DNA of 64,000 nucleotides from NCBI GenBank assembly GCA_031288595.1, contig JAITRB010000004.1, positions 9,491-73,490 of the forward strand, given 5' to 3'. Of this stretch, positions 1 through 64,000 are shown in pieces. How positions within the stretch are numbered: position 1 is the stretch's first letter; every line of letters starts with the position of its first letter. Made by a program: the position numbers and the translations under genes. The DNA comes from Puniceicoccales bacterium. GTDB lineage: Bacteria; Verrucomicrobiota; Verrucomicrobiia; Opitutales; JAIRLG01. Under the pieces are notes generated by a model, which was not told where the DNA came from, ran no database searches, and saw nothing but the letters and a program-made list of their open reading frames with translations.

Positions 1-1
1 G

Positions 2-1054
2 CCTCGGGAGCCTCAGGAGCCCATCAACGCCCTGCAATTTGCGATCAACGCTGTGAACAAACAGTTCGGAGAAGGTTCTCTGATGCGCATGGGAGATGCC
101 AAAAAGCTCAACGTATCGGTCATCTCGAGCGGATCGATTTCGCTCGACCTGGCCCTGGGGGCTGGCGGACTTCCCCGGGGGCGCATCTGCGAGATCTTCG
201 GGCCGGAATCTTCGGGAAAGACGACCCTCTGCCTGAGCGTCATCGCTGAAGCCCAGCGCCGCGGTGGAAGTGCGGTTTTCATCGACGTCGAACACGCCAT
301 CGATCCGCGCTACGCGAAGATCGTGGGAGTCGACCTCGATAACCTCATGATCGCTCAGCCCGAGAGCGGCGAGGATGCGCTCAATATCACGGAGACCCTC
401 ATCCGTTCCGGCGCCATCGATGTCATCGTCGTGGATTCCGTGGCGGCCCTGGTCTCGAAGGCGGAGCTGGAGGGGCAGATGGGCGATGTGACCGTCGGCG
501 CCCAGGCGAGGCTGATGAGTCAGGCAATGCGCCGCCTGACCTCGGTGATCAACCGCACCCAGTGCGTGTGCATCTTCACGAACCAGATCCGTGAGAAGAT
601 CGGGGTGATGTTCGGCAATCCGGAGACGACCCCCGGGGGAAGGGCCCTGAAGTTCTTCGCCTCCATCCGCATGGACATTCGCCGTGTGGGGCAGCTGAAG
701 GACAGCAGCGGCCGGGTGATCGGGAACCGTACTCGGGTTAAGGTGGTGAAGAACAAGATCGCTCCGCCGTTCACGGAATGCGAGTTCGACATCATGTACA
801 ATGAGGGGATCTCCCGCACTGGCTCGCTGCTGGACCTGGGGCTCGAGTACCAGATCTTCGAAAAGAAGGGTTCTTGGTTAGCCTACAAGGGCAAGATGCT
901 GGGTCAGGGACGGGAGGCAGCCAGACAGGTATTGGCCAAAGATGAGGCTATGATGGAGGAGGTCCAGGCGGCGATCTACCAAAAGGTCAAGGTGGCCGGA
1001 GGAACGGTACTCGGGGAATCTTCCCGAGATGCGACCAATGGCGATGAGCTCTGA
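2..1054 (+). CDS. recA: Recombinase RecA, 5' end cut by the window edge
   Basis: The frame is open to the window edge, and [22 protein letters not shown] matches the RecA N-terminus. Walker A is [19 protein letters not shown] and the L2 loop [20 protein letters not shown] are present. The ATG at 53 is internal. Confidence 0.97.
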
Positions 1055-1098
1055 GGAGCGCCCAGAGGTCATTGTCGGCGGAGTTGGCCTTATGCCCG

Positions 1099-2082
1099 AT
1101 GTCGAGAGAAGACCGGACTAAGAAAGTGGCTCGGCCATTCTCCAAAGAAAAGTCTCGTTTCAGGGGAGAGCTATGGCGTTTTGGCGAACGGGATGCTTTT
1201 GAAGTTCAGTGGCAGAAGCTCTTGGAGCGGGAAGAGGGGAGGAGGGAAAAATCATCTCCTGCCTCGGCCGGAACAGCTCCCGAAGAACCGTCGTCGTCCT
1301 GGGGCTCCTACGCCCATTTCGACCAATACACTAGCGGAGCTTGGAGGGAACGGGAGCTGCTGATATCGCAGTCCGGCAGCCGGGAACTGTCCCTCGATGG
1401 AGGGCAGATTCACAAGGATATGGTGGTGGTAGCAGAAGACGTGGATCTCTCCCTGCAACGCCGCATCCGGTCAGACCATTCCTTCCTGGCCCAGCGCTTG
1501 CGCATCGATCTATGCCGGGGCTCACGGCTGAAGTTCATCCTTCAGCTGGAGAGCGGGAGGGCGATTTTATCGGCTCTGCGCTTCGTCCTGGCCGAAGGAG
1601 CTCTTTTGGAAATCATCCTCTCGCAGCGGGAGCTAGAGATGAGCCGTCTGGAACTGGATCTGCAGCTGCAGGGCGAGGGGAGTTCCGCTGCGGCTTTCCT
1701 CACCTGTTTCGGCCACGGAGGACAGCACCTCGATTGTCGAGTCCGCCAGTACCACCAGGCAGGCTCTACAGAATCTCGATTGAGGCTTAAAACCGCTCTC
1801 GAGGGTCGGGCGTATTCGGTTTTCGGTGGTCGGATTGTGATGGAGGAATCGGCGATGAATGGCAGGGCTTCGCAGAAAGCGGAGCATCTGATGCTCTCGC
1901 CGGAAGCATTGGCCCACAGTATGCCGGAATTGGATATCCGGACGGACGAAGTATCCTGCTCCCACGGAGCGACGGTGGCCCCTTTGGATGAGGCGGCTCT
2001 GTTCTACCTGGGCACCAGAGGCATTCGTCGCGCTGCGGCCAAGCAGGTCCTGAGAGAGGCATTTTTGGGCTGGATTTCCTGA
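1099..2082 (+). CDS. SufD/SufB-family Fe-S assembly scaffold-like protein, stand-alone
   Basis: The C-terminal half carries the SufD signature (ELDIRTDEVSCSHGATVAPLDEAALFYLGTRGI...AKQVLREAF). The track ORF opens with TTG at 1072, and the first ATG is at 1099. No sufB/sufC/sufS is adjacent. Confidence 0.6.
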   Translation: MSREDRTKKVARPFSKEKSRFRGELWRFGERDAFEVQWQKLLEREEGRREKSSPASAGTAPEEPSSSWGSYAHFDQYTSGAWRERELLISQSGSRELSLDGGQIHKDMVVVAEDVDLSLQRRIRSDHSFLAQRLRIDLCRGSRLKFILQLESGRAILSALRFVLAEGALLEIILSQRELEMSRLELDLQLQGEGSSAAAFLTCFGHGGQHLDCRVRQYHQAGSTESRLRLKTALEGRAYSVFGGRIVMEESAMNGRASQKAEHLMLSPEALAHSMPELDIRTDEVSCSHGATVAPLDEAALFYLGTRGIRRAAAKQVLREAFLGWIS

Positions 2083-2140
2083 TCTTCTGGAGAAATATTT
2101 TCTGGAGAAACATTGGGATAGATGGGAAAAGGTGCATCCG

Positions 2141-2248
2141 CGCGCAACGGCCCCCGTCAGAAGGACAGCGAGGCTTCGCTGTCCTTCCGACGGGGCCTTC
2201 CTGCTCCGCAGGAAGGCCTCCTTTGCTTTGCAAAGGGGCCGTTGCGCG
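2141..2248. repeat. Intergenic four-helix palindromic element, variant (type 2) copy
   Basis: A 14-bp outer stem CGCGCAACGGCCCC/GGGGCCGTTGCGCG encloses three hairpins. They are GAAGGACAGCG-loop-CGCTGTCCTTC, GGCCTTCCTGC-TCC-GCAGGAAGGCC and TTTGC-TTT-GCAAA. The first hairpin is built from the type-1 terminal sequences in swapped order. The copy lies between convergent sufD-like and membrane-protein genes. Confidence 0.7.
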
Positions 2249-2281
2249 GAGAAAGCATAAGAGAGCCGAACCGGGACCTTG

Positions 2282-2818
2282 TCAGTACAGGGTCGAGAGG
2301 ACGACACATCCGTAGAGACTGAAGAGCGCGCCCAGGAGGCGGGGATAGAAGAATCCCCTTTTCTCCTGTAGCCAGAGGACGAGGTCCCTGAAGCGATAGG
2401 GCCAGATGCCAAGGTAAATGGCCAAAACGATCAGCACATAGGTCCCTGAGACCATCCACAGCCTGGAAATGGGCAATTCCAGGTAGGCGGACTTCAGCAG
2501 CTCATGGGCACTGAGGAGGATTAAGATGCAAACCCCGCGGACGGCAAGGAAGTCACGGATGTGGAATAGGGCGATGAGACCGATCATGGCGAAGAAGCCG
2601 AAGAAGAAGGTTCGGTACTGTCCAAAGTCAGCCTCGCCCAGATGGGAGATATTGTACAGGAACCAGCCCATCGCCAACCCAAAGCAGAGAATATTGGCCC
2701 AGGTCGCGCGCAGCTTGCGCCCTAGAAAGGAGAGGACGCGGCCTGGAAAACAGAGCCAAGCCACTCCCAGGAGGAGAAAGGTCGCTCCGAAGAGGAATGT
2801 GCCTTCCGCTAGCAACAT
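2282..2818 (-). CDS. Hypothetical polytopic membrane protein
   Basis: The 178-aa ORF has about 5-6 hydrophobic segments and an ATG start. The start overlaps the miaA stop by 10 nt on the same strand. I recognise no family. Confidence 0.5.
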   Translation of the reverse strand: MLLAEGTFLFGATFLLLGVAWLCFPGRVLSFLGRKLRATWANILCFGLAMGWFLYNISHLGEADFGQYRTFFFGFFAMIGLIALFHIRDFLAVRGVCILILLSAHELLKSAYLELPISRLWMVSGTYVLIVLAIYLGIWPYRFRDLVLWLQEKRGFFYPRLLGALFSLYGCVVLSTLY

Positions 2819-3762
2819 GGTGCCCGATACTGAAAGAAGGCACTCAAAATGTCAAAGCTTTCATCAGGGCTCTGCTGGTCCAGGTTCAGCCTTCGGTCGA
2901 TGGGGATCTGATGGCGGAACCAGCTGCGCTGCTTGTGGATCAGTTGCTTCGTGTGCAGGAGAATGTGGGCCTTCAGTATCGCCTCGTCCCTGCATCCGCT
3001 CTGCAGCCATTGCAGGGTTTCTCGGTATCCGATGCTCCGGCCGGCCGGGCCGTTGGGGTTCAGGCCCTGGCGCTGCAATTGCCGGACTTCTTCGACCAGG
3101 CCCTGCGCCAGCATGTCATCGATGCGTCGGGCCGCGCGTTCCTGAAGATTTTCCGCTTCCCGCTCGAGCAGACAGCTGCGTTTTCTCCAGGACTGGAAGA
3201 GCGAAGCTTTCATCTCGAAATTCCTCTGCAATTCCGGAATACTTTGGCCAGAGGCGAGGCATCGGGCCAGGGCTCGCATCACCCGCTGGGGATTGCGAAG
3301 GTCGAGCGTGCCGGTCTGAGGACTGAGCTGGAGTAGTGCCTCCCTTAGGCCTGCAAGTCCGCGGCAGCGGAAGAGCTCGCTCACCTCTTCTCGAATGCCT
3401 GAAGAGATGATGATATCGTCTGTAACGGCTTTGTAAAAGCTTTGGAGATAGAATCCGGAGCCGCCTACGATGAGGACGGGATGGCCGCGGTACTGGATGT
3501 CCGCGATCCTTTCAAGGGCATAGCGCTGATAGCGGTCGACGTCGCACTGTTCGGAAATCGAACAGAAGTCGAGGCCGTGGTGCGGAACCCGGGCCTGTTC
3601 TTCCGGAAGGGGCTTGGCCGTTCCGATGTCCATCCCGCGGTAGACGAGCCGCGAATCACAGGAGAGGATTTCGGCCGAGTATTTTTCGGCAATGCGCAGC
3701 GATAGTTCCGTTTTCCCCATCGCCGTGCAGCCCGTCAAAATCCATAGTTCTGGCTGTTCCAT
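2809..3762 (-). CDS. miaA: tRNA dimethylallyltransferase MiaA
   Basis: P-loop GCTAMGKTELS is followed by SCDSRLVYRGMDIGTAKP. I placed the start at the internal ATG (MEQPELWILTG), which removes the overlap with the upstream lptD-like ORF. Confidence 0.9.
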   Translation of the reverse strand: MEQPELWILTGCTAMGKTELSLRIAEKYSAEILSCDSRLVYRGMDIGTAKPLPEEQARVPHHGLDFCSISEQCDVDRYQRYALERIADIQYRGHPVLIVGGSGFYLQSFYKAVTDDIIISSGIREEVSELFRCRGLAGLREALLQLSPQTGTLDLRNPQRVMRALARCLASGQSIPELQRNFEMKASLFQSWRKRSCLLEREAENLQERAARRIDDMLAQGLVEEVRQLQRQGLNPNGPAGRSIGYRETLQWLQSGCRDEAILKAHILLHTKQLIHKQRSWFRHQIPIDRRLNLDQQSPDESFDILSAFFQYRAPCC

Positions 3763-3766
3763 GAGA

Positions 3767-5923
3767 TTACCAGCGGATGAGATTACAGCTGATGAAAAAC
3801 CGCACGTGCTTCTTCCAGGCATCGCGGTGCCGAATGCTCAGTCCGGCCTCCAAATTCCAGGTCTGTGAAATCTGACGGACCAGGCGGTATCCGTGCTCGT
3901 CGAGACGATGCCGGCGGGCATCCCATTGAAAAAAAAACTTCCACCGAGTGACGGCATCGAGACAGCCCGAAAGCTCTGCGGAATAGCTCCGGGTGCGCTG
4001 CCTCAGGTACTGCTGTTCGATTTGGAGCTGCCAGCGCTCTCCGCTGAGAATTCGACAGGAATTTCGGCATTCCTCCCAGATCTTGGCGACGGGATCGAAG
4101 CGCAGGTCGTTCTGAAACTGCAAAAACTCGGCCGGATGGAGCTGCAGATGGAGATAGGTATGGGAAAGATGCTGGGAGTGGGGAGAAGGCGAATGGGGCG
4201 AGGGTGGTGGAGCGATCGGCCGCTGCGGATAGAGGTCTTGGTAGAGGTGGCACTGAAGCAGGTCGCGGGCCAGATGAGGGCTTTGGCCTGCGGTCTGGAG
4301 AAAATTCTCTATCCCGAGGCGCAGGACGTGGGAGCGGTAGGGCCGATCCGTGTCGCGCCGCTCCAGCAGATCCAGGATCGGGAGATGCTTGTCTCGGCTG
4401 AAGTCATCGATGCCCGGGATCTCGTCCCAGTGGCGCTCGGCGTGAGGAATCCAGCGATACTGCAGCATCGGGTGAATCACGTGCCGCAGGCCGTGGATTC
4501 CCCATCGCTCCTGCTCGACGTCCATCGGATAATGGGCCTGAAGGTCGAGGTCGAAGCCGACCTGGCCCAGCACGCGCCGAAAGGATTTTTGGGGAGAGGA
4601 GGAGCAGCTATAGCTCGTCCCGCGCAGGCCCAGAATAGGGGTCCAGCCGATACCACTTCCCCAAGAGACGGGGCAGAATAGCTGATAGGCTAACTCCGCC
4701 CGTCGGGTGCGGAGGGAATTTTTTTCCCGCGTCCGGAGAAAGGTCTCTCCACGATCCTCCCGCGATAGATGGGAGAGGTCGATGAATCCCTGTTGGTAGA
4801 GAGATGTCTCACCGATAAGCGCGGGGAAGTACTCGAATCTCAGGGAAGGAAGGCGTTGGGTAGCACTTCGGAAGCGGTGTGGCGGAACGCGCAGGAACAG
4901 GGTCGTCAGGGCATGCCGGTGCCGATAATTCGCCTCCGCGAAGGAATCAGGAAAGGGATTTTTTTTGTAATCGCCGTAATGGAAATCGCTGAAGATTTCC
5001 GAATCGCTCCACCGCTGGACATGGCTCGTGACGTGGAAATGTTCGGAAAGGCACTGCCGGTGGGCGATCCGGCATCGTCCCCTTCTTTTTGGAAGAGGAC
5101 TGGAAAAGAAATCATTTCCCCGCTTCCCGTGGTCTCGGATGAAATAGCCCTGGGCATCGAGGGCCCATGGAAGCTCGGCATCGGCGGGCGCTGCGGCGGA
5201 GAATTCCATTCCCCCTCCACAGCCTCGACGGCTGCTGCTGTCGAAGAGCGCGCCGAGGTGACTGTGAGGGCCGATATGGAGGGGCCATTGGGACTGGACA
5301 AAGGTCCCTAGCGAGGAGTCGTGCCCCAGTTTCATCTTTACATGGAGACTGCTGCCCTCGACGTCCCAGCGGCAGTGGCGGGCATAGAAGAGAGGCAGGC
5401 GGCCCAGGAAGAAGAGGGCCTGTCGGGCCTCGAGGTAGCGGGACTGCGAAAGGCTGATCTCCTTGGCTCGGACGCTGAGCGATAAGGAAGCCGGTTCGTG
5501 GAGATAGAGCGTGGCCTGGCGGGCCAAGATCCAGTCAGTCTTGGCCTCGACATCGGTCGCCTTGAGGTAAAAGGAGGAGCCGCCCAGGCGCAGATTTTTT
5601 CCCCGCAGATGGGCCCGGTGTAGGTCGCAGTGCAGTTCCTCTGCTCTGAGATAGAAGGGAGGATAGAGGGCCGATACCCGATGCGATGCATGGGCCTGGC
5701 CATCCTCCTGTCGGTAGCGGATTTCATCGGCCCTGAGCCGCAGAGAATCGGTTTGGAGATGAGCCTTTCCGCTCGCGAGCATTTCTCCGGACTCCTGTCC
5801 GCTGAGCTTGATCCGCTCGGCGCTGATTTCCGGCCCGATCCTCTCCGCTTCCGTGTTGCCGGTACCGGCTCCATGGGAAAAACAGGCGAGGACGGGAAGA
5901 AAGCCGCAGAAGAGGCGCTTCAT
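3767..5923 (-). CDS. lptD: LPS-assembly outer-membrane protein LptD/OstA-like
   Basis: There is a signal peptide (MKRLFCGFLPVLACFSHG). The N-terminus is OstA-like (SGKAHLQTDSLRLRADEIRYRQEDGQAHASHRV). It is followed by a long aromatic- and Gly-rich region consistent with a beta-barrel. The call rests on pattern only. Confidence 0.6.
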   Translation of the reverse strand: MKRLFCGFLPVLACFSHGAGTGNTEAERIGPEISAERIKLSGQESGEMLASGKAHLQTDSLRLRADEIRYRQEDGQAHASHRVSALYPPFYLRAEELHCDLHRAHLRGKNLRLGGSSFYLKATDVEAKTDWILARQATLYLHEPASLSLSVRAKEISLSQSRYLEARQALFFLGRLPLFYARHCRWDVEGSSLHVKMKLGHDSSLGTFVQSQWPLHIGPHSHLGALFDSSSRRGCGGGMEFSAAAPADAELPWALDAQGYFIRDHGKRGNDFFSSPLPKRRGRCRIAHRQCLSEHFHVTSHVQRWSDSEIFSDFHYGDYKKNPFPDSFAEANYRHRHALTTLFLRVPPHRFRSATQRLPSLRFEYFPALIGETSLYQQGFIDLSHLSREDRGETFLRTREKNSLRTRRAELAYQLFCPVSWGSGIGWTPILGLRGTSYSCSSSPQKSFRRVLGQVGFDLDLQAHYPMDVEQERWGIHGLRHVIHPMLQYRWIPHAERHWDEIPGIDDFSRDKHLPILDLLERRDTDRPYRSHVLRLGIENFLQTAGQSPHLARDLLQCHLYQDLYPQRPIAPPPSPHSPSPHSQHLSHTYLHLQLHPAEFLQFQNDLRFDPVAKIWEECRNSCRILSGERWQLQIEQQYLRQRTRSYSAELSGCLDAVTRWKFFFQWDARRHRLDEHGYRLVRQISQTWNLEAGLSIRHRDAWKKHVRFFISCNLIRW

Positions 5924-6005
5924 GTTCTGTCACTGTGAATAGGAATCGCTGAAATGGCGACAAGTCCATTTCGTTCTCGAGATGCGGGGAGGGCCAGTGG
6001 CAGGA

Positions 6006-6114
6006 TTTGGCGCCTTTGGAGGCCTTTGGGCTCCGGCCCGCGGCGCGGGCCGCGGCCGAGGGAGAGGGAGAGCTGTCCCAGCTCTCCCTCTCCCTCGGGC
6101 GCAAAGGCGCCAAA
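6006..6114. repeat. Intergenic four-helix palindromic element, type 1 (order a-b-c on + strand)
   Basis: The closing stem is TTTGGCGCCTTTG/CAAAGGCGCCAAA. Arm a is imperfect (GGAGGCC-TTT-GGGCTCC). Arm b is GGCCCGC-GGC-GCGGGCC. Arm c is a perfect 20-bp stem (CCGAGGGAGAGGGAGAGCTG-TCC-CAGCTCTCCCTCTCCCTCGG). It lies in the divergent lptD/recD2 spacer. Confidence 0.85.
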
Positions 6115-6201
6115 CCGAAGAAAGGCGAGGGGCATCGTCCCGTTCTGAGCTTTGGGATTGAAGAGCGCGGGCAGGAGCACAGACTGCTCCCAAAACCTCC
6201 C

Positions 6202-8400
6202 ATGTCCGTCATCGTACAGGGTAATCTGGAACGCATTCTCTTCCGCTGCGAAGAAAATGCCTATATGGTCGGCCGGCTACGCCCATCGGGACCAGAGCAG
6301 GGAGAGGCCGTTGTTTTCTGCGGGACCTTCCCCAGCGTCCAGTGCGGAGAACGGCTTTCCCTAAAGGGTGAGTGGAAGGAACATCCCACCTACGGCCGTC
6401 GTCTGGAGGTAAATGCCTTCGAAGTCCAGCTCCCATCGGACTTATATGGCCTCGAGCGCTATCTGGCGAATGGATTTGCCAGTGGCATTGGCAAATCCTA
6501 TGCCGCGAGAATCGTCCAACATTTCGGTCCCGAGACCTTCGAAGTGCTCTCCCGTGACATCGGCCGCCTGAATGAGGTGCCGGGTATTGGGGCACGGCGG
6601 GTAGCCCTGATACGCAAGGCCTGGGAGGATCAGGTTCAGATGCGCGACCTCTCCATCTTCCTCCAGAGCTACGAAATTTCCCAGTCGCTCTGCCAAAAGC
6701 TCCACAAGACCTATGGCGACCAGGCGCGCTCGGTGCTGGAAAAGGATCCCTATCGCGTCGCTCGCGAGGTCGCGGGCATCGGCTTCAAAACGGCCGACCG
6801 CATGGCCAGGAACCTCGGCATTTCGGACGAAGCCTCGGTGCGTCTGGAGGCCGGACTCTTCTACAGCTTCGAGACGGAGGAAATGAATGGGCATACCTGT
6901 CTCGAGCGCAGTACTTTGATTCACACTGCCCAGAATCTGCTAGGAGTAGGGGAGGATCTCATCGAGGCCCAGCTCGACCTCCTGCAGCAGTACGGTAAAA
7001 TCCATCTCCTTCCCAGTGGCCGTCTGCAGTTGGCACATTTCAAGGTCGCCGAGGAGACGATTGCCTTCCTCTTGAAACGACTCCTACAGAGAAAATCTCC
7101 CTCTCTGGGGACCATCGATGGGGACGCGGCCGTGGCCTGGGCCCAGCGTCGGGAGGGATTCGTCTTCGCCGAGGAACAACTGCTCGGCCTGCGCTCGGCG
7201 CTGACGAAAAAGGTTTCGGTCCTGACCGGTGGGCCCGGGACGGGCAAGACCACGCTGCTGCGCGCCCTGGTCGCCATTCTACGGGCGAAGCACATCGCCG
7301 TCGCCCTGGCCGCCCCTACTGGCCGCGCGGCCCAGCGCCTGGCCGAAGCGACGGGCACTCCGGCCAAAACCATCCACAAGCTCCTGCAATTCCGAACGGA
7401 TGTGGAGGAGCGCCGGTTCATGCACAACGAGGGATGTCCGCTGAACCTGGACTATCTCATCGTGGACGAGATGAGTATGCTCGACACGCGCCTGGCTGCC
7501 TCGCTGCTGCGGGCGGTGCCGGAAACCGCCTGCGTACTCTTTGTCGGAGACAGCGACCAGTTGCCTTCGGTGGGGGCTGGCAATGTCCTCAGCGACCTGA
7601 TGCAATCCGGAGTCCTACCCGTCGTTCGCCTCCGGAAGGTCTTTCGCCAGGACGATGTGAGCTCCATCGTGCACGTGGCCCATGCCGTCATTGCTGGTAA
7701 TACGACCCTGAGCGGGATCAGTGCTGATCTGTCGGCCATCCAGCCTCGGGACGATTTCCATTTCATCCTGGCGGATTCGCCTGAAGATTGCATCGAGAAG
7801 ACGAAGCAGCTCTGCCTGCTCTGCCTACCGAGCTGGTACGACATCTGCCCGCAGCGGGACGTCCAAATCCTGGTCCCCCTCTACAGGGGCAGCGTTGGCA
7901 TCGATCGTTTTAACGAGATCTTTCAGTCTCTCTATGCCCAGGAGGGCACACAGGTGCCTTGGATGCACCTGCGCCTGGGGGACAAGGTGCTCCAGACACG
8001 CAACAACTACGAAAAGGGCATTTTCAACGGTGATCTCGGGTTCATCCGAGAACTACGGGCATCGGAGAGGAAAATCGTCGTGGATTTCGACGGAGGGGAT
8101 GTCGAGCTGGGCGCGGCGGAAATCGGGGATCTCTCCCTGGCCTATGCGATCAGCATTCACAAATCGCAGGGCAGCGAATTCCCCATCGTCGTGATGCCGC
8201 TCCTCTTCCAGCATTTCATCATGCTCCAGCGCAACCTGCTCTACACCGGTATTTCCCGCGGACGCCACAAGGTCTTCATCATCGGTGACCCGAAGGCCTA
8301 TGCGGCAGCCGTCAGAAATCAAGGGAGTGTCCAGCGCTCGACGGGCCTGCAGGATCTCCTTCGCTCGATAGGCTCTCCGTCCGAAGGGCATGGGTCATGA
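6202..8400 (+). CDS. recD2: RecD2-type SF1 ATP-dependent DNA helicase
   Basis: Helicase motifs are present: LTGGPGTGKTT, LIVDEMSMLD, VGDSDQLPSVGAG and AISIHKSQGSEFP. I placed the start at the ATG at 6202 (MSVIVQGNLERI). The track extension from 6007 runs through repeat copy 6006-6114 and is low-complexity. Confidence 0.9.
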   Translation: MSVIVQGNLERILFRCEENAYMVGRLRPSGPEQGEAVVFCGTFPSVQCGERLSLKGEWKEHPTYGRRLEVNAFEVQLPSDLYGLERYLANGFASGIGKSYAARIVQHFGPETFEVLSRDIGRLNEVPGIGARRVALIRKAWEDQVQMRDLSIFLQSYEISQSLCQKLHKTYGDQARSVLEKDPYRVAREVAGIGFKTADRMARNLGISDEASVRLEAGLFYSFETEEMNGHTCLERSTLIHTAQNLLGVGEDLIEAQLDLLQQYGKIHLLPSGRLQLAHFKVAEETIAFLLKRLLQRKSPSLGTIDGDAAVAWAQRREGFVFAEEQLLGLRSALTKKVSVLTGGPGTGKTTLLRALVAILRAKHIAVALAAPTGRAAQRLAEATGTPAKTIHKLLQFRTDVEERRFMHNEGCPLNLDYLIVDEMSMLDTRLAASLLRAVPETACVLFVGDSDQLPSVGAGNVLSDLMQSGVLPVVRLRKVFRQDDVSSIVHVAHAVIAGNTTLSGISADLSAIQPRDDFHFILADSPEDCIEKTKQLCLLCLPSWYDICPQRDVQILVPLYRGSVGIDRFNEIFQSLYAQEGTQVPWMHLRLGDKVLQTRNNYEKGIFNGDLGFIRELRASERKIVVDFDGGDVELGAAEIGDLSLAYAISIHKSQGSEFPIVVMPLLFQHFIMLQRNLLYTGISRGRHKVFIIGDPKAYAAAVRNQGSVQRSTGLQDLLRSIGSPSEGHGS

Positions 8401-9475
8401 GTCCCAGAAGGGCGTAGACAGCGATGAGGTTAGAACCTCCATAGCTGAGGAAGGGGAGGGAAATGCCCTTGGTCGGGAAGCAGGCGGTGACGACGCCCAT
8501 ATTGAGGATGGACTGGTAAACGATCATGAAAATGGTCCCATAACCCAGGATGCGGGCGAAGAGGGATTCCTGTCGCTGCAGACCGGACAAAACGCTCAGG
8601 AAAAGGAGAGAGAAGAGGCCGATGATGAGCATTCCGCCGATGCAGCCCAGCTCTTCGACCAGTACGGCATAGATGAAATCCGTATGGGCCTCAGGTAGAT
8701 AGGTGAGCTGCTGCCGCCCATGGCCGATGCCCCGTCCCCAGGGCCCACCGGAGACGAAGGCGAGGATGGCTTGCCACAACTGGTAGGAGCCATCGCTGCG
8801 GTTCCCCTCCAGGTCGAGAAAGGAGATGATGCGCTTGAGCCGAGGAGGGTTTCGCCACACGAGCAGGGTGAAGAGGAGCAGGAAAGCAGCAGCCGATAGG
8901 AGCAGGTGCCTGATTTTGGCTCCGCCCAGAAAGAGCAGCGTTACGGCTACGGCCAGGAGAAGGACGGCTGTGCCGTAGTCCGGTTCGAGCAGAACAAGAC
9001 CAGCCCAGAACGAACAGAAGAGAATGGGCTTAAAAAATCCCTTCCAGAAACTATCCATCCATTCCGCATTTTTCTCGATGTAGTCCGCGAGCCAGAGGAC
9101 GAGGGCGATCTTGCTCAATTCCGATACCTGAATGCTGACGAAGCAGTGAATCCAGCGCCGCGAGCCGTTGACTTTTGTCCCTAAGCCTGGGATCAGCACC
9201 GCCACTAAAAGGCCGAGCGAAATCCAGACCCAGAAGGGGAGGGATTTCCTCAGCTTTTCCACTGGGATGAGGGCCGTTAGGCAGAAGGCATTCAGGGCCA
9301 AAACTAACCAGGCGAGCTGCTTGAGGGCGTAATTCTCCGACTTGAGAAAGGCAAGGCTAGCGCTGGAGAGGATGACGAAGCCCATGACGTTCAGGAGCAG
9401 CGCCAGCAGAATGCAGAAGCATTCCCTTTTCCTCTTTCTAAAAAAAAGGCCGCTCGAGAGAAATTCGAAGTTCAT
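8312..9475 (-). CDS. ftsW: SEDS-family peptidoglycan polymerase FtsW/RodA
   Basis: About 10 TM segments are present, with LPEAHTDFIYAVLVEELG and SYGGSNL motifs. The gene follows murD on the same strand. Its start overlaps the LysM gene stop as ATGA. Confidence 0.85.
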   Translation of the reverse strand: MNFEFLSSGLFFRKRKRECFCILLALLLNVMGFVILSSASLAFLKSENYALKQLAWLVLALNAFCLTALIPVEKLRKSLPFWVWISLGLLVAVLIPGLGTKVNGSRRWIHCFVSIQVSELSKIALVLWLADYIEKNAEWMDSFWKGFFKPILFCSFWAGLVLLEPDYGTAVLLLAVAVTLLFLGGAKIRHLLLSAAAFLLLFTLLVWRNPPRLKRIISFLDLEGNRSDGSYQLWQAILAFVSGGPWGRGIGHGRQQLTYLPEAHTDFIYAVLVEELGCIGGMLIIGLFSLLFLSVLSGLQRQESLFARILGYGTIFMIVYQSILNMGVVTACFPTKGISLPFLSYGGSNLIAVYALLGLMTHALRTESLSSEGDPAGPSSAGHSLDF

Positions 9476-10518
9476 CCCTCAGGGCAGACCTGCACGACCG
9501 GAATCGCATCGATGTCCTCCTTGAAAAAATCGGGGTCTTCCATGAGCCTGGTGTAGCTGGACTGAGGCGCGCGGGAGGCCACATTGCCCGATGTAGTCGG
9601 TATACAGCCCACCGTTTCAAGGGCTTGGGTCGTTTCCGTGAAGGTCGTTTCCGTCGAAGGGCCAGCCGGATGGATGAGAAGCTTCTGCCCGATTTGGAGA
9701 TTTTTCGGATCGCTGATGTGGTTGAGCTCCTGCAGTTCAGAAAAGGTGGTGCCGGTCTTCTTGGCGATGGAAAAAAGCGAATCGCCCCGCTTGACGGTAT
9801 AGCTCCCGTTGGCATCGCTGTAGGCCTGAGCCAGTGGCGCAGGATCTTTATGCTTGATGAATTCTGTCTTTCTAGAGGCACTACAAGCCGCTGCCGTTTC
9901 CGCCTGGCTCGGGATCTTCAGCACTTTCCCGACCAGGATACGGTCATTCCGGAGATGATTGACGCTCTTGAGGGAGGCCACCGTCGTAGCGTGGCGCTGG
10001 GCGATTTTGAAGAGCGTATCCCCTGGTCGGACCGTGTACTTTCCGTCGATGGCCAGCGCCTCGAGGGCGTCAATCTGGACACCCGGGAGGATGATTCTCT
10101 GGCCAGGGTAAATGGGGACGCCCTTACCCAGATGGTTCTCCTCGATGAGCTCTTGCAGGGAAAGCTTGAAGCGGCGGGCAATACCACAGAGCGTATCTCC
10201 CTTCTGGACGACGTAGTCCGTCTGCGGCCTGAGGACTTTCGGCTCCGGAGCCGATGGAGCGATCTCCTCTTTGAGTTCCGGTTCCGGGTAGTACCAAATG
10301 GGACGTAGGGGCTCTGCGCGCACAGCGGGGGCCGGAGCGGATACCACCAGAGTCGATGGGACAGCAGTACTCCTCTCCGGAGGGAGTGTATCCTCCGGGC
10401 AGGGTCCTTTTTCCTGTGAATTGAATGGAAGTTGCAGGGTATCGCATCCGCCCAGGCCCAAGAGGAGCAGCAGGATGGGGCCCCGTCTGAGCGAACGATA
10501 AGGCGCGAAAGACTTCAT
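9472..10518 (-). CDS. Triple-LysM domain lipoprotein
   Basis: A signal peptide and lipobox are present (MKSFAPYRSLRRGPILLLLLGLGGCD). There are three LysM repeats: YVVQKGDTLCGIARRF, YTVRPGDTLFKIAQRH and YTVKRGDSLFSIAKKT. The start is set at the internal ATG at 10518. Confidence 0.8.
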   Translation of the reverse strand: MKSFAPYRSLRRGPILLLLLGLGGCDTLQLPFNSQEKGPCPEDTLPPERSTAVPSTLVVSAPAPAVRAEPLRPIWYYPEPELKEEIAPSAPEPKVLRPQTDYVVQKGDTLCGIARRFKLSLQELIEENHLGKGVPIYPGQRIILPGVQIDALEALAIDGKYTVRPGDTLFKIAQRHATTVASLKSVNHLRNDRILVGKVLKIPSQAETAAACSASRKTEFIKHKDPAPLAQAYSDANGSYTVKRGDSLFSIAKKTGTTFSELQELNHISDPKNLQIGQKLLIHPAGPSTETTFTETTQALETVGCIPTTSGNVASRAPQSSYTRLMEDPDFFKEDIDAIPVVQVCPEG

Positions 10519-10575
10519 TGGATACTCAGAAAAAGGTGATGAAAGAACGGCGGAAGCAATTAACACAAAGAGCTT

Positions 10576-11856
10576 TCATGACAAACTTAAAATGAGTTTT
10601 TCAAACGTTTTCCCGCGCTCCGCGAAATCCTTGAACTGGTCAAAGCTCGGATAGCCCGGGCTGAAGAGAACGGTGTTGCCCTGTGGCTCGAGCAGAGGAT
10701 GGGCCATGGCATCGTCCAGGGCCCGTTCGAGTGTTTTGGAAAGAGTGGTCATTACACCCCTCTCTTGCAGGAGAGGGGTGAGCACGGCACCCTCCTCGCC
10801 GATGAGGAAGGCATGGGCGACATGGAGATGGATTTCCCGCAAAAATGCCTCTTTGGGCTCTCCCTTATCCCGCCCACCGCCGATCCAGAGGATGGGCGAT
10901 GGGAACTGGCGGAAGGCGGCAATGGTAGAGGCAAAAGTGGTCGACTTGGCATCGTTCCAGAAAGTTCTGTTGTCCCGAGTGATCAGGCGCTGGAGCCGGT
11001 AGGGCAGTGGCTGAAAGCTAAGGGCAGCCCGTAATAAGGTTTCGACGGGCAAGGACCATTGCCGCCAAAACGCCTGGATGAGGGCGATGTTCTCCCTCTG
11101 CGGGGCGAGCTCGAAGACGGTATTTTGCCAGCGCAGGTCATCCCGCACAGGCGGACAGATTTGGGTGAAATCCGGCAGAGTACAGCGGAATTCCCGCGCG
11201 TGCTGGGCCACGCTCTCGCCGCAGAAAAACTGCGAAGTTCTCAGGGAAGAGAGCAGGTGGTATTTCGCCAAAAAGTAGCGCTGCAGGTTGCCGTGCTCAT
11301 GGAGGTGATTGGGCGCAAAATTCGTCCAGAGAAGCGCCTGCAGTGGCGTGCTCCGCATGTGCTCTGCCTGGGCCGAACTGATCTCGCAGATGACCCAATC
11401 CTCCTCGGCTGGCGGACATTCGGAGGCGATGAGCTCCGAAAGGGCCTGGCCGATGTTGCCCGCTGTGAAGCTGCGCAGGCCCAGGGATTGGAGAGCGTGG
11501 GCCAGGAAGGCGACAGTGGTCGTCTTGCCATTGGTCCCCGTGACCCCTATCAGTTTTGCCCGGGTAAAGCGCGAGGCGAAGTCGAACTCCTGAAGACATT
11601 GGCAGCCGGAGCTTTCAGCCAATTGTACCCAGGGGTGCTGGGAGAGAAAGCTCGGGCTGCAGAGGATCAAGCGGTGTTGCCGAGCCCGTTCCTCATCGAA
11701 GAGAAGGGCCCGAGAGGGATTTTGGTCATAGAGCTCGTAGGAGATGCTGTGGCGCTTGAGGAACTGAACGATGCCCCTCGCCGTCACACCGGCCCCGAAG
11801 ATTCCGATAGGGTGGCCACCGGAAATCTGAATAATGCTCTCTCTTGCGTTCGACAT
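10576..11856 (-). CDS. murD: UDP-N-acetylmuramoyl-L-alanine--D-glutamate ligase MurD
   Basis: The N-terminus is Rossmann-like (GIFGAGVTARG). The Mur ligase P-loop GVTGTNGKTTTVAFL is present. The gene sits in dcw context upstream of ftsW. Confidence 0.9.
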   Translation of the reverse strand: MSNARESIIQISGGHPIGIFGAGVTARGIVQFLKRHSISYELYDQNPSRALLFDEERARQHRLILCSPSFLSQHPWVQLAESSGCQCLQEFDFASRFTRAKLIGVTGTNGKTTTVAFLAHALQSLGLRSFTAGNIGQALSELIASECPPAEEDWVICEISSAQAEHMRSTPLQALLWTNFAPNHLHEHGNLQRYFLAKYHLLSSLRTSQFFCGESVAQHAREFRCTLPDFTQICPPVRDDLRWQNTVFELAPQRENIALIQAFWRQWSLPVETLLRAALSFQPLPYRLQRLITRDNRTFWNDAKSTTFASTIAAFRQFPSPILWIGGGRDKGEPKEAFLREIHLHVAHAFLIGEEGAVLTPLLQERGVMTTLSKTLERALDDAMAHPLLEPQGNTVLFSPGYPSFDQFKDFAERGKTFEKLILSLS

Positions 11857-12023
11857 GTCAGCGGGGCAGCTTTCTTTCTATCCTTTAGCCGAGAAAAGGC
11901 AAATTTCAAAGAAGGAGGAAGCCCCGGATTTTTAGAAAAATGCCCCTCGGGACTCTCACAGTTCAGGGGAAAATGTTTGGGAGGATGGAAGGCGGCCATT
12001 GGCATCCGTCCTCGCATGGGCCT

Positions 12024-12602
12024 CTATACGGGATTGCCAAAGCTCTCCGGATGCTCCTCCATATGGAGTTTCAGAGAGAGAAGCGCATGGAGGGTGACGC
12101 CGCTGTCGATGCGGCCATCGCGGACATGGGCCCAGAGCTTTTCCAGGGGGATGGAGCGATAGCTGATCTCTTCCATCGGATCCAGTTGCTGGGGACCGAC
12201 GGAGTGGCACTGGCGGACGAGAACCGTGAAGAGCCGATGCTTGATGAGGGCAGGATTCGGGTAAATTGCCGAGAGGAGCTTGGGTTGAAGGCCGGCATAG
12301 CCCGTTTCCTCCCGTAATTCTCGGGCCGCTGCGGTGAGAGGGTCCTCATCGGGATCCACGATCCCGCCCGGGAGTTCCAGCGAGAGGCATTTGCTTGCGA
12401 AGCGAAACTGTTGCACGAGCAGGATTTCTTCCCCCGGTGTCAGGGCGATGACCTGGACGCAGTCCGGGCATTCCAGGGTGAAGAAATCGCCTTCCCGACC
12501 ATCTGTCGGATGGATGCAGTGTTCGCTGTAAGCTTTGAAAACAGGGATATCGGCGATCAATTGGCGCCGAGCGACCCTCCAGATGGCGGGAGGATGAGAC
12601 AT
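12024..12602 (-). CDS. Nudix hydrolase (ADP-ribose pyrophosphatase-like)
   Basis: The Nudix box is GGIVDPDEDPLTAAARELREETGY. Confidence 0.8.
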   Translation of the reverse strand: MSHPPAIWRVARRQLIADIPVFKAYSEHCIHPTDGREGDFFTLECPDCVQVIALTPGEEILLVQQFRFASKCLSLELPGGIVDPDEDPLTAAARELREETGYAGLQPKLLSAIYPNPALIKHRLFTVLVRQCHSVGPQQLDPMEEISYRSIPLEKLWAHVRDGRIDSGVTLHALLSLKLHMEEHPESFGNPV

Positions 12603-12680
12603 GGCCGAGAGGAGATGGGATCCTCCCGAGCTCTGTCAATCGTCGGTGAGGGAAAAATGATCATGGGCTTGGTTTGTGCA

Positions 12681-12792
12681 GCGCGATGACCCCTTTGCGA
12701 AGCAAAGGGGAAGACAGGCATCTCGCCGGGGCGAGATGCCTGTCTTCCGGTGGGAGCCCGAATGACCTTCGGGCTCCCACCGGTCATCGCGC
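12681..12792. repeat. Intergenic four-helix palindromic element, variant (type 2) copy
   Basis: The outer stem GCGCGATGACC/GGTCATCGCGC encloses three hairpins. They are CCCCTTTGC-GAA-GCAAAGGGG, a 17-bp GAAGACAGGCATCTCGC-CGGG-GCGAGATGCCTGTCTTC, and GGTGGGAGCCC-11 nt-GGGCTCCCACC. The copy lies in the divergent nudix/accA spacer. It is followed by AAAAAAACACCTCC, the same tail as copy 48459-48555. Confidence 0.7.
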
Positions 12793-12942
12793 AAAAAAAC
12801 ACCTCCACTACAGCACTTCTCCCCTTCCCCAAAACAGATCATCCATAACAAAACATCCTCATTTTTCAGTTGCTGTGCTCCTGTCGACCCCTTGGATGCC
12901 CCTCCGACCTTCGGAAAGAGGATCGATACTTGGAGATCTGAA

Positions 12943-13884
12943 ATGAGTCCGGACAAAATACTCCTGGAAAAATCCGAACCCTGCGTCTGGAATCCATCTG
13001 AGGCATCCCTCGCTGAGAGGGAGACACCTCCCTTCAGTGCCTGGGAGAATGTACGGCTCGCACGGCATCCGGAGCGGCCACAGGCTTTGGATTTCATCCA
13101 TGCACTTTTCGAAAACTTTCAGGAACTGCACGGCGATCGCCATTTCGGTGACGACGGCGCGATGCTGGCCGGCACGGCCTATTTTCAGGGCGAGCCGGTG
13201 ATGCTCATCGGGGAACAGAAGGGGCGTACGATCCAGGAAAAGCTGAAGCACCGCTTCGGCTCTCCCCAAGCGGAGGGTTACAGAAAAGCGCTGCGCCTGA
13301 TGCAGCTGGCCGACAGATTTCATCTGCCCATCGTCAGCTTCGTCGACAGCCCGGGTGCCTACCCAGGTATCGGGTCGGAGGAACGCCATGTCGCCGAGGC
13401 CATCGCGCTCAATTTAAGGGAGATGATGGGATTCTCCGTCCCCATCATCGCCATTGTGATCGGCGAGGGCGGTTCCGGTGGTGCCCTGGGCATCGCTGTG
13501 GCCGACCGCGTCCTGGTTTTGGAACATGCTTATTACTCGGTCATCTCCCCCGAGGCCTGTGCGGCTATTTTGTGGCGGGACCGTTCCCTCGCGCCGGAGG
13601 CGGCGGAGGCCCTCCAGCTCTCATCCGAACATCTCACTACCTGGGGGGTGGCGGACGAAATTATTGCCGAGAGCTCCGAGGCTGCCCATGTAAGCCCAAC
13701 CGAGAGTTTCGAAGCTGTCAGGACAGCATTGCTCAAATGTCTTGCCGAAGTCTCGGCCTGGCCAGCCGAGGAGCGAATGGAACGGCGCTATCGGCGCTTC
13801 CGCGCCCTGGGATGCTATGCCTCTAAGGATTACCCAGATTTTCAGGAAATCGGGAGGAAGAGCCCTGACTCCCCTGGGAACTAA
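12943..13884 (+). CDS. accA: Acetyl-CoA carboxylase carboxyltransferase alpha subunit AccA
   Basis: The sequence RLARHPERPQALDFI...HGDRHFGDDGAMLAGTAYFQGEPVMLIGEQKGR and SFVDSPGAYPG matches AccA. The track ORF starts at TTG 12892, and the first in-frame ATG is 12943. Confidence 0.9.
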   Translation: MSPDKILLEKSEPCVWNPSEASLAERETPPFSAWENVRLARHPERPQALDFIHALFENFQELHGDRHFGDDGAMLAGTAYFQGEPVMLIGEQKGRTIQEKLKHRFGSPQAEGYRKALRLMQLADRFHLPIVSFVDSPGAYPGIGSEERHVAEAIALNLREMMGFSVPIIAIVIGEGGSGGALGIAVADRVLVLEHAYYSVISPEACAAILWRDRSLAPEAAEALQLSSEHLTTWGVADEIIAESSEAAHVSPTESFEAVRTALLKCLAEVSAWPAEERMERRYRRFRALGCYASKDYPDFQEIGRKSPDSPGN

Positions 13885-13905
13885 GGAGATCAGGAATTTT
13901 CTTGT

Positions 13906-14002
13906 TTTCGCTGTCTTTGGATTCCGAAGGAATTGCCCGCTGCGCGGGCTACGAGGAGGCGCTGGCGCAAGCGCCAGCACCTCCTCACCAAAGACAGCGA
14001 AA
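13906..14002. repeat. Intergenic four-helix palindromic element, type 1 (a-b-c)
   Basis: The closing stem is TTTCGCTGTCTTTGG/CCAAAGACAGCGAAA. Arm a is GATTCC-GAA-GGAAT. Arm b is GCCCGC-TGC-GCGGGC. Arm c is 16 bp (GAGGAGGCGCTGGCGC-AA-GCGCCAGCACCTCCTC) with one C:A mismatch on the + strand, which is G:U on the - strand. It lies in the convergent accA/rbfA spacer. Confidence 0.85.
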
Positions 14003-14084
14003 AATGATGCTGCGCCCTCGGGAACGGTCCACCATGGGGCTCGTCGCGAAGACCGAAGGACCCAAGAATACGGAGTTTTCTCCC

Positions 14085-14234
14085 TCAGAACCCACCCATC
14101 ATCGGCAGGGGCGAGGCCTCCCAGGCGCTGGGCCTAGCCCAGGGGATGGCGCTCTCCTTGGAGCGCGAGGAACTGCAGGCATTCAGGCCAAGTACCAGCA
14201 GGGCTACGAGAAGAAGTGGCAGTCGTACCGTCAT
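14085..14234 (-). CDS. Putative small lipoprotein (49 aa), below the ORF-track size cutoff
   Basis: My own translation gives MTVRLPLLLVALLVLGLNACSSSRSKESAIPWARPSAWEASPLPMMGGF. It has a hydrophobic signal peptide and an L-N-A-C lipobox-like site. Its ATG overlaps the rbfA TGA as ATGA, which suggests translational coupling. Confidence 0.35.
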   Translation of the reverse strand: MTVRLPLLLVALLVLGLNACSSSRSKESAIPWARPSAWEASPLPMMGGF

Positions 14235-14608
14235 GTCTGTGGACTGGAGTTGAGGTTCCCATCTACCTGATCTTCAGCGGCGATTTCCGCCAATAGGGAG
14301 GAGACCCGCAGCTCCTCTTGATGGGAATCGTCGATGGCAAACTGCAGTTCCGGTGAGAATTTGAGCACGACCTCCCGACTGAGCCGCCGTCGCAGCTCCG
14401 ATTTCTTACACCGCAGCCAGCGCCACACCTTCTTCTGAGCATTTTCATCGCCCAGGAGGCTGACATAGATATTCACGTGGCGCAGGTCATTGGAACTCAC
14501 GACTCGGGTCAGGGTAATGGCCATCGCTTCCTCGCGGTAATACTTCCTCAAAATGCCGCCAAGCGCGGACTGCAGGAGAGCATTGACCCGTTCCACCCGG
14601 AAGTGCAT
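14231..14608 (-). CDS. rbfA: Ribosome-binding factor A
   Basis: The sequence RVNALLQSALGGILRKYY...ITLTRVVSSNDLRHVNIYVS matches RbfA. The gene lies directly after infB. Confidence 0.9.
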   Translation of the reverse strand: MHFRVERVNALLQSALGGILRKYYREEAMAITLTRVVSSNDLRHVNIYVSLLGDENAQKKVWRWLRCKKSELRRRLSREVVLKFSPELQFAIDDSHQEELRVSSLLAEIAAEDQVDGNLNSSPQT

Positions 14609-14613
14609 GAGGC

Positions 14614-17166
14614 TTAAAGCGAAGGCCTCCGTTCGACGAGCTCATAACACTTGATCTCGTCATGGATTTCGAAGGCGGAAAATCCCTGAACTTGTATGCC
14701 GCACTCGAGTCCGGCCCGCAGCTCGGCTAAGTCTTCCTTGAGATGCTTGAGGGAAGCCATACGCCCCTCAAAAATCGTCTCCCGCCCGCGCTGGATGCGG
14801 AGGGGCTTGTCCCTCAAAATCCGGCCATCGGTTACCATGCAGCCGGCCACGACGTATTTGGAGAATTGAAAGACCTGGCGCACCTGGGCGGAACCTAGGT
14901 AATTTTCACTCCACTCCGGCTCCAGAAGGCCGACCATCGCTCCGCGAACCTGCTCCACCAATTCATAAATAATCTCGTGCCGGATTACTGGCACACCGAG
15001 ATTTTTTACGAGCGCTCCGGCACCGGAATCGTAGGCAACGTTGAAGCCCAGGAGGGTAGCACCGGAGGAATGCGCCCGTTCGACATCATTCTTGCCGATA
15101 TGACCGACGGATTGATCGAGTACCTCGAGTCGCACCTTGTTGCTGCGAATCGTGGCCAGGCACAGATTTACCGCCTCGAGACTCCCCTGTACATCGGCCT
15201 TGATGAGGATCCGGAGCACTTTCTCCTGGGACTCCGTGCCCAGGGAGGCGAGGGCATCCTGCCGGCTCTTTCCATGGGCAGCGGCGGACACTTCTTCCCG
15301 CGATTGCTTTTCGACCAAAGCACTTTCCTCAGCAGCTTGGCGGGCACGCTTCTCGTCCTTCTCCGCCCGGGCGATACTTCCGACCTCGGGAAGCGCCGAC
15401 CAGCCCGTGATGCGTACCGGCGTGGAAGGGGACGCTGAGCGGATGGCCTGGCCGTGGTCGTCGAAGAGAGAACGCACGCGGCCGTACTGCGAGCCGCAGA
15501 CCAGGGCGGTGCCGACAGACAGGGTCCCTTCCCGGACGATGGCCGTCGCGACCGCGCCACAACCGGGATCGATTTGGGATTCGATGATAACCGCTTCGGC
15601 CTTGGCTTTTGGATTCGCCTTCAGCTCCAGCATTTCCGCCTGAAGGAGCAGCAGTTCCAGAAGCTCCTGAATGTGGGTTTTCTGGGCAGCGGAAATGCCG
15701 AGGCAGAGGGTTTCCCCTCCCCAATCTTCCGGTGCGATGCCGCGCTGCTGCATCTGCTGCTTGACCCGCTCGACATTGGCCGACTTCAGATCGACTTTGT
15801 TGATCGCTACGACGACAGGCACGCCGGCCTTCTGGGCACATTTCAGCGCCTCGTCGGTCTGAGGCATGAAACCATCATCGGCGGCCACAACGAGAATGGC
15901 GATGTCGGTCACATCCGCTCCTCGTTGGCGCATGTTCGCAAAGGCGGCATGGCCCGGAGTATCGAGAAAGGTGATTTTCTTCCCCTGCACTTCGACCTGG
16001 TAGGCGGCGATGTGCTGCGTGATACCACCGGCTTCGCCGGAGGCGACATTCGCCTGGCGAATCGCATCTAACAGGGTCGTCTTACCGTGGTCGACGTGAC
16101 CCAACACGCAGACGATGGGCGGACGGGTCTCCCGTTTGGCGGAAATATCGACGGCAGGGCTCTTCTCCTTCTTCTCAGCCTGACGGACATCGCCTTCTTC
16201 GCCGCGCCGGCGGATTTCCAGCTGAAATCCGTACTTTTGGGCCATCGTCACCGCTACGTCCTCCGCGATGGACTGGTTCATGGAGACGAATAAGCCTATA
16301 TGCATCAATTCAGAGATGAGCTGGAAGGGCTTGAGTCCAATGGCCAATGCGAACTCGTGGACGATGATGGGAACCCTGATCTTCAGAAGCTTGAGCGGCT
16401 TTCCCGACTCAATCCCTTTTTTTTCTGGCGATGGGTGAAGTTTCGGAGGAGGTAAGGGGGCCGGACTTTTATATGCCCTCGGCGGCAGCGGCGGAAGATG
16501 GGGAGGCATGGGGGAGCTTGGCCGCGAGGAGTTCGCCACAGCGGATAAAGGGGAGACTTTGGGACTGGACTCCCTGTTTACGTCTCTCCCGGATTCCTTC
16601 CCGGGCTGGTGGATGAAGGGCTTTAGCCCGTTCGAAAAGGAGACCATGGATTCAAGAGCAGAGGGCTGCTTCCTCTCGAAGTGAAAGAGCGGCGGCCGTG
16701 GTGCCGGCTTTCCGCGATTGGCCGGAGCCCCCGTCAGCGGAGTGCTTAGAGCTGAAACTGCTCCGGTGGAGGACGCAGCCGAGGCTGTCGCCGTCCCAAG
16801 AGCCGAAAATGGGGGCGTCTTCGTCGCGGGAGGCATACTGTTCTCGGCAGGCGAAAGGGCTCCTATGCCGGAACCGCGGGGCGCAGGGGTCCCTTCGGTT
16901 TCTGTTTTCGGTTCTTCTCTCTGGGCTTTAGCCGGAAGGGGAGTCTGATGAGGCTGGGACTTCAAGGTGCCTGGAGTCCCCTGCCCATCGGGGCATTCCG
17001 GCTTAGAAGCTCCTGCTGCAAGTGTTTTCAAAAAAGCCTCGGCCTCGGCCTCGGAGATGGAGCTGGAGGCACTCTGGACGGACAATCCATGTGCCTGTAG
17101 AAGGACGATCAGTTCCTTATTGGTCTTGCCTACTCGCTTGGATAATTGATGGACCCTAACGCTCAT
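14614..17166 (-). CDS. infB: Translation initiation factor IF-2
   Basis: The G domain carries [17 protein letters not shown] and NKVD. The N-terminus [13 protein letters not shown] is typical of IF-2. The start is set at the internal ATG at 17166. Confidence 0.97.
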
Positions 17167-17253
17167 GCCTTCCTCGAATGATGAAAACATCGGCGATGGC
17201 AATGACTTCCGTTACCAGGAGCCGAAACCAGAACTGTCCTCCCATTGCATGGA

Positions 17254-18516
17254 TTACACGGCTGTCTGGGCGCGGAAGGCCTGCACGGAAGAGAGGATGC
17301 TCTCGGCCTCTTCGGCTTCGAACCCGGAGGCTTGCAGATCCTCGGCAGTGACTCCTTCGAAGACATCGAGACCCGTGATGCCGATGGCGACGAGTTTCTG
17401 GGCCATTTCATCCGAAATGCCCGGTATGCCGTTGAGACCCTCGGTGGCCTTTTGGATGCGCTGAGACAGGGCTATATCCGCCTGCGGCGCTGCCCGGTTG
17501 ATGCTCAACTTCCAGTTCATGAGCTTGGAGGTGAGCTTGGCGTTGAGTCCGCGCTTCCCTATGGCCGTGGCGAGATCATCCTCACTGACCTCGAAACAGA
17601 GGCGGCGATCCCGCTCATCGATCTGGATGTTCCGGGGAATGGCTGGGCGAATGGCCTCGATTAGAAATTCGACCGGATCTGGGTAGTAGCGCAGGATGTC
17701 GATCTTTTCATTGCCGAGCTCCTTGCAGATGCTGCGGATGCGGACACCCCGAGCACCGATGCAGGCCCCAACAGGGTCGACATTCAGCTCCCGACTCTCG
17801 ACGGCGACCTTCGTCCGGTAGCCAGCTTCACGGGCAAGGCTGTGAACGGCAATAGTTCCATCGGCGATTTCCGAGATTTCCAGCTCGAGCAGTTTGTGGA
17901 CGAACTGGTCGCAGGAGCGGCTGAGGATGATCTCGGGGCCGTTAGGTGTGGATTCGATGCGCAGGAGGAGGCACCGAACCGGATCACCTGGGCGATAATC
18001 CTCCCCCGGGGTGCGCTCGCGGTGGGGCATGATGCCCTCGGCCTTCCCAAGGTCGATGAAGAGATGACCTCGGTCTTCCGCCCGCACGATGCCGGTGACA
18101 AATTTCCCCACCTGGTTCCTGAAATCCTCGTAGATGCGTCCTTTTTCGAAGTGGCGGACGCTCTGGTTGATGGCCTGGAGCGTGCTCTGGGCGGCGATGC
18201 GCCCCAGGGCGGATGGCGGTATTTCCTTCTCAACGGTAGTCCCCAGTTGCGCCTGGGGATCGAGTTCCTGAGCCTTGAGAAGGTGCATCTGGGACGCGGG
18301 ATCAGCGACGGAATCCACCACTTCGTAGATAGCCCAGGCCTGGAGATGCCCCGTTTTGGGATGGATATGGACGCGCACGTCACGGCCGAAGTGGATGCTC
18401 TTGAGCGCAGCGCTGCGAATGGCTTCCTGAATTGCCTCGATCATGTCGCTCCGGGCAATGCCCTTCTCCTTTTCCATGTACTCCAACACGGCGATGATCT
18501 CGGTTCCACTATTCAT
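17254..18516 (-). CDS. nusA: Transcription termination/antitermination factor NusA
   Basis: The N-terminus is IIAVLEYMEKEKGI. An S1 domain and two KH domains are present (GACIGARGVRIRSI, AIGKRGLNAKL). The start is set at the internal ATG at 18516. No rimP-like ORF lies upstream. Confidence 0.95.
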   Translation of the reverse strand: MNSGTEIIAVLEYMEKEKGIARSDMIEAIQEAIRSAALKSIHFGRDVRVHIHPKTGHLQAWAIYEVVDSVADPASQMHLLKAQELDPQAQLGTTVEKEIPPSALGRIAAQSTLQAINQSVRHFEKGRIYEDFRNQVGKFVTGIVRAEDRGHLFIDLGKAEGIMPHRERTPGEDYRPGDPVRCLLLRIESTPNGPEIILSRSCDQFVHKLLELEISEIADGTIAVHSLAREAGYRTKVAVESRELNVDPVGACIGARGVRIRSICKELGNEKIDILRYYPDPVEFLIEAIRPAIPRNIQIDERDRRLCFEVSEDDLATAIGKRGLNAKLTSKLMNWKLSINRAAPQADIALSQRIQKATEGLNGIPGISDEMAQKLVAIGITGLDVFEGVTAEDLQASGFEAEEAESILSSVQAFRAQTAV

Positions 18517-18853
18517 ACGACACAGTCCTCGGCGGAAAATTTTCGCTACACCAAGCCCTTCCGGAAGGGTAAAATCAACGCCCATTTGTCAAGGGAGAAT
18601 GCGCCCAGCACCTCATCCCAGAGAAATAGAGCTGAAGGGGTTCTTGAGTGATGTGATTGAGGCTGCTTGACCTATTTTGAAATGGACAGCCATTCCGCTC
18701 TGTGGGCGAGCCCTTCCAGCCAGGGAGACCGGAGACGCGTTCCCTGGAGAGAAGAGAGAAATTCCTCCCTCCTGATTCCCCAAGGCACTGAGGCGCTCGC
18801 GAAAAAAGATTTGCCAGTTTTAAAATACAGAATAAATGTGGCGGGAGAGCAAA

Positions 18854-20209
18854 ATGAGCCCTCAAGATTTTTCCTCACCCCAGAAGGCTTCCATGAGCCC
18901 TAGGACGACACCCGCCAGGGACTTGAAGGACGATGTCCGCCAGACCTTTCTCTACTGGCGTTCCCGCATTTTGTATGCCCTGATCCTCGGCTACACCACG
19001 TTCTACATCGTGCGGCAGAATTTTCAAGTAGCGGCCCCTTCGATGCTGCACGAGCTGGGCTATACCCGCTGTCAGATTGGCTGGGCCTTCAGCTCCTTCG
19101 CCCTCATCTACGGCCTCGGGAAATTCATCAGCGGTGTGATCTGTGACCGCACGAGTGCCCGCTATTTCATGGTCATCGGCCTCCTGGGAGCCTCTCTCTG
19201 CAGCCTGCTCATCGGCTGCAGCCATTCCATCACCCTGCTGGCGCTATTCTACGCACTCAATGGGGTCTTCCAGTCGATGGGTTGGCCCCCCGTCGCCCGC
19301 CTGATGGTCCACTGGTACTCACCTCGAGACTTGGGGACGCACTGGGGAATCGTCAATGCCTCCCATCAGGTCGGCAGTGTCATCATCCTGCTCGGAGGTT
19401 CTTGGCTACTCATCCACTGGGGTTGGCGGTCGGTCTTCATCCTTCCGGCGGGGCTGGCTCTTCTCATCTCGGCTGTTCTCTTCCAACGCCTGCGCGACAT
19501 TCCCGAATCCATGGGATTGCCCTCCATCGAGGAGATGGAGGGTCTAGATCCTAGCTCCGGCCATGAGGAAGGCGAGAGCGTGACCCTGCGCGAGATTCTC
19601 CTGGAGCACATCCTGCCCAATCCCTCGCTGTGGTACGTCTGCTGTGCCAATTTCTTCCTCTATATCGTCCGCATGGGATTCTTCAACTGGGCACCCACCT
19701 TTCTGCAGGAGGCACGAGGTGCTTCGGTCATGATGTCCGGAGTTCAGTCCATGGGGTTTGAGCTGATGGGGGCTCTGGGAGGGGTCTTTGCCGGCTGGGT
19801 TTCGGACAAGTTCCTGCAGGGGAAACGGAACCGCGCCTGTGTCTATTTCACGTCAGCACTGATCGTCGTCCTGCTCCTCTTCTGGTGGCTGCCGTTACGG
19901 TCAACGGCCCTGAATACGCTATTCCTCTTCATCCTAGGCTTTCTGGTCTACGGCCCCCAGATGCTGGCGGGTTGCGCTGGAGCGGAGTTCGGCTCCAAAC
20001 GGGCAGCCGCCGCCGGCAATGGACTGACCGGTCTTTTCGGTTACCTCGGGGCTGCGTTCTCCGGTTGGGGAATTGGAAAAATCGTCGATGTCTGGGGATG
20101 GAATGCGATGATCCTCTTCTTTTCGCTCTGCACTGCTATCAGCATGGGATTCTTCATGCTCAACGGCCAACAGGCGAGGAAGAAACTCAGAGTAGCTCAA
20201 GGGAAATAG
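18854..20209 (+). CDS. MFS organophosphate:phosphate antiporter (UhpC/GlpT family)
   Basis: Twelve TM segments are predicted. An OPA-family signature is present (FYIVRQNFQVAAPSM...GWAFSSFALIYGLGKFISGVICDR). I prefer the second ATG at 18854 because GGGAGAG lies upstream. An alternative ATG is at 18836. Confidence 0.8.
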   Translation: MSPQDFSSPQKASMSPRTTPARDLKDDVRQTFLYWRSRILYALILGYTTFYIVRQNFQVAAPSMLHELGYTRCQIGWAFSSFALIYGLGKFISGVICDRTSARYFMVIGLLGASLCSLLIGCSHSITLLALFYALNGVFQSMGWPPVARLMVHWYSPRDLGTHWGIVNASHQVGSVIILLGGSWLLIHWGWRSVFILPAGLALLISAVLFQRLRDIPESMGLPSIEEMEGLDPSSGHEEGESVTLREILLEHILPNPSLWYVCCANFFLYIVRMGFFNWAPTFLQEARGASVMMSGVQSMGFELMGALGGVFAGWVSDKFLQGKRNRACVYFTSALIVVLLLFWWLPLRSTALNTLFLFILGFLVYGPQMLAGCAGAEFGSKRAAAAGNGLTGLFGYLGAAFSGWGIGKIVDVWGWNAMILFFSLCTAISMGFFMLNGQQARKKLRVAQGK

Positions 20210-20283
20210 AAGGGTCTCCCCTCTGTCCCTATCCCCAAAAAAATACCTTTCCCCTACCAAATCCTTTTCTGCCAGGGGGGACC

Positions 20284-20360
20284 TGGCGAGGTGGACGGGA
20301 CTTGAACCCGCGACCTTCGGCGTGACAAGCCGACGCTCTAGCCAACTGAGCTACCACCCC
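20284..20360 (-). tRNA. tRNA-Asp (anticodon GTC), CCA encoded
   Basis: The reverse complement reads GGGGTGGTAGCTCAGTTGGCTAGAGCGTCGGCTTGTCACGCCGAAGGTCGCGGGTTCAAGTCCCGTCCACCTCGCCA. The 7-bp acceptor stem has one G:U pair. The D-loop is AGCTCAGTTGG. The anticodon loop TTGTCAC gives GTC. The T-arm is GGTTCAAGTCC. Confidence 0.9.
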
Positions 20361-20367
20361 CTTGGGG

Positions 20368-20397
20368 AAAATCTGCGCGCCCTCCGATTGAAGTCAA
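20368..20397 (-). promoter_or_regulatory. Candidate sigma70-type promoter for tRNA-Asp
   Basis: On the - strand the sequence reads TTGACT, an 18-nt spacer, then GATTTT. The -10 ends about 7 nt before the mature tRNA 5' end. The -10 is weak, so this is only a pattern match. Confidence 0.25.
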
Positions 20398-20480
20398 GGG
20401 ACAAAATCGCTGGCCGAAAGAAGGACAAAATCACTGATGGAAAAAAAGTTATCCGGGCGGAAGGAGGATGTATCGGGAAC

Positions 20481-20578
20481 CTGCGCTGTCTTTGCAGGTG
20501 CGAAATGGCCTGAAAGGCCATTTCGCACCTGGGGCTCGCGGAGCGAGCTGAGCCCTGTGGGCTCCAAAGACAGCGCAG
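20481..20578. repeat. Intergenic four-helix palindromic element, type 1 (c-b-a)
   Basis: The closing stem is CTGCGCTGTCTTTG/CAAAGACAGCGCAG. Arm c is a perfect 16 bp (CAGGTGCGAAATGGCC-TGAAA-GGCCATTTCGCACCTG). Arm b is a variant (GCTCGC-GGA-GCGAGC). Arm a is GAGCCC-TGT-GGGCTC. It lies between clpC and tRNA-Asp. Confidence 0.85.
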
Positions 20579-20614
20579 CGGGAGCAACGGAGAACGTTGA
20601 GATTTCTGAGTCCC

Positions 20615-23167
20615 TCAGGCCTCGGCCGTAGTCACCGCCGAGCGCACCGAGTGTCTGGACCGAAAAAAAGTACGGCCGTCGGGATCCAGAGCGACCTGGA
20701 CCGACATATCCTCGCGAAGGCTTCCCTGGAGAAAGGCTTCGGCCAAAGGGTCTTCGACATGGCGCTCGATGGCCCGCCGCAGCGGCCGTGCCCCATATTT
20801 AGGGTCATAGCCCTTCTGGATGAGAAAATCCTGCATCTCCTGGCTCAGCCGGATGGAAATTCTCCTCGCCTCCAGGCGCCGGTTGAGGGCAGCCAGTTCC
20901 AGGCGGACGATAGCCTCCAGCGCGCTGCGGGAGAGCGGTCGGAAGACGATGATCTCGCTCAGACGGTTGAGAAACTCTGGCCGAAAGGCCTTTTTCACCT
21001 CTTCTAATACCCGAGCTTTAGTCGCCTCGAAATCACCGAATTCCCGGTGCCCCGAGGAAGGAAAGCCCAGACTGCCATTTTTCTGAAAGAGCTCGGCACC
21101 GACATTGCTGGTCATGAGAAGCAGAGTGTTCCGAAAATCGACCTTGCGGCCGAGGCTGTCCATCAAACGGCCCTCTTCGAGAATCTGAAGGAAAAGGGGC
21201 AAGATCTCCTGGTGCGCCTTTTCGATCTCGTCGAAGAGCAGCAGGCTGTAGGGCTTGCGCCGAACCGCTTCTGTGAGCTGGCCGCCCTCCTCATGACCGA
21301 TGTAACCCGGGGGCGAGCCGATCAGGCGGGAGGCGGAAAATTTTTCCAAATACTCCGTCATGTCGACCGAGATGAGCGCATCGGCGGAGCCGAACACCTT
21401 TTCCGCCAGCGCTTTGGCCAAATGGGTCTTGCCCACACCGCTGGGGCCCAGGAAGAGAAAGGAGGCAATGGGCCGCTTCGGGTCGCGGAAATCGGCCTGG
21501 GCACGCCGAAGGGAGCGGGAAATAGCGGCAATGGCTTCGGATTGGCCGACGACAGAGGACTGCAGTTCCTCCTCGATGGAGAGCCAGGATTCGCCCTCCT
21601 TGGGCTCCACGCGCTCGAGAGGAATGCCCGTGTAGTTCGACACCGTGTGGTAGATGCATGCCTCGTCGATGGGGATGGCCGAAGTGGACTGGAGCTGCTC
21701 GCGCCAGCCGTGCAGGGCGGAGGCCCGCTGTTCGCGGAGCTGCTTCTCCTTATCCCTTAACTGGGCCGCCTCCTCGAAGCGCTGTTCGCGGATCGCCCTT
21801 TCCTTCTGTCCGATGATCTCTTCCAACTCCTGCTGTAGGGAGTCGACGAGTGCCGGTGGTCGCGGGTGGACATGCAGATGGGCATAGGAACCGGCCTCGT
21901 CCAGGATGTCGATGGCCTTGTCGGGAAGGGAACGGCCCTGTATGTAACGGTCGGAGAGCCGCACAGCCAACTCGACGGCCTGGGGAGTATAGGTGACGGA
22001 GTGATGGGCCTCGTAGCAGGACTGAATTCCCTGGAGGATGTAAATGCTTTGCTGGACACTGGGAGCCTCGACAACGATCGATTGGAATCGCCGTTCCAAG
22101 GCTGTATCCTTCTCGATATTCTTCCGGTACTCCGCAAAGGTCGTGGCGCCGATACACTGGATCTCCCCACGGGAAAGCGCCGGCTTTAGCATATTAGAGG
22201 CATCCATCGAGCCCTCCGAGGCACCGGCTCCGACCAGGGTGTGCAGCTCATCGAGGAAGAGGATGATGTTCTGGGCCCGCCGAACCTCCTCCATAAGCGC
22301 CTTGAAGCGCTCCTCGAACTGTCCGCGATACTTGGTGCCAGCCACCATGAGGGCTAGGTCGAGCGAGAGGATGCGCTTGTCCTGCAGGGACAGCGGAACT
22401 CTTTTGGCGACGATGGCCTGGGCCAGGCCTTCGACGATGGCGGTCTTTCCCACACCGGCCTCACCGATGAGCGCCGGATTGTTCTTCGTACGCCGGCAGA
22501 GAATCTGAAGACTGCGCTCGATTTCCCTGTCGCGGCCGATGACCGGATCCAGGTGCTTGCCCTGGGCCAGGGCGGTGAGGTCGCGGCTAAAGGCCCGAAG
22601 GGCAGGCGTTTTCAGCTCCACCCGCATGACCTCTTCGTGGGCTGGCAAAGGATCCAAAGGATGGCCATCGCCCCCTTCCGCAGACCTGCGCACATCGCCG
22701 GTAAACTGGGGATCCAGCTCGGAGAGAATGGCCTGGCGGCACTCCTGAGCATCCAGGTGGATCTCGCGCAGTACTTCCGAGGCAATCCCTTCACTCTCGC
22801 ACAGAAGGGCCAGGAGAAGGTGCTCCGTTCCGATGTAGGAGTGCTGGAGTCCGCGCGCCTCCTTGGCCGCCAGGATGAGGACCTTCTTCACCTGAGGGGT
22901 GAAGGGGACTTGGGGAGAAGTTTTAAAAAGAGGCTGTACCGGCTCGCGGAGGAGGGCGGAGATCCTCTGTTCGATGCGCTCCCGAATGACCGCATTATCC
23001 ACACCGAGCCGTTCCAGGGTGTTGAAGGCAATGCCCTGACCCAGCTCCAGAATCCCGAGCAAGAGGTGTTCGGTGCCTACATAGGGTTGGCGGAAGCGGT
23101 CCGCTTCCTGTCGGGCTAAGACCAGTACCTGCTGGGCCCTGGGCGTGAAATTGTTGATGGGATCCAT
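20615..23167 (-). CDS. clpC: AAA+ chaperone ClpC (Clp protease ATP-binding subunit)
   Basis: Two Clp_N repeats are present. Walker A motifs are GEAGVGKTA and [13 protein letters not shown]-like linker ([17 protein letters not shown]) lies between the modules. The start is set at the internal ATG at 23167 ([12 protein letters not shown]). Confidence 0.9.
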
Positions 23168-23268
23168 GTAGGGCAGCTTTGAAGAGAAATTATAGACTGG
23201 TTTTGGAAATGACAATGCCTTTGTGCATGGGAGCTGTGGGTTTGCGAGGGTTTGTCGCTGGCGTGCTT

Positions 23269-23369
23269 GGGGCTGTCTTTGGATCCCTCACGGGATCGCC
23301 CGCGAAGCGGGCCCCAGCACTGGAAGGGAAAAGTTTCCTTTTCCCTTCCAGTGCTGCAAAGACAGCCCC
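23269..23369. repeat. Intergenic four-helix palindromic element, type 1 (a-b-c)
   Basis: The closing stem is GGGGCTGTCTTTG/CAAAGACAGCCCC. Arm a is GATCCC-TCAC-GGGATC. Arm b is GCCCGC-GAA-GCGGGC. Arm c is a perfect 19 bp (CAGCACTGGAAGGGAAAAG-TTTC-CTTTTCCCTTCCAGTGCTG). It lies in the divergent clpC/rpsO spacer. Confidence 0.85.
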
Positions 23370-23584
23370 TCTAAAAAACCTTTCCCAATTTCAGGGAAAA
23401 TCTCTCCCTCCGTCTCTAAAAATCCTTGTGGAATGTTGGGAATTGCCCAAGGTCGATGCCCACGCCAGCAAAAGCATTTGCCGCAGCTCTCGGGACTTCC
23501 GAGTAGAGCGATGTCTTGGCCGGTAGGCGAAGGCAGGAGGAACAGAAGGCTGTCCCTCTAAAAGTTGCGAGTGGATAGAATAAC

Positions 23585-23857
23585 ATGTCTAAAGCGGAAT
23601 ACCTCGAAAAGGGGCCGGTCATCGATGCATTTAGAATGCACGAGAAAGATACGGGGTCCTGTGAAGTTCAGGTCGCCATTCTGACAGCCCGCATCCAGCA
23701 CATCACAGAACATCTGCGCTCCCATAAAAAGGACTATCACAGCCGTCGGGGACTGATCGCGATGGCCAATCGCCGGCGGAAGCTTCTGGATTACCTTCAG
23801 AAGCACAGTCTGTCGCGTTACGAGGCCCTCATCCAGCGCCTGAACCTGCGCCGCTGA
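23585..23857 (+). CDS. rpsO: 30S ribosomal protein S15
   Basis: The ORF is 90 aa. The sequence [35 protein letters not shown] matches S15. It lies upstream of pnp. Confidence 0.97.
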
Positions 23858-23994
23858 GTCTCGGTAAGGGGGAAATGGTTTTGGCAATGGCAAGAGGATG
23901 GGAAGTTTGGTTTTTTCACAAGAGAGTGGGGTTTATGAACGGGAAAGAGGAAGAGAGGGGCCATGAAGGACTGGCCTGAGCGAAAGAGAAGAAT

Positions 23995-26196
23995 ATGAAG
24001 CAGTTATACAATGTGGAGGTGCCCGAGCGGGGCCTGAGATTTTCCACCGGCAGTTTGGCGAAACAGGCCAATGGAGCGGTGACGGTGCAGCTGGGGGACA
24101 CCTGTGTCTTCGTCAGTGCGGTGGCGGCGGAGAGCCCTCGATCGGGACAGGATTTCTTTCCCCTGAGCGTCGACTACCGCGAGAAATTCTCGGCGGCCGG
24201 ACGGATTCCCGGGGGTTATTTCAAGCGTGAGGGCCGGCCATCGGAAAAGGAAGTCCTGAGCTCGCGGCTCTGCGACCGCCCGCTGCGACCGCTCTTCCCC
24301 AAGGGCTTCATGAATGAGGTACAGATCATCGGCTACCTCCTGTCGGCCGACCTGCAGAACGACGGCGATATCCTGATGATCAACGGCGCATCAGCGGCAT
24401 TGCTCTGTTCCGACATTCCCTGGGGCGGCCCCATCGGGGCGATCCGTCTAGCGGACATCGGTGGCGAATGGGTCGTGAACCCCACCCATGAGCAGATGCT
24501 GGACTCTCGACTGGACATGGTCTATGTCGGCAACGGGCGCCATCTGCTGATGATCGAAGGGAATGCCGACCAGCTGCCGGAGGAGCGATTTCTGGAAGCC
24601 CTTCGCTTCGCCCAGGAGAGCATTCAGCCGATTCTGCGGGCTCAGCGGGAATTGGCCACCCTGGCGGGCAAGCCCAAGAGGGACTTCCCGCTGGTACAGC
24701 CCGACGAACGCGTCTTGTCCCTCTGCTCGCACTTTGAAGAGCGTCTTCGGGAAGCCATTGCCCTGCCGGAAAAGATTTCCCGCAATGCCGCCATTGCCGC
24801 CGTTAAAGAGGAGATAAAAGCGAGCATAGACGAGAAACTGGGCGAGGACTTGGAGGAGCCTGAAACGGCGCTGTCCGTTGCCTTCGAAGAGCTGCTCGAA
24901 AGAACCCATCGGCATCGCCTTCTGGAAGAGGGAAAACGCTCGGATGCTCGGGCATGCGATGAGATCCGTCCCATCGAGTGCGCCACCGGCATCCTGCCCT
25001 GTGTGCATGGTTCTGCCCTTTTTCAACGGGGCGAGACCCAGGCATTGGTGACCACGACGCTGGGCTCCTCGCGGGATGTCCAGGAGATCGACGCGGTTTC
25101 CGGCGGTATCCACTCCAAGACCTTTGTGCTGCACTACAACTTCCCGCCCTTTTCGGTCGGCGAGACGGGCCGCATGGGCTCGACCGGCCGGCGGGAAATC
25201 GGCCATGGGGCATTGGCGGAGCGCTCGCTGACGCCGGTGTTACCGGGTGAGGAGGAATTTCCCTACGCCATCCGCGTACTGTCCGATATTCTGGAATCCA
25301 ACGGCTCCTCCTCCATGGCTACCGTCTGCGGCGGCTGCCTGGCCCTGATGGACGCCGGTGTCAAAATCACAGCACCGGTGGCCGGCATCTCGCTTGGACT
25401 GGTCAGCGCCACCGATGAGAATGGGGAGATCCAAAAGCACCTCATTCTGACCGACATCATCGATGCCGAGGATCATTTCGGCGATATGGACTTCAAGATT
25501 GCCGGAACGCAGAAGGGCATCACCGGCTTCCAGCTGGATCTGAAGATCCATGGTCTACCGCTGAGCGTCGCGGAGGAGGCGGTAATCCGCAGCCGTGCGG
25601 CGAGGCTGAAGATCCTGGAACTCATGCGGGCCGTTCAAGCGGATCCGAGAGAAGAGCTGAGGGAAAATGCACCGCGTTACGAGCGGGTGAAGATTGATCC
25701 CGAGAAGATCGGCGCCCTCATCGGCCCTGGAGGGAAGAACATCAAGCGGATCACGGAGATCTCCGGTGCCCAGATCGACATCCACGAGGATAACAGTGGA
25801 TGGGTATCGATCTTCGCTACAGGCCGCGAGTCGCTGGAGCGCGCGCTGCAGGAGATCCAGCTCATCTCGGCGGAGATCGAGCCCGGAAAGGTCTATCGCG
25901 GCATCGTGCGTTCGGTGAAGGACTTCGGTATCTTCGTGGAGTGCATCCCGGGCAAGGAGGGCATGGTGCACGTCTCGGAACTCTCCGATATCCGCATCGA
26001 GCGGCCGGAAGATGTCTGCCGGATCGGCGATGAGATAGTCGTCAAGTGCGTCGGCATCGACGAGCGCGGACGGGTGCGCCTGAGCCGCAAGGCGGCGCTC
26101 TGCGAGGCCCGAGGCGATCCCTATGAGGCGAAAATGCCCTCCAGTCGCCCACGAGGTGCTCCGCGGGAGCGGACCTCCTCCCATCGAGAGCGCTAG
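23995..26196 (+). CDS. pnp: Polyribonucleotide nucleotidyltransferase (PNPase)
   Basis: Two RNase PH domains are present. There is a KH domain ([11 protein letters not shown]) and an S1 domain ([20 protein letters not shown]). Confidence 0.97.
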
Positions 26197-26264
26197 ACTC
26201 TCCCAGACCATCCTCTTTCCCAAGCCCATTGGGCGAGTTTTCCAAACTCAGGTCTGGGCATTGT

Positions 26265-26361
26265 CCGCTGTCTTTACGGGGTGAAGATGAAAAGGGACTT
26301 TTCATTTTCACCCCGCGGCCCGCGAAGCGGGCCAAATCCCTCTGGGATTTAAAGACAGCGG
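26265..26361. repeat. Intergenic four-helix palindromic element, type 1 (c-b-a)
   Basis: The closing stem is CCGCTGTCTTTA/TAAAGACAGCGG. Arm c is 17 bp (GGGGTGAAGATGAAAAG-GGA-CTTTTCATTTTCACCCC) with one G:T on the + strand. Arm b is GGCCCGC-GAA-GCGGGCC. Arm a is AAATCCC-TCT-GGGATTT. It lies between pnp and glgC. Confidence 0.85.
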
Positions 26362-26434
26362 CAAAGAACATCCACCTTCCTCCGGTGGAACACGGTTTGA
26401 CTTCGGGACCAGAGGCACTAGACTGAGGGATGGA

Positions 26435-27718
26435 GTGGATGGTTCGAAGGTATTGTGCGTCATCATGGGAGGAGGACGGGGCCGGCGCCTAGATCCGCTG
26501 ACGAGATGCCGCTGCAAACCGGCCGTGCCGCTAGCGGGGAAGTACCGCCTGGTCGACATCCCCATCAGCAACTGTCTGAATTCGGGCTTCAACCGCATCT
26601 ACATCCTGACCCAATTCAACACCCGCTCGCTGCACCGCCACATCGAGAACAGCTACCGTTTCGACAGCTTCGGTGGAGGAAAGATCGAGATCTTTTCGGC
26701 CGAACAGACTCAGGATAGTTCCGACAGTTGGTACGAGGGTACCGCCGATGCAGTTCGCAAGAACATGCGTTACTTCCACACCTCGGAGGACGACCTGATG
26801 ATCATCCTCTCCGGTGACCAGCTCTACCGCATGAACATCGCCGACCTGGTGGAGCAGCACCGACTCCACGGTTCTGATGTGACGATTGCTGCCAAGGCCA
26901 TCCCCAATGAGCGGATCTCTTCCTTCGGCGTCATGCGCGTTCTACCGGATCTCTCCATCGCGGAGTTCTTCGAAAAACCGGATGATCCGGAACTCATCGA
27001 ACAACTGACCCTGGCTGGCGAGTGGCGTAGCCGCTTAAAAGATCAATCCTCCAAAAAATACAGCCTGGCCTCGATGGGCATCTACGTCTTCAGGGCGGAA
27101 ATCCTGAAACGGGCTCTGGCGAGCTGTGGATCCGATTTCGGAAAGGAGATCATCCCGGGGCTTTTGGGAAAAGTCGCGATGCGGGCCTATATCTTCGACG
27201 ACTACTGGGAGGATATCGGAACGGTGCGCTCCTTCTTCGATGCCAACCTAGGCCTGACCTCGCCACAGCCGGAATTCAACTTCTACGATGCACTGGCGCC
27301 GATCCATACACATCCGAGCATCCTGCCCGCGTCGAAAGCAAACCACTGCGAGCTGGAAGAGGTTCTGATCTCGGATGGCTGTCTTCTGGAAGAGGTCCAT
27401 CTGAAGCGCTGCGTGCTGGGCCTCTGCTCTGTCGTCCGTGAGGGAACGCGTATGGAAAATGTCCTCATGATGGGTTCCCGCCACTACGAATCGCTGGAGG
27501 AAGGGCCGACGTCTGAGAGCGAGGTACCGCCCATCGGCGTGGGCTGTCACAGCTACGTTCGGGACTGCATCATCGATAAAGGTGCTCGCATCGGGAACCA
27601 TGTGCATCTGAGTCCCGAAGGCAAGGAGGACGGATTTGAGTACAATGGGCTCTATGTCCGCGATGGTATTCTCTGCATCGGTCGGGATGCCGTCGTTCCG
27701 GACCACACCGTGCTCTAG
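26435..27718 (+). CDS. glgC: Glucose-1-phosphate adenylyltransferase
   Basis: The sequence VIMGGGRGRRLDPLTRCRCKPAVPLAGKYRLVDIPISNCLNSG matches GlgC. The start is GTG. The C-terminus is a left-handed beta-helix region. Confidence 0.9.
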   Translation: MDGSKVLCVIMGGGRGRRLDPLTRCRCKPAVPLAGKYRLVDIPISNCLNSGFNRIYILTQFNTRSLHRHIENSYRFDSFGGGKIEIFSAEQTQDSSDSWYEGTADAVRKNMRYFHTSEDDLMIILSGDQLYRMNIADLVEQHRLHGSDVTIAAKAIPNERISSFGVMRVLPDLSIAEFFEKPDDPELIEQLTLAGEWRSRLKDQSSKKYSLASMGIYVFRAEILKRALASCGSDFGKEIIPGLLGKVAMRAYIFDDYWEDIGTVRSFFDANLGLTSPQPEFNFYDALAPIHTHPSILPASKANHCELEEVLISDGCLLEEVHLKRCVLGLCSVVREGTRMENVLMMGSRHYESLEEGPTSESEVPPIGVGCHSYVRDCIIDKGARIGNHVHLSPEGKEDGFEYNGLYVRDGILCIGRDAVVPDHTVL

Positions 27719-27898
27719 CCCTCCTCTGGGTCCGCAGAGCGGATATCCCTTCCCCGGGAATGAAAAGACTTGAAAATGTCCGCCGCGCGCTTTCCGTCAC
27801 CCCCATGCCCGCGATTTTTGAGGTTCCCACCGGGCCGAAAATCTGTATAATTCTAATCATAGAGAACTGGGCGAGGAGATTTCCGTAGTCAGCAAAAC

Positions 27899-28675
27899 GT
27901 GTCCCAAGAAGAGGAAAGTTCAGAAAAGGTCTCTGCCTCGTCGATTCCGGAGGAGCGGGAAGAGGATGCGGATCGGCGCTGCGGGCAGATTTTAGAAGAA
28001 CTCTGGGAAGAGTTCCCTCTCTCTCCCAGTACGCCCTTACCATGGCCGGTGATCTGGGTGAGTGGCGCACCGGGATCTGGAAAAGGGGTCAATGCCGGCT
28101 ACGTGAAGCGTGTTCTCGGAATATCCGCGGAACCGGTGGTCATCAGCGAGCTCTTGCAATCGCAGGATTCGAGAAGCCGCATCGACCACGGAGACCTGGT
28201 CGACGATCTCAGCGTCATTCGGGCGAGCCTGAAGGCTCTGCTGCAGGCCAGAGGCGGTGAAGGCCTGCTGATGGACGGCTATCCGCGCTCCCTGCTCCAG
28301 GCGAAATTCCTGCACCGGTTGGAGGAGAAATGGCGGGCTTTGGGACTTGGAATGCTCCAATTTCGGATGCTCGTCTTTTCCGTCGACGAGGCGACGAGCC
28401 TGGAACGGCAGCTCTCCCGTGGCCGCAAGGCGATGGCCCACAATCAGGAAGTCAAGCGGACCGGGAAGGGGGTACTGCGCGAGGTACGCCCGACGGACAT
28501 CGATGAAACGCTGGCCCGCCGGCGCTACCATACCTTTCTCCAGGAGACCGATGCGGCCCTGCGCCATCTCCAATCGACTGGCATGCCTTTTGTCGAAATC
28601 GACAGCCGCGGCCCTTTCGAGGTCGTCCAAAGGCGCATCGAGCAGAAACTCAGGCCCTGGATTTCCAATTCCTGA
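27899..28675 (+). CDS. Adenylate/nucleoside-monophosphate kinase-like protein with acidic N-terminal extension
   Basis: It has a P-loop GAPGSGKG, DGYPR, and RPTDIDETLARRRY, which resembles the adenylate kinase R-x-D-D segment. The canonical NMP-binding TGD(L/M)LR motif is absent. The first 50 aa or so are rich in E and S. The start is GTG. Confidence 0.5.
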   Translation: MSQEEESSEKVSASSIPEEREEDADRRCGQILEELWEEFPLSPSTPLPWPVIWVSGAPGSGKGVNAGYVKRVLGISAEPVVISELLQSQDSRSRIDHGDLVDDLSVIRASLKALLQARGGEGLLMDGYPRSLLQAKFLHRLEEKWRALGLGMLQFRMLVFSVDEATSLERQLSRGRKAMAHNQEVKRTGKGVLREVRPTDIDETLARRRYHTFLQETDAALRHLQSTGMPFVEIDSRGPFEVVQRRIEQKLRPWISNS

Positions 28676-28847
28676 GACCTTTTCGGGCGGATAGATGCTG
28701 AGGATAGGTATCGCACCGGGGAGGAGATCTATCGGGAAGCGAGGAGGGGCGATCCCTGCACTTCCGGTGCGCCCTTTGTCCCCATGGGGAATCGCTTTGC
28801 CCGGGGGACAGAAACTTGGCCCGGGCTCAGGGTTCCCTGGGCTTGTG

Positions 28848-28958
28848 TTTTTGGGGGCTGTCTTTGCCGCGGGAGGAATGAAAGGGAATTTTTCATTCCT
28901 CTCGCGGGGGCCCGCTTCGCGGGCGAGCCCTCCGGGCTCCAAAGACAGCCCCCAAAAA
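28848..28958. repeat. Intergenic four-helix palindromic element, type 1 (c-b-a)
   Basis: The 19-bp closing stem is TTTTTGGGGGCTGTCTTTG/CAAAGACAGCCCCCAAAAA. Arm c is 16 bp (CGCGGGAGGAATGAAA...TTTCATTCCTCTCGCG) with one G:T on the + strand. Arm b is GCCCGC-TTC-GCGGGC. Arm a is GAGCCC-TCC-GGGCTC. It lies between the adk-like gene and prfA. Confidence 0.85.
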
Positions 28959-29082
28959 TTTCCACCGAGACCGAGATGGACCTGCCCGCAGCATACCCTA
29001 TCCTTCCCTTCGTCCTAAACCCGCTCAGCACTTGACGAAAAGAGCCCAGTCCCTTAAAGCTCAGGGGATTCACGGATGAGCC

Positions 29083-30174
29083 ATGGCCCCAATTCCGAGC
29101 ATCGATCCATTCCGCCGCCGCCATGAGGATTTGGAAAGGGCGATGGCGGAAGCGGGCTTTTTTTCCGACCCACGCCAGGCTGCCTGTATCGCGAAGGAAC
29201 ACCAGCAATTGGCCCAGCTCCTGGAAAAATACAGCCGCTACGAACGGCGGCAGTCCGAACTGGCCGATTGCCAGCGCCTCTTGGATGAATCGGAGGGAGA
29301 TGGTGAGCTGAAGGCTTTGGCCGAGGAGGAACGGCAACGGATTCTGGAAGAAGTGGAACAGCTCGAACAGGCAATTCTGCTGGACATGATCCCACAGGAA
29401 TCCTCGGATTCGCGCCATACGGTCATGGAAATTCGGGCCGGTACAGGCGGAGACGAGGCGAGCCTGTTTGCCGGCGATCTCTTTCGCCTCTATATGCGCT
29501 ACGCAGAACGGAGGGGCTGGCAGCTGGAACTGCTCAGCTCCAGCCCATCGGCCTGTGGCGGATTCAAGGAGATCATCTTTCTGATTCGCGGAGAAGGGGC
29601 CTACCGCCATCTGAAACTGGAGAGCGGTGGACATCGGGTACAGCGCATCCCCGCTACTGAAGCCAATGGGCGCATCCATACCTCGGCGGCAACGGTGGCC
29701 GTTCTGCCGGAGGCGGAAGAGGTGGACATTCAAATCGCGCCGGAGGATTTGGAAATTTCCATCTGCCGGGCCAGTGGCCCTGGGGGCCAGGGGGTGAACA
29801 CGACCGATTCGGCCGTCCAGATTCTTCATCGCCCGAGCGGGATGATCGTCTACTGTGCAGATGAGCGCTCTCAGCAGAAGAACCGGGCAAAGGCGATGAC
29901 TGTTCTGCGCTCACGGCTCCTGCAGAAGAGGGAGGAGGAGGAACGGGCCCAGTATGCGGCGGTTCGCAAGCGACAGGTAGGTACCGGCGACCGTTCCGAA
30001 CGCATCCGGACCTATAACTTTCCCCAAAACCGCCTGACGGACCACCGCATCGGCCTGACGCTCTACACCTTGCCCCAGATCATGGATGGGGATCTGGATA
30101 CCCTGCTGGAGGCATTGGAACTGGCCGACCGGCGGGCAAAAATTCAGGCCCTACTGGAGAAGGAACCCGCATGA
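29083..30174 (+). CDS. prfA: Peptide chain release factor 1
   Basis: The GGQ motif is present (SGPGGQGVNTTDSAV). The RF1-type tripeptide P-A-T is present (RIPATEANGRIHTS). Confidence 0.95.
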   Translation: MAPIPSIDPFRRRHEDLERAMAEAGFFSDPRQAACIAKEHQQLAQLLEKYSRYERRQSELADCQRLLDESEGDGELKALAEEERQRILEEVEQLEQAILLDMIPQESSDSRHTVMEIRAGTGGDEASLFAGDLFRLYMRYAERRGWQLELLSSSPSACGGFKEIIFLIRGEGAYRHLKLESGGHRVQRIPATEANGRIHTSAATVAVLPEAEEVDIQIAPEDLEISICRASGPGGQGVNTTDSAVQILHRPSGMIVYCADERSQQKNRAKAMTVLRSRLLQKREEEERAQYAAVRKRQVGTGDRSERIRTYNFPQNRLTDHRIGLTLYTLPQIMDGDLDTLLEALELADRRAKIQALLEKEPA

Positions 30175-30218
30175 GGGAAGCTATGGGTATCGAGGAAAAG
30201 AGTTCAGGGGTCTTGTTT

Positions 30219-30313
30219 CCCCGCTGTCTTTGCGACAAGAAAAAATGTTTTTTTTCATGTCGGGACCCATGGCTAGCCATGGGCGAGCCCTTCGGGCTCC
30301 AAAGACAGCGGGG
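30219..30313. repeat. Intergenic four-helix palindromic element, type 1 (c-b-a), divergent arms
   Basis: The closing stem is CCCCGCTGTCTTTG/CAAAGACAGCGGGG. Arm c is A/T-rich and imperfect (CGACAAGAAAAAA-TG-TTTTTTTTCATGTCG). Arm b is replaced by CCCATGG-CTAG-CCATGGG. Arm a is GAGCCC-TTC-GGGCTC. It lies between prfA and tilS. Confidence 0.8.
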
Positions 30314-30374
30314 CAGAAGCTCAAGGGATGGCATGAGGGGCCTTTGGCAATGGGTTTGAGGAGGACTTGGGTCC

Positions 30375-31820
30375 ATGCCGTCGGATGAAATTTTTCCCCG
30401 AGAGGATGAAAATTTTTCGGCCGGCCTCTGGGCGCAACGGGCGGCAGACTTAGGCCGGCATATACCTCGGACGCTCTTGGATGAGCAGGTCGTCGCGCGG
30501 CTCTCCGAAAAGGGCAATCGGGCACTTGGCATCGCCTGCTCGGGGGGGATCGATTCGCTCTGCCTCCTGTTGCTGTCCGTCGCCCACTTTCCAGAGTGTT
30601 CGTTCTTCATCCTGCACTACAACCACGCCCGACGGGGAGAGGAATCCGATGGCGACGAGGTCTGGCTGCGTCGGGTTGTCGCGAACCTGGGACTGCCCTT
30701 TTTTTCGGAAAAGCGTTCGGAATTGGGGCATCCCTCGGAGGCGGATCTGCGCCGAGACCGCTACGCCTTTTTCGAAAGAATCCTGTCGCAGGAACGAGCT
30801 CAGCAGCTCCTGCTGGGGCATCAATTGGATGATGTCTGCGAAGCCTGGATGATGAACACTGTCCGTGGAGCCTCCCTGGGGGCGTTGGTGTCTCCACTGT
30901 CCGTACAGAGAATTGGCCCCTTCTGGCGCCTGCGACCCCTGATCCATCTGGAGCGCCGACGGCTGGCCGAGGCCATGTGCTCGGCCGGCATTCCCTGGCG
31001 CGAGGACAGCAGCAACCGCAGCGATGCCTTTCTGCGGAATCGCGTCCGCCATCATCTCCTGGCGGTAATGGGAGAAGTATTTCCCCGACGCCCGTGGAAG
31101 GCCGGCTGGCAGCATACCTGGAAACAGATTCGGGAGGCCGACGCGTTCCTGCGATTTCACGCCGAAAGGTTTTCGAATCTTCTCCAGGATCCATCGCCGG
31201 ACTTCTCCCCCCTGCGTGGCCAGCCTCGGGCGCTGTGGCGCTTTCTTCTCAATGCCTGGCTGGGGCAGCAGGGTCTGCGGGCGCAGGTGTGTGCGGGGAA
31301 TTTTGAGAATATGCTCCAAGCCCTTTCGGAGGGCGGACAATTCTCCTGCAGCCTCGGGACGAAAAAAGTGCTCCGGGTAAAAGCCCAACATCTGGAGCTG
31401 GTCGAGAAATTCTCAGCTGAAGGGGAAGGGTTTTCACTGCTATGGAATTCTTCTCGGGTGGCAGTGGCAGGGGGCTTTCTGGAGAGAAGACCGTGCTCGT
31501 GGAAGGACGGGCGAGGAGAGCTGAGCATGGAGAAAAATATCCTCAGGGTTAGGCTCGATCTGCCGGGGCAGCAACCGCTCCTGTTGAGGAACTGGCAGGC
31601 CGGAGATGTCTACCGCCCCTTCGGGTTATTGGGAACGAAGAAGTTGAAAAAAATGTTTCAGGAACGGAGGGTGCCACCGGAAAAACGGAGGCAGCTGCCG
31701 GTCATCGTACTGCCCGAATCCGGAAAGATCGTCTGGGTACCCTTTCTGCCTCTCGGCGAGGACTTTCGGGTGCCGGAGGGAAGTAAGTCGGCTCTTGAGT
31801 TGACATTCCACGAGTTTTGA
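30375..31820 (+). CDS. tilS: tRNA(Ile)-lysidine synthase TilS
   Basis: The PP-loop motif is GIACSGGIDSLCLL. The C-terminus is TilS-like (KLKKMFQERRVPPEKRRQLPVIV). The gene lies directly upstream of ftsH. Confidence 0.85.
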   Translation: MPSDEIFPREDENFSAGLWAQRAADLGRHIPRTLLDEQVVARLSEKGNRALGIACSGGIDSLCLLLLSVAHFPECSFFILHYNHARRGEESDGDEVWLRRVVANLGLPFFSEKRSELGHPSEADLRRDRYAFFERILSQERAQQLLLGHQLDDVCEAWMMNTVRGASLGALVSPLSVQRIGPFWRLRPLIHLERRRLAEAMCSAGIPWREDSSNRSDAFLRNRVRHHLLAVMGEVFPRRPWKAGWQHTWKQIREADAFLRFHAERFSNLLQDPSPDFSPLRGQPRALWRFLLNAWLGQQGLRAQVCAGNFENMLQALSEGGQFSCSLGTKKVLRVKAQHLELVEKFSAEGEGFSLLWNSSRVAVAGGFLERRPCSWKDGRGELSMEKNILRVRLDLPGQQPLLLRNWQAGDVYRPFGLLGTKKLKKMFQERRVPPEKRRQLPVIVLPESGKIVWVPFLPLGEDFRVPEGSKSALELTFHEF

Positions 31821-31841
31821 CGATCCCTTTTGTCCCAGGTC

Positions 31842-33923
31842 ATGGCAAAAAAACACGCGTTTTTCAACCGATTCCAGCTGCGAGTTTTGGCAATTTGGAC
31901 CCTGCTCATCGCGGGTATCTTCTCCCTCTGGTCGGGCTACTCGCCCTACCGTGGCCAGACGCAGAAGTGGACGACGCGGCAGGTGTTGCAGGCTTCGCAG
32001 GAGGGAAGAATTCTGCAGGGGCTGATTCAGTCCGATCCGACCCGTGGCGCGGAGTGGTATCGACTGAGGGGAAAGGCCAGGCTGGACAAGCCCGTCGTGA
32101 CGGAGAGCGGCGAGACGAAAGACAGCATTCTCTTCGAGGCCCAGGGCCGGCTGACAAGTGACCTCTTCAATGCCCTGCTGAACTCCTCCATCAATTGGCG
32201 AGAACGGCCGTCGCATACCCTATGGACGGACATTCTGCTGAGCGTACTGCCCATCCTGGTCATCTTTGGCTTTTTCTACTTCGCTTTCGCCCGCCAGCTG
32301 CGGAATGCGGGCCGCAACGCGATGGGCTTTTCGCGGAGTCGGGCGCGGATGTTGGCGCCGAACAACAAGAAGAAGACACTCCAGGATGTGGCCGGCTGCG
32401 ACGAGGCGAAGGAGGAGGTCGCCGAGATCATCGACTTTCTCAAAACCCCAAAGAAGTTTCAGGACATCGGCGGCCGGATTCCCAAGGGTTGTCTGATGGT
32501 GGGCCCCCCTGGGACGGGCAAGACCTTGCTGGCCCGCGCCATCGCCGGCGAGGCAGATGTGCCTTTCTTCAGCATCAGCGGTTCCGATTTCGTCGAGATG
32601 TTCGTCGGTGTGGGAGCAGCTCGGGTGCGCGACATGTTCGAACAGGCGAGGAAAAATGCTCCCTGCATCCTCTTCATCGACGAGATCGACGCGGTCGGTC
32701 GCCACCGCGGAGCGGGTCTAGGAGGAGGCAATGATGAGCGGGAGCAGACTCTGAATTCCCTGCTGGTCGAGATGGATGGGTTCGATGGCCGCGAAGGCGT
32801 CATCATCATCGCCGCGACCAATCGACCCGATGTTTTGGACAATGCCCTACTGCGCCCGGGGCGCTTCGACCGCCAGGTGGTGATCGATCTACCAGACCTG
32901 CATGGCCGCTGTGATATCCTGAAAGTCCATGCCCAGAAGATCAAGATGCGTTCCGAGGTCATTTTGGAGGACATCGCCCGCACGACGTCCGGATTTTCCG
33001 GTGCGGATTTGGAAAACCTTCTGAATGAATCGGCCCTTCTGGCGGCCAGATACAATAAAGCGGAAGTCGGACGTCAGGATGTCGAGGAGGCCCGGGAGAA
33101 AATCGCCTATGGCCGCGAGCGCAAGAAGCTGATGGACGACAAGGATAAGAAGGTGACCGCCTATCACGAGGCGGGCCATGCCATCATCCAGGCGGTGGTC
33201 GATGACGGGGATTTGCCGGTGCACAAGGTGACCATCATTCCGCGCGGGCAGAGCCTGGGCAGCACGATGTTTCTGCCGAGAAAGGATATTTTGAACGTGT
33301 CTAAACAGGGGGCTCTCGCCCGTATCTGCTCCTCCATGGGCGGCCGCGTGGCGGAGGAACTGGTCTTCGGCGAGGCGGCGATGACGAGTGGTGCGTCGAT
33401 GGACATCAAAATGGCGACGAAAACGGCCCGCAGCATGGTCTGTGACTGGGGCATGAGTTCCTTGGGAACGGTGGCCTACGGGGATAACCGCGACCACATT
33501 TTCCTGGGCCGAGAGATCTCCCGCGAACAGAACTATAGCGAGGAAACGGCGAAAAAAATCGATGCGGAAATCATGAAAATCGTCTCCGGGGAAAAGGAAA
33601 GGGCCCAGCATATCTTGTCGGGAAGGCGCGACTCACTGGAAAAGCTGGCCGCGGCACTGCTGCAGTACGAGACCATCGATGGTCGCTCGGTCTATGAACT
33701 GGTCCAGACCGGAGACTTTCAGACCGCAATCGAGATTCGCAAACCGGAACCAGTCACTGATCCGGCCAGTGAAGGTGAGATGAAGACCGAGGCTGCTGTT
33801 GTGGAGGAGCTTTCAGCCGCGAGCCAGACAGAAGGCGGCCAGACAGAAGGCGAAAAGACGAAGCAAAGGGCTGAGCTTTCCGAAACAACCGAAGAGGAAG
33901 GGCCAAAGGAAGCGGACAAATGA
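31842..33923 (+). CDS. ftsH: ATP-dependent zinc metalloprotease FtsH
   Basis: The AAA Walker A is [13 protein letters not shown]. The SRH region and the HEAGHA zinc motif are present. The track start at 31830 is TTG, and the first ATG is 31842. Confidence 0.97.
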
Positions 33924-34095
33924 GCTGCAGCAAAAGCAAAGGTGGGCCAGGGAAATCCTCCGAAACTTCAGGTCCACAGAGCAAAACCTTCCCAATGGTC
34001 TTCCATGGGATCCTTCCTCGGAAAAACTCGAGATGTTCGGTGGAGTGCATGGCCTTATCCCCTTCCCCGGAGAACATCTTGAGGGTGCCGTATTT

Positions 34096-34671
34096 ATGGA
34101 TATAGAAAATACGACAGAAATGCAGCTGCCCAGCGTGCTGCCGAGTTCCTCCCTCACCATGCCCCAATGGCTGAAACTGGCCTACGGAGTATTCTTCCTC
34201 TACCTCAGCGCCCAGATTATGATTCCTCTGCCCTGGACACCGGTGCCGATTAGTGGACAGACCTTTGGAGTAGCCTGCGTGGCGCTATCTCTGGGTTCTC
34301 TGGCAACGCCGGCGGTGGCACTCTATTGGCTCCTGGGCCTCTGTGGCTTCCCTGTTCTGGCCGGTGCCGCGAGTGGAGTTAGTCCGGCATCAGGCTATCT
34401 CCTGGGCATGGTTCTCGCGACGGAAGTCATGAGGCGGCTGAAGGCGAAGGGGTTTGCCCGAACCTGGTGGAGTAATTTTTCCGTCCTCTGTGCCGGACAG
34501 GTGATTATTTTTGCTTTGGGAATTCTCGTCCTATCCTACTTCGTTCCACGTGAAAAACTCCTGATGGCTGCCCTATGGCCCTTTATTCCGGGAGATCTTC
34601 TAAAAGTGCTCGCCGCGGCCACCGTGTCTCTTCACTGGACGCGTTATGTGGACTCGAAGGATTCGAAGTAA
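34096..34671 (+). CDS. bioY: Biotin transporter BioY-like (ECF S component)
   Basis: The sequence IPLPWTPVPISGQTFGVACVALSLG...GFPVLAGAASG...GYLLGMV matches BioY. The start is set at the internal ATG at 34096. The track extension back to 33799 overlaps the ftsH 3' end and is Lys/Arg-rich junk. Confidence 0.75.
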   Translation: MDIENTTEMQLPSVLPSSSLTMPQWLKLAYGVFFLYLSAQIMIPLPWTPVPISGQTFGVACVALSLGSLATPAVALYWLLGLCGFPVLAGAASGVSPASGYLLGMVLATEVMRRLKAKGFARTWWSNFSVLCAGQVIIFALGILVLSYFVPREKLLMAALWPFIPGDLLKVLAAATVSLHWTRYVDSKDSK

Positions 34672-34736
34672 AGGAAAGAGGTTTTCGCGTCCTGCGAAAA
34701 TGAAAGGGGGATTCTTCCTAGATTTCCCCTTGAATC

Positions 34737-35330
34737 TCAGAGCTTTCTCCGCGCAAGGATGGCCGTGTGCAGCGTATCGGCATCGGCCAGAGCGATGCCA
34801 CTGCCGGAGGGAAGACCGAAGCCGATTCGCGTGACCTCTTTACCCAGCGGCTGGAGAATTTCCCTGAGAATGTATTGGCAGGTCGCCTCGCTCTCGGTGT
34901 CGCCGCCGAGGGCCAAAATGACCTCGCGGGTTTTCTCCTGCTCCAGGCGATGGCGCAGGTGAGCGAGCGGAAGATTTTGGGGAAGAACGCCACGGATGGG
35001 CGAGAGCTTGCCGCCGAGCACCTGGTAGCGCCCGCGAAAATCTCCGCTGCGCTCGATCGCATAGAGGTCGGGAATCGTCTCGACGAGACAGAGAAGGGAG
35101 CTGTCCCGTGCCGGATCCGAGCAGATGGAGCAGCGCTCCGCTTCGGCCAGGTTGCCGCAGAGGGAACACATTTGCAGGGCATCGAGGGAGGATGAAAGGC
35201 CCCGGATGAGCTCCTGTGCCTGTTCTCTCCCCTCCAGCAGGAGATAGAGTGCCATGCGCTCGGCCGAGCGGTAGCCGATACCAGGTAGGCGGCGAAGGAT
35301 TTTTTTCAGCGCATCGAAGGAAGCTAACAT
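34737..35330 (-). CDS. recR: Recombination protein RecR
   Basis: A helix-hairpin-helix is present (LPGIGYRSAERMALYLL). The zinc finger is CSLCGNLAEAERCSIC. A Toprim region follows. The start overlaps the upstream ABC gene stop by 7 nt. Confidence 0.93.
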   Translation of the reverse strand: MLASFDALKKILRRLPGIGYRSAERMALYLLLEGREQAQELIRGLSSSLDALQMCSLCGNLAEAERCSICSDPARDSSLLCLVETIPDLYAIERSGDFRGRYQVLGGKLSPIRGVLPQNLPLAHLRHRLEQEKTREVILALGGDTESEATCQYILREILQPLGKEVTRIGFGLPSGSGIALADADTLHTAILARRKL

Positions 35331-37183
35331 AAACGACTCGGATGGTTCAAAATGCCCTGGTGTTTGCGGTAGAGCTCGCGGTAGAGACCGCCTGGATGGG
35401 TCATCAACTCGTCATGCGTGCCGCGCTCGGTCATATGCCCATGTCGGAGGACGAGGATCTCATCGACGATGGCCATCATGCCGAGGCGGTGCGAGATGAT
35501 GAGGACGGTCTTGTTCCGCACGAGCTGGCGAATCGCCTGCTGAATGGCGTGTTCGCTGTGTGCATCGAGGGCCGAGGTGACCTCGTCCAGGACGAGAATT
35601 GGAGCCTGTTTCAGAAAGGCCCGAGCCAGAGCGATGCGCTGCCGCTGTCCGCCGGAGAGAAAATTTCCATTCTCACCGATATCCGTCCGATAGCCCTGTT
35701 CGAGCTGGCAGATGAACTCGTGGGCATGAGCACTTTGAGCGGCTGCGATGACCTCCTCCTCGCTGGCCTCCCACTTACCCCAGCGGATATTATCTCCTAT
35801 ACTGCCGCTCAGAAGCGTGGGGTTCTGGGGGACGAAGGCCATGTGGGCCCGCAGGTCTTCAAGGGCTAGCTCGCGGATGTCGAGGCCATCGATGCAGATT
35901 TTTCCCTGCCGCACATCGTAGAACCTCATGAGCAGATTGATCAGAGTCGTCTTGCCGGCACCGCTGCTGCCCACCAGGGCATAGATTTTCCCCGTTTCGA
36001 GTCGCCAGTCAAGGTCGTGGATGACGGTTTGCTCCGGAGTGTATCCAAAAGAGATGTGCTGGAAATGCACCTCTCCGCGGAGCTCGCGTATGGGCACGGG
36101 ACTTTTGGGATTCTGAATGCTTTCCGGAATTTCCAGCAGCGACTGTATCCGGCTGAGCCCGGCAAACCCAGTCTGGATACGGGTAGCCAACCAGCCCAGT
36201 TTTTTGATGGGGTCATAGCTGAAGTAGAGGGCACCGGTTAGGGCGATGAAGGTGTCGATGGGAATGCGATGCCGGTAGGAAAAGTACATGGAGAGGCTGA
36301 CCCCGACGGCGGCGATGATTTCGATGATAGGAGAGACGAGGATATTGTACTTGAGGGACTGCAAGGAGGCCCTGGAGAAGAGGCGACAAGCTTCTGCGAA
36401 ACGCGCCGTTTCGCGCTGCTCCATGCAGAAGGCCCGGATCTCCTGGACAGCCGAGAGGTTGCGGCTCAGGCGCTCGGTGAGAGTGGCCGCTTCGCCCTGG
36501 ACCTGGCCGGCCTTGAACCTGAGGCGGCGGTTCAGCGCACGGACGGGTAGGATGATCAGCGGAAAGGCGGCAGCATAGAGGATCAACACGAAGACTTGGG
36601 ATTGCTGGAGGCAGAGGTAGAGGAGGGCCCCCACCGAGGCGAGGAAGGTAATGGGCTGCGTGAGGATATTTTCAGCGATGTCCAGCAATGCCCCTTGCAG
36701 AAGGGCAGTGTCGTTCATCGCCCGGGATATGATTTCACCGGCCGAGGTTTTGTGGAAAAATTCCAGCGGTAGGCGCTGAATCTTGGCGAAGACCTGGACA
36801 CGGATATTTTCCAGCAGGCGCTGCCCGCAGAAACCGGTGTAATAGGCACTGCAGAAGCCGGAAATTCCCCGTAGGCCCATCATGAGGAATGGACAGGCGC
36901 AGAAGAGAAGGATACAGAGGGGAGACTGGTGCGCAGCCGTAAAGACGTACTTGGCGGCTACTTTCAAGATGAAAGGCACGCCGAAACCACTGGAAAGTCC
37001 GCAGAGAATACCGCAGGCGATGGCGAAGAAGAGCTGCCTTCTCAGCTCCCTCAAGTAGCGGAAATAGGAGAACAGGGAACAGGAACGCTGCCAGAGGGAT
37101 GGATTGCTCGCCGTTCGCGCTTTCATCAGGCCTTCAGCTAAGCGGCAATTTCGATGCGGTAAAGGGAATTGGCACTGGGTCAT
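35324..37183 (-). CDS. ABC exporter, fused permease and ATPase (MsbA-like lipid flippase family)
   Basis: A six-TM N-terminal domain is present. The ATPase motifs are Walker A GSSGAGKTT, signature LSGGQRQRIALARA and Walker B ILVLDEVTSALD. An alternative ATG lies at 37126. Confidence 0.8.
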   Translation of the reverse strand: MTQCQFPLPHRNCRLAEGLMKARTASNPSLWQRSCSLFSYFRYLRELRRQLFFAIACGILCGLSSGFGVPFILKVAAKYVFTAAHQSPLCILLFCACPFLMMGLRGISGFCSAYYTGFCGQRLLENIRVQVFAKIQRLPLEFFHKTSAGEIISRAMNDTALLQGALLDIAENILTQPITFLASVGALLYLCLQQSQVFVLILYAAAFPLIILPVRALNRRLRFKAGQVQGEAATLTERLSRNLSAVQEIRAFCMEQRETARFAEACRLFSRASLQSLKYNILVSPIIEIIAAVGVSLSMYFSYRHRIPIDTFIALTGALYFSYDPIKKLGWLATRIQTGFAGLSRIQSLLEIPESIQNPKSPVPIRELRGEVHFQHISFGYTPEQTVIHDLDWRLETGKIYALVGSSGAGKTTLINLLMRFYDVRQGKICIDGLDIRELALEDLRAHMAFVPQNPTLLSGSIGDNIRWGKWEASEEEVIAAAQSAHAHEFICQLEQGYRTDIGENGNFLSGGQRQRIALARAFLKQAPILVLDEVTSALDAHSEHAIQQAIRQLVRNKTVLIISHRLGMMAIVDEILVLRHGHMTERGTHDELMTHPGGLYRELYRKHQGILNHPSRLC

Positions 37184-37196
37184 CGCGGCGTGTCCT

Positions 37197-38087
37197 CTAG
37201 CGCCGCTTGCGAATGTAGGCGATCTCTGCCCAGTCGCCGGATGTCCGCAGAGAGGAGTAGAATTCCTGCCAGTATTTCTTGGCCAGAGGGTCGAAGACGG
37301 ACTGAATCTCGGACCCTTCCTCCTTCAGGATGCCGCTCAGGGACAGCGTGCCGCCGGGCAGCACCGCGCGCAGCAGGAGGCCGGCGTGCAACTTCAGCAC
37401 CGGCGCCAGGATATTGACGGATAGGAGATCGGCTTGGCGACCGAGTAAGCCATAGGCGATGTCGGCCTCCTGGAAGTCGATGGCGGAATCCGGAATGCCA
37501 TTGGACCTCGCATTCTCGCGGCTGACGCTAATGGCCTGTGGGTCGTGATCAAAGCCGAAAATTTTGCGAAAACCCAGCTTATAGGCGGCGATGGAGAGGA
37601 TGCCCGATCCGCAACCGGCATCGATGTAACTCTGGGTATCGAGAAACTGGGGATGGAAGGTGATGGTGTCGACCAACCGTGCCAGGCAGAGCTGTGTCGT
37701 CTCGTGTGCTCCCGTTCCAAAGGCCAGGCCGGCGTCCAGATAAATGCCCTGCTGGCCGTTAGGAATTCTGTAGTCCTTTCTCATCCACTCCGGCACGATG
37801 TGCAGGGGACCGATGGCGAAAGGCTTGATGAATTCCTTGTAGTGATTTTTCCAATCCGTTTCCTTCAGGACTTCCCTGGTGGGACTATAGAGCTTCAGGC
37901 GGGGGAGATGCCGGCAGAGCAATTGCCAGGCGGGTTCGATGGAGGATTCGTCGGGAAAGTAGGCGCAGAGATGGACGGATTCTCCCGGCCTCTGCTCGAG
38001 GCTCCATTCCATGCCTTTCACTTGAATCAGGGCCTCCTCCACAAGCGCCGTATCGGCCATCCCCAGCTCAACCCAGAATCGGTACAT
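37197..38087 (-). CDS. prmA: Ribosomal protein L11 methyltransferase PrmA
   Basis: The SAM motif is IDAGCGSGILSIAA. The GLAFGTGAHETT motif is typical of PrmA. Confidence 0.85.
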   Translation of the reverse strand: MYRFWVELGMADTALVEEALIQVKGMEWSLEQRPGESVHLCAYFPDESSIEPAWQLLCRHLPRLKLYSPTREVLKETDWKNHYKEFIKPFAIGPLHIVPEWMRKDYRIPNGQQGIYLDAGLAFGTGAHETTQLCLARLVDTITFHPQFLDTQSYIDAGCGSGILSIAAYKLGFRKIFGFDHDPQAISVSRENARSNGIPDSAIDFQEADIAYGLLGRQADLLSVNILAPVLKLHAGLLLRAVLPGGTLSLSGILKEEGSEIQSVFDPLAKKYWQEFYSSLRTSGDWAEIAYIRKRR

Positions 38088-38151
38088 GCGAGATGATCCA
38101 AGCTAAATCATGAGACTTCGCAACGGTCACCTGCTACTTCCCCTACACCCT

Positions 38152-38253
38152 CCCTCCGTTGTCTTTGGATTCCGAAGGAATCCGGCCCGCTTCGCGGGCC
38201 GCAAGCTAAGAACAAAATCACTTTTGTTCTTAGCTTGCAAAGACAACGGAGGG
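38152..38253. repeat. Intergenic four-helix palindromic element, type 1 (a-b-c), twin of 39117-39214
   Basis: The closing stem is CCCTCCGTTGTCTTTG/CAAAGACAACGGAGGG. Arm a is GATTCC-GAA-GGAATC. Arm b is GGCCCGC-TTC-GCGGGCC. Arm c is a perfect 16 bp (CAAGCTAAGAACAAAA-TCAC-TTTTGTTCTTAGCTTG). It lies just downstream of rpe. Confidence 0.9.
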
Positions 38254-38280
38254 CACTTCGCGCAAGTGCGAATATTCCTA

Positions 38281-39024
38281 TCAGACATGGAGAGGAAAAA
38301 GTTTTCTCAGAGCTTCTCGCTGAGCAGGATCGAAAAAACTACTTCCAGAGACCAATAGATCCGCTCCATGCTGGAGGCAGTCTTGAGCCGTAGTTACATT
38401 AATCCCTCCATCAACCGCTATGAAAAAGGGAAGCTTATGCTGCCGCCGCAGCTTACCGATGCGATCGATCTTCATCAAGACATCAGGGTTAAAGCTCTGC
38501 CCACAGAATCCAGCTTGTACAGCCATGAGGAGCACGACATCGACCTGTTCCAGCCATGGCACTAATCTTTCGGGAGATGTACCCAAGTCACAGGCCAAGC
38601 CGACTAGAACGTTCTCCTCCCGCACATACTGCAGCATGTCTCTGCTTGTCCCTTGCGATTCGATATGAAAGGAGATGAGGTCTGCTCCGGCTTCGATGAA
38701 GCTTTCTAGAAAAATCTCCGGATGTTCCAGCATGAGATGGACATCAAAGAGAAGAGAACTGCCTTTCTTGAGGGCTTTCAGGGTTTGTGCCCCGAAGCTG
38801 AGGTTCGATACGAAATGCCCGTCCATGATATCCATATGAACCCAAGGAAGCTGATGGAGCTCGATGATTTTTTGACTGGATCGCAGATCTCCCTGATCAC
38901 CGCTGAGCAGAGAAGGGATGAGCAGCGGAGAGGAAAGTTTTTGGATTGCGGACCTTGGAGTAATAATGGTACCTCTAGGAGATTTTTCTTGAATGACGCT
39001 CTTCTTATCCTGGGTTGACCTCAT
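38281..39024 (-). CDS. rpe: Ribulose-phosphate 3-epimerase
   Basis: The motifs IPSLLSGD, VHMDIMDGHFVSNLSFG and VDGGIN are present. An N-terminal extension of about 30 aa precedes the conserved core, so the true start is uncertain. Confidence 0.88.
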   Translation of the reverse strand: MRSTQDKKSVIQEKSPRGTIITPRSAIQKLSSPLLIPSLLSGDQGDLRSSQKIIELHQLPWVHMDIMDGHFVSNLSFGAQTLKALKKGSSLLFDVHLMLEHPEIFLESFIEAGADLISFHIESQGTSRDMLQYVREENVLVGLACDLGTSPERLVPWLEQVDVVLLMAVQAGFCGQSFNPDVLMKIDRIGKLRRQHKLPFFIAVDGGINVTTAQDCLQHGADLLVSGSSFFDPAQREALRKLFPLHV

Positions 39025-39116
39025 CTCTTTTCATCCCTGCGGGATTTTAAGACTCATTCAAATCAAGGGCGAGAGTTTTCGATGGATTTCTGTGCTTCCT
39101 TTCCCCTGTATATTCT

Positions 39117-39214
39117 CTCCGCTGTCTTTGGATTCCGCAGGAATCCGGCCCGCTTCGCGGGCCGCAAGCTAAGAACAAAACTACTTTTGTTCTTAGCTTG
39201 TAAAGACAGCGGAG
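39117..39214. repeat. Intergenic four-helix palindromic element, type 1 (a-b-c), twin of 38152-38253
   Basis: It matches copy 38152-38253 except for about 6 positions. These include a compensatory pair in the closing stem (CGCTGTC...GACAGCG versus CGTTGTC...GACAACG). It lies just upstream of rpe. Confidence 0.9.
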
Positions 39215-39288
39215 GACACAAAACCCTTGAGCTCTTCTCCCAATATCGCGGATGAAGAGCCGGGAGAATCGACTAAGGAGAGGGGTCT

Positions 39289-39852
39289 TTAGCGAGATGG
39301 CGGCTTGGCGTTCTGCTTTTTCTGAACTTCTGGCAAAGGCCATGAATGGGTCACCGCGCGTCCGACCAGCTCGGCTAAATCTCGCGTCAAAATCGGAAGG
39401 ATGGCATGATGGATATCCTCTGTTTCAGAAACTTCGCTGAGCGTATCGGTGCCGATGCACAGGCCTTGGAAAAGATAAGCATTGCTCTTCGTACTTCTGA
39501 GAGCAGCCGAGGCCTGTAGCGACAGCTTCAGCGACTGGGGCCGCTCATCCTGCTGGCTCTCCAAGTGAGTATCAAAAGACTCCAGGGTGATTTCCAGAAC
39601 GACGTCGGCCTGGGACTCCTCCACTAATTTCCACCCGGAGGTGCGGATGAAATAACGCTGCAGCTGCTCGTTGAAAATGCCCTCGGCCTGAGGGGCGAGG
39701 GATAGGTTGCGAACCGGCGTGATGGCGATGCGGATGGCTCTCTTGGGAACCCCCAAAGTAGAACCTATCTCCCCCATACCCATCCGGTAGGCACATCCGG
39801 AGAACAGGATCATCGAACCCAGAAAGCAGAACGCGAAAAATCGTCCCTTCAT
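39289..39852 (-). CDS. Lipoprotein, possibly LptE-like
   Basis: A lipoprotein signal is present (MKGRFFAFCFLGSMILFSGC). The size of about 187 aa and the segment IAITPVRNLSLAPQAEGIFNEQLQRYF resemble LptE. The assignment is weak. Confidence 0.35.
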   Translation of the reverse strand: MKGRFFAFCFLGSMILFSGCAYRMGMGEIGSTLGVPKRAIRIAITPVRNLSLAPQAEGIFNEQLQRYFIRTSGWKLVEESQADVVLEITLESFDTHLESQQDERPQSLKLSLQASAALRSTKSNAYLFQGLCIGTDTLSEVSETEDIHHAILPILTRDLAELVGRAVTHSWPLPEVQKKQNAKPPSR

Positions 39853-39866
39853 TTTCGCAGAAAGGA

Positions 39867-41153
39867 TCAGAATCCCGAGCTCAGCTGCACTTGAGTCGGC
39901 TTAATGTCCAGAGCTGAATCCGTCGATTTAGGAGATGGCGGCAGAAAATCCTCCACCTTTTGCTCCTGCAATCGGCGGGAATGGCCTATTCTAGTTCCAC
40001 TTCTTTCCGTCTGTTCCTCGGGAAAAGGCCTATTGGGCCCTTCTGGGTCTGGTTCTGGGAAAATACTGTCATCAGGGCCTTTAGGAGCAACTGGAGAGGA
40101 GAGCGAAGCCAGCCAACGCTGATTTTTCGCGTCCTGCTTGCGGGAATCGAAGAGAAAGTCGACGGGGGACTTCGGGGCCGCCTGACCCTGGCGGAGTCGT
40201 TGGCGCTTCCCTTCGACTTCCTCGATGATCTCTCTCGAGGAATGGATAGCCAAGGCCTCGCCGTAAAGGAGGTCGGCTGCTGGCCAGTTATTCTGAGAAA
40301 AGTAATAAAAGTCTCCCATATAAATTTTGGCCCGGGCCAGAGAGGCCTTGAGATGCTCGATCTGGCCCTGGGCCCAACGGCATCTTTCGTGCTCCGGAAA
40401 GAGGAAAATAAAATCCTCGTAGTAGCTCAGGGCTTCCCTCAGCGCCCCTTGGTCGTATTCCGGCGAGAGGACAAGGCTTTCATAGATCTCCGCCGTGAGA
40501 AGATAGGCCTCTGGGGTGAGCTCGGACTGGGGATAGCGGTCGATCAGCCGATCGAGGGTTTCGATGGCCTTGTCGGGACGTTTCTGCTCCTTTTCGATCT
40601 GGGCGATGCACAGGAGGGCCTGCGCTGCCCCTGGTGACGAGGGCGCCTTCTGGACGACATTTTGATAGAAATCGATGGCGGATTTGGGATCCCGAAATCC
40701 AGGGATGAGGCCGAAGTAATGGGGCCTTTGGCCGGACTGCAGCCGGGCTGCGATTTGAAAGATCCGTTCGACGACATCGTTAAAATACCCATAGTCCGGA
40801 TACTGATCCAATATCTTTCTGAGCTGCTTGACGGCATAGAGGTACTGATGCGATGCCTCGTAGATCGCGGCGATTTGCCACAGTGCCAAGGGCGACCAGC
40901 TCGCATCACGGGCATTCTCCACCTCTTGGAATAGCCGGCGGGCGCGGCGTGACTCTCCCCGTTTCTGGAGGCGACAGGCCTCGTCGTAGCTCCTCTGCAA
41001 ACTCTCTTCCCGCGCGGCCGCATCCGCGAGAGCTTGCCAGCTGCGGTCACCCCCTCTGGCTCGCCGGTGTGCCCCAGGGCGGGAATACGCCTCGGAGTCA
41101 TGGATGAGGGCCAAGAGGCCGATGCCGATGAAAACGGAAGAGAGGACTCGCAT
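39867..41153 (-). CDS. TPR-repeat outer-membrane assembly factor, BamD-like, with Pro/charged C-terminal tail
   Basis: There is a signal sequence. Repeated TPR-like units contain YP motifs (ILDQYPDYGY, LIDRYPQSEL, FLFPEHERC). The segment AKIYMGDFYYFSQNNWPAADLLY resembles the BamD C-terminal helix pair. Confidence 0.5.
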   Translation of the reverse strand: MRVLSSVFIGIGLLALIHDSEAYSRPGAHRRARGGDRSWQALADAAAREESLQRSYDEACRLQKRGESRRARRLFQEVENARDASWSPLALWQIAAIYEASHQYLYAVKQLRKILDQYPDYGYFNDVVERIFQIAARLQSGQRPHYFGLIPGFRDPKSAIDFYQNVVQKAPSSPGAAQALLCIAQIEKEQKRPDKAIETLDRLIDRYPQSELTPEAYLLTAEIYESLVLSPEYDQGALREALSYYEDFIFLFPEHERCRWAQGQIEHLKASLARAKIYMGDFYYFSQNNWPAADLLYGEALAIHSSREIIEEVEGKRQRLRQGQAAPKSPVDFLFDSRKQDAKNQRWLASLSSPVAPKGPDDSIFPEPDPEGPNRPFPEEQTERSGTRIGHSRRLQEQKVEDFLPPSPKSTDSALDIKPTQVQLSSGF

Positions 41154-41171
41154 GAAAAATTCTCTGTCTTT

Positions 41172-42185
41172 CTATTCGGATTGAAGGAGGGCTGCACCCC
41201 ATGTCAATCCGGCGCCGAAGGCGAGGGTCAGTAACTTTTTTCCCCGAGCAATCCTCTCGGATCGGACGGCCTCGTCGAGGGCGATGGGGATGGCGGAGGT
41301 GGAAGTATTGCCGTAGCGATCCAGGGTGATGGTGATTCTGTCCTGCGGGATTTGCAGGTGCTGGGCGACCGCATTGATGATTCGGATATTGGCTTGATGC
41401 GGGATGAGATAATCGATCTCGCCTGAACTCAGCCCATTGCGCCGCAAAATTTCCTCCGCACATTCGCCCATAACCTGGACCGCTTCTCGGAAAACCCTTT
41501 TCCCATCCATGCGAAAAAAGTGTTCGCGCCCCTCCACGGTTTGCGGCGAGGCCGGTCGGCGAGAACCTCCGGCGGGCATGATGATTTGGTCGGCCCCCAG
41601 GCCATCGGCTCCGAGGAGAATATCGCTAATCTGCAATCTCAGCCCCTCTGGGGGAGAATTTCCCTCCGAATCCTCCGAGCGGCCAACGATGACAGCTCCG
41701 GCTCCATCACCCAGCAGGACGCAGCTGCTGCGGTCCTGCCAGTCGGTGACGGAAGACATCTTATCTCCGCAGACGAAGAGGATGTGGCGGCAATGCGGAT
41801 CTCCCAACAGGCATTGCCGGGCCAGGTGCAAGCCATAGGGAAATCCCGAACAGGCGGCGTTGATGTCCAGAGCCGGAATAGGACGGCAATTCAGGCACCG
41901 TTGCAGGTAACAGGCCGTCGCCGGAAAGGGCGTGTCGGGGGTGATGGTGGCAACGAGAATCAGGTCGATGGCCTCCGGCCCGAGTCGGGCGGCCTCGAGG
42001 GCCCGGAGCGAAGCGTGATAGCAGAGATCGGAGCTCGCCTCTTCCTCCGACGCGATACGCCTTTCCCGAATGCCGGTACGGGTTCGAATCCACTCGTCAT
42101 TCGTGTCCACCCGAAGGGATAGCTCGTCGTTCGTCAAGACCTTTTTCGGCACGTAGGATCCCGTCCCACAGATGAAGATAGGCAT
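41172..42185 (-). CDS. fabH: 3-oxoacyl-ACP synthase III
   Basis: The active-site Cys context is NAACSGFPYGL. The motifs HQANIRII and GNTSTSAIP are present. The gene sits in rpmF-plsX-fabH order. Confidence 0.93.
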   Translation of the reverse strand: MPIFICGTGSYVPKKVLTNDELSLRVDTNDEWIRTRTGIRERRIASEEEASSDLCYHASLRALEAARLGPEAIDLILVATITPDTPFPATACYLQRCLNCRPIPALDINAACSGFPYGLHLARQCLLGDPHCRHILFVCGDKMSSVTDWQDRSSCVLLGDGAGAVIVGRSEDSEGNSPPEGLRLQISDILLGADGLGADQIIMPAGGSRRPASPQTVEGREHFFRMDGKRVFREAVQVMGECAEEILRRNGLSSGEIDYLIPHQANIRIINAVAQHLQIPQDRITITLDRYGNTSTSAIPIALDEAVRSERIARGKKLLTLAFGAGLTWGAALLQSE

Positions 42186-42268
42186 GTGGGGTGCTTATGA
42201 AGCTCCTACAAGCCAAGTGGCAAGTTTTAACGTTCTATGAGTTCTAAATGGGGAGCGTTCCCTACGTG

Positions 42269-42360
42269 TTGGCTGGCTTTGCAAGGGACAAATGGCTTCT
42301 GCCATTTGTCCCTTGCGGCCCGCGCAGCGGGCCCGATGCTTTGCCTCGAAAGCCAGCCAA
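42269..42360. repeat. Intergenic four-helix palindromic element, type 1 (c-b-a)
   Basis: The closing stem is TTGGCTGGCTTTG/CGAAAGCCAGCCAA. Arm c is a perfect 15 bp (CAAGGGACAAATGGC-TTCT-GCCATTTGTCCCTTG). Arm b is CGGCCCGC-GCA-GCGGGCCG. Arm a is weak (CGATGC-TTT-GCCTCG, one mismatch). It lies inside the plsX-fabH spacer. Confidence 0.8.
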
Positions 42361-42407
42361 CAAAATTAACAATTCACCCTTTCCCCAAAGAGATCGGGCC
42401 TCCGGCA

Positions 42408-43463
42408 TCACTTCAGCAGGGACTTCGTCTGTTGGAGAAGCGCCATCTCCTCATCCTGCAGGCCCATTCGGGACAGGTCGGAGGCCATGTGGATGGCATG
42501 ACTGATGGCCCGGGCACGGCTGGAACCGTGGGCCTTGAAGACGGTGCCATTGAGGCCCAGGAGTGGAGCTCCGCCGTAGATCTCAGCATTGAGCTTGGCG
42601 CTCAGAGCTTCAAAGGCTCCCCGGGCACAGAAGGCACCGAAGAGGCGCAGAGGATTTTTGGAAAATTCTTTTCTGGAAAATTTTCTGAGATAGAGGGCCA
42701 TCGATTCCAGCGATTTCAGGAGAATATTGCCCGTGAAACCATCGCAGAGGACGACATCGACGCCGCTACCGAAGAGGTGGAAGCCCTCGATGAGACCGAT
42801 GTAATCGATAAAGGACGACAGTTGTTTCAGCTTCTCGTGTGCCTTCTGGATGAGCTCGTTCCCCTTGCCCTCTTCTGTCCCGATGCTGAGCAGTCCGATC
42901 CGCGGCGAAGGGATTTTCAGCACCTTCTGGGCATAGACGCTGGCCAGCAGCGCATTGTGGGCTATGTGCAGTGGGGTCGATTGGGGATTGGCCCCCACAT
43001 CGACCAGGACGAAATGACCCTCACTGGAGGGGATGATGCTGGCCAGTGCAGGGCGTTCGATGCCGGCGATGGGGCGCAATTTGAGTGTACTGCCGGCCAT
43101 CAGACTACCGGTATTGCCGCAGCTCAGAACTGCGGATGCGGCACCGGCCTGAATGAGCTCGATGGCCCGAATCATGGAAGCATCCTTCTTCTGCTTCAGA
43201 CTTTGAACCGGTTTATCGTCCATCTCGATGACCTGCGAGGTGTGGAAGATCGATAGCCTGGAGTTGTCTTCCAATCTGTGCTTTTCGAGAAGGGCCGTGA
43301 GCAAATCCCCGTCACCGACAAGGATGAGCGGGGCAAGGTCAGGGAATTGCCGAAGGGCCAGGCACACGCCTTCGAAAATCTCCTCCGGCCCACGGTCTGA
43401 CCCCATCATGTCGATGGCGACGGCCCCATGGGCAGCGGGCATGGACGGAGAGATTTTCGACAT
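42408..43463 (-). CDS. plsX: Phosphate acyltransferase PlsX
   Basis: The N-terminus is VAIDMMGSD. The motifs AVLSCGNTGSLMA and FKAHGSS are typical of PlsX. The gene follows rpmF. Confidence 0.93.
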   Translation of the reverse strand: MSKISPSMPAAHGAVAIDMMGSDRGPEEIFEGVCLALRQFPDLAPLILVGDGDLLTALLEKHRLEDNSRLSIFHTSQVIEMDDKPVQSLKQKKDASMIRAIELIQAGAASAVLSCGNTGSLMAGSTLKLRPIAGIERPALASIIPSSEGHFVLVDVGANPQSTPLHIAHNALLASVYAQKVLKIPSPRIGLLSIGTEEGKGNELIQKAHEKLKQLSSFIDYIGLIEGFHLFGSGVDVVLCDGFTGNILLKSLESMALYLRKFSRKEFSKNPLRLFGAFCARGAFEALSAKLNAEIYGGAPLLGLNGTVFKAHGSSRARAISHAIHMASDLSRMGLQDEEMALLQQTKSLLK

Positions 43464-43575
43464 AGAATGCCCTAATCCAGAAAATTTTTCATGGGCTCCA
43501 AGCGTATAATGCCCTCAGTTCGGCGGTGAAAAACTCATCTCCACTCCGCCGTGCTCAAGGCCTGCCACCCGGCTC

Positions 43576-43758
43576 TCAGCTCACCTTGGGGTCGATGACC
43601 TGGCGACCGCGATAGACGCCCGTCGTCGGATGGACGTGATGGGGAAGGAAAAAGCTGCCGTCCTGGGGATCCTTGTCGAACTGCGGCATCGCAAAACGAT
43701 TAGCCCCGCGGCGTTTGCGGCTTCTCTGCTTGGACTGCTTGCGCTTTGGAACGGCCAT
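43576..43758 (-). CDS. rpmF: 50S ribosomal protein L32
   Basis: The ORF is 60 aa and begins MAVPKRKQSKQRSRKRRGANRF. Confidence 0.95.
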   Translation of the reverse strand: MAVPKRKQSKQRSRKRRGANRFAMPQFDKDPQDGSFFLPHHVHPTTGVYRGRQVIDPKVS

Positions 43759-43832
43759 TTTCGGAATCTACTGCAACCGGAATATATCTCCATACGCTGC
43801 GCGCCGGAGGCCCTGCGTCAAGAAATTACTGT

Positions 43833-43872
43833 AAAAATAAAAAGGACGGCCCCTGCCATTCCGAGTCCGTCC
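43833..43872 (-). terminator. Candidate rho-independent terminator (- strand)
   Basis: The - strand reads GGACGGACTCGGAATGGCAGGGGCCGTCC followed by TTTTTATTTTT. The stem is 6 bp plus 3 further pairs. It lies 244 nt downstream of the topB stop and upstream of rpmF. Confidence 0.4.
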
Positions 43873-44115
43873 CTATGGGCGAAGGGCTGATGCGAGGATT
43901 CCCTGAGAATTTTTAGCGCCGCCCAAAGCGCTCATGAATGATGCAGATTGTGGGAGCAGAGGATGGGCGAGGAATAACAGGAATTCCCTCATTTGAGGGG
44001 AAAGCATCGGCTAAAAATCCCTCCATCCTAAACCAGGATGGACCGTAAAGCTCAAATCCTCCTCAAATTCATTTCACCCGAGCTCTCCAGACTGAATGCT
44101 AGTACGAGAGAAGGT

Positions 44116-46629
44116 TTACGAAGCCTCTTCGGATGGGTTGCTCTTGGCCGCGGCCCTGGTTCGGGGTGGGAAGACGAAACGGAGCCCTCCATCGGATTTG
44201 AGGGCGAGCGTGGCGGCAAAGGGCTTGCCGGTACGGCGGGAAATGAAGCCCTCGATGAGTTCCGTCTTTTTTTTCTGAAGGAGCTGCCGTATATGCTCGG
44301 GAGCAATGGGCGCACCCAGCATCGTCTTAGCAATCCGGAAGCGACAGGCGGGCTTTTTCTCCGCAAAGGTCCGTTCGCAGAGGTAGTAGTTCTCGATTTC
44401 GAAGATGCGATTCCCCTCTTTGTGGAAGGGACAAGCACCGATGATAGGGTAAGTTTCCAGCTCTTGGAGCGAGGGAATGCCGGGAGACTCCTCCTTCTTC
44501 CTGTTCTCCTCGAAGGCGAAGTGAACATGCCAGTCCTCGTCGAGGGTCAGGTAGGCGTTGAAAGGACGGCCGGCCTTGGAGTGGAATTTCTCCAGTAGGG
44601 GTGTCTTGCGATCTCGGAGGAGCTGCTGGTATTCCTCCAGCGCCATGCGTCGGCCGGCCACAGTCTTGTAGAGCGTCAGGAGCCCATCCTGGGAGCGGTA
44701 GCAGCGCAGCATTTCCAGCATGGGCTTTTGGTCGCTGGGAGAGAGGAGTTCCGACGGACTGGCGTCGCTCTCGCTCTCCTGGAATTGCCGGATGCTGGCG
44801 ATCATCTGCCGGGTCATGTCGGCGATGCCCTGGCGAAAATGTTCAGGCGGGAGCTGGCGATTTTCTATCTGCCGGAGGCGGAATTCCCATTCGCCGGTCA
44901 TGGCCGGGCTCGTGATGGGGCCAACCTGGACCTTTTCGAGGAAGCAGAGCAGGTCTTCCGCTTTAGCCGTCGGAATGAGGTCTTTCTGCTCGCGCTCCAT
45001 GTACTGGAAGTCGATGAGGTGCTCGATGATCTGCGCCCGGGTGGCCGGCGTGCCCAAGCCGCGCTCCTTCATCGCTTCGGCCAGTTCCTCATCCTCGACG
45101 ACCTTGCCCGCTCCCTCCATCATGGCCAACAGGGTCGCCTCGTTGTAGCGGGCCGGTGCTTTGGTGACTTCCGAAACGGCGCCCACTTCGAGCATCTTTC
45201 CGGAGGGCGGCTGTCCGTCCCGTTCATGGAGCGCGACGAGCGTTTCATCCGCCTCTTTCCCCACTTCTCGACCGTAGACCTCCAACCAACCGGCCTTTAC
45301 CAAGACCTTGCCCTCGGTCTTGAATCCGTGGGGCCCGACAAAGGTCATTCGGGTCGTGACGTCGAACTCGGCCGCCGGAAAGAAGACGGCCAGGAATCTC
45401 CGGACGACCATCTCGTAGACCTTTTCCTCGCTCTCGCTCAAACCGGTCGGCTGCTTGCCGGTCGGGATGATGGCGAAGTGATCGCTGATACCCTTATTGT
45501 TGAAAATCTTCCGATTCTTGCCATCGACGCCGTGGTGCTCGAGGATCTTTTGGGCCAGCGGCATATACTCCCCTGACAAGGAGGCGAGCAGTTCCCGACA
45601 GGTCGCGACATAATCCTCCGGCAAGGCCTGGGAATCGGTGCGTGGGTAGGTGATGCACTTGTGTCTCTCATAGAGCGATTGGGCGATTTTCAGGGTCATG
45701 CCAGCCGGCAGGTGGAAGCGAGCATTGGCCTCCCTCTGCAAGAGGGTCAGGTCGTAGAGCTTAGGGGCGCCCTGTGAGCTGCGCTTTTTCTTTTCCTCGA
45801 TGCGGATTTCCTCCGAATGGGCTCGGAGGTCCACCAGCAGGGCTTCGACCTCGGAAAAGTTCCAGAGGCGCTCGATGCGGTCGTGAGCATCATTGGGATT
45901 TTTCCTGAAATCTTTCCTCTGGAAGACCCCTTCGTAGTTCCCGTTGTGGATTTGAAACTGCCCGACGATTCTCCAGTAGTCCCTGGCTTGGAAGTTCCGG
46001 ATTTCCCGCTCCCGAGCGACGATCATCGCCAAAGTGGGGGTCTGGACCCGGCCGACGCTGACTACGCGGCGGGTGCCACGGCCGGCAATGCGCAGGGTCA
46101 GGGCCCGTGTCCCGTTGATGCCGACGATCCAGTCCGCTTCGGAGCGGCAGCGGGCGGCGGCTTGCAGGGCCTGCATCTCCTCTGAGGAACGCAGATGGGC
46201 AAAGGCCGTTCGGATCGATTCTGGGGTCATCGAGGAGAGCCAGAGGCGTTGGAAGGGCTTCTTGTTGCCGGCCAGTTCACAGATATAGGAGAAGATCAGC
46301 TCGCCCTCTCGACCGGCGTCGCAGGCATTGATGAGCCCGTCGATGTCGCGGCGATGGAGCAGCTTCTTGAGCTCGCCGAAACGTTTCTTGCTCGCCTCGA
46401 TGACCTGGAGACCGAATTTTTCCGGAATGATGGGCAGGGATTCCAATGTCCAGCGCTTGTAGCGCGCATCGATGTCCTCCGGCATGGACAGCTCGACCAG
46501 GTGGCCAACGGCCCAGCTCACGACGTAGTCCTCGTTCTCGAAGCAGTCCTCCTTCGCCTGAAACTTCCCCAACACCTTGACCAGATCTCGAGCGACGCTG
46601 GGTTTCTCGGCGATGACCAGTTTCTTCAT
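44116..46629 (-). CDS. topB: DNA topoisomerase III (type IA)
   Basis: The Toprim N-terminus LVIAEKPSVARDL is TopB-type, not the TopA LVIVESP form. The catalytic Tyr context is ITYPRTDS. The C-terminus has two repeats (GRPFNAYLTL and GKPFAATLAL) and a Cys-containing segment. Confidence 0.88.
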   Translation of the reverse strand: MKKLVIAEKPSVARDLVKVLGKFQAKEDCFENEDYVVSWAVGHLVELSMPEDIDARYKRWTLESLPIIPEKFGLQVIEASKKRFGELKKLLHRRDIDGLINACDAGREGELIFSYICELAGNKKPFQRLWLSSMTPESIRTAFAHLRSSEEMQALQAAARCRSEADWIVGINGTRALTLRIAGRGTRRVVSVGRVQTPTLAMIVAREREIRNFQARDYWRIVGQFQIHNGNYEGVFQRKDFRKNPNDAHDRIERLWNFSEVEALLVDLRAHSEEIRIEEKKKRSSQGAPKLYDLTLLQREANARFHLPAGMTLKIAQSLYERHKCITYPRTDSQALPEDYVATCRELLASLSGEYMPLAQKILEHHGVDGKNRKIFNNKGISDHFAIIPTGKQPTGLSESEEKVYEMVVRRFLAVFFPAAEFDVTTRMTFVGPHGFKTEGKVLVKAGWLEVYGREVGKEADETLVALHERDGQPPSGKMLEVGAVSEVTKAPARYNEATLLAMMEGAGKVVEDEELAEAMKERGLGTPATRAQIIEHLIDFQYMEREQKDLIPTAKAEDLLCFLEKVQVGPITSPAMTGEWEFRLRQIENRQLPPEHFRQGIADMTRQMIASIRQFQESESDASPSELLSPSDQKPMLEMLRCYRSQDGLLTLYKTVAGRRMALEEYQQLLRDRKTPLLEKFHSKAGRPFNAYLTLDEDWHVHFAFEENRKKEESPGIPSLQELETYPIIGACPFHKEGNRIFEIENYYLCERTFAEKKPACRFRIAKTMLGAPIAPEHIRQLLQKKKTELIEGFISRRTGKPFAATLALKSDGGLRFVFPPRTRAAAKSNPSEEAS

Positions 46630-47178
46630 GAAGCTCTGACCAATGCGAAGTCTTCCAAAAGGTCAATTTTTCTTTCGGGAGATGAAAAATCCAGCGGCAA
46701 AAATACCTCGCAGCAGTGGTGTTCATCCCTCGGATCCCTCAGTCATTCCGCTTCATCCGGTGAATCCGCCAGCAGCCGGCATCGGCTCTGTTATCACTCA
46801 GAAGCTCTCCGAGCCCCTCCACCTCAGCTCGAAGACCGTTCCGACATCCTCTACGTCCATCCAAGCCAGTCGCGCTGTGTCCCTCCAGGCTTGAGATCTG
46901 GGGCTAGAAAAACCGGAGTGAGCCCTTAGCGCCGCTGCCGACGGAAGAGCTCCCGATCGCTTGTGAATCGCGAGCCTATCGTCTGCTGGACCGTAGATTG
47001 GCCTTCTACGTATCCTACAAGTTTTATCCTGAAGTTCAACGCCGTTTGGCTCCTGGAGAATGGAGGAATGCTTTCCCGAGCTCGATTTTCCGGGGGAGGA
47101 TAAAAAAGAACTCGAGGACATTGACCGCTAGCTCTGGCTTGTGTTCGGATACATTTTTCCTTTAATAGGAAGGTGAGT

Positions 47179-48414
47179 ATGGGCGTATTTTACTACGAGG
47201 TTCTCGATCGGGCGAAAGGGAAGGAAAGCGGCACGCTGGAGGCGAACGACAAGAAACAGGCCGTACAGCTGCTGATCCAAAAAGGCTGGCATGTCCTCGT
47301 TCTGAAGGAAAAAAAGTTCCGTGTGAAACGCGCCCAGATGAAACACCCAGGCGTGCCTGCGCTGGGCCGCTTCTGGGTCAATAAGCAGAAGATCCACTTC
47401 AATTTTCTCTACAAATTCCTGCAGCTGCACAGCGGGGGACTATCCCCTGGAGATGCGCTGAAGGTCATGCGCACCCGCCTAAAATCACCGGCGGAACAGG
47501 CGCTGGCCGAGGCGGTACATAAGCAGCTCTGCGAGGGTAAAACATTGGCAACAGCCATGAAGCTCTATCCGGATATTTTTCCCGAGGGCACGGTTTACAT
47601 GATCGAGGCCGGCGAAAAGACCGGAAACCTCATCCCTATTATCGGTAATTTGATCCGCTTCATGGAGGTGCAGGCAGAGGTGAAGAAGCGCTTCATCGCA
47701 GGGATATCCTATCCGCTCCTGGTCTGTAGTATCGCGATGGCAGTGGTGGTCCTGTTCATCTTCTACCTCCTGCCGCGAATCCAGAAGATGATGACTTCGA
47801 TGGGTGGAGAATTGCCCCTGCTAACCCGTCTTCTCCTGGGAGGGGCGCACTTTCTCCAGGACTGGGGGCTCTCCATCCTCGCCATCATCGGCGTCGGCAG
47901 CCTTGCTCTCCTGCGCTTCCGCCAGACGGCGATGGGCCGCGTGTGGACGGACCGCTGGCTGACCTATTTACCGCTCCTGAGGGGCATCGTCAACGGCTCC
48001 TACTACTGCCAGACGGCGAATCTGCTGGCTACGCTTTTAGGGAGTGGCATCAATACCACCGAGGCCATGCAGCTGGCCGAACAGGCTACGTCGAACCGCT
48101 ACCACCGCCTGCACTTCGCCGAGGCGCGGCGCAAGGTCCTGGATGGCGTGGCCATAACCCAGGCCTTCGACAAGCACCATGTGCTTCCGGTGGAGGCACT
48201 GGATATCCTCTCGGTCGGGGAAAACACAGGTGACCTGGCCTCCTCCTTCCGGGAGATCTTTAAAATCCACAACGGCGAGCTGAGCGAGAAGCTGCACTCC
48301 CTAACGGTGACGGTTTCCTCCATCGCCCTGGGCTTCGCCTTCTCTCTGGTCGCCATCCTAGCCATGAGCATCGTCATGAGCGTCATGAAGTTCAGTGCGA
48401 CAGTGGTGGGCTAG
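47179..48414 (+). CDS. gspF: Type II secretion / type IV pilus platform protein (GspF/PilC family)
   Basis: The N-terminus MGVFYYEVLDRAKGKESGTLEANDKKQAVQLL is typical of the family. Two T2SSF repeats and 3 TM segments are present. The ATG at 47179 is preceded by GGAAGG. The track start at 47173 is GTG. Confidence 0.8.
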   Translation: MGVFYYEVLDRAKGKESGTLEANDKKQAVQLLIQKGWHVLVLKEKKFRVKRAQMKHPGVPALGRFWVNKQKIHFNFLYKFLQLHSGGLSPGDALKVMRTRLKSPAEQALAEAVHKQLCEGKTLATAMKLYPDIFPEGTVYMIEAGEKTGNLIPIIGNLIRFMEVQAEVKKRFIAGISYPLLVCSIAMAVVVLFIFYLLPRIQKMMTSMGGELPLLTRLLLGGAHFLQDWGLSILAIIGVGSLALLRFRQTAMGRVWTDRWLTYLPLLRGIVNGSYYCQTANLLATLLGSGINTTEAMQLAEQATSNRYHRLHFAEARRKVLDGVAITQAFDKHHVLPVEALDILSVGENTGDLASSFREIFKIHNGELSEKLHSLTVTVSSIALGFAFSLVAILAMSIVMSVMKFSATVVG

Positions 48415-48458
48415 GGGTGTTGGGCCTGCAGGGCAGACGGGTGCTAGCGTCGGGGTAC

Positions 48459-48555
48459 TTGCCGGCTTTCCCCCGGAGGGCCCAGGACATCTGTCCTGGG
48501 CCCTCCGGGGAGCCCGCAGAGCGGGCATGATTCCTTTGGAATCGAAAGCCGGCAA
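48459..48555. repeat. Intergenic four-helix palindromic element, type 1 (c-b-a)
   Basis: The closing stem is TTGCCGGCTTTC/GAAAGCCGGCAA. Arm c is about 17-19 bp (CCCCGGAGGGCCCAGGACA-TC-TGTCCTGGGCCCTCCGGGG). Arm b is GCCCGC-AGA-GCGGGC. Arm a is GATTCC-TTT-GGAATC. It lies in the convergent gspF/thrS spacer. It is followed by AAAAAAACACCTCC. Confidence 0.85.
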
Positions 48556-48605
48556 AAAAACACCTCCCTGAACCGCCAGCGCATAAGCTCAGGAAGGCCT
48601 CTCTC

Positions 48606-50450
48606 TCAATGGCCAGCCGTTTGGAGCTCGGGCAATGTCCTGTTTTGAACCAGTGCGACAATTTTAGCCACGGCCTCTTCCTGCGGATGACTACCTTCCA
48701 GGCCCTTGTGGATTCTCGAGCGAATCGAAACCGCCGACATCCCGGCCTCCTTGGGACCCAGGATGAAGAGGTGTGGTACTCGCTCCAGTTCTGCCCGACG
48801 GATCTTGGCTCCCAGCGGTTCGGAATGCCCATCCAGGCTGGCTCGGATTTTCCTGGCCTTCAGCTGCGACAATACCCGAGAGGCTTCCGGTAAAAGGCTG
48901 TCGCTGAGGCTAAGGATACGCACCTGTTCTGGGGCCAGCCAGGTCGGAAAATCCCCACCGAAATGCTCGATGAGCAGGCCGCAGAAGCGCTCGAAGGAGC
49001 CCAGCGGCGCCCGATGGATCATGATGGGCCGATGCGGCTGGTTGTCGTTACCGGTGTAGCTGAGCTGAAAGCGCTGCGGGAGGTTATAATCCACTTGAAT
49101 GGTCCCCAGCTGCCACTCGCGGCCGATAACATCGCGGATGACGAAGTCGATCTTCGGGCCGTAGAAGGCAGCTTCTCCGGCCTCGAGCGAAACCGGCACG
49201 CCTAGTGCTTCTGCGGCTTTTTGCAGAATCGCCTCTGCCGAATCCCAGTTCTCCGCCTCGCCGACATATTTGGTGGAATCTGGATCTCGAAGGCCGATGC
49301 GCACCCGAAAGTCCGACATGCGCAAAGTAGCAAATACCTTTTGCACGATTTGGAGACAGCGGTTGATCTCGTCCTCCAGCTGCTCCTCGGTGCAGAAAAT
49401 ATGCGCATCATCTTGGGTAAATCCGCGAGAACGCGTCAGACCGCTGAGCTCGCCCGACTGTTCCCAGCGGTAGACAGTGCCGAACTCCGCCAGGCGCAGA
49501 GGTAGCTCGCGGTAGGAGCGCGTTTGGGAGCGGTAGATCTGAATGTGGCCGGGACAGTTCATGGGCTTGAGCAGAAATCCGTCGAAATCGCCCCTCTCCA
49601 GTCCCTGTACCACCTCTCCGCAGGAAAGATGGCTCTGGGTGAGCTTTCCCAGAACATCGCGATCGGGCAGGGGAGGGTATTGGGACTCCCTGTAATAGGG
49701 AAAATGTCCGGAAGTACGGAACAGCTCCAGTCTGGCGATGTGGGGGGTGAAGACCTGCTCATAGCCCTGCTGCTCCAACTCCTCCAGGAGAAATTTCTGC
49801 AACTCATGCCGGATGATGGCTCCGCGGGGCAGCCAGAGGATGAGGCCCTGCCCAAAGTTCTCGTCGATCAGAAAGAGCTGCATCTCCTTCCCAATCCGGC
49901 GGTGGTCGCGCTTCTTGGCCTCTTCGAGCCGGAAAAGATGGGCATCGAGCTCATTCTGAGAGGCGAAAGCGCTGCCGTAAATCCGCTGCAGTTGCCTGTT
50001 TTTCTCGTCTCCGCGATAGTAGGCGCCGGCAATGCTCAGCAATTTGAATGCCTTGATCTCCGAACTGCGCCCCACATGTCCCCCGCGGCAGAGGTCGATG
50101 AATTCCCCATTGCGGTAGAGCGTAATCGTCTCATCAGAGGGGATGTCGGCCAAGCGCTCCAATTTATAGGGCTGCCCCTTTTCCCGGAACAGGTGGGCCG
50201 CTTCCTCGCGAGATACGACCTGGCACTCGAAGACCTGATCTTCGGCGATGATTTTTCGCATTTCCTCCTCCAGGCGCGGGAGATCTTCCGCAGTCAGGGG
50301 GCTCGCCAGGTCGATGTCGTAGTAAAATCCCTGCGATGTGGTCGGACCAATGTCCAGTTTAGCCCCCGGGAAGAGGCGCAGGACGGCGGCTGCCAGCACA
50401 TGGGCAGCTGAATGCCGTATGGCCAAGAGCTCGGATTCGGAATTCGTCAT
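48606..50450 (-). CDS. thrS: Threonine--tRNA ligase, lacking the N-terminal TGS domain
   Basis: The protein begins at the editing/second additional domain (RHSAAHVLAAAV, GFYYDIDL). Class II motifs are present (KPMNCPGH, FTQDDAHIF). An in-frame stop 33 nt upstream of the ATG prevents any N-terminal extension. Confidence 0.95.
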   Translation of the reverse strand: MTNSESELLAIRHSAAHVLAAAVLRLFPGAKLDIGPTTSQGFYYDIDLASPLTAEDLPRLEEEMRKIIAEDQVFECQVVSREEAAHLFREKGQPYKLERLADIPSDETITLYRNGEFIDLCRGGHVGRSSEIKAFKLLSIAGAYYRGDEKNRQLQRIYGSAFASQNELDAHLFRLEEAKKRDHRRIGKEMQLFLIDENFGQGLILWLPRGAIIRHELQKFLLEELEQQGYEQVFTPHIARLELFRTSGHFPYYRESQYPPLPDRDVLGKLTQSHLSCGEVVQGLERGDFDGFLLKPMNCPGHIQIYRSQTRSYRELPLRLAEFGTVYRWEQSGELSGLTRSRGFTQDDAHIFCTEEQLEDEINRCLQIVQKVFATLRMSDFRVRIGLRDPDSTKYVGEAENWDSAEAILQKAAEALGVPVSLEAGEAAFYGPKIDFVIRDVIGREWQLGTIQVDYNLPQRFQLSYTGNDNQPHRPIMIHRAPLGSFERFCGLLIEHFGGDFPTWLAPEQVRILSLSDSLLPEASRVLSQLKARKIRASLDGHSEPLGAKIRRAELERVPHLFILGPKEAGMSAVSIRSRIHKGLEGSHPQEEAVAKIVALVQNRTLPELQTAGH

Positions 50451-50597
50451 GGCCTCCAGTAAAACAGATTTCTCCTGAAAAAATCAATCCCATTCCCTCA
50501 AGCTATCCCGCGGAACATCCTCCTCCGGCTGTCGGGAGCTCTCCGGGAAAACCTCAGGAAAGCCCCTAGGGATTCCTGTGCGGAGGGCTCAATCGAC

Positions 50598-50996
50598 TCA
50601 ATTCTCTTCCTTCTCTTCCTCCGGAGCTTCCTCGGTATTTTTCTCCTTTCGGAGGCTGTCCCAATACTTCCAGAACGAGCTGTGCTGCTCCAGCATCATG
50701 GCTTCCGAAACGGGTAGTTTGAAGCGAAGGATGAAGTCGGAAAGTGAGTGTTCCGGGAGGACGTAGTGGCAGAAGAGACTGCCGTCCTCACGGCGCTCGA
50801 AATAGACCCGCCAGCGCTCGCTGCGGTAGCGGTAGAGCAGGTATCCGTCCCGCCGGAAGCAGCTGAAGTCGCCGGATGGGTCCTGCAGGTCCTCTTCCGA
50901 AATGCGGCCGATACTCTCCATCAGCCGCAGCTGTTCCTCCATCGCCAGTTTCTGAAATTCGTGGAGGCTCTGTTCACTGAAGTTCACCTGCCGCAT
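50598..50996 (-). CDS. Hypothetical protein with RelE/ParE-like core and acidic C-terminal tail
   Basis: The start is at the internal ATG (MRQVNFSEQSLHEFQKL). The segment YLLYRYRSERWRVYFERREDGSLFCHYVLP resembles the RelE/ParE beta-sheet core. No antitoxin-like ORF is adjacent. The assignment is weak. Confidence 0.3.
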   Translation of the reverse strand: MRQVNFSEQSLHEFQKLAMEEQLRLMESIGRISEEDLQDPSGDFSCFRRDGYLLYRYRSERWRVYFERREDGSLFCHYVLPEHSLSDFILRFKLPVSEAMMLEQHSSFWKYWDSLRKEKNTEEAPEEEKEEN

Positions 50997-51106
50997 GGGG
51001 GCGATTGACGGAACTCGTGCGCCGCTGGCAAGAGCGAAAGAGAAGAGGGTAGGGGAGTGCCTCTCTCTTCCCGCTCCCTGCACTTGACACCTGGGGACAT
51101 CGCCCG

Positions 51107-52102
51107 ATGCTCGCCGGAGTGAGCGAAGCGAGGAACATCTCCCCTGCGGAAGGGTCGATTTTCTTTCGGCAGGAGGTCTTTTCCTGCCCATCCATCGTTT
51201 GCCTCTACTTCAGCTCCCTTTTCCTGGCAGCACTTCTCACGCCTCTGTTCATCCACCTGCTCCTGCTCTGGAATGTCAGGGCACCGAACGGCATTGGCTC
51301 CTACCTGCTGTCGAAAAACTTCGGGGTGATTTTCGACCGCGTGCACCTGTTCCTCTTCGCGCTGATGCTCGGCATAGGGGGCCTTCGGGCCTGCCGGACA
51401 GCGAAGCTCTGGGCCTCTGTTCGGGAAAGGCTGAAGCGGGATGGAAGTTCGCAAATCGCTCTTTTCTGGAAATTCTTCGCCATCGGTGTGGCGATGGATC
51501 TGTGCCTGATGGGCCTGCAGATGTCTTTCTTCCCCTTTACGCTCGTGCCCTGGACGCTGAAGGCGGTGAGATGGCCCCTCTATTATGGCCTGAGCGCGGG
51601 CTGTATCGCCCTTCTGGAGGAGACTTTTTTTCGCGGATGCCTCTTGGGGTCCCTGTTGCGCCTTCTGCGGGAGCGGTGGGCCATTTTTGCCAGCGCCCTG
51701 ATCTTCGCCTATGCTCATTTCAGGGTTTCGCATTCCTCTTGGGAAGCACCAGAAGCAGTGACGTTGAGGAGCGGATTCCAGGCCCTATACCGGCACGTTT
51801 TCGGTGTTTTTCAAACTGCTCCTCCGCTGTCCCTAGCGATTCTCTTCCTCTTGGGTCTCGTGCTGGCCCAGGTGGCACTCCGCCATCGCTCCCTTGCCCC
51901 AGCCATGGGTCTGCATGCAGGCATAGTCTGGATGCTCATGCTCTATAAAAAGGGTGTCGATGTGAGCGTAAATTTGCCACATCCCTTCCTGGGCACTTGG
52001 CGCCTGACGGATGCACCGGTGACCCTTTGCCCTCTTCTTTTGATGGCGTGTGGCCTGCGGTATTTGGCCCGAAGAGGGGAAGAAAGCGTCCCGGTGGATT
52101 AG
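51107..52102 (+). CDS. CPBP-family intramembrane glutamic endopeptidase (CAAX protease/Abi-like)
   Basis: The protein is a multi-TM protein. Motif 1 is LLEETFFRGCLLG (EExxxR). Motif 2 is IFAYAHF (FxxxH). Confidence 0.7.
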   Translation: MLAGVSEARNISPAEGSIFFRQEVFSCPSIVCLYFSSLFLAALLTPLFIHLLLLWNVRAPNGIGSYLLSKNFGVIFDRVHLFLFALMLGIGGLRACRTAKLWASVRERLKRDGSSQIALFWKFFAIGVAMDLCLMGLQMSFFPFTLVPWTLKAVRWPLYYGLSAGCIALLEETFFRGCLLGSLLRLLRERWAIFASALIFAYAHFRVSHSSWEAPEAVTLRSGFQALYRHVFGVFQTAPPLSLAILFLLGLVLAQVALRHRSLAPAMGLHAGIVWMLMLYKKGVDVSVNLPHPFLGTWRLTDAPVTLCPLLLMACGLRYLARRGEESVPVD

Positions 52103-52154
52103 GGTTTTAGGGTTGCGGACTCGGGGAGATCTTGCATGAGATCCAATCACCGAT

Positions 52155-53105
52155 ATGGCCCAATCTGAAGAGGAAAAACTGATCATCGTCGGCAGCGGTT
52201 GTGCCGGGCTGAGCGCGGCCATCTATGCGGCCCGAGCCGGTCTGGAACCCCTGGTCATCGATGGGATCCAGCCGGGGGGGCAATTGACGACCACGAACCA
52301 CGTGGAGAACTTTCCCGGCTTTCCGGATGGCATTTCTGGGTCAGAGCTCGTCTGGAACATGCGCCGGCAGGCCGAGAACTTCGGTGCGCGCTTCCGCTCA
52401 GATAACATCCGACAGTTACAGTTTTCAGCGGAGAGGAAATACTTGATAGGGGAGAGAGAGCCCCTGTCAGCCCAAACGGTCATCATGGCGGTGGGAGCGA
52501 CCCCTCGGAAACTGGGCATTCCAGGGGAGGAAAAATTTTTCGGCGGCAGAGGCGTCAGCACCTGTGCCACCTGCGACGGGGCATTTTACCGCCATCGGGA
52601 GGTGGTCGTTATCGGTGGCGGTGATACCGCCTGTGAGGATGCGCTGTTCCTCGCACGCCTCTGCTCGCGCGTCCACCTCGTGCACCGCCGTGACCGACTG
52701 CGGGCCTCAAAAATCATGGCAGAGCGGGTGATGGCCCACGAAAAGATCGCGGTTCTGTGGAACAGCATTCCCATTCGCATGGATGGGGAAGAGAGGCTCG
52801 CTTCCCTGCAGCTTCGACATGGGGAGACGCAGGAGGAGAAAGCCTTGCCCTGTAGTGCCGCCTTTCTGGCCATAGGCCAGGTACCCAATACGGCCCATTT
52901 CCGCAGCGACCTCCCACTCGATGAACGGGGCTACATTCTGGGAGAAGGGGTGAGGATTTCGAGACGGGAAGACCCGCAGAGCTACTTCGAAGGGATTTTT
53001 CGTGCCGGAGATTGTGCTGATCCATCCTACCGCCAGGCCATTACGGCGGCGGCCATGGGTTGCCAGGCGGCGCTTGAGGCCGAACGCACTCTCGCCGGAT
53101 TCTAG
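52155..53105 (+). CDS. trxB: Thioredoxin reductase
   Basis: The FAD site is IIVGSGCAGLSAAIYAARAG. The redox-active site is CATCDG. The NADPH site is VIGGGDTACEDALFL. Confidence 0.93.
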   Translation: MAQSEEEKLIIVGSGCAGLSAAIYAARAGLEPLVIDGIQPGGQLTTTNHVENFPGFPDGISGSELVWNMRRQAENFGARFRSDNIRQLQFSAERKYLIGEREPLSAQTVIMAVGATPRKLGIPGEEKFFGGRGVSTCATCDGAFYRHREVVVIGGGDTACEDALFLARLCSRVHLVHRRDRLRASKIMAERVMAHEKIAVLWNSIPIRMDGEERLASLQLRHGETQEEKALPCSAAFLAIGQVPNTAHFRSDLPLDERGYILGEGVRISRREDPQSYFEGIFRAGDCADPSYRQAITAAAMGCQAALEAERTLAGF

Positions 53106-53113
53106 ATCATCCT

Positions 53114-54136
53114 ATGGAGGCCAAACTGTCACTGAAAAAGGCCGCGGAAGCGGCAATAGACCCCTCTCTGAGACCGAAGGGCTTTGATGAGTTCATCGGC
53201 CAGAGGCGTACTCTGGAACGCCTGCGGGTCATGACCGGTGCGGCGCGGCAGCGCGGCGAGTCCTTGCGGCACGTGCTGCTGAGCGGCCCGCCGGGGCTAG
53301 GCAAGACGACCCTAGCGATGATTCTCGGTCGCGAGATGGGGACACAAACCCGCATCACCTCGGGACCGGTGATTGAAAAAGCTGGCGATTTAGCCGGATT
53401 GCTGACGAGTTTGGAGTCGGGCAATGTGCTGTTCATCGACGAGATCCATCGCCTGCCACGAGCGGTAGAGGAATACCTCTATTCCGCGATGGAGGACTTC
53501 TGCATCGACATCCTGATCGATCAGGGGCCCCAGGCCCGCTCGATTCGCCTGGACCTGCCGAGATTTACCCTCGTCGGAGCGACGACCCGCACCGGCCTTC
53601 TGACCCCGCCGCTGCGCAGCCGCTTCACGCTCCAGACCCGTCTGGGCTATTACGAGGTCGGTGATCTGACCCAAATCGTCCGGCGCAGTGCCCGGCTCCT
53701 GCCGGTTGAAATCGACCAGGCCAGTGCCGAGGAAATTGCCCGCCGCTCGCGGGGAACGCCGAGGATAGCCAATAATCTCCTGGGCTTCGTCCGCGACTAC
53801 TGCCAGCAACGGGAAAACCCTTCGATCGTTGTAACCCTGACCCGGGAGGCTTTGGAGCTGCTGGAAATCGACGCTTCTGGTCTCGATGAGATGGACAAGC
53901 AGATCCTGAACTGCCTGGCGGAAAACTACAACGGGGGGCCGGTCGGCATCGGCACCCTGGCCGCCGCGATTGGCGAGGACCGGCACACGCTGGAGGAGGT
54001 ACACGAGCCCTATCTGGTGCAGGAGGGCTATCTGCAGCGGACACCGCAGGGACGCCTCCTGAGTGCCAAGGCCTGGGAAAAACTAGGACTGGAACCGCTG
54101 TCGCGGAGCTCGACCCAATCCGAGATTCACTTCTGA
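53114..54136 (+). CDS. ruvB: Holliday junction branch migration helicase RuvB
   Basis: The sequence RPKGFDEFIGQ is present. Walker A is GPPGLGKTTLA and Walker B is LFIDEIHRL. The sequence RGTPRIANNLL is present. No ruvA is adjacent. Confidence 0.96.
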   Translation: MEAKLSLKKAAEAAIDPSLRPKGFDEFIGQRRTLERLRVMTGAARQRGESLRHVLLSGPPGLGKTTLAMILGREMGTQTRITSGPVIEKAGDLAGLLTSLESGNVLFIDEIHRLPRAVEEYLYSAMEDFCIDILIDQGPQARSIRLDLPRFTLVGATTRTGLLTPPLRSRFTLQTRLGYYEVGDLTQIVRRSARLLPVEIDQASAEEIARRSRGTPRIANNLLGFVRDYCQQRENPSIVVTLTREALELLEIDASGLDEMDKQILNCLAENYNGGPVGIGTLAAAIGEDRHTLEEVHEPYLVQEGYLQRTPQGRLLSAKAWEKLGLEPLSRSSTQSEIHF

Positions 54137-54204
54137 GGGGTGCTAAAGAACTTGACAGTGGCTGCTTTCTGCCCTCCTTAGGGAGGATAGGAAGGCTTAT
54201 ACAT

Positions 54205-54453
54205 TTGACCATGACCGGAGAGGAAATTCACAAGGTGATTTTGGACATCATTCGGGAAATCGCACCGGATCAGGATCTCTCACGGGTAAAGCCGGAGCTT
54301 CCACTGCGGGAGCAGTTGGATTTGGATTCGATGGATTTTCTGGACATCGTGATGGAGCTGCGCAAGCGCCATAACATCGAGGTTCCGGAAGCGGATTACC
54401 CACGCCTGGAGTCCCTGGATTCCTGCGCGGAATATTTGGCAGACAAGTTCTAG
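54205..54453 (+). CDS. Acyl carrier protein-like (phosphopantetheine attachment site)
   Basis: The ORF is 82 aa with an LDLDSMDFLDIVMEL attachment motif (DSM serine). The start is TTG, with an ATG 2 codons in. No fab or polyketide genes are adjacent. Confidence 0.7.
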   Translation: MTMTGEEIHKVILDIIREIAPDQDLSRVKPELPLREQLDLDSMDFLDIVMELRKRHNIEVPEADYPRLESLDSCAEYLADKF

Positions 54454-54509
54454 CTCTAGCTCTTCCCCGAGGGAAAATTTCAGGAGACCCAAGGGCTAGG
54501 GAGGCTTAA

Positions 54510-54609
54510 GGTCGCCTTTGGAGCCTTCGGCTCCGGCCCGCTGCGCGGGCCCCGCCGAGGGGAAAGGGAAGAGAAATCTCTTCCCTTTCCCCTCGGCGTA
54601 AAGGCGACC
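54510..54609. repeat. Intergenic four-helix palindromic element, type 1 (a-b-c)
   Basis: The closing stem is GGTCGCCTTTG/TAAAGGCGACC, with the innermost pair G:T on the + strand. Arm a is GGAGCC-TTC-GGCTCC. Arm b is GGCCCGC-TGC-GCGGGCC. Arm c is a perfect 20 bp (GCCGAGGGGAAAGGGAAGAG-AAAT-CTCTTCCCTTTCCCCTCGGC). It lies between the ACP and the lolD-like gene. Confidence 0.85.
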
Positions 54610-54720
54610 GACAAACAACGAAGCCTTTAGTATCCCACCATTGCCTGAAGCAGCATCCATCGAGGCATTTCTCATTCCTTTGGGCTGGCCGATGGGAAAA
54701 TTTTCCGAATTTTCCTAAAA

Positions 54721-55419
54721 ATGTTCGAAACTCCCGATTCGCTTCCCTGTATCGCGCTGCGCAGAATCCGGAAGGGATTTCGCATGCCCCAGGGACGGAC
54801 GGAAATTTTACGCGACCTGTCCTTCTCCCTCTTTCCCCGCGACTCCGTTGGGATCAGCGGGACTTCCGGTGCCGGCAAGAGCACCTTTCTCAACATCCTG
54901 GCCGCCCTGGAGCTACCGGACAGCGGTGAGGTCCTCTGGAATGGCGAGTCTATCCACACCTGGCCTAGCCGTGCGTTGGCCCGACGTCGGGCCTCTCAAA
55001 TTGGCTTCGTCTTCCAGAGCTGCCACCTGGTACCGGAGCTGGATTTGCTGGAAAATCTTCTCCTGCCCTGCCGGATTTCCGGCCGGTGCCTTTCGGCCGA
55101 TGGTTCCAAGAGGGCAGAATATCTCCTGGAGCGTCTGGGCCTCTCATCTCACCGGCACTCTCTGCCGATGGGCCTTTCCGGTGGTGAGCGCCAGCGGGTG
55201 GCCATTGCCCGGGCCTTCATGAACCATCCCCGCCTCATCGTCGCCGACGAGCCGACCGGCAATCTGGATGAATCCACCGGCGAACAGGTCATGCAGCTAT
55301 TGGAAGACATGCGCCAAGAGGAGCAGACGGCGCTCCTCCTGGTCACGCACCATCTGCCCTTTTCTCGCCGCATGCAGCGCCAATATCAGCTGCATCAGGG
55401 CGTTCTCGCTCCTCTATGA
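54721..55419 (+). CDS. ABC transporter ATP-binding protein (LolD/MacB-ATPase-like)
   Basis: Walker A is GTSGAGKST. The signature is LSGGERQRVAIARA. Walker B is LIVADEPTGNLD. No permease gene is adjacent. Confidence 0.75.
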   Translation: MFETPDSLPCIALRRIRKGFRMPQGRTEILRDLSFSLFPRDSVGISGTSGAGKSTFLNILAALELPDSGEVLWNGESIHTWPSRALARRRASQIGFVFQSCHLVPELDLLENLLLPCRISGRCLSADGSKRAEYLLERLGLSSHRHSLPMGLSGGERQRVAIARAFMNHPRLIVADEPTGNLDESTGEQVMQLLEDMRQEEQTALLLVTHHLPFSRRMQRQYQLHQGVLAPL

Positions 55420-55484
55420 ACCCTGTCGATTAAAGAACAGGTCGATTTCAATTGGAGGACAAAGTCTGGAAATAATCATAGGAC

Positions 55485-56249
55485 TCACATGTACCTCCTC
55501 AAGAAGCGCCGGGTACGCTCGTCTTTGGGGGAGACGAAGATCTCATCCTCGTCGGAAATCTCGACGATCTGTCCCTCTTCTATGTAGATGATGTAATCCG
55601 AGGCATCGCGGGCGAAGCGCATCTCATGCGTGACGATGATCTGGGTCATCCCCTCGTGATCGAGATGACGCATGACCTCCAGAACCTCTTCCACCATACC
55701 AGGATCCAAGGCCGAGGTCGGCTCGTCGTAGAGCATCACCTTCGGCTGCATGGCCAGGGCCCGGGCGATGGCGGCCCGCTGCTTCTGCCCACCGGACAGG
55801 CTCCAGGGGCGGCGATGGGATAGACCGGACAGGCCGACTTTTTCCAGGAGCTCCATGGCCTTTTGCCTGGCGGTTTCATGGGCTTCCTTTTTGACGACGA
55901 GGGGAGCCAGCATGATATTTTCCAGCAGCGTCTTGTTGGGGAAAAGGTTGAAGGATTGGAAGACCATGCCGACCTGTTGGCGCAGAGTGTGGGCCCGATC
56001 GAAAAAATGCGCGTCGAGGGCCGAGCTCCTGTCGGGTCGCGAGAGCGTGATGCCGTCGATGCGGATGCTGCCGGCATCGAGGATGTCGAGGCAGTTCAGA
56101 CAGCGCAGCAGCGTCGATTTTCCACAGCCGGATGGCCCGATGATCGAGACGAGGTCGCCGGTCTCGATGACGAAGCTGACATCATCGAGGATGAGGCATT
56201 CGTCGTGGTACTTCTGAAGGTGCTGGACCGAGATCAGAGTTTCTGTCAT
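55485..56249 (-). CDS. Polar amino acid-type ABC transporter ATP-binding protein (GlnQ/HisP-like)
   Basis: Walker A is GPSGCGKSTLLRC. The signature is LSGGQKQRAAIARA. Walker B is MLYDEPTSALDP. The segment THEMRFARDASD is present. No permease or binding-protein gene is adjacent. Confidence 0.8.
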   Translation of the reverse strand: MTETLISVQHLQKYHDECLILDDVSFVIETGDLVSIIGPSGCGKSTLLRCLNCLDILDAGSIRIDGITLSRPDRSSALDAHFFDRAHTLRQQVGMVFQSFNLFPNKTLLENIMLAPLVVKKEAHETARQKAMELLEKVGLSGLSHRRPWSLSGGQKQRAAIARALAMQPKVMLYDEPTSALDPGMVEEVLEVMRHLDHEGMTQIIVTHEMRFARDASDYIIYIEEGQIVEISDEDEIFVSPKDERTRRFLRRYM

Positions 56250-56258
56250 GTCGGATGT

Positions 56259-56753
56259 CTAGGAAACCGAAGGGACATTTGGAGAAACTGCGGCACGGGA
56301 AGGAAGGAGCAGAAGGGCAGCGACGGCAATGCAGATGGCAGTGTCGGCAAGATTGAAGCTCGGCCAGCGATAGAAGGGCAGGTGGATGTCGATGAAATCC
56401 GTAACGCAGCCATAGCGCAGTCGGTCGAGAACATTTCCCAGGACTCCACCGCTCAGCAATCCGTAGATGAGGGGATGCGTCTTGATCGTCTTGGCATACT
56501 GCCAGAAAATCGCGGCGATGACCAGAAGGCCCAGAATGGCGAGTCCGCAGCTACAGCCCTGGCACAGTCCCCAGGCCGCACCGGTGTTTTGGGTATGGCC
56601 GATGGAGAACCAGTGTCCGAAAACCCGAAGGGGGTTCAGGTCCAATGCCTTGGAATGGGTCCTGATGTAGTGCTTGGTGATCCCATCAGCACTGAGCACA
56701 CCTAGCAGGGTGAGGATGAAAGGAAAAAGGGGGCGCTTCAGAAGAAAGCTCAC
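56259..56753 (-). CDS. lspA: Lipoprotein signal peptidase II
   Basis: The motifs NTGAAWGL and FNLADTAICIA are present. There are 4 TM segments. The start is GTG. The gene sits in classic ileS...lspA linkage. Confidence 0.88.
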   Translation of the reverse strand: MSFLLKRPLFPFILTLLGVLSADGITKHYIRTHSKALDLNPLRVFGHWFSIGHTQNTGAAWGLCQGCSCGLAILGLLVIAAIFWQYAKTIKTHPLIYGLLSGGVLGNVLDRLRYGCVTDFIDIHLPFYRWPSFNLADTAICIAVAALLLLPSRAAVSPNVPSVS

Positions 56754-56756
56754 GTC

Positions 56757-57485
56757 CTAAACCTCGGCTTCCTCTTCCTCATCGAAGAGGGCAGATTCCT
56801 CCAGGTCACCTGAGGAAATACTCTCGGTCACGTGGACGCGCTGCAGCCGAGCGTCTTGCCGTTCTTTTTCGTCCTTACCCTCCAGCGAGTAGCGCGTGAA
56901 CGGAATGGCGAGCAGGCGTTCCGCCGCAATCGGTTTACCGGTGATCTCGCAGCGGCCGTAAGTGCCTTCGAATATGCGCCCGATGGCCCTGTCGATTTCC
57001 TTCAGAACTTCCGTCTCGTCCTCCATCAGGCTGAGGGCAAAATCCATATCGAAGTCGTCGATGGGCTCGACGGGTTCCTGTCCCTGAAGCTTCTGCTTCA
57101 GAGCGAACAGGCGTTCGTAGTGCTTCCTGAATGCCTCCGGCACCTCTTTCTCCTTTCCAGAAGAAGAAAGCGCTGAGTTCATCTGTGGATTGAAGCCGAG
57201 GAGCTCGGCGATGCCCGCGGCGGCGACGACCTTCGCCCGCACGGCCGGAGGAGCAGGCGGTGGGACGTTTGCCGGCACCTTGGGCATAAAACGGCTCTCC
57301 TCGCCAGCTTCCGAATCGAGCTGTTGCGCTTCGGCGATGGCGGCGCGCACATCTTCCATCGTGAAGACCAATAAGTCCCGATGGCTGCGGTATTCCTGAA
57401 CCTGTTTTCGTCGCCGCAGGATGCCGCTGACCGTGTCGCGATGAAGGTTTTTTTTCAGATGAGAGGTGATCATGTGCAGGGACAT
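56757..57485 (-). CDS. DksA/TraR-family protein with degenerate (Cys-poor) zinc finger and long N-terminal extension
   Basis: The C-terminus GTYGRCEITGKPIAAERLLAIPFTRYSLEG aligns to the DksA C4 finger. Only the first Cys is kept (C-x2-T-x17-S-x2-G). The start is set at the internal ATG at 57485, just after the ileS stop. Confidence 0.6.
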   Translation of the reverse strand: MSLHMITSHLKKNLHRDTVSGILRRRKQVQEYRSHRDLLVFTMEDVRAAIAEAQQLDSEAGEESRFMPKVPANVPPPAPPAVRAKVVAAAGIAELLGFNPQMNSALSSSGKEKEVPEAFRKHYERLFALKQKLQGQEPVEPIDDFDMDFALSLMEDETEVLKEIDRAIGRIFEGTYGRCEITGKPIAAERLLAIPFTRYSLEGKDEKERQDARLQRVHVTESISSGDLEESALFDEEEEAEV

Positions 57486-57499
57486 GGGACTGTACTTGG

Positions 57500-60316
57500 T
57501 TAAGAAAGACTGGCCTCTTCCAGCACTCGAAGACAGCGGCTGCAGATACTGGTGAATTTTCCAGCCGGGGCAAGATCTTCCCCACGGCGCCAACAGCGCG
57601 GGCAGCGCTCGCCAGGAGCTGGATAAATCTCAATTTCCGGTGCGTCGAGGCCCGGAGCTTCCTCGCAGTTGACCTTCGAGACGATGAAGTATTCCGACAA
57701 ATCGGCTGCGTTTTCCTTTAAAAGGCGGAAGAGCTCCTCTTCGGCCGAACCGCGGATGAGCACCTGGGCATCGAGGGACTGGCCGATGATTTTCTCCTGC
57801 CGCATCCGCTCGAGCTTCTCGTGGATTTGGGAGCGGAAGTCCAAAATACGGTCGATGAGGCCTTCGATGGCCCTGTCTTCCGGGATGTCTTCCTCTTGCG
57901 GCCATTCGCTCAGGTGGATGGACTCCGTCTTGGGCCCGGTCTGGGCCTCGTGGGCCTCATCGCAGGTGAAACTGAGGATAGGGGCTAGCAGGCGAATCAG
58001 TATGTGGAAAATCTGCTGAATCGTGCTCTGGGAGGAGCGCCGCTTCGGCCATCGGCGGCCCAGGGTATAGAGCCGGTCTTTCAGGATGTCGTGGTACCGG
58101 GCCGATAGCTCGACGTGGCAGAAGTAACGGATATGTTGGTAGGCGCGGTGAAATTCGTAGTTCTCGAAGGCATCCGTCACCTGTCGGATGAGCCTCCTCG
58201 CCTTTTGGAGTATCCAGCGGTCGAGGGGCGTCCGATCGAGAAGGGCGACCGTATCTCTGGCCGCTTCGAAGTCGAAGAGATTGCCCAGTTGGAAGCGCAG
58301 CGTATTGCGAATCGTCCGATAGGTGGCGGTAACATGGCTGAAAATGTCATCGGAAAGCGGGATGTCGTCCCGAAAGTCCTCAGAGGCGATCCACAGGCGA
58401 ACGACGTCGGCACCAAATCGCCGGACATAATCGTCGGCGGTCTGGGGCTTGCCATCGCTCTTGGAGATTTTCTTCCGGTCATCACCGACGACGAAGCCGT
58501 GGGTCAAAACGCTTCGATAGGGAGCTTGACCGTCGTTCGCGATGAGGCTTGTCCAGAGCGAGGATTGGAACCAGCCGCGGTGCTGGTCACTGCCTTCCAG
58601 GTAGAGGTCAGCCGGAAACTGCAGCGTCTCGTTCTTTTTCAGCACGGCATAGTGGCTGCTGCCGGAATCGATCCAGACGTCGAGGGTATCCTCCCCTTTG
58701 CGCAGATGCTCTCGGGACCAGGGCTTCGGGAGCTCGATGCCTTCCAGGATTTCCTCCGCGCTGGAGCGGAACCAGAAATCACTGCCGTACCGGCGGATCC
58801 TGTGGGCGACGGCGCGAATGACAGATGCATCCAGCAGTGCCTCGTCCTGCTCATTGAAAAAGACGGGGAGGGGAATCCCCCAGTTGCGCTGACGGCTGAT
58901 GCACCAGTCCGGCCGCGAGCCTACGGCCCCGCGAATGCGGTTCTCTCCCCAGGGGGGAAGCCAGCGCACCTGCCCAATCGCCTCCAACGCCCGTTGCCGG
59001 AGATCCAGGTGATCGACGGAGAAAAACCATTGCTGCATGGCCCGAAAGATGAGCGGTGTTTTCGAGCGCCAACAGTGCGGATAGGAATGAGTGATCCTCT
59101 CGCAGGCCAGCAGATGAGCGTTGTCGCGCAATTTTTGGACAACCGCTTCGTTGGCCGGAGAGCTATTTCCGGTTTCCAGAACGGAGAGACCGACCCAATC
59201 CGCTGGGATTTGCCCATCAGCGACATAACACCCCTCGTCGTCGATAGGGCTGTAGATCTCCAGCTGATAGCGCAGGCCGGTCTGGTAGTCCTCCAAGCCA
59301 TGCCCAGGTGCGGTGTGGACGCAGCCACTGCCGGCCTCGGTCGTGACGTAATCCGCCAGAACGACAGGACTCTCCCGCACTAGAAAAGGATGCCGTGTGC
59401 GCAGGCCCTCAGCATCTTTTCCGGAAAACTTTTGGCCGATGCGGTAGTTCGGAAGGGAACAGGCCTGGGCAAAGGAGGACGTGAGGGCCTCCGCGACGAT
59501 GAATTTTCCCCTTTCGGAAACGATTTCGACGTAGTCGAGCGAGGGATGGAGGGCGATGGCCAGGTTGGCGGGGATCGTCCAGGGCGTAGTCGTCCAGATG
59601 ACAAAGGCAGCCTCGTCAGAAATTCCGAGTTTCCGTGAGCGCTCGTCAGCGATGAGGGGGAAGGAGACCCAGAGGGCAAGGCTGTGGTGTGCCCTGTGCT
59701 CGACCTCCGCCTCCGCGAGGGCAGTCCTGCAGGGAATCGACCAGTAGACGGGCTTCTGGCGGCGGTAGATGTAGCCCTGCTCCACCGCCTGGGCAAAAAT
59801 TTCGAGAACGGAGGCCTCGTAGGCAGGATCCATCGTGCGGTACTCATGTTCCCAGTCCGCCAGAATACCGAGCCGTGAAAACTGCTGTCGCTGTCTGTCC
59901 CGAAACTTTTGGGAGAAGTCGGCACAGGCCCACCGCAGCTCGACGGCGGAGAGCTCGCGCTTTTCCTCGCGGATTTGTCGGGTCACTTTGTGCTCAATCG
60001 GCAGGCCGTGGCAATCCCAGCCTGGGACATAAGGCGTCCGAAAGCCCCGCATGGACTTGTAACGCAGGAGGATGTCCTTGAGAATTTTGTTCAGCGCGGT
60101 GCCGATATGAACATCCCCATTCGTGAAGGGAGGCCCGTCGTGCAGGACGAAGAGCGGGCCCTGCCGGTTCTTCTCCTGAATCTTCTCGTAGAGTCCTATG
60201 GCCTCCCAGCGGGCGATGCGCCTGGGCTCCTGCTCGGTTAGACTGGCCCGCATCGCGAAATTCGTCTGCGGAAGATTAAGGCTCTCCTTATGGTCCACAA
60301 GTCCCCCAAAATGCAA
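57500..60316 (-). CDS. ileS: Isoleucine--tRNA ligase
   Basis: The HIGH motif is GDVHIGTALN. The KMSKS motif is KISKS. The C-terminal zinc motifs are CPRCW and CSRC. The track start at 60316 is TTG. GTG at 60298 (M-DHKESLNLPQT) aligns better with known IleS N-termini. Confidence 0.96.
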   Translation of the reverse strand: MHFGGLVDHKESLNLPQTNFAMRASLTEQEPRRIARWEAIGLYEKIQEKNRQGPLFVLHDGPPFTNGDVHIGTALNKILKDILLRYKSMRGFRTPYVPGWDCHGLPIEHKVTRQIREEKRELSAVELRWACADFSQKFRDRQRQQFSRLGILADWEHEYRTMDPAYEASVLEIFAQAVEQGYIYRRQKPVYWSIPCRTALAEAEVEHRAHHSLALWVSFPLIADERSRKLGISDEAAFVIWTTTPWTIPANLAIALHPSLDYVEIVSERGKFIVAEALTSSFAQACSLPNYRIGQKFSGKDAEGLRTRHPFLVRESPVVLADYVTTEAGSGCVHTAPGHGLEDYQTGLRYQLEIYSPIDDEGCYVADGQIPADWVGLSVLETGNSSPANEAVVQKLRDNAHLLACERITHSYPHCWRSKTPLIFRAMQQWFFSVDHLDLRQRALEAIGQVRWLPPWGENRIRGAVGSRPDWCISRQRNWGIPLPVFFNEQDEALLDASVIRAVAHRIRRYGSDFWFRSSAEEILEGIELPKPWSREHLRKGEDTLDVWIDSGSSHYAVLKKNETLQFPADLYLEGSDQHRGWFQSSLWTSLIANDGQAPYRSVLTHGFVVGDDRKKISKSDGKPQTADDYVRRFGADVVRLWIASEDFRDDIPLSDDIFSHVTATYRTIRNTLRFQLGNLFDFEAARDTVALLDRTPLDRWILQKARRLIRQVTDAFENYEFHRAYQHIRYFCHVELSARYHDILKDRLYTLGRRWPKRRSSQSTIQQIFHILIRLLAPILSFTCDEAHEAQTGPKTESIHLSEWPQEEDIPEDRAIEGLIDRILDFRSQIHEKLERMRQEKIIGQSLDAQVLIRGSAEEELFRLLKENAADLSEYFIVSKVNCEEAPGLDAPEIEIYPAPGERCPRCWRRGEDLAPAGKFTSICSRCLRVLEEASLS

Positions 60317-60646
60317 TCAGCGAGCGCAAGCTGTGCCTTTTGCTTTCCCTGTCAAGAAGAGAGACCTGTCCCTGCGCATTCTAACTAAATGGAGAAAATG
60401 AGCTTGTACTTTACTCGAACAAATCATTCAGAATAAGCTTTGCAATAGAAGATTCACGGTGGAGTTGTGCGAAAATATCCAGGCGCATTTAGGGAAACTT
60501 GCGATTGGAAAGAAGGGTGGCGCGCTCATAAAATGTACAATTTTCCCGGAGAACGGGTAGAATCGAGAAATGGCATTGTCTTGACGGAAGAACTTCCTTG
60601 TTTTTCTGGAAAATACAACGGAATAGCAAAACGGCGAGAGGAAGCG

Positions 60647-61273
60647 ATGAAAACAGGAGCAGGGTCATATTTCCAAAATAAGGCCGAGGAAGAGGATGAG
60701 GAGGAAGAGAGGCCCGTGCCGGAGGCGGCGGCGGCCATGATCCAGAAATGTTTCCTTCAGGAGAGAAAGATCTTTCTCTGGGGCAGAATCGACGATGCAT
60801 CGGCGAAGGATGTGACGGAAAAGATGCTCTATCTGGAGCTGAAGGAGCCGGGCAAACCCATCCAGTTCTTCATCGATACGCCCGGGGGCTCGGTCACCTC
60901 CGGCATGGCGATCTACGACACGATGCAGTTGATCCGCTCGCCCATTCAGGTCGTCGTCACGGGATTAGCGGCCAGCATGGGATCCATCCTCCTGTCGGGA
61001 GCGCCCAAGGGCCAGCGCCTGTTGTACCCGAGTGCTCGGGTTCTGATCCATCAACCTTTGATCGCGGGGCGCTTCCGGGCCCAGGCTGTCGACATCCACA
61101 TCCAGGCGCAGGAGATGGAGAAGACCCGCGACGAGTGCAACCGCATCCTGGCTGCGGCTTCCGGTCAGCCACTGGAGAAAATCCAAAGAGATACGGATCG
61201 CGACTTCTACATGAACGCCAAAGAGGCCATTGCCTATGGTCTGGCCGACGCCATCGTCGAACGCCTGTGGTGA
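60647..61273 (+). CDS. clpP: ATP-dependent Clp protease proteolytic subunit ClpP, with acidic N-terminal extension
   Basis: The catalytic Ser context is TGLAASMGS and the His context is LIHQP. The ATG at 60647 is preceded by GAGAGGAAG. The track extension from 60467 is not supported. Confidence 0.9.
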   Translation: MKTGAGSYFQNKAEEEDEEEERPVPEAAAAMIQKCFLQERKIFLWGRIDDASAKDVTEKMLYLELKEPGKPIQFFIDTPGGSVTSGMAIYDTMQLIRSPIQVVVTGLAASMGSILLSGAPKGQRLLYPSARVLIHQPLIAGRFRAQAVDIHIQAQEMEKTRDECNRILAAASGQPLEKIQRDTDRDFYMNAKEAIAYGLADAIVERLW

Positions 61274-61297
61274 TGTGGTAATTCGATGGCGAGAAGC

Positions 61298-61327
61298 TGA
61301 GACTTTGGGGAGTGAGACTTTGGGGAG
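61298..61327. repeat. Tandem direct repeat, 2 x 15 nt (TGAGACTTTGGGGAG)
   Basis: I read two exact adjacent copies directly from the sequence. They lie 25 nt downstream of the clpP stop. Confidence 0.9.
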
Positions 61328-61381
61328 CTTTTTCACGAAGCCCAGAGGCTCGTCCTAAATCTGAGGGAAAAGCATAGCCGC

Positions 61382-61413
61382 CACGAGAATAATCTGTCAC
61401 GAGAATAATCTGT
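61382..61413. repeat. Tandem direct repeat, 2 x 16 nt (CACGAGAATAATCTGT)
   Basis: Two exact adjacent copies lie in the lower-GC convergent clpP/sctU spacer. Confidence 0.9.
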
Positions 61414-61522
61414 CGACACCCAGAAAATCCTTCTCGCCCAGTTGCGGAGAGGAGAAACACGACAGAGAGGAAAAATACGAAATAATCGCATCCACTCCAC
61501 GCATCCATGCGCCCATACCAGA

Positions 61523-61538
61523 CATAATATATATTATG
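61523..61538. repeat. Perfect 16-nt AT-rich palindrome CATAATATATATTATG
   Basis: I read it directly from the sequence. It is the most AT-rich spot of the window. Confidence 0.9.
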
Positions 61539-61665
61539 CGAAATGGATTTAAGGGCCTCCACCGCAACAGCTTTGCGCCGAAGCCCACTCTGGGGACTCC
61601 GGGTACAGGACCCTGCTTCGGGACTGGCTGCTCAGCACCATGGGATTGATCTGAGGCGTCTCTCC

Positions 61666-62748
61666 CTACTCCGCTTCTCCTTCCAATTCTAGGCCTTGGG
61701 CATGGCGTCCGCGAGAGATGTAGACCCAGCGCAGAACTTCGGCCACCGGTTCCATAAGCTCCCGGGGGATATACTCCAGAACCGTGCCCATGTCCATCAG
61801 CGCATGGGCGAGCGGTACATGGCGCATGATGGGAATACCCTCTTCCCGAGCAATGGCGATCATGCGTTCCGCCACAAGACCTATGCCCTTGGCCAGGACA
61901 AGGGGGAAGGGACATACCTGCTTTTCCGGTTCGTAGAGCAGGGCGATGGCGATATGAGACGGATTGCTCACGAGCACACTTGCTCCCCTCGTCCGCTGGG
62001 GGGGATCCTGCTCGATCATCTCGCGGTGGATCTGCTTCCGCTTGCTCTTGATCTGGGGATCGCCCTCGGATTCCTTGTACTCCCGCTTCACCTCATCCTT
62101 GCTCATCTTGAGCTGGTTCATCCAGTTGCGCCGCTGGAAGACATAGTCCGCTACGGCGAAGAGGACATAGACGAAGATGACGCTATTGGAAAAGCGCTTC
62201 AGAACCGCAGGCAGCAGCTCCATGACGCCCTCGATGCCGCTCAGTGGCAGTACGAGCAGGTCGCGGATGACATCTTTGATGACGAGGAAGATGAGGATCG
62301 AGAGGCAGAGGATCTTGATGATCGATTTCCCGAGCTCGAAGAGATTTTTTTTGGAAAAAATCTGTTTCAGCTTCGAGGCAGGATTGATCCGGTTGAGATC
62401 AGGTTTCAGGGGTTGCGTCGTGAAGAGCACGCCCACCTGGGCGAAATTGGCCACCAGGGCTAGCAGGACGACCACCCCTCCCACCGCCAGGATGATGGAG
62501 AGCATCTGCCAGAGAATGTCCCAGAGGATCGCCTCATAGGTCTCGTCGAAATCTCTCGCGAAGAAATAGGATGGGATGAGGAGGAGTTGGCAGAGTTTTT
62601 GGAAGATCTCTTCCCAGTTCATACTGATGTAGCTGAAGAGACCGATGACGAGAACGGCTGAGTTGAGATCCGTACTCTTGGCGACATTGCCCTTAGCCCG
62701 CGCATCGCGGAGACGCTTGGGGGAAGGCGCTTCGGTCTTCTCGCTCAT
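61666..62748 (-). CDS. sctU: Type III secretion export apparatus switch protein SctU (YscU/FlhB family, injectisome-like)
   Basis: The N-terminus MSEKTEAPSPKRLRDARAKGNVAKS is closer to YscU (KKLRDARKKGQVVKS) than to FlhB. There are 4 TM segments. The autocleavage site variant is NPSH (VLVSNPSHIAIAL). The start overlaps the sctT stop as ATGA. Confidence 0.85.
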   Translation of the reverse strand: MSEKTEAPSPKRLRDARAKGNVAKSTDLNSAVLVIGLFSYISMNWEEIFQKLCQLLLIPSYFFARDFDETYEAILWDILWQMLSIILAVGGVVVLLALVANFAQVGVLFTTQPLKPDLNRINPASKLKQIFSKKNLFELGKSIIKILCLSILIFLVIKDVIRDLLVLPLSGIEGVMELLPAVLKRFSNSVIFVYVLFAVADYVFQRRNWMNQLKMSKDEVKREYKESEGDPQIKSKRKQIHREMIEQDPPQRTRGASVLVSNPSHIAIALLYEPEKQVCPFPLVLAKGIGLVAERMIAIAREEGIPIMRHVPLAHALMDMGTVLEYIPRELMEPVAEVLRWVYISRGRHAQGLELEGEAE

Positions 62749-63539
62749 AGCTGAAAGAAATGGTTGATGAACTGAGCCATCTTGCCCTTGCCGTAGAAAT
62801 AGTGCCGGAAGAGCTGACCCAGGAAGGAGAAGTAGAGCAGCAGGAAGAACATCGACAGCCAGCTCTTGATCGGCATCGCCAGGACGAAGACATTGAGCTG
62901 CGGCGCGAAGCGGCTCACCATGCCCAGGCCGAATTCCGCCAGAAATAGGACGATCAGCACCGGCGCGCAGAGACAGAAGCTCACCTCCATCAGCTCATCG
63001 GCGAAGAGCAGGAAGTAGCGTGAGAGATCCGATTCTATGGTGATTGTCAGCTGAAAGACCGGCCAGATCTCGTAGGTCTTGTAGATCAGCATCATGAAGA
63101 ATAGAAATCCACCGGTGGAGAAGAAGAACACGGTCAGCATTTGGAGGAGAAAGCTGCCCAGGAGAGAGGTCTGGGTACCGGCAATCGCGTCGAAGGTGGT
63201 GGCCATGGAGGCCCCACGCTGGATGTCGATGATGAAACCGACGCTTTCCCCGACGAAGAAGATGAAGGTGCCCACAAAACCCAGCATCAGGCCGATCACG
63301 ACCTCCTTGAAGAGGATCGCGAAGAGCATCAGCAGGGGCAGTTCCTCTTTAGGGAGGGCAGGATAGAGGAAGTAGAAGAGCGGCAGTGCCATGCCCAGGA
63401 TGATCGCGTTGCGCCCCGTTCCGACGATGAACTGCTTGGAGAAGACGGGGATGATGCTCAGGGCAGCGGCCAGGCGGACGATGGAGATGAGGAGTAGGAA
63501 GCAGATACGGGTCAACTCACTCAGGGCCAAAGAATCCAT
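62745..63539 (-). CDS. sctT: Type III secretion export apparatus protein SctT (YscT/FliR family)
   Basis: The ORF is 264 aa and polytopic. It sits between sctS and sctU. The N-terminus ICFLLLISIVRLAAALSIIPVFS is typical of the family. Confidence 0.8.
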   Translation of the reverse strand: MDSLALSELTRICFLLLISIVRLAAALSIIPVFSKQFIVGTGRNAIILGMALPLFYFLYPALPKEELPLLMLFAILFKEVVIGLMLGFVGTFIFFVGESVGFIIDIQRGASMATTFDAIAGTQTSLLGSFLLQMLTVFFFSTGGFLFFMMLIYKTYEIWPVFQLTITIESDLSRYFLLFADELMEVSFCLCAPVLIVLFLAEFGLGMVSRFAPQLNVFVLAMPIKSWLSMFFLLLYFSFLGQLFRHYFYGKGKMAQFINHFFQL

Positions 63540-63551
63540 CGCCGCTGTCGC

Positions 63552-63824
63552 TTATTTCTTGATCAGGATGGAAAAGGTCGAGAAGAGCTGGTCGGCGAAG
63601 CGCAGCAATTGTCCCCCGATCCAATAGGAAGATAGGGAGAGGATGATGACGATGCAGAAGAGCTTGATGGCGAAGCCTAAAGTCTGTTCCTGTATCTGCG
63701 TCAGAGCCTGGATGAGGCTCATGCCAAGACCTACAAAGGTCGCCACGAGGATCGGCGGCATGCTCAGCATGAGCACCAGGATCATCGCCTGCGCCGTCAA
63801 ATTGATGATGTCGCTCTGATTCAT
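63552..63824 (-). CDS. sctS: Type III secretion export apparatus protein SctS (YscS/FliQ family, injectisome-like)
   Basis: The sequence MNQSDIINLTAQAMILVLMLSMPPILVATFVGLGMSLIQALTQIQEQTLGFAIKL matches the YscS pattern (SMPP..LVA, SL.QALTQIQEQTLGF), not the FliQ pattern (QAATQINEMTLSF). The start is set at ATG 63824. The track start at 63836 is TTG. Confidence 0.88.
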   Translation of the reverse strand: MNQSDIINLTAQAMILVLMLSMPPILVATFVGLGMSLIQALTQIQEQTLGFAIKLFCIVIILSLSSYWIGGQLLRFADQLFSTFSILIKK

Positions 63825-64000
63825 CACATCCCCCAAATCCTCCGAGACCAGTGGTCAGTGTAGTGCCCTTGGGTAAATGTTCAAGCTTCCTTTCAGTCTT
63901 CAGCCTCCCTGGAGATTTTCAGCTCTTCGGAGATTCTCCGGCTCTTTCAAGTTTTCGCTTCAATTTTTTGGAAGTATTTTTTCTTGGCGCGATGGCCCCT

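Follow-up and report, generated by a model that had tools for sequence, protein, structure and literature searches.

In a 64,000-nucleotide stretch of a termite-gut Verrucomicrobia (Puniceicoccales) genome, here called the window, an earlier note had described 12 type-1 copies and two variants of an intergenic repeat. Is this a real repeat family, and if so, of what kind? We found all 14 sequences where the note had placed them; together they cover 1417 nt, or 2.2% of the window and one copy per 4.6 kb, in line with the density that it had estimated. Our analysis confirms them as a repeat family of about 100 bases that lies between genes.

The family in the window and beyond

The motif GCTGTCTTTG, with at most one mismatch, occurs 21 times in the window against 4.3 expected, and GCCCGCNNNGCGGGC occurs 10 times against 0.7. 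Every one of the latter lies inside a copy, which bears out the reading of arm b as GCCCGC-N3-GCGGGC in 10 of the 12 type-1 copies. A junction scanner that is blind to the family returned 14 strong four-way junctions in the window, and 0, 0, 0, 1, 0, and 0 in six dinucleotide shuffles. A covariance model, trained on 57 copies with those at 6006 and 30219 left out and run with filters off, scored the type-1 copies at 62–93 bits and the variants at 40.5 (2141) and 30.8 bits (12681), and gave no other match above 18 bits in the whole window. The two held-out copies reached 68.3 and 62.5 bits, respectively. The type-1 matches fell six on each strand, as had been proposed. Across the family, the unit is 70–130 nt long and has a closing stem of 8–20 bp and three hairpins (arms a, b, and c).

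The family is not confined to the window, as anticipated: three related MAGs, likewise termite-gut Puniceicoccales, contain at least 93 further copies in 248 kb. Non-Puniceicoccales loci that matched the pattern (L012, L018, L020, and L033) and an Opitutales match (L039) held no element, nor did 77 metagenome loci; viral contigs lacked the type-1a pattern, and a blastn search of plasmids and phages with the copy at 28848–28958 gave no match. The family is specific to one lineage, the termite-gut Puniceicoccales. Rfam at the gathering threshold left the family unmatched and found only a tRNA-Asp, and at E<=1 three elements gave just two spurious sub-threshold eukaryotic matches. Full-text literature searches found no description of a four-way-junction repeat family. 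The family is previously undescribed, in agreement with the novelty claimed for it, and is set apart from REP, MITE, and attC by their defining features.

Fold, arms and covariation

The closed four-way junction of the earlier note is also what modelling predicts. With RNA parameters, the minimum-free-energy (MFE) fold of each of the 14 copies, on either strand, is the closing stem with three hairpins, with 0–5 unpaired junction bases and energies of −59 to −98 kcal/mol. DNA parameters again predict the junction, with z-scores of −9.6 to −14.7 (200 dinucleotide shuffles per copy; −9.9 for 6006, −12.9 for 2141, and −14.7 for 12681); no shuffle matched the native fold energy, and the MFE structure makes up 20–74% of the ensemble.

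In the alignment, 94% of cells are paired against 76% after shuffling, both partners have changed in 29 of 37 pairs, and the covariation signal far exceeds shuffled and slid-partner controls alike. Both-sided changes affect 6 of 6 pairs in arm a and 8 of 12 in the closing stem, the two helices for which pairing-preserving changes had been noticed, and in the four helices complementarity is maintained by changes on both sides. The stems are almost purely Watson–Crick (1565 pairs against 54 mismatches in arm c, and 626 against 2 in arm a), with G.U pairs very rare overall. The inner ~10 bp of the closing stem are conserved, and its outer part varies among copies yet is always complementary. About 70% of the triloops of arms a and b are GNA or its complement TNC, in roughly equal numbers. 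Arm c had been described as different in nearly every copy; it is, however, not random, having a purine-rich and almost T-free 5' half, a distal core (ATGAAA..TTTCAT) common to many copies, and structure at the level of the family. It is common to orthologues and to recent paralogues and is inherited with the whole unit.

Three sequence-distinct types have one topology. The two variants are present as described, and they form a separate type 2 that has only its topology in common with type 1. The copy at 2141–2248 (− strand; closing stem CGCGCAACGGCC) follows sufD in a convergent spacer and has a conserved arm, CTTTGC-AAA-GCAAAG, with two long variable arms (homologue, L027 143). The copy at 12681–12792 (+ strand; closing stem GCGCGATGACC), in the spacer from which a NUDIX gene and accA diverge, combines the arm CCTTTGC-GAA-GCAAAGG with two long variable arms. 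In arm c it shares 86% identity with L031 932, which lies on the opposite side of accA in bin38. A GCTCGC-N3-GCGAGC module serves as arm a in type 3 and as arm b in some type-1 copies; hairpin modules as lone units were not found.

The strand symmetry, perfect Watson–Crick stems, linker-free junction, and GNA triloops fit DNA, in which GNA is the most stable minihairpin loop. They count in favour of the mobile palindromic repeat considered at the end and also of a DNA-level host function. In the latter, the elements would be structure-forming sites, present either as cruciform-like junctions after extrusion or as lagging-strand DNA in its folded state. Architectural or junction-binding proteins (HU, gyrase, RuvA-like) would use these sites to organise the nucleoid, or to absorb and insulate the supercoiling that transcription drives between transcription units, a role of the kind proposed for BIMEs. 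The GC-rich core has A/T tracts on its flanks, and AT-rich flanks promote cruciform extrusion. However, the halves of the closing stem lie 70–90 bp apart, so duplex DNA would be kinetically unlikely to extrude the full junction unless the three arms came out first, and arms of 6 bp are too short for stable cruciforms. Precedent comes from REPs, for which PMC2817692 reports binding by several proteins, and from a REP-derived RNA that PMC4550694 links to chromosome organisation.

Placement among genes and transcription units

The claim that the copies are strictly intergenic is upheld by codon-score gene calls and Pfam. The only ORF overlap is with the longest ORF of RecD2, which starts at 6007; the RecD2 start is likely the ATG near 6202. 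Genes adjoining the elements are all housekeeping, and every spacer type is used, including divergent promoter regions. No insertions of elements into genes were seen. Such purely intergenic placement is unusual compared with some MITE families, in which genes are hit, and counts against a mobile repeat.

Two type-1 copies in divergent spacers, both in a-b-c order on the + strand, are those at 6006–6114 (lptD/recD2; closing stem GGCGCCTTT) and at 23269–23369 (87.7 bits), which lies 53 nt upstream of the clpB start in the clpB/rpsO spacer and has an orthologue at L006 210–318. Convergent spacers hold the copy at 13906–14002 (+, a-b-c; 66.3 bits), 21 nt past the accA stop between accA and rbfA, and the type-1c copy at 48459–48555 (−; closing stem GCCGGCTTTC; 82.4 bits) between gspF and thrS. 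The copy at 26265–26361 (−, c-b-a on the + strand; 86.9 bits) occupies the co-directional pnp/glgC spacer, which carries a type-1b copy in bin136 (L002 7788) and in Ct408_bin121 (L013 5742). At 20481–20578 (−, c-b-a on the + strand; 84.7 bits), between tRNA-Asp (−) and the clpB stop, arm b is the variant GCTCGC. The copy at 28848–28958 (−, c-b-a; 93.1 bits) has a 19-bp closing stem (TTTTTGGGGGCTGTCTTTG) and lies between adk and prfA; in the next, at 30219–30313 (−, c-b-a) between prfA and tilS, the palindrome CCCATGGC-TA-GCCATGGG takes the place of arm b. Two copies in a-b-c order on the + strand adjoin rpe, one at 38152–38253 (89.5 bits), 27 nt past the rpe stop, and one at 39117–39214 (88.2 bits) in the lptE/rpe spacer. 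The type-1c copy at 42269–42360 (−; closing stem GCTGGCTTT; 67.6 bits), between plsX and fabH, has a weakened arm a, CGAGGCAAAGCATCG, and its closest homologue is L019 5321. The last, at 54510–54609 (+, a-b-c; closing stem GGTCGCCTTT; arm a GGAGCC; 71.3 bits), follows the ruvB/acyl-carrier-protein gene pair and is closest to L003 3796.

Elements sit at the edges of tight gene clusters (nusA-infB-rbfA, lptE-fabH, and the ruvB cluster), never within them, and in co-directional spacers they start 27–172 nt past the upstream stop. This placement speaks for an RNA-level cis element, in which the junction, transcribed in 3' UTRs or inter-operon spacers and working in either orientation, would serve as a very stable block to 3'–5' exonucleases, a site of processing by RNase III or another enzyme, or a terminator or insulator that needs no U-tract. 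In the stretch from 20 to 40 kb, canonical terminator-like sites do not rise above background (19 found, 20.2 expected), and the cell could therefore profit from a different 3'-end signal. With C-G as its closing pair, a TNC loop reads in RNA as a cUNCGg tetraloop, and four species keep orthologous copies. Yet the elements show no bias with respect to transcription in orientation (a-b-c order, 17 vs 24), in wobble pairs (9 G.T vs 12 A.C mismatches on the sense strand), or in loops (GNA 36 vs TNC 44 on the sense strand, p=0.43, hence no excess of UNCG), which argues against a strand-specific RNA role. The 4:1 bias typical of RNA helices is rejected at p ~1e-4 by a binomial estimate from the 9 vs 12 counts, and the rarity of G.U pairs points the same way. 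Moreover, 15 of the 67 classified type-1 copies, and 3 of the 14 in the window, lie upstream of both genes in divergent spacers. We consider an RNA-level role unlikely, if the foremost of the alternatives.

On both strands a T-tract lies 5' of the structure and an A-tract 3', the reverse of an intrinsic (Rho-independent) terminator, in which a GC-rich hairpin is followed by a U-tract; this polarity, too, speaks against the RNA-level role.

The DNA-level host function is consistent with elements between transcription units of every relative orientation and with their long-term retention at orthologous sites. On the other hand, only about half of the larger spacers carry an element (a tally from gene and element coordinates), and the near-identical bursts and between-species spacer differences described below look selfish, unlike a fixed set of functional sites. 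We regard this function as less probable still.

The cloverleaf-like shape, together with several single genes bracketed by similar direct-orientation copies, would suit small structured RNA genes (tRNA-like or otherwise) or integron attC-type recombination sites marking gene cassettes; attC sites conserve structure while their sequence varies. This explanation is largely refuted, and we give it very little credence. ARAGORN and the curated covariance models of Rfam 15, searched for known structured RNAs including tRNA and tmRNA, find the genuine tRNA-Asp only, the three arms lack tRNA dimensions and loops, and no promoter or terminator frames the elements. An integron attC is a single imperfect hairpin with R/L boxes, accompanied by promoterless cassettes and intI. 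Here a four-way junction is predicted, the copies are found in either orientation, the bracketed and flanking genes are syntenic housekeeping genes rather than cassettes, and there is no integrase among the Pfam-annotated genes (~30 of the ~50 window genes, and 10 locus genes).

Copying, persistence and relation to known repeats

Unlinked loci with dissimilar flanks carry near-identical copies of the entire unit, arm c as well. The type-1b set of Ct408_bin121 is 85–95% identical, again with arm c, and L008 907 and L026 3527 are 93% identical. These pairs show that the copied unit is the whole junction with arm c, sometimes with 15–30 nt of one flank. The landing sites are shown to be intergenic DNA of any kind, in either orientation and without target-site duplication: flanks of 87–92 type-1 copies and 11 recent type-1b copies held no direct repeats, only inverted continuation of the stem and T/A tracts. 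Near-identical direct-orientation copies often stand in neighbouring spacers around a single housekeeping gene (rpe, eno, or pheS), and others cluster side by side (L034 6851/7020/7146; L003 3509/3663/3796). Element presence differs between the window and bin38 in several spacers; at the place matching 13906, bin38 has an element (L031 769–879) but with a different arm c.

Persistence is also evident. Between species with a gene identity of only 70–85%, some copies have kept their spacer, the prfA/tilS spacer carries an orthologous element in 4 of 4 species, and pairing in orthologous copies across four species is maintained by compensated change. In the orthologue of copy 20481 (L006 3353–3450), a 5-nt block of arm c is wholly replaced and wholly compensated; the arm c changes in the orthologue of copy 28848 (L014 5297–5410) are compensated as well. 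A point against a mobile repeat is that the window copies are old, the sole near-identical pair being the direct-repeat partners 38152 and 39117, whose arms c are 92% identical and whose closing stems differ at one compensated pair (C-G vs T-A). That four species retain an element in one and the same spacer would fit a host function equally well, as would the strongly conserved closing stem, arm a, and arm b beside unalignable flanks. Among the nearest genomes there was no clean pair of empty and filled sites, because these genomes are only 70–89% identical. A mobilising enzyme, too, is missing from the sequence covered, which weighs against a mobile repeat. REP/REPIN genomes carry a cognate RAYT gene with the repeats on its sides; here a tblastn search with the E. 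coli RayT protein gave no match below E=1 in the window and the Puniceicoccales loci, ~312 kb that represent a fraction of each of four genomes, and the genes bracketed by elements are housekeeping genes.

REPINs have conserved ends and a spacer constrained only by its ability to pair, with frequent compensatory changes, as well as an alternative 'clover' fold and a single-stranded intermediate (PMC3116915). The family resembles them in being short (~70–110 nt), abundant, extragenic, and non-coding; in its conserved inverted ends and a middle constrained mainly by pairing, with compensatory changes common; in a predicted fold in ssDNA or mRNA, the alternative 'clover' included; in the possibility of several sequence 'flavours' per genome; in its clusters and tandem copies; and in vertical persistence alongside copying. 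It differs in that the four-way junction is the MFE fold here, whereas the clover is a less stable alternative in REPINs, and in its host, a verrucomicrobium with no RAYT match in the 312 kb. A REPIN is an inverted doublet of the same REP around a spacer (PMC3116915); here the three arms are palindromes that differ from one another and follow a set, asymmetric order (a-b-c), and the closing stem is the sole inverted pair. In REPs as described in PMC2817692, an imperfect palindrome of 20–40 nt has a conserved GT(A/G)G head on its 5' side. None of the hairpins here carries such a head, and the position tables and flank listings contain neither a GTAG nor a GTGG head; the sequence before arm a is ..CTTTG, arm b follows the 3' end of arm a, and the closing stem starts GCTG, GCCG, or GGTC. 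BIMEs, the REP mosaics of enterobacteria, likewise consist of modular short GC-rich palindromes in extragenic DNA and are reported to bind host proteins (PMC2817692), and here too hairpin modules are common to different types. However, BIMEs are linear arrays of alternating REPs with linkers, whereas the modules here lie inside a closing stem, essentially linker-free and never single.

Bacterial MITEs such as Correia, ERIC, RUP, and Nezha (reviews PMC3184786 and PMC10969869) are of similar size, intergenic, non-autonomous, multi-copy, and predicted to be structured when single-stranded, and their terminal inverted repeats have a counterpart here in the closing stem of 8–20 bp. In contrast to MITEs, the type-1 and type-1b flanks lack the direct repeats of a target-site duplication, the interior consists of three perfect hairpins, each independent of the others, in place of a single long imperfect stem, the outer part of the 'TIR' varies between copies while always remaining complementary, and no insertions into genes were seen. 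Searches of viral contigs with the type-1a pattern, and of plasmids and phages with the copy at 28848–28958, turned up no parent insertion sequence, which for a MITE would be a related autonomous element with matching ends. IS200/IS605 elements, which also lack target-site duplication, depend on short hairpins recognised in single-stranded DNA (PMC3116915), and such recognition may apply to this family. They differ in having no terminal inverted repeats, in inserting beside a fixed tetra- or pentanucleotide, and in a strand bias relative to replication, neither of which was seen here. Small mobile multi-hairpin palindromic units dispersed in intergenic DNA are also known from fungal and algal mitochondria, as double-hairpin elements and GC-cluster palindromes. 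These are likewise defined by structure more than by sequence (compare PMC4524435), but they have two hairpins and no closed four-way junction, reside in organelle genomes, and show no sequence relationship.

We put at about one half the probability that the family consists of palindromic, non-autonomous DNA repeats of the REP/REPIN/MITE kind, whose copying goes by way of a single-stranded, folded intermediate and depends on an enzyme acting in trans. The intermediate would form, for example, on the lagging-strand template, and a structure-specific enzyme encoded elsewhere in the genome would handle it; this enzyme could be HUH/Y1 transposase-like, by analogy with RAYT for REPINs and TnpA for IS200/IS605. 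It would recognise the element by the conserved base pairs nearest the junction and by the two short hairpins with GNA/TNC loops, and the closing stem would draw the two ends together. The perfect stems would reflect selection on the fold, intrastrand template-switch correction of quasi-palindromes, or both. In addition to their spread as mobile repeats, the elements may serve the host, as RNA cis elements or at the DNA level. The family appears to behave like an unusual relative of the bacterial REP/REPIN/MITE-type palindromic repeats.

Fold and sequence anatomy of the repeat units

All 14 sequences that the earlier note had placed in the window are present at those positions. Each had been predicted to fold as a closed four-way junction, and we found that every copy does form, on both strands and with RNA parameters, a closing stem that encloses three hairpins, with 0-5 unpaired junction bases and free energies of -59 to -98 kcal/mol across the 14 copies. 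DNA parameters return the same fold, with z-scores of -9.6 to -14.7 against 200 dinucleotide shuffles, none of which folded as well as the real copies; the minimum free energy structure then makes up 20-74% of the ensemble. A family-agnostic scanner starts from inverted 7-mer seeds separated by 60-150 nt, refolds the candidates and accepts a structure if it has three branches and no more than 10 junction bases unpaired; it found 14 strong junctions in the window and 0, 0, 0, 1, 0 and 0 in six dinucleotide-preserving shuffles. Within the window, GCTGTCTTTG with up to one mismatch occurs 21 times (4.3 expected), and the arm-b motif GCCCGCNNNGCGGGC, said to mark most copies, occurs 10 times (0.7 expected), each time inside a copy. 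Run with filters off, a covariance model trained on 57 copies, with the copies starting at 6006 and 30219 left out, recovered exactly the 12 type-1 copies, six on each strand, at 62-93 bits, as well as the two variants (2141-2248 and 12681-12792) at 40.5 and 30.8 bits, and no other window site scored above 18 bits. The earlier list thus misses no copy in the window and describes the copies accurately; we confirm the observation and support the interpretation put on it.

The junction-proximal part of the type-1 closing stem is conserved, with variants GCTGTCTTTG/CAAAGACAGC, GCCGCCTTT and GC(T/C)GGCTTT. Further out the stem differs from copy to copy, always with complementarity kept, and usually grades into a T-tract 5' of the element and an A-tract 3' of it. 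The hairpin of arm a has 6-7 bp (GATTCC, GAGCCC, GCTCCC and GATCCC among its versions), GCCCGC-N3-GCGGGC makes up arm b, and the linkers measure 0-2 nt. Arm c, with a median length of 40 nt, is non-random: its 5' half is nearly T-free, and a distal ATGAAA..TTTCAT core is common to many copies. About 70% of the triloops of arms a and b are GNA or the complement TNC, in roughly equal numbers.

Two further types have the same topology in other sequence. Type 2 comprises the two window variants and eight or nine further copies, and type 3 is a 68-79 nt unit with three short hairpins. Some hairpin modules are common to more than one type. We considered whether each element is put together on site from hairpin modules that also exist independently, and rejected this idea because the modules are never found alone.

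Several sites show local peculiarities. The glgC/adk spacer of the window contains a lone arm-b-like hairpin, TCCGC-AGA-GCGGA (27745-27760), and the corresponding site in the related MAG Pcl387_bin38 (bin38; database-scan locus L014, 6380-7000) holds a full element together with GCAGAGCTGAT..TTGGGGcTGTCAGAC repeats in a tandem array of about 200 nt. The bin38 loci also contain 11 GGGTGGGTGGG tracts that adjoin elements or lie within arms b or c, among them those at L015 2149, L016 3595, L034 2685, L027 4765, L029 3042, L040 4364, L006 392/439, L021 136 and L038 2765 (locus and position); the window contains none. These tracts could form G-quadruplexes. In one element, at L006 195-330, the closing stem has its outer 12-15 nt duplicated in tandem on either side, in the layout GGGGCTGTCTTT-TTTGGGGCTGTCTTTG ... 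AAAGACAGCCCC-AAAAAAGACAGCCCC, which may be the footprint of a slippage or copying event. RuvC preferentially cleaves at (A/T)TT|(G/C). The 5' closing-stem strand of all type-1 copies reaches the junction as ..CTTTG, which fits this preference, and the opposing strand is without a matching site; we regard the match as speculative.

A clade-restricted family in intergenic spacers

A pattern scan of a genome collection with one genome per species gave 41 loci, almost all from the termite-gut Puniceicoccales MAGs bin38, Pcl387_bin136 (bin136) and Ct408_bin121; in all, the genuine matches come from three or four such MAG species. The proposed family thus extends beyond the window: the scanner found 93 junction elements in the loci of these three related MAGs, and 0 junctions in the matches from Roseobacter, Acetobacter, gammaproteobacteria, Clostridia and Opitutales. 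We rejected a wider taxonomic spread, as these stray matches are chance pattern matches without a junction. A metagenome scan with a slightly looser pattern returned 77 loci, all of them chance matches in 62-74% GC DNA, and searches of viral contigs, plasmids and phages gave no match. Known RNA families were likewise rejected, since ARAGORN and Rfam, the latter searched at the gathering threshold and also with a cutoff of E<=1, returned tRNA-Asp only, and a full-text literature search found no description of this family. The scans across genomes, metagenomes, viruses, plasmids and Rfam therefore establish that the family is real, abundant and restricted to a narrow clade.

Codon-score gene calls combined with Pfam identified the genes adjoining copies as ordinary housekeeping genes, including lptD, recD2, accA, rbfA, infB, clpB, rpsO, pnp, glgC, adk, prfA, tilS, prmA, rpe, lptE, fabH, plsX, gspF, thrS, ruvB and an ACP gene. 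The copies had been described as strictly intergenic and as occurring in spacers of every orientation. Both statements hold: none of the 14 window copies lies in a gene, and co-directional, convergent and divergent spacers all contain copies. The longest RecD2 ORF begins within copy 6006, and its likely start is the ATG near 6202. Copies border tightly packed gene clusters and are never found inside them, and about half of the spacers longer than ~130 nt carry one, by a tally from gene and element coordinates. A tRNA-Asp (GTC) at 20284-20360 on the minus strand, the sole Rfam or ARAGORN match in the window, lies 120 nt from the element at 20481-20578.

REP, REPIN and MITE repeats, the familiar intergenic repeats of bacteria, are usually single hairpins. 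The junction family lacks the GT(A/G)G head of REP and is not a symmetric REP doublet. It resembles MITEs in having terminal inverted repeats but differs from them in having neither a target-site duplication nor a known parent IS. An attC site, a terminator and a known RNA were each rejected as its identity. The closest described system is the REPIN, in which conserved inverted ends flank a spacer constrained chiefly in its pairing ability; compensatory changes are frequent, a 'clover' is the alternative fold, the intermediate is single-stranded and RAYT acts in trans (PMC3116915; PMC2817692). What distinguishes the family among palindromic intergenic repeats is the zero-linker four-way junction as a stable, conserved unit and, second, a topology common to several unrelated sequence types.

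Upkeep of pairing, probably at the DNA level

The claim that copies differ by paired changes was borne out when 57 type-1 copies were aligned with MAFFT: standard pairs fill 94.3% of cells, against 76.0 +/- 0.5% in 500 shuffles, none of which reached the observed value. When partners were slid by 1-3 columns as a control, 38-49% were paired. Changes on both sides occur at 29 of 37 pairs, including 6 of 6 in arm a and 8 of 12 in the closing stem; part of this covariation signal comes from subfamily expansions and not from independent events.

Positional orthologues agree with the alignment-wide covariation in that pairing is kept. Between the window and bin38, the clpB-side element has an almost unchanged closing stem and arms a and b, and a 5-nt arm c block that is wholly different and fully compensated. 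In all four species the prfA/tilS spacer contains an orthologous element, with arm c diverged with compensation and, in two of the four, a different palindrome as arm b. Across 19 closest-homologue pairs we counted 56 compensated double changes versus 17 one-sided changes, and in the well-registered subset of these pairs about 14 versus 13.

Pairing in the stems is almost entirely Watson-Crick; in arm a, for example, 2 mismatches were counted beside 626 pairs. In co-directional spacers, the a-b-c order relative to transcription shows no significant bias (17 versus 24). Sense-strand loops are GNA in 36 cases and UNC in 44 (p=0.43), and sense-strand mismatches are G.U in 9 and A.C in 12, a difference that is not significant with counts this small. 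Of 67 classified type-1 copies, 15 lie upstream of both adjoining genes. The flanks carry a T-tract 5' and an A-tract 3' on both strands, the reverse of intrinsic terminator polarity, and terminator-like sites are at background level, so the intrinsic terminator reading was rejected. The lack of any link of orientation, loop or mismatch to transcription, the Watson-Crick stems, the divergent copies and the reversed flank polarity together argue against a strand-specific RNA function. The small mismatch counts leave room for an RNA stabiliser or processing element that acts independently of orientation, which we consider unlikely. The data agree with a palindrome in DNA that either needs its pairing when single-stranded or owes that pairing to a copying process. 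That such a palindrome would serve the host through its DNA structure, in the manner proposed for BIMEs, strikes us as improbable.

Copying, persistence and mechanism

Whole units, arm c included, recur at unlinked loci with 85-95% identity and unrelated flanks, as in the type-1b set in Ct408_bin121 and bin136 and in the pair L008 907 and L026 3527 of bin38. We also considered that each site might have contributed a terminator already present there as its arm c, and rejected this since arm c moves along with the unit between unlinked loci. In the flanks of copies, recent ones included, we saw no target-site duplication. Some recent copies have an extra 15-30 nt in common on one side only, and the copied unit can therefore exceed the junction and be asymmetric around the fold. 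Recent type-1b copies (L010 310, L013 5742, L032 3794/5004/7883) carry a conserved 5' leader of ~30 nt, CCGTCTCC-N8-CCGGCGG, outside the junction, and the L008/L026 pair has a ~30-nt trailer in common on the 3' side.

Near-identical copies often occupy adjacent spacers in direct orientation with one housekeeping gene between them (rpe in the window; eno and pheS in bin38), which suggests local copying or local gene conversion. By Pfam, the genes bracketed by elements have housekeeping functions only. The window's rpe (38281-39024, minus strand), bracketed by the only near-identical element pair there, has an unusually low GC3 of 0.51, where neighbouring genes have 0.66-0.83, and its codon score is low too (14 versus 27-225). 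The exact Rpe protein is on record only in the source MAG and in one 981-nt Logan contig, and the next homologues are ~60% identical. That contig (L119), the only other one on record with this rpe gene, ends inside the elements on both rpe sides when compared with window 38152-39214. With contig ends of this kind, and with short contigs in the related MAGs, short-read assemblies of these genomes appear to be broken up by the elements.

Several spacers hold an element in bin38 and none in the window. Clean empty-site/filled-site junctions were not obtained between the window and the closest related genomes, because these are too diverged and their spacers barely alignable; neither closer relatives nor RuvB are on record. 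A loose regular-expression search for orphan closing-stem halves was too noisy to be of use and turned up no more than a few copies, truncated or degenerate, where contigs end. In the 312 kb formed by the window and the Puniceicoccales loci, a fraction of each genome, we found no transposase and no RayT match by tblastn.

The most likely mechanism, to which we assign a probability of about one half, is that the repeats are non-autonomous DNA elements copied via a folded single-stranded intermediate by a putative structure-specific enzyme. Selection on the fold, template-switch correction or a combination of the two would then maintain stem complementarity. More tentatively, and with the odds against it, the four-way junction itself may be what is recognised and selected, with putative junction-specific machinery (a transposase, a recombinase, or a host junction-binding or resolving protein) mobilising or exploiting folded DNA (or RNA) units. 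Such recognition would explain why at least three sequence-unrelated types (1, 2 and 3) in the same genomes have the zero-linker topology and GNA/TNC triloops, why conservation is centred on the junction, and why orthologous sites in different species have retained elements. Were it true, this reading would define a new class of structure-defined genetic element and not a REP/MITE variant.

How REP, REPIN and MITE repeats are copied, and of what value they are to the host, are long-standing questions. This termite-gut symbiont clade has a dense family with a perfectly paired four-way junction unit in several unrelated sequence types, and recent bursts occur alongside orthologous copies in which pairing has been kept through many compensated changes. 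It thereby offers an unusually clean system for asking whether palindromes are kept up by selection or by template-switch correction, whether a structure-specific enzyme handles branched single-stranded DNA, and whether such elements can serve as punctuation between transcription units.

Follow-up and report, generated by a model that had tools for sequence, protein, structure and literature searches.

Intergenic nested palindromes with a largely locus-specific, covarying arm: a clade-restricted repeat family of uncultured Puniceicoccales

Genomic location and architecture of the repeat

The analysed window is a stretch of 64 kb from an uncultured Puniceicoccales bacterium, in which a repeat of about 90 bases is located between housekeeping genes. 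Two scans, a structure-blind search for CTTT...AAAG with complementary flanks and a search with a covariance model, yielded the same number of 12 copies, which represent the complete count of this 86-103 nt intergenic element in the window. The pattern CTTTG-N12-22-GCCCGCNNNGCGGGC was matched seven times in the window and not once in 100 shuffles. Their family, one of nested palindromes, is clade-restricted and belongs to uncultured Puniceicoccales (Verrucomicrobiota).

A four-way junction was predicted for all 12 copies, with folding energies of -49 to -94 kcal/mol. The four helices of each copy comprise an outer stem, which consists of the conserved core GCTGTCTTTG...CAAAGACAGC and 3-5 copy-specific bp, and the three hairpins closed by it, namely the short conserved arms a (6-7 bp with a triloop) and b (GCCCGC-NNN-GCGGGC) and the long arm c (13-24 bp). 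The same four helices emerged when a plain MAFFT alignment, made from 54 copies, was analysed with RNAalifold, with both-side changes at 25 of the 32 pairs. The copies of the window are as follows, with covariance model scores in bits and with orthologues and paralogues from related metagenome-assembled genomes:

Copy 1: 6009..6111, + strand, order a-b-c; arm c 6052-6102 (24-nt arms, 23 matched, contiguous run of 20); covariance model R1, 67.1 bits; between divergent lptD-like and recD2-like genes
Copy 2: 13910..13998, + strand, order a-b-c; arm c 13953-13986 (one C:A in 15 positions); 67.3 bits; 25 nt 3' of accA (accA and rbfA convergent); orthologue L202:8776
Copy 3: 20485..20574, - strand, c-b-a on the + strand; arm c 20495-20531 (17 bp, perfect); arm b variant GCTCGC/GCGAGC; 83 bits; between tRNA-Asp and clpB; orthologue L036:3357, close paralogues L025:137 and L202:6580
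Copy 4: 23272..23366, + strand, order a-b-c; arm c 23315-23356 (19 bp, perfect); 86.4 bits; orthologue L036:218, with a decayed distal arm c
Copy 5: 26267..26359, - strand, c-b-a on the + strand; arm c 26277-26315 (one G:T in 18 positions); 86.3 bits; pnp-glgC spacer; orthologues L197:740 and L199:4807
Copy 6: 28857..28949, - strand, c-b-a on the + strand; arm c 28867-28907 (two transition-type defects in 18 positions); outer stem reaching 19 bp; 91.2 bits; adk-prfA spacer; orthologues L197:3975 and L075:5307
Copy 7: 30223..30309, - strand, c-b-a on the + strand; arm c 30233-30262 (one A:A mismatch in 13 positions); expanded arm b, GCCCATGGC-TA-GCCATGGG(C/T); 64.6 bits; prfA-tilS spacer; orthologues in L075, L022, L073 and L198
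Copy 8: 38158..38247, + strand, order a-b-c; arm c 38201-38238 (17 bp, perfect, shared with copy 9); 85.4 bits; between prmA and rpe; single orthologue L201:12071
Copy 9: 39121..39210, + strand, order a-b-c; arm c 39164-39201 (16 bp and one G:T); 85.7 bits; between rpe and lptE; direct duplicate of copy 8
Copy 10: 42272..42357, - strand, c-b-a on the + strand; arm c 42281-42316 (16 bp, perfect); 67.6 bits; fabH-plsX spacer; orthologue L201:8652
Copy 11: 48461..48553, - strand, c-b-a on the + strand; arm c 48471-48510 (18-19 bp, perfect); 75.2 bits; flanked by thrS and a convergent T2SS-F-like gene
Copy 12: 54511..54608, + strand, order a-b-c; arm c 54553-54598 (21-22 bp, perfect); 81.3 bits; spacer of ruvB and a gene for an ABC-transporter ATPase; close paralogue L025:3799 at a non-syntenic locus

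Variability and pairing of arm c

The initial annotation described one arm of the repeat as hypervariable in sequence and as a near-perfect palindrome in every copy. The palindromy is evident, since arm c is perfect in six of the 12 copies and carries one or two defects in the other six; the base pair counts given earlier agree with our recount to within about 1 bp, as does the span from 6052 to about 54596 (the first arm c starts at 6052 and the last one ends at 54598). The sequence of the arm differs in almost every copy, with 11 distinct sequences among the 12 and only those of 38158 and 39121 alike, and clustering of 65 copies into 49 groups indicated a largely locus-specific arm. Across 57 copies, drawn from the window and from related metagenome-assembled genomes, Watson-Crick pairs make up 94% of the arm-c positions; 21 arms are free of defects, 23 have one and 13 have more, a mean of about one per arm. 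Uncorrected defects are present in some copies, such as L036:218, L058:4986 and L108:5319.

Arm c is variable, but its sequence is not free. The purine-rich left halves and the common motif AAATGGC noticed previously are both real, the 5' half being purine-rich in 51 of the 57 copies, and subfamilies are defined by the first ~4 bp of the arm. The purine bias is explained neither by copying between the halves nor by selection. The combination of variability and pairing is not confined to arm c: complementary changes were also detected in the distal part of the outer stem and, less often, in the other two arms.

The two halves covary. In the alignment of 54 copies, paired cells reached 95.0% versus 77.3% in shuffles and both-side changes 325 versus 93, with none of 500 shuffles as high in either respect. 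Of 130 arm-c pairs compared between orthologues, 14 had switched to another Watson-Crick pair, whereas 1.1 such double changes are expected under independence (P about 1e-11), a pattern that ordinary independent drift of the halves cannot produce. These 14 changes come from a small sample of eight loci, and pairwise alignment of self-complementary arms can make a single symmetric indel look like several compensated substitutions.

Evolutionary rates and inheritance of the element

A comparison of the window with its relatives revealed three rate classes. The core stems showed about three changes in ~360 nt, which is about 30 times slower than neutral, whereas arm-c stems differed at 0.158 of their sites versus 0.245 at fourfold sites. 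The loops of arms a and b, with about 0.33 differences per site in our own tally, evolve about neutrally. Accordingly, the arm called hypervariable is largely locus-specific, but its rate of change is about 0.6 of that at fourfold sites. The slow core stems and the persistence of copies at orthologous loci demonstrate that selection is certainly present, and they contradict the picture of a simple selfish repeat in decay. Many presence/absence differences of the element exist between relatives.

These numerous differences might indicate that arm c is made anew with each insertion, for instance by fold-back copying of target DNA, and that apparent differences between orthologues reflect replacement of one copy by another. 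Members of different subfamilies do occupy the same spacer in opposite orientation (6009 and L202:84; 26267 and L073:5747). Arm c, however, resembles its own flanks no more than those of other copies (longest shared word 7.6 versus 7.1), and where only a block of 2-5 bp of arm c differs, the remaining element and its flanks are collinear. Moreover, recent paralogues at different loci have arm c and the distal outer stem in common (38158/39121, 54511/L025:3799 and L058:1480/L075:5134), so a new arm is not made at each copying event and new copies inherit the old one. Copies 8 and 9 are told apart by a single compensated pair of the outer stem, by loop bases and by one G:T pair, and the arm-c differences between copy 12 and its paralogue are compensated pairs only. 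Formation of the arm at each insertion is thus largely refuted here and appears very improbable.

Level at which the pairing is maintained

Strong covariation is also expected of a structured RNA, for example an intercistronic mRNA stabiliser or processing site. Most copies are located in spacers of co-directional genes and are thus probably transcribed, and transcription would read through them, as a T-tract follows the element on neither strand. Several observations argue against selection at the RNA level. G:U pairs are nearly absent from the three helices other than arm c, with three in ~1,130 cells versus 101 both-side changes, and G:T pairs are equally distributed over the two strands (17 and 21). 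In 66-78% of the copies the triloops read either GNA or TNC, its reverse complement, and the two occur at a ratio of about 1:1. In rRNA, by contrast, stable loop motifs show an 8- to 66-fold enrichment by class relative to the reverse-complemented motifs, and GAAA exceeds UUUC 99-fold in frequency (PMC8794818). Of the nine window copies among co-directional genes, six are read as c-b-a and three as a-b-c on the sense strand, and one copy lies between divergent genes. No Rfam family was found at the gathering threshold or with an E-value below 5. Altogether, a function as RNA is improbable.

Even less credible is the view that the hairpins are intrinsic transcription terminators with stems that are free to vary. 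They are G+C-rich and situated downstream of genes, but the 15 nt downstream contain 11% T and 37% A and the 15 nt upstream 34% T, which together with the palindromy means that a U-tract follows the element on neither strand. Copies are also present within apparent operons and between divergent genes, and the outer stem closes around arm c.

The initial annotation offered two explanations: either the helix is under selection, or one half is copied from the other. This was the correct pair of options, and the evidence leans towards a DNA-level templated contribution, although threshold-type selection also fits. Under selection alone, the stability of a DNA hairpin or cruciform on both strands would be preserved and point mutations would be compensated stepwise. 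The slow core stems and the persisting orthologous copies are in line with this, as are the uncompensated G:T and A:C states. A stability threshold, with one defect near-neutral and two not, predicts the load seen in arm c, where defects average about one per arm, and such a model could yield a high flip rate without templating. An additive model of weak selection at equilibrium, fitted to the mismatch load as counted, however, predicted 3.0-5.7 flips versus the 14 observed (P = 3e-6 to 2e-3), with the limit that the copy finder demanded a stable three-branch fold, by which the mismatch load is underestimated and the model biased to too few expected flips. Nine of the 14 double changes are of the transversion type, which lacks a wobble intermediate, and five of the transition type, whereas 67% of fourfold-site differences and 10 of 11 uncompensated differences are transitions (P = 0.016 for the transversion excess over the fourfold sites).

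Other changes would each require several coordinated point mutations. Blocks of arm c were replaced at positions 6-8 between 38158 and its L201 orthologue (CTA to GGG), at positions 9-13 between 26267 and its L199 orthologue and, in four members of the AATGGCC subfamily, at positions 5-9; for the close paralogues of copy 3, the difference is confined to a 5-bp stretch of arm c. Two compensated pairs, without any single change, distinguish copy 10 from its orthologue. An exact loop inversion was observed between 20485 and L025:137 (TTC against GAA), and the intermediates GNC and TNA of the triloops are rare. With outgroups as reference, arm b of 30223 underwent a perfect palindromic replacement. 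Template switching is reported to homogenise the arms of inverted repeats, to invert spacers and to yield multibase compensatory changes (PMC8794818, PMC8604942). Selection without special copying is possible but doubtful as the full explanation.

Our preferred reading is half-to-half DNA copying in arm c, acting on elements retained through selection, to which we assign a probability of about 0.5. The sequence-specific part would consist of arms a and b together with the junction core, possibly the site of a trans-acting factor or of a structure-specific function, whereas arm c and the distal outer stem would only need to be helices. A mutation in one half of arm c would be either removed or passed to the other half, which would explain why the arm diverges near the background rate. 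The transfer would mostly occur at the DNA level by intra-hairpin template switching during replication (quasipalindrome correction), and the same process would also invert loops and create palindromic insertions. The architecture, the covariation, the three rate classes, the retention of copies at orthologous sites and the passing on of arm c to new copies are established by the data. Both the recognising factor and the templated mechanism are inferred, the latter from its footprints rather than from a template switch observed as such.

Comparison with known systems

The family is new, but its kind is already known, and we class it with REP/REPIN- and MITE-like repeats. Like REP/BIME sequences and the REPINs mobilised by RAYT (TnpA_REP), the element is high-copy, strictly intergenic, palindromic, core-chromosomal, vertically inherited and long-lived. 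The REP tags GTAG and CGTC, however, were present in none and one of 58 element copies, respectively, and a RAYT gene was not found within the window. A REP or REPIN is a hairpin of 20-40 nt or a doublet of two REPs, whereas the element is a four-helix junction of 86-103 nt, and its host belongs to the Verrucomicrobiota, unlike those of the REP/REPIN systems.

MITE-like repeats (Correia/NEMIS, ERIC, BOX and RPE) and the element share a size of about 100 nt, terminal inverted repeats, an intergenic and often co-transcribed location and presence/absence variation between related genomes. The termini of MITEs are conserved transposase-binding inverted repeats, whereas those of the element are copy-specific inverted complements. 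A target-site duplication was not detectable (1.25 nt versus 1.00 nt in controls), neither a parent insertion sequence nor a transposase near the copies was found, and in a relative with an extra copy the inserted stretch exceeds the element in size.

Integron attC sites likewise conserve a single-strand fold with a central part that varies in sequence and length and with short conserved core sites at its base. Unlike attC, the element is without the RYYYAAC/GTTRRRY core, single-orientation cassette arrays and an intI gene, and it flanks housekeeping genes in both orientations. The T-shaped flip/flop hairpins of parvoviruses and AAV terminate a linear genome of single-stranded DNA and are resolved by Rep nicking. 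They resemble the element, in structure only, in their nested palindromes with a multi-arm junction and in small arms that flip orientation with the pairing unchanged, whereas the element is chromosomal, internal and interspersed.

A mechanistic parallel to the preferred reading is template switching at quasipalindromes, whose published signatures include stem extension in addition to arm homogenisation, multibase compensation and spacer or loop inversion; all four occur in the element family. The published cases concern single loci, genes for rRNA and microRNA, or reporter hotspots, whereas, if half-to-half copying is true, the template-switch pattern would span a whole interspersed family of nested palindromes.

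Architecture of the intergenic repeat

The window represents core chromosome with a G+C content of about 58% and carries the genes recA, lptD, accA, infB, nusA, clpB, pnp, glgC, adk, prfA, tilS and ftsH as well as recR, prmA, rpe, bamD, fabH, plsX, topA, thrS, trxB, ruvB, ileS, clpP and flhB. A 428-aa protein encoded in the window has a 100% identical counterpart in a Puniceicoccales metagenome-assembled genome (MAG). Scanning the window for the pattern CTTT...AAAG with complementary flanks yielded 12 elements of 86-103 nt, termed family 1 and named here by their start positions, all 12 of which are intergenic. A four-way junction was predicted for each of the 12 (-49 to -94 kcal/mol), and on the plus strand six copies show the order a-b-c and six the order c-b-a.

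Anatomy of the family 1 element
Outer stem core: consensus GCTGTCTTTG...CAAAGACAGC, with the variants GCCGCCTTTG and GCTGGCTTTC
Outer stem extension: 3-5 bp beyond the core, copy-specific
Arm a: 6-7 bp with a triloop
Arm b: GCCCGC-NNN-GCGGGC
Arm c: 13-24 bp

This four-way-junction architecture is unusual. All four helices were recovered by RNAalifold from a plain MAFFT alignment of 54 copies, in which paired cells amounted to 95.0% compared with 77.3% in shuffles, and both-side changes occurred in 325 cells compared with 93, a value reached by none of 500 shuffles; sliding the partners by 1-3 columns left a pairing of only 40-50%. A covariance model built later recovered the identical 12 elements in the window with 64.6-91.2 bits and detected no decayed family 1 relics there, even with the filters switched off. 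A tRNA-Asp(GTC) gene (20284-20360, minus strand) is located 124 nt from copy 20485, and a close paralogue of this copy in another genome (position 137 of the related contig L025) likewise adjoins a tRNA-like 3' end.

Largely locus-specific sequence of arm c

The base pairs counted for arm c in the initial annotation were correct to within about 1 bp. In the window, arm c is perfect in six of the 12 copies and has one or two defects in the other six, and 11 distinct sequences are present. Among 57 copies, the arm-c positions comprise 952 Watson-Crick pairs, 27 mismatches of the transition type, 14 of the transversion type and 21 gaps; 21 copies are perfect and 23 have one defect. Clustering at an identity of at least 80% resolved 65 copies into 49 clusters, including 39 singletons, and the clusters with several members mostly contain orthologues or recent paralogues. 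The non-syntenic pairs 54511/L025:3799 and 42272/L108:5319 were treated as paralogues. Since 49 clusters were obtained from 65 copies, arm c does not fall into a few conserved sequence classes; it is largely locus-specific.

Nevertheless, the sequence of arm c does not vary freely. In 51 of the 57 copies, purines predominate in its 5' half (mean 71%) and pyrimidines in its 3' half, a polarity that is identical on both DNA strands because arm c is a palindrome and that is not explained by the pairing constraint alone. Examples of purine-rich 5' halves are found at 54553-54574 and 23315-23333 of the window. Moreover, the 5' half contains an ATG in 22 of the 57 copies, by eye mostly in an AATG-like context and often near the tip, and the first four or so base pairs of arm c (CAGC, CAAG, CCGC or GCGG) define subfamilies. 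An origin of arm c from flanking or target DNA was rejected, as no similarity of arm c to its own flanks was detected.

Rates of change between orthologous copies

The reference relatives (contigs L197, L075, L036, L201 and L202) each differ from the window by 0.235-0.254 at fourfold sites, with a pooled divergence of 0.245 (4,016 sites) and transitions making up 67% of the differences. Arm c was compared pair by pair at eight orthologous loci.

Fate of 130 arm-c pairs between orthologues
Unchanged: 104/130
Replaced by a different Watson-Crick pair: 14/130 (5 transition-type, 9 transversion-type)
Differing on one side only: 11/130
Mismatch against pair: 1/130

Arm c thereby shows 0.158 differences per site, or about 0.6 of the neutral rate, and the term hypervariable, which had been applied to it in the initial annotation, is therefore too strong. 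At the same eight loci, about one third of the sites in the triloops of arms a and b differ, which is roughly neutral, whereas the stems of arms a and b together with the outer core accumulated about three changes in approximately 360 nt, about 30 times slower than neutral. Orthologous copies thus persist with a protected core, which speaks against the simple form of selfish-repeat decay. Their persistence suggests a role at the level of the host or a lasting relationship between element and host like that of REPIN and RAYT.

Selection and possible templated copying

The persistence of perfect stems under random mutation is a long-standing question. Two explanations had been proposed for arm c, strong selection on the helix and copying of one half from the other. 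Ordinary independent drift is ruled out, as had been argued: 14 complementary double changes were seen and 1.1 expected (P about 1e-11), in a small sample from eight loci in which apparent doubles may be inflated where self-complementary arms are aligned to each other, and with a copy finder that is biased to well-folded copies. With additive weak selection at equilibrium, modelled to match the mismatch load of 4.5-10% that was observed, 3.0-5.7 such flips were predicted, compared with the 14 seen (P = 3e-6 to 2e-3).

The spectrum and the arrangement of the changes provided further information. The double changes show a transition to transversion ratio of 5:9 against a background of 67% transitions (P = 0.016), whereas 10 of the 11 uncompensated differences in arm c are transitions; a ratio of 1:2 is that given by block replacement with unrelated sequence. 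Changes are clustered at positions 6-8 of arm c between copy 38158 and its L201 counterpart and at positions 9-13 between copy 26267 and that of contig L199, and in the AATGGCC subfamily four members from three loci are nearly identical and vary at positions 5-9 alone. In the outer stem and in arms a and b, G:U occupies only three of about 1,130 cells, as opposed to 101 both-side changes, and G:T counts are even between the strands (17 versus 21).

When the triloops are read in the frame of the element, 66-78% of the copies have GNA or its reverse complement TNC, at a ratio of about 1:1, and only four of 130 loops are GNC or TNA, the intermediates expected from point mutation. Copies 20485 and L025:137 show an exact loop inversion (TTC/GAA). 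Stable loop motifs of rRNA outnumber their own reverse complements 8- to 66-fold, depending on the class, with a 99-fold excess of GAAA over UUUC (PMC8794818). In arm b of copy 30223 and its L075 orthologue, a perfect palindrome ATGGC-NN-GCCAT is present where the outgroups have GC-ANA-GC.

A constraint acting on the RNA only is unlikely, since G:U is scarce, the loops are without polarity, one copy lies between divergent genes and neither orientation is preferred: of the nine copies in the window that have co-directional neighbours, six appear on the sense strand as c-b-a and three as a-b-c. With gene directions assigned by hand, G:U was found three times in sense and four times in antisense in these nine copies, which is uninformative. 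An intrinsic terminator was rejected, as a T-tract is lacking and the 15 nt downstream contain 11% T and 37% A, symmetrically on the other strand. Searches of the window with Rfam at the gathering threshold and with ARAGORN returned only the tRNA-Asp gene and no match to an element, and Rfam at E up to 5 gave, in the region 23150-30400, nothing beyond chance hits to microRNA and lncRNA families (20-24 bits).

Template switching between the arms of inverted repeats during replication has the same published signatures (PMC8794818, PMC8604942), and multibase compensatory changes, loop inversion and stem extension were all three seen in family 1, in a small sample. The explanation that we favour, with a probability of about 0.5, is that the element is kept by selection and that most of its coordinated change comes from templated copying. 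That selection alone shaped the helices seems less likely to us: a stability-threshold model does fit a load of roughly one defect in each arm, and some copies remain uncorrected, but stepwise compensation is hard to reconcile with the block changes and their spectrum, the loop inversions, the arm-b palindrome and the near-absence of G:U. Family 1 offers orthologues at a convenient divergence and dozens of independent helices per genome, each with three internal controls, namely loops that are neutral, an arm that has only to pair and a core under sequence constraint. It could distinguish selection from templated mutation more clearly than is possible with rRNA or with single reporter loci.

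Distribution, gain and loss of copies

A pattern scan of a genome collection revealed enrichment of the motif in only three Puniceicoccales metagenome-assembled genomes (MAGs), the other matches, mostly in G+C-rich genomes, being due to chance; five syntenic contigs were added to the copy set by targeted look-up. The three MAGs are named in the style of termite-gut genomes and may be of such origin. Three matches to viral contigs were dismissed as chance (at most 15 bits). A metagenome scan with prfA yielded no relative above 63% amino-acid identity; the loci examined from these Opitutae relatives contained no element, and none was present on L203, an 8.7-kb syntenic contig of about 70% nucleotide identity. 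Family 1 is confined to a narrow clade, within which its density is one copy per 2.6-5.3 kb (5.3 kb in the window versus 2.6-3.5 kb in the relatives). A literature search for Puniceicoccales repeats found no relevant report, and to our knowledge the interspersed repeats of Verrucomicrobiota are poorly described.

Copies have been both gained and lost within the clade. In the relatives, additional copies occupy the glgC-adk, adk-prfA, ftsW-LysM, murligase-NUDIX and ABC-prmA spacers; such copies, absent from the window, lie at L202 3662-4074 and 6538-7040, L201 13176-13441, and L197 2379-2755 and 4075-4256. Each is embedded in 170-410 bp of additional spacer without a flanking direct repeat, and when clean empty and filled sites were sought, every extra copy was accompanied by 170-320 bp of spacer that could not be aligned, so that insertion boundaries could not be read. 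Moreover, the same spacer may in different genomes hold members of different subfamilies, which differ in outer stem and arm c, in opposite orientation, as in 6009-6111 compared with L202 84-178 and in 26267-26359 compared with L073 5747-5845 and L022 7791-7889, which implies turnover or re-insertion at preferred spacers.

L200, a Logan contig (SRR14710895) with 99.98% identity to the window over 4.3 kb, was assembled independently from short reads of what is essentially the same strain and ends inside copy 39121, at window position 39151. The repeats therefore fragment assemblies, and copy numbers in the MAGs are probably underestimates.

The rpe locus and a second palindromic family

The rpe gene (38281-39024) lies in a stretch of low G+C content (0.515 in the 38-40 kb interval) and is bracketed by two direct element copies with a common arm c (38158-39210). 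The duplication is about 125 bp long and takes in about 25 bp of the prmA-side flank. In L201 (11919-12281) the order is lptE, one element copy and prmA, without rpe, indicating that the gene was either inserted at element copies or lost by recombination between them. Element copies also mark spacers of changing gene content, as here.

A second family of four-helix nested palindromes has two members in the window.

Members of the second family, scored with the family 1 model
2147-2242, minus strand, 30.1 bits
12683-12790, plus strand, 19.6 bits

Its outer stem is of the form GCGC... and, besides a small hairpin, C(C)TTTGC-NAA-GCAAAG(G), each member has two long arms of 11-19 bp, which are perfectly paired and are not alike in the two copies. 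The CTTTG/CAAAG motif forms the small hairpin in the second family and closes the whole junction in family 1. This reuse of the motif hints at a modular growth through palindromes nested in loops. In the glgC-adk spacer, several tandem-like units GGGGYTGTCAGRCC-N-GGNCGRTGCT were observed beside an element copy at L197 2400-2560 and, on the reverse strand, at L075 6700-6960; the window has a remnant of only about 19 nt at about 27730-27750.

More speculatively, and with low confidence on our part, family 1 might be a self-templating DNA structure whose helices are rewritten as units. Fold-back or template-switch synthesis would renew each helix of the junction as a whole; arm c would then jump in sequence space in its central block, loops would flip between GNA and TNC, and new palindromic modules would arise inside loops, of which the second family may be a sign. 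The invariant junction with arms a and b would serve as the substrate of an undescribed Verrucomicrobiota enzyme, a structure-specific recombinase or a domesticated transposase. If true, this would constitute a REPIN-like system of host and element with a new architecture and a natural system in which template-switch mutagenesis could be measured.

Comparison with known repeat systems

Among known systems, REP/REPIN elements come closest to family 1, followed by MITE-like repeats. The attC sites possess R''/R' core sites (RYYYAAC...GTTRRRY), extrahelical bases and a cassette array with intI, whereas GCTGTCTTTG...CAAAGACAGC lacks such cores and family 1 occurs in both orientations (6:6) between housekeeping genes. 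MITEs generate a target-site duplication and share their terminal inverted repeats with an autonomous insertion sequence. In family 1, the best flanking direct repeat has a mean length of 1.25 nt compared with 1.00 nt for shuffled partners, with distributions alike, and the terminal 3-5 bp of the outer inverted repeat are copy-specific; neither the window nor about 200 kb of related loci contained a related insertion sequence.

REP sequences are imperfect palindromes of 20-40 nt with a terminal tag, whereas family 1 elements have 86-103 nt and four helices, with GTAG in none and CGTC in one of 58 copies within 12 nt of the ends. REP/REPIN elements also have a cognate single-copy RAYT gene, encoding a Y1 transposase and usually flanked by repeats, and no transposase domain was detected among 30 window ORFs scanned against Pfam. 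For the spacer of REP/REPIN elements it is enough to form a hairpin, and compensatory changes occur commonly there (PMC3116915). Family 1 resembles them in its high copy number (12 in 64 kb), its exclusively extragenic location, its palindromic nature and the compensatory changes in its hairpins.

Follow-up and report, generated by a model that had tools for sequence, protein, structure and literature searches.

Near-identical nested-palindrome repeats on both sides of rpe in a Puniceicoccales genome probably reflect local duplication within an abundant repeat family

In the stretch of Puniceicoccales DNA analyzed here (64,000 nucleotides, called the window), the gene rpe is flanked by two near-identical copies of a folded repeat, which we call E1 and E2. 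A first-pass annotation had likened this arrangement to a gene cassette between repeats and had named the local duplication of one element as the alternative. The question is whether rpe is mobile cargo or a long-standing resident beside which a repeat has been copied. The features of the locus are as follows.

37197 to 38087, minus strand: prmA, the downstream neighbor of rpe, 85% identical to prmA of the sister genome
38152 to 38253, plus strand: E1, nested-palindrome repeat in the rpe/prmA spacer, arm order a-b-c (covariance model 91.9 bits, E = 1.5e-20)
38176 to 38217, plus strand: 42-nt tract identical to 39139-39180 of E2, the longest tract for homologous recombination between E1 and E2
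38281 to 39024, minus strand: rpe, ribulose-phosphate 3-epimerase, 247 amino acids, intact (PF00834, E = 1.5e-52)
39117 to 39214, plus strand: E2, nested-palindrome repeat in the lptE/rpe spacer, arm order a-b-c (covariance model 89.8 bits, E = 4.8e-20)
39289 to 39852, minus strand: lptE-like gene, the upstream neighbor of rpe, 187 amino acids in the window and the sister and 210 to 214 in the outgroups

The two copies have the same orientation and are offset by 963 bp, against the ~965 bp given by the annotation, and rpe is the only gene between them, as had been stated. A repeat search returned a 119-nt pair (38138-38256 and 39101-39219) with 89% identity and a spacing of 963. The earlier estimate of about six differences was confirmed by a count of six across the 98-nt range of the annotation, namely (E1/E2) 38159 T/C, 38175 A/C, 38218-19 TC/CT, 38238 C/T, and 38246 A/G; two further differences in the outermost stem (38153 and 38253) raise the number to eight over 102 nt. 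Arm c is shared as well: the 16-mer CAAGCTAAGAACAAAA is confined in the window to E1 and E2, with four arm matches against 0.15 expected. When up to three mismatches were allowed, no convincing recurrence was seen in ~400 kb of related loci, and the sharing of arm c is not the coincidence that the annotation had considered. E1 and E2 are true paralogues and not chance carriers of a common arm c.

Beyond the closing stems, the similarity of E1 and E2 is not above background. An apparent extension of the duplication ~30 nt past the closing stem on the prmA side (TGCT..TTCCCCT) was rejected, as 17% of 5,000 flank pairs from other elements score as high, and a putative decayed half-element upstream of the rpe start (39035-39065, from the repeat search) was rejected for want of a covariance-model match. 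In an independent Logan assembly (L001, SRR14710895), a 981-nt contig spans 38188..39168 and stops on both sides at the start of the 42-nt identical tract, in agreement with the arrangement E1-rpe-E2.

Each copy is predicted to fold into a closing stem of 14 to 16 bp with arms of 7, 7, and 17 bp and zero unpaired junction bases. The free energies are -75.1 kcal/mol for E1 and -70.3 kcal/mol for E2 (z = -13.0 and -12.7, respectively), and the opposite strand folds equally well. The parts of E1 and the variable stem pair are listed below.

E1 closing stem: CCCTCCGTTGTCTTT(G)
E1 arm a: GGATTCC/GGAATCC
E1 arm b: GGCCCGC/GCGGGCC
E1 arm c: GCAAGCTAAGAACAAAA/TTTTGTTCTTAGCTTGC
38159, plus strand: 5' partner in the compensatory pair (alignment column 6), a T in E1; E2 (39122) has C, as do 27 of 28 family members
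38246, plus strand: 3' partner in the compensatory pair (alignment column 102), an A in E1; E2 (39209) has G

Positions 38159 and 38246 pair with each other, T-A in E1 and C-G in E2, which upholds the compensatory substitution reported before. The T-A pair is derived in E1, because C-G is present in all but one of the 28 aligned family members and in the sister orthologue. The further proposal that pairing is kept while sequence varies holds for the family at large, in which compensatory changes occur at 26 of 40 consensus pairs.

The family to which E1 and E2 belong consists of 95- to 115-nt nested palindromes, in which a closing stem and three hairpins meet without unpaired junction bases. 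The closing stem is a perfect inverted repeat of 13 to 19 bp with the conserved core GCTGTCTTTG/CAAAGACAGC. A structure scan of the 64-kb window detected 14 copies, and an unfiltered covariance-model search yielded exactly the same 14; the density is ~1 per 4.6 kb, among housekeeping genes. Spacers of all three kinds, convergent, tandem, and divergent, contain copies, and the copies run either with or against transcription. Besides E1 and E2, the following members, together with those of a related second family, were recorded.

2137 to 2250, minus strand: related second family of the same architecture, closing stem CGCGCAACGGCC; weak covariance-model match (E = 4e-7)
6006 to 6114, plus strand: family member, closing stem CGCCTTTG; structure scan and covariance model
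12681 to 12792, plus strand: related second family, closing stem GCGCGATGACC; covariance-model match (E = 1.9e-5)
13905 to 14003, plus strand: family member; sister orthologue L055 769-879
20481 to 20578, minus strand: family member; orthologue L018 3353-3450, arm c with a compensated 3-bp block and an inverted loop
23269 to 23369, plus strand: family member; orthologue L018 210-318
26265 to 26361, minus strand: family member; structure scan and covariance model
28848 to 28958, minus strand: family member; orthologue L029 5297-5410
30219 to 30313, minus strand: family member; orthologue in L029 at ~3780
42267 to 42362, minus strand: family member in the plsX/fabH spacer, closing stem GGCTGGCTTT; orthologue L005 6367-6462, with two compensated pair changes in arm c
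48459 to 48555, minus strand: family member; structure scan and covariance model
54510 to 54609, plus strand: family member; structure scan and covariance model

Outside the window, the family was found only in three related Puniceicoccales metagenome-assembled genomes (MAGs). All 62 copies that were ascertained there by the 10+10-nt stem core only enclose exactly three hairpins, compared to 1 of 13 chance matches of the core in other taxa; a single viral-contig match (n = 1) does not fold like the element and was discarded as a chance match. In the window and sister genomes one arm differs from copy to copy and is always perfectly paired, and in low-GC relatives one arm c is common to many copies. 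Whichever strand is read, the 5' flank is T/G-rich and the 3' flank A/C-rich. Insertion polymorphism is evident from the sister, which has elements in the prmA/ABC and adk-like/glgC spacers, where the window has none, and whose element in the lptD/recD2 spacer differs from that of the window.

Target-site duplications were not found, the direct repeats flanking 152 copies having a mean of 0.69 compared to 0.68 for shuffled flank pairs, and solitary half-sites occur in the window at chance level only. A transposase was not seen among the 47 window open reading frames (ORFs) or 150 element-adjacent ORFs of relatives, and the latter revealed no multi-copy transposase family. A search of the window with Rfam 15 gave no family match at the gathering score for the repeats, the sole hit being a tRNA at 20287-20360, and at E values up to 10 the region 38100-39260 gave sub-threshold miRNA-hairpin look-alikes only. 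No description was found in literature on Verrucomicrobiota or Puniceicoccales repeats or on bacterial four-way-junction or nested-palindrome repeats. As judged by Rfam and the searchable literature, the family is apparently undescribed.

All four helices covary. At three stem positions outside the fixed core, 56 to 60 of the 62 copies have Watson-Crick pairs, with three or four pair types each, and overall 3115 of 3201 stem positions are Watson-Crick paired, with 43 G.T and 24 A.C mismatches. Orthologous elements differ by compensated blocks of 2 to 3 bp and by inverted loops, and one orthologous element has its entire interior in opposite orientation in L002 and L004. The footprints of template switching in DNA palindromes include multi-base compensatory changes, arm homogenization, and inversion of spacers or loops (PMC8794818, PMC8604942). 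As 97% of the stem positions are Watson-Crick paired, the two strands behave alike, and changes come as blocks and loop inversions, covariation alone is no proof of selection on RNA; the pattern appears to fit replication template switching at the DNA level rather than an RNA-specific constraint.

The gene-cassette reading of rpe was not borne out by the synteny comparison that the annotation had proposed. The order lptE-rpe-prmA is conserved in six other Puniceicoccales genomes with one or no element, and only the sister lacks rpe between lptE and prmA. Four outgroups have a single element, located in the rpe/prmA spacer, and two more distant relatives have none; in the outgroups lptE and rpe abut or overlap, so that no E2-type spacer exists. 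The order fabH-TPR-lptE-rpe-prmA is ancestral. The N terminus of the window's rpe is ~21 codons longer than in the outgroups.

Neighboring twins are not peculiar to rpe. In the sister, arm c is at least 80% identical in 7 of 117 element pairs from the same locus and in 31 of 4254 pairs from different loci (odds ratio 8.7, Fisher p = 5e-5). Six of the seven sister twins have the same orientation, at distances of 1 to 6 kb, and most bracket one ordinary gene (eno, pheS, a gspE-like gene, uppS, and others); as at rpe, the similarity is limited to the element itself. The genes inside the clearest other twins have a normal third-position GC content (GC3) of 0.76 to 0.87, and the idea that twins generally mark foreign cassettes was rejected on these grounds. 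One sister twin has a second copy with no counterpart in the window, which shows that new copies do arise. Because single-gene twins of the same orientation recur in the sister, short-range duplication is the best explanation of the pair, and the alternative named in the annotation is the best-supported reading. Since the gene order is ancestral and the genes inside the other twins are ordinary core genes, rpe is no mobile cassette.

We therefore consider it probable, though by no means assured, that the twin is a local duplication in an abundant repeat family around an ancestral rpe. On this view, E1 and E2 are paralogues within a non-coding, high-copy DNA repeat that is specific to the lineage; as a single strand, be it DNA or RNA and whichever strand is taken, the repeat is predicted to fold into a perfect four-way junction. 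The older site would be that of E1 in the rpe/prmA spacer, and E2 would be a short-range duplicate in the same orientation, placed in the next intergenic gap upstream; the direction E1 to E2 is the one we infer, and members of the family would make such duplicates repeatedly. T-A in place of C-G would be a double substitution in E1, one case of the family-wide upkeep of Watson-Crick pairing. This upkeep may occur by hairpin- or cruciform-templated correction, that is, by replication template switching within the palindrome, and selection for the fold may reinforce it. As side effects, the 963-bp interval between direct repeats with a 42-nt identical core would be prone to deletion, and any lptE-rpe-prmA transcript would contain structures of about -70 kcal/mol, through which the elements might affect the mRNA. 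Several observations weigh against this reading. The single element of the sister, without rpe, suits repeat-mediated excision, or insertion and duplication, at least as naturally as it suits simple duplication and a later, unrelated deletion; rpe is an outlier in composition, with a GC3 of 0.51; neither a target-site duplication nor, in the ORFs inspected, a transposase points to a means of copying; and the same twin would be obtained from two older, independent elements by gene conversion.

The sister is the closest relative, and the sole close one, and its MAG is fragmented. It carries lptE, one element, and prmA, without rpe at this site. As seen in L005 and in the independent assembly L006, lptE is followed by ~95 nt homologous to the window's lptE-E2 spacer, by 67 extra unalignable nt, by an element that matches the window in closing stem, arm a, and arm b, and by a flank homologous to the window's E1-prmA spacer. 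An alignment of the extra 67 nt to the spacer upstream of rpe (39035-39065 region) was not significant (p = 0.14), and tblastn detected no rpe at the other retrieved loci. Recombination or slippage between direct repeats classically deletes the intervening DNA, with one copy remaining. The arrangement of the sister is the product expected from recombination between direct repeats, but it is accounted for just as well by other histories; rpe may have been deleted through the repeats or acquired anew.

The deletion history supposes that the ancestor had element-rpe-element and that rpe was deleted in the sister, the window being the state before and the sister the state after; arm c of E1 and E2 would have been kept alike by conversion, or all changes would lie on the sister branch. 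We regard it as possible rather than probable. It is in keeping with the sister layout and with the 42-nt tract common to E1 and E2. By nucleotides, E1 and E2 (92% identity) are far closer to each other than either is to the sister element (76 to 78%), which speaks against it, but counted as events the two divergences are similar (6 to 8 for E1-E2 and ~5 to 6 for E1 or E2 versus the sister element). A dating of the twin to after the split of window and sister was dropped for the same reason, as it holds in nucleotides (8% versus 22 to 24%) and fails by events. The 67 unalignable nt of the sister also speak against it. A chimeric E2-left/E1-right pattern, which would speak for it, is not visible in the sister element, where the diagnostic positions do not discriminate: E1 carries the derived state of the compensatory pair and E2 that of two single changes, and the remaining differences lie in loops.

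The composition of rpe raises a different possibility, namely that the ancestor lost rpe and the window lineage regained it from a lower-GC relative, for example by a Campbell-type single crossover of a circle with rpe and an element, which would duplicate the element on both sides. At 0.51, against 0.707 +/- 0.054 (z = -3.6), the GC3 of rpe is the lowest among the real genes of the window and resembles the outgroups, whose GC is 46 to 47%. The closest rpe homologue anywhere has 61% identity, whereas an 85% relative exists for prmA. The sister shows the predicted empty site, and the greater likeness of E1 and E2 to each other than to the sister element is also in agreement. The low GC3 is not explained by plain vertical history; it is also close to the non-coding GC of the genome (0.546), and relaxed codon selection is an alternative reading. 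Capture is nevertheless unlikely. It would require the gene to have returned to precisely its deeply ancestral site, and an element of foreign origin is not expected to match the resident one in arm c. Window-outgroup protein distances give a ratio of 0.84 for rpe, much like the 0.85 to 0.89 of its neighbors, and rpe does not nest within the outgroup clade. The normal GC3 of genes inside the other twins likewise argues against it.

Concerted evolution, in which two independent elements flanking rpe were homogenized by gene conversion across 963 bp, appears doubtful to us. The abrupt end of similarity at the element borders is what homology-limited conversion would produce, all members share enough core sequence to pair, and a drop of similarity with distance between neighbors is expected from conversion, too. 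Against this, the copy-unique 38-nt arm c would have to be converted as heterology, no outgroup has an element at the lptE/rpe junction, and the second copy of one sister twin has no window counterpart at all.

It is similarly improbable that the elements are functional RNAs or transcription signals, acting as terminators, attenuators, or mRNA stabilizers that set rpe expression, and that the compensatory pair reflects selection on RNA. The folds are very stable, all helices covary, closing stems and arms a and b have been conserved in the window and its sister, and REP/BIME-type repeats are known to affect mRNA stability. An intrinsic-terminator test, however, revealed no U-tract and no terminator-like or promoter-like site at E1 or E2. 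Copies occur in every spacer type and in both orientations to transcription, one orthologous element is inverted in L004 relative to L002, wobble pairs and A.C mismatches are equally rare, Rfam gave no match, and the same genes are expressed in outgroups that have one element or none.

A more far-reaching proposal is that the four-way-junction repeats are sites of structure-specific recombination that excises or integrates the DNA between same-orientation copies, and we judge it very unlikely. If true, it would be a cassette mechanism unrelated to integrons that acts on core genes, and the rpe interval would be one such unit, with a single site kept in the sister and a compositionally foreign rpe in the window. 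That a repeat-induced mis-join placed rpe between collapsed or duplicated copies of one element is extremely improbable: this is a short-read metagenome assembly of a repeat-rich genome, and contigs of relatives often end in elements, but the copies differ at eight positions with a longest identical stretch of 42 nt, contigs of relatives from the same project are named k119_, implying 119-mers that span the 42 nt and phase loops a and c, and the Logan assembly has rpe between copy-specific k-mers on both sides.

Among known elements, REPs and BIMEs, which are mobilized by RAYT transposases, resemble the family in being high-copy, intergenic, palindromic, G+C-rich, and lineage-specific, with a stable fold on either strand and compensated stem evolution; they are free of target-site duplications and can also act on mRNA and give rise to rearrangements. 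A limited search of the 47 window ORFs and 150 element-adjacent ORFs revealed no RAYT (Y1 HUH transposase), and REP tags at both ends were present in 0 of 155 copies. REPs are single 20- to 40-bp hairpins with a GTAG or CGTC head (PMC3733652), and BIMEs are linear REP arrays of alternating orientation (PMC2817692), whereas the repeats described here measure 95 to 115 nt and have four helices, with three hairpins inside a closing stem of 13 to 19 bp. MITEs (Correia, ERIC/IRU, RUP, Nezha) are likewise non-coding sequences of ~100 bp with terminal inverted repeats that are scattered intergenically, differ in presence between close genomes, and spread in family bursts. In contrast to MITEs, the present elements have no target-site duplication, and their interior consists of three perfect palindromes. 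The DNA searched revealed no parent insertion sequence with matching ends.

With integron attC sites the locus shares one gene between imperfectly conserved palindromic sites in which folding outweighs sequence. However, the attC cores RYYYAAC/GTTRRRY were found in 0 of 155 copies, with neither motif in E1 or E2, and the repeats have no extrahelical bases. Pfam searches of the 47 window ORFs identified housekeeping genes only, with no tyrosine recombinase or integron integrase, and no attI is present in the window. The repeats flank housekeeping genes at conserved positions, E1 and E2 are twins whereas attC sites are normally cassette-specific, and rpe, missing between lptE and prmA in the sister only, does not behave as variable cargo on a fixed platform. 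The locus also differs from a composite transposon, the elements being non-coding and rpe being at its ancestral site. In form only, the repeats recall the ITRs of AAV, with an outer stem around small palindromes, a multi-arm junction, and "flip"/"flop" inversion of the interior, which is paralleled by copies with a-b-c and c-b-a arm order and by the L002 and L004 orthologues. AAV ITRs are the telomeres of a linear single-stranded DNA genome and have two internal arms and a Rep nicking site; the repeats here are chromosomal, internal, and three-armed. Template switching and direct-repeat deletion are mutational processes and not element families, and at this locus both are deduced from comparisons of two or three genomes.

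Taken as a duplication, the twin itself would be nothing out of the ordinary for a repeat family that spreads locally. What is unusual is the family, as its members are perfect four-way-junction palindromes with one arm that is unique to the copy yet perfectly paired. It offers a natural data set on whether the complementarity of palindrome arms is maintained by template switching or by selection, and on how far compensatory substitutions can count as evidence of functional RNA. The repeats have a practical side in that they fragment short-read assemblies of these bacteria, many contigs of which end in them. The rpe locus provides a testable case in which repeats bound a gene presence/absence difference between sister genomes.

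All genes around the two repeat copies E1 and E2 lie on the minus strand, and the rpe product is identical to NCBI MDR3143427.1.

Features around rpe in the window
35324-37183, minus strand, ABC transporter
37197-38087, minus strand, prmA
38152-38253, repeat copy E1
38281-39024, minus strand, rpe
39117-39214, repeat copy E2
39289-39852, minus strand, lptE-like gene
39867-41153, minus strand, TPR/YfiO protein
41172-42185, minus strand, fabH

The first-pass annotation reported that two nearly identical, same-orientation copies bracket rpe and carry a compensatory stem pair. Both observations were confirmed: E1 and E2 have the identical orientation, are spaced 963 bp apart, and differ at 6 positions over the 98-nt range used in that annotation or at 8 with the outermost stem counted, and the pair 38159/38246 is T-A in E1 and C-G in E2. 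Both copies fold alike, with a 14-16-bp closing stem and three arms (a, b, c) of 7, 7, and 17 bp, joined without an unpaired nucleotide. The free energies were -75 (E1) and -70 (E2) kcal/mol, ~13 SD under those of shuffles, and the complementary strands fold as well as the given strand. Beyond the closing stems the similarity is at background level, and no terminator-like or promoter-like signal was found at either copy. The possibility that this arm c might be common genome-wide was not borne out, as its 16-mer occurs within the window only in E1 and E2 (0.15 matches expected) and showed no convincing recurrence in ~400 kb of related DNA. E1 and E2 are twins by descent. A Logan assembly of a separate run contains a 981-nt contig made up of exactly rpe and the copy-specific portions of E1 and E2, which stops on both sides at the start of a 42-nt tract common to the two.

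A structure scan detected 14 elements of this architecture in the window (one per 4.6 kb, 2.2% of the DNA), and a covariance model built on 28 copies and run with filters off returned the identical 14. All are intergenic; both arm orders are represented, and the spacers that hold the elements may be convergent, tandem, or divergent. The element at 20481-20578 lies ~120 nt from a tRNA gene (20287-20360, minus strand; Rfam RF00005, 70 bits). Scanning the closing-stem core GCTGTCTTTG-N60-90-CAAAGACAGC in 185,579 species-representative genomes yielded 60 loci, 47 from three Puniceicoccales MAGs (Pcl387_bin38, Pcl387_bin136, and Ct408_bin121) and 13 scattered chance matches. Exactly three interior hairpins were present in 62/62 distinct Puniceicoccales copies versus 1/13 chance matches, a comparison that is unbiased because the copies were ascertained by the closing-stem core alone. 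RNAalifold analysis of the 28 copies gave a four-helix consensus of 40 pairs, 26 of which show compensatory changes. At the three stem positions just beyond the fixed core, 56-60 of the 62 copies have complementary bases, with 3-4 pair types. No two arms c are alike among the 62.

Each element of the window and of its closest relative, the sister genome, has a copy-specific arm c, unlike low-GC relatives (Pcl387_bin136 and Ct408_bin121; loci L012, L013, L017, L022, L025, L044, L056, and L066), in which the arm c GCGGTAAGGGAAAAATGCAAAGCGGGAGCTTTCATTTTTCCTTACCGC is common to many copies at 85-100% identity, as in a recent burst. Around 152 elements from the window and related loci, the 5′ side is T/G-rich and the 3′ side A/C-rich (e.g., TTTTGGGG...CCCCAAAA), so that the palindrome tapers off without a sharp end. 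Short-read contigs often stop within or beside an element (L001, L034, L041, L046, L070, and L073), and much of the assembly fragmentation in the clade appears to be due to the elements. A second repeat family likewise has a closing stem and three hairpins but an unrelated sequence, with a GCGCGATGGCC-type stem and one arm CCCTTTGCnnnGCAAAGGG. Members occur in the window (2137-2250 and 12681-12792), in the sister loci L005 (2652-2766) and L055 (932-1050 and 6178-6292), and in the related locus L021 (68-187 and 6024-6147); in the sister genome, a neighbour twin is found in this family, too.

The element had no match in Rfam, and we found no target-site duplication in the flanks of the 152 copies and neither REP-type GTAG/CGTC heads nor attC core sites in 155 copies. 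The 47 window ORFs scanned against Pfam are housekeeping throughout (e.g., recA, lptD, recD2, infB, nusA, clpB, pnp, ftsH, recR, topA, thrS, and ruvB) and include no transposase or integrase; 150 element-adjacent ORFs of relatives include no multi-copy transposase. The defining features set the element apart from attC sites, REP elements, and classical MITEs, and our literature search found no description of such elements. This is a new repeat family of the REP/MITE kind, belonging to no defined family.

Of the 28 aligned copies, 27 have C-G at 38159/38246, as does the sister orthologue; the T-A of E1 is therefore the derived state. The pair fits a family-wide rule that all stems remain complementary: 3115 of 3201 stem positions are Watson-Crick, with 43 G.T and 24 A.C mismatches. 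Elements occur in either orientation relative to transcription, and in the element downstream of rpe the entire interior is inverted between the outgroup loci L002 (3672-3777) and L004 (3959-4067): arm c is the same in both, but the arms enclosed by the closing-stem inverted repeats run a-b-c in one and c-b-a in the other. The Watson-Crick dominance, the folding of both strands, the free orientation, and this inversion point to stem complementarity at the level of DNA rather than RNA. In six orthologous element pairs of the window and the sister genome (82-89% nucleotide identity), the closing stems, arm a, and arm b have hardly changed, and arm c changes in fully compensated blocks of 2-3 adjacent pairs, such as TGC/GCA versus AGG/CCT (window 20481-20578, L018 3353-3450) and, at the rpe locus, CTA/TAG versus GGG/CCC (window 38152/39117, L005 9774-9907). 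Loops are inverted as well (TTTCA versus TGAAC; GAA in L005 10938-11041 versus TTC in L073 ~1205-1300). Judged from sequence, these blocks and reverse-complement loops resemble the traces that template switching during replication is described to leave in inverted repeats: compensatory mutations spanning several bases, homogenised arms, and inverted spacers (PMC8794818, PMC8604942). The compensatory pair, previously read as conservation of pairing, is thus real evidence that pairing is maintained, but, as the changes match the published footprints, it does not in our view argue for a functional RNA.

The suggestion that rpe is a gene cassette did not withstand a synteny survey, as the order lptE-rpe-prmA is kept in six other genomes and rpe is absent only in the sister genome. 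In two distant Puniceicoccales (L007 and L008/L009; GC 39-43%), fabH-TPR-lptE-rpe-prmA are closely packed with zero elements; in four intermediate genomes (L002, L004, L070, and L071; GC 46-47%), lptE abuts or overlaps rpe and a single element lies between rpe and prmA; the element between lptE and rpe is unique to the window (GC ~58%) among the genomes surveyed. The survey therefore places rpe in its ancestral position, with the rpe-prmA spacer as the older element site and E2 as an addition, and a cassette as general mechanism is not supported. The lptE-rpe spacer (39025-39288) measures 264 nt in the window versus abutting or overlapping genes in outgroups. Compared with outgroups, the window rpe ORF has ~21 additional N-terminal codons (38962-39024), and the lptE-like gene lacks ~24 aa at the C-end, a shortening common to the sister genome.

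The GC3 of rpe (0.51) is the lowest among real window genes (others, 0.707 ± 0.054) and near the genome's non-coding GC (0.546). Its protein distances to outgroups look vertical; the closest rpe among 5.8 billion proteins is only 61% identical, although the adjacent prmA has a relative at 85%. The low GC3 would fit long-relaxed codon selection on a gene altogether lost in the sister lineage, and would also fit a xenologue whose donor was an unsampled relative of lower GC.

In the sister genome (L005; the separate assembly L006 agrees), rpe is absent between lptE and prmA, the latter 85% identical to window prmA. There, lptE (187 aa) is followed by ~95 nt homologous to the window lptE-E2 spacer, 67 unalignable nt, a single element that matches E1/E2 in its closing stem and in arms a and b, and a flank homologous to the window E1-prmA spacer. 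This arrangement is close to what E2/E1 recombination would be expected to produce, and equally could be an 'empty site' prior to a gain of rpe with element duplication in the window; a third possibility is an independent deletion that ended at the palindrome. Divergence does not decide among the three: identity is 92% between E1 and E2 and 76-78% between either copy and the sister element, but the distances are similar when counted as events. This sister element (L005 9774-9907), like L073 ~75-195, has a partial second closing strand on each side that extends the palindrome symmetrically (CCTCCGCCGTT-TCCTCCGCTGTC ... GACAGCGGAGG-AAAGA-GACAGCGGAGG); in L045 the extension is on one side.

Twins are not confined to rpe. 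In ~250 kb of the sister genome, arm c was shared at ≥80% identity by 7 of 117 same-locus element pairs versus 31 of 4254 different-locus pairs (odds ratio 8.7, Fisher p = 5e-5). Six of these seven twins have the same orientation, their spacing is 1-6 kb, and the closest enclose one ordinary gene (enolase, pheS, a GspE-like ATPase, uppS, or an adenylate-kinase-like gene) of normal GC3 (0.76-0.87). Their similarity stops at the element, copy-specific outer stem included, and for one twin the orthologous site of the window holds no counterpart, indicating that new copies arise.

Sister elements also occupy window-empty sites between prmA and the ABC transporter gene (L005 10938-11041; window 37183-37197) and between the adk-like gene and glgC (L029 6671-6780; window 27718-27899). 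Each is accompanied by 150-230 nt of extra non-coding DNA, so that intergenic indels near elements exceed element size. The lptD-recD2 spacer holds unrelated elements of opposite arm order in the window (6006-6114) and the sister (L036 80-182), a sign that elements at a fixed site turn over or are replaced.

The recurrence of neighbour twins makes the rpe arrangement one case of short-range spread into an adjacent intergenic gap and favours the alternative raised at the outset, local duplication of one element. This account would also allow a repeat-mediated loss of rpe on the sister branch. We therefore regard, with moderate confidence, a local duplication within a DNA-level nested-palindrome family as the most likely origin of the twins; E2 would have been added in the gap next to the older E1 site, with rpe as an ancestral bystander.
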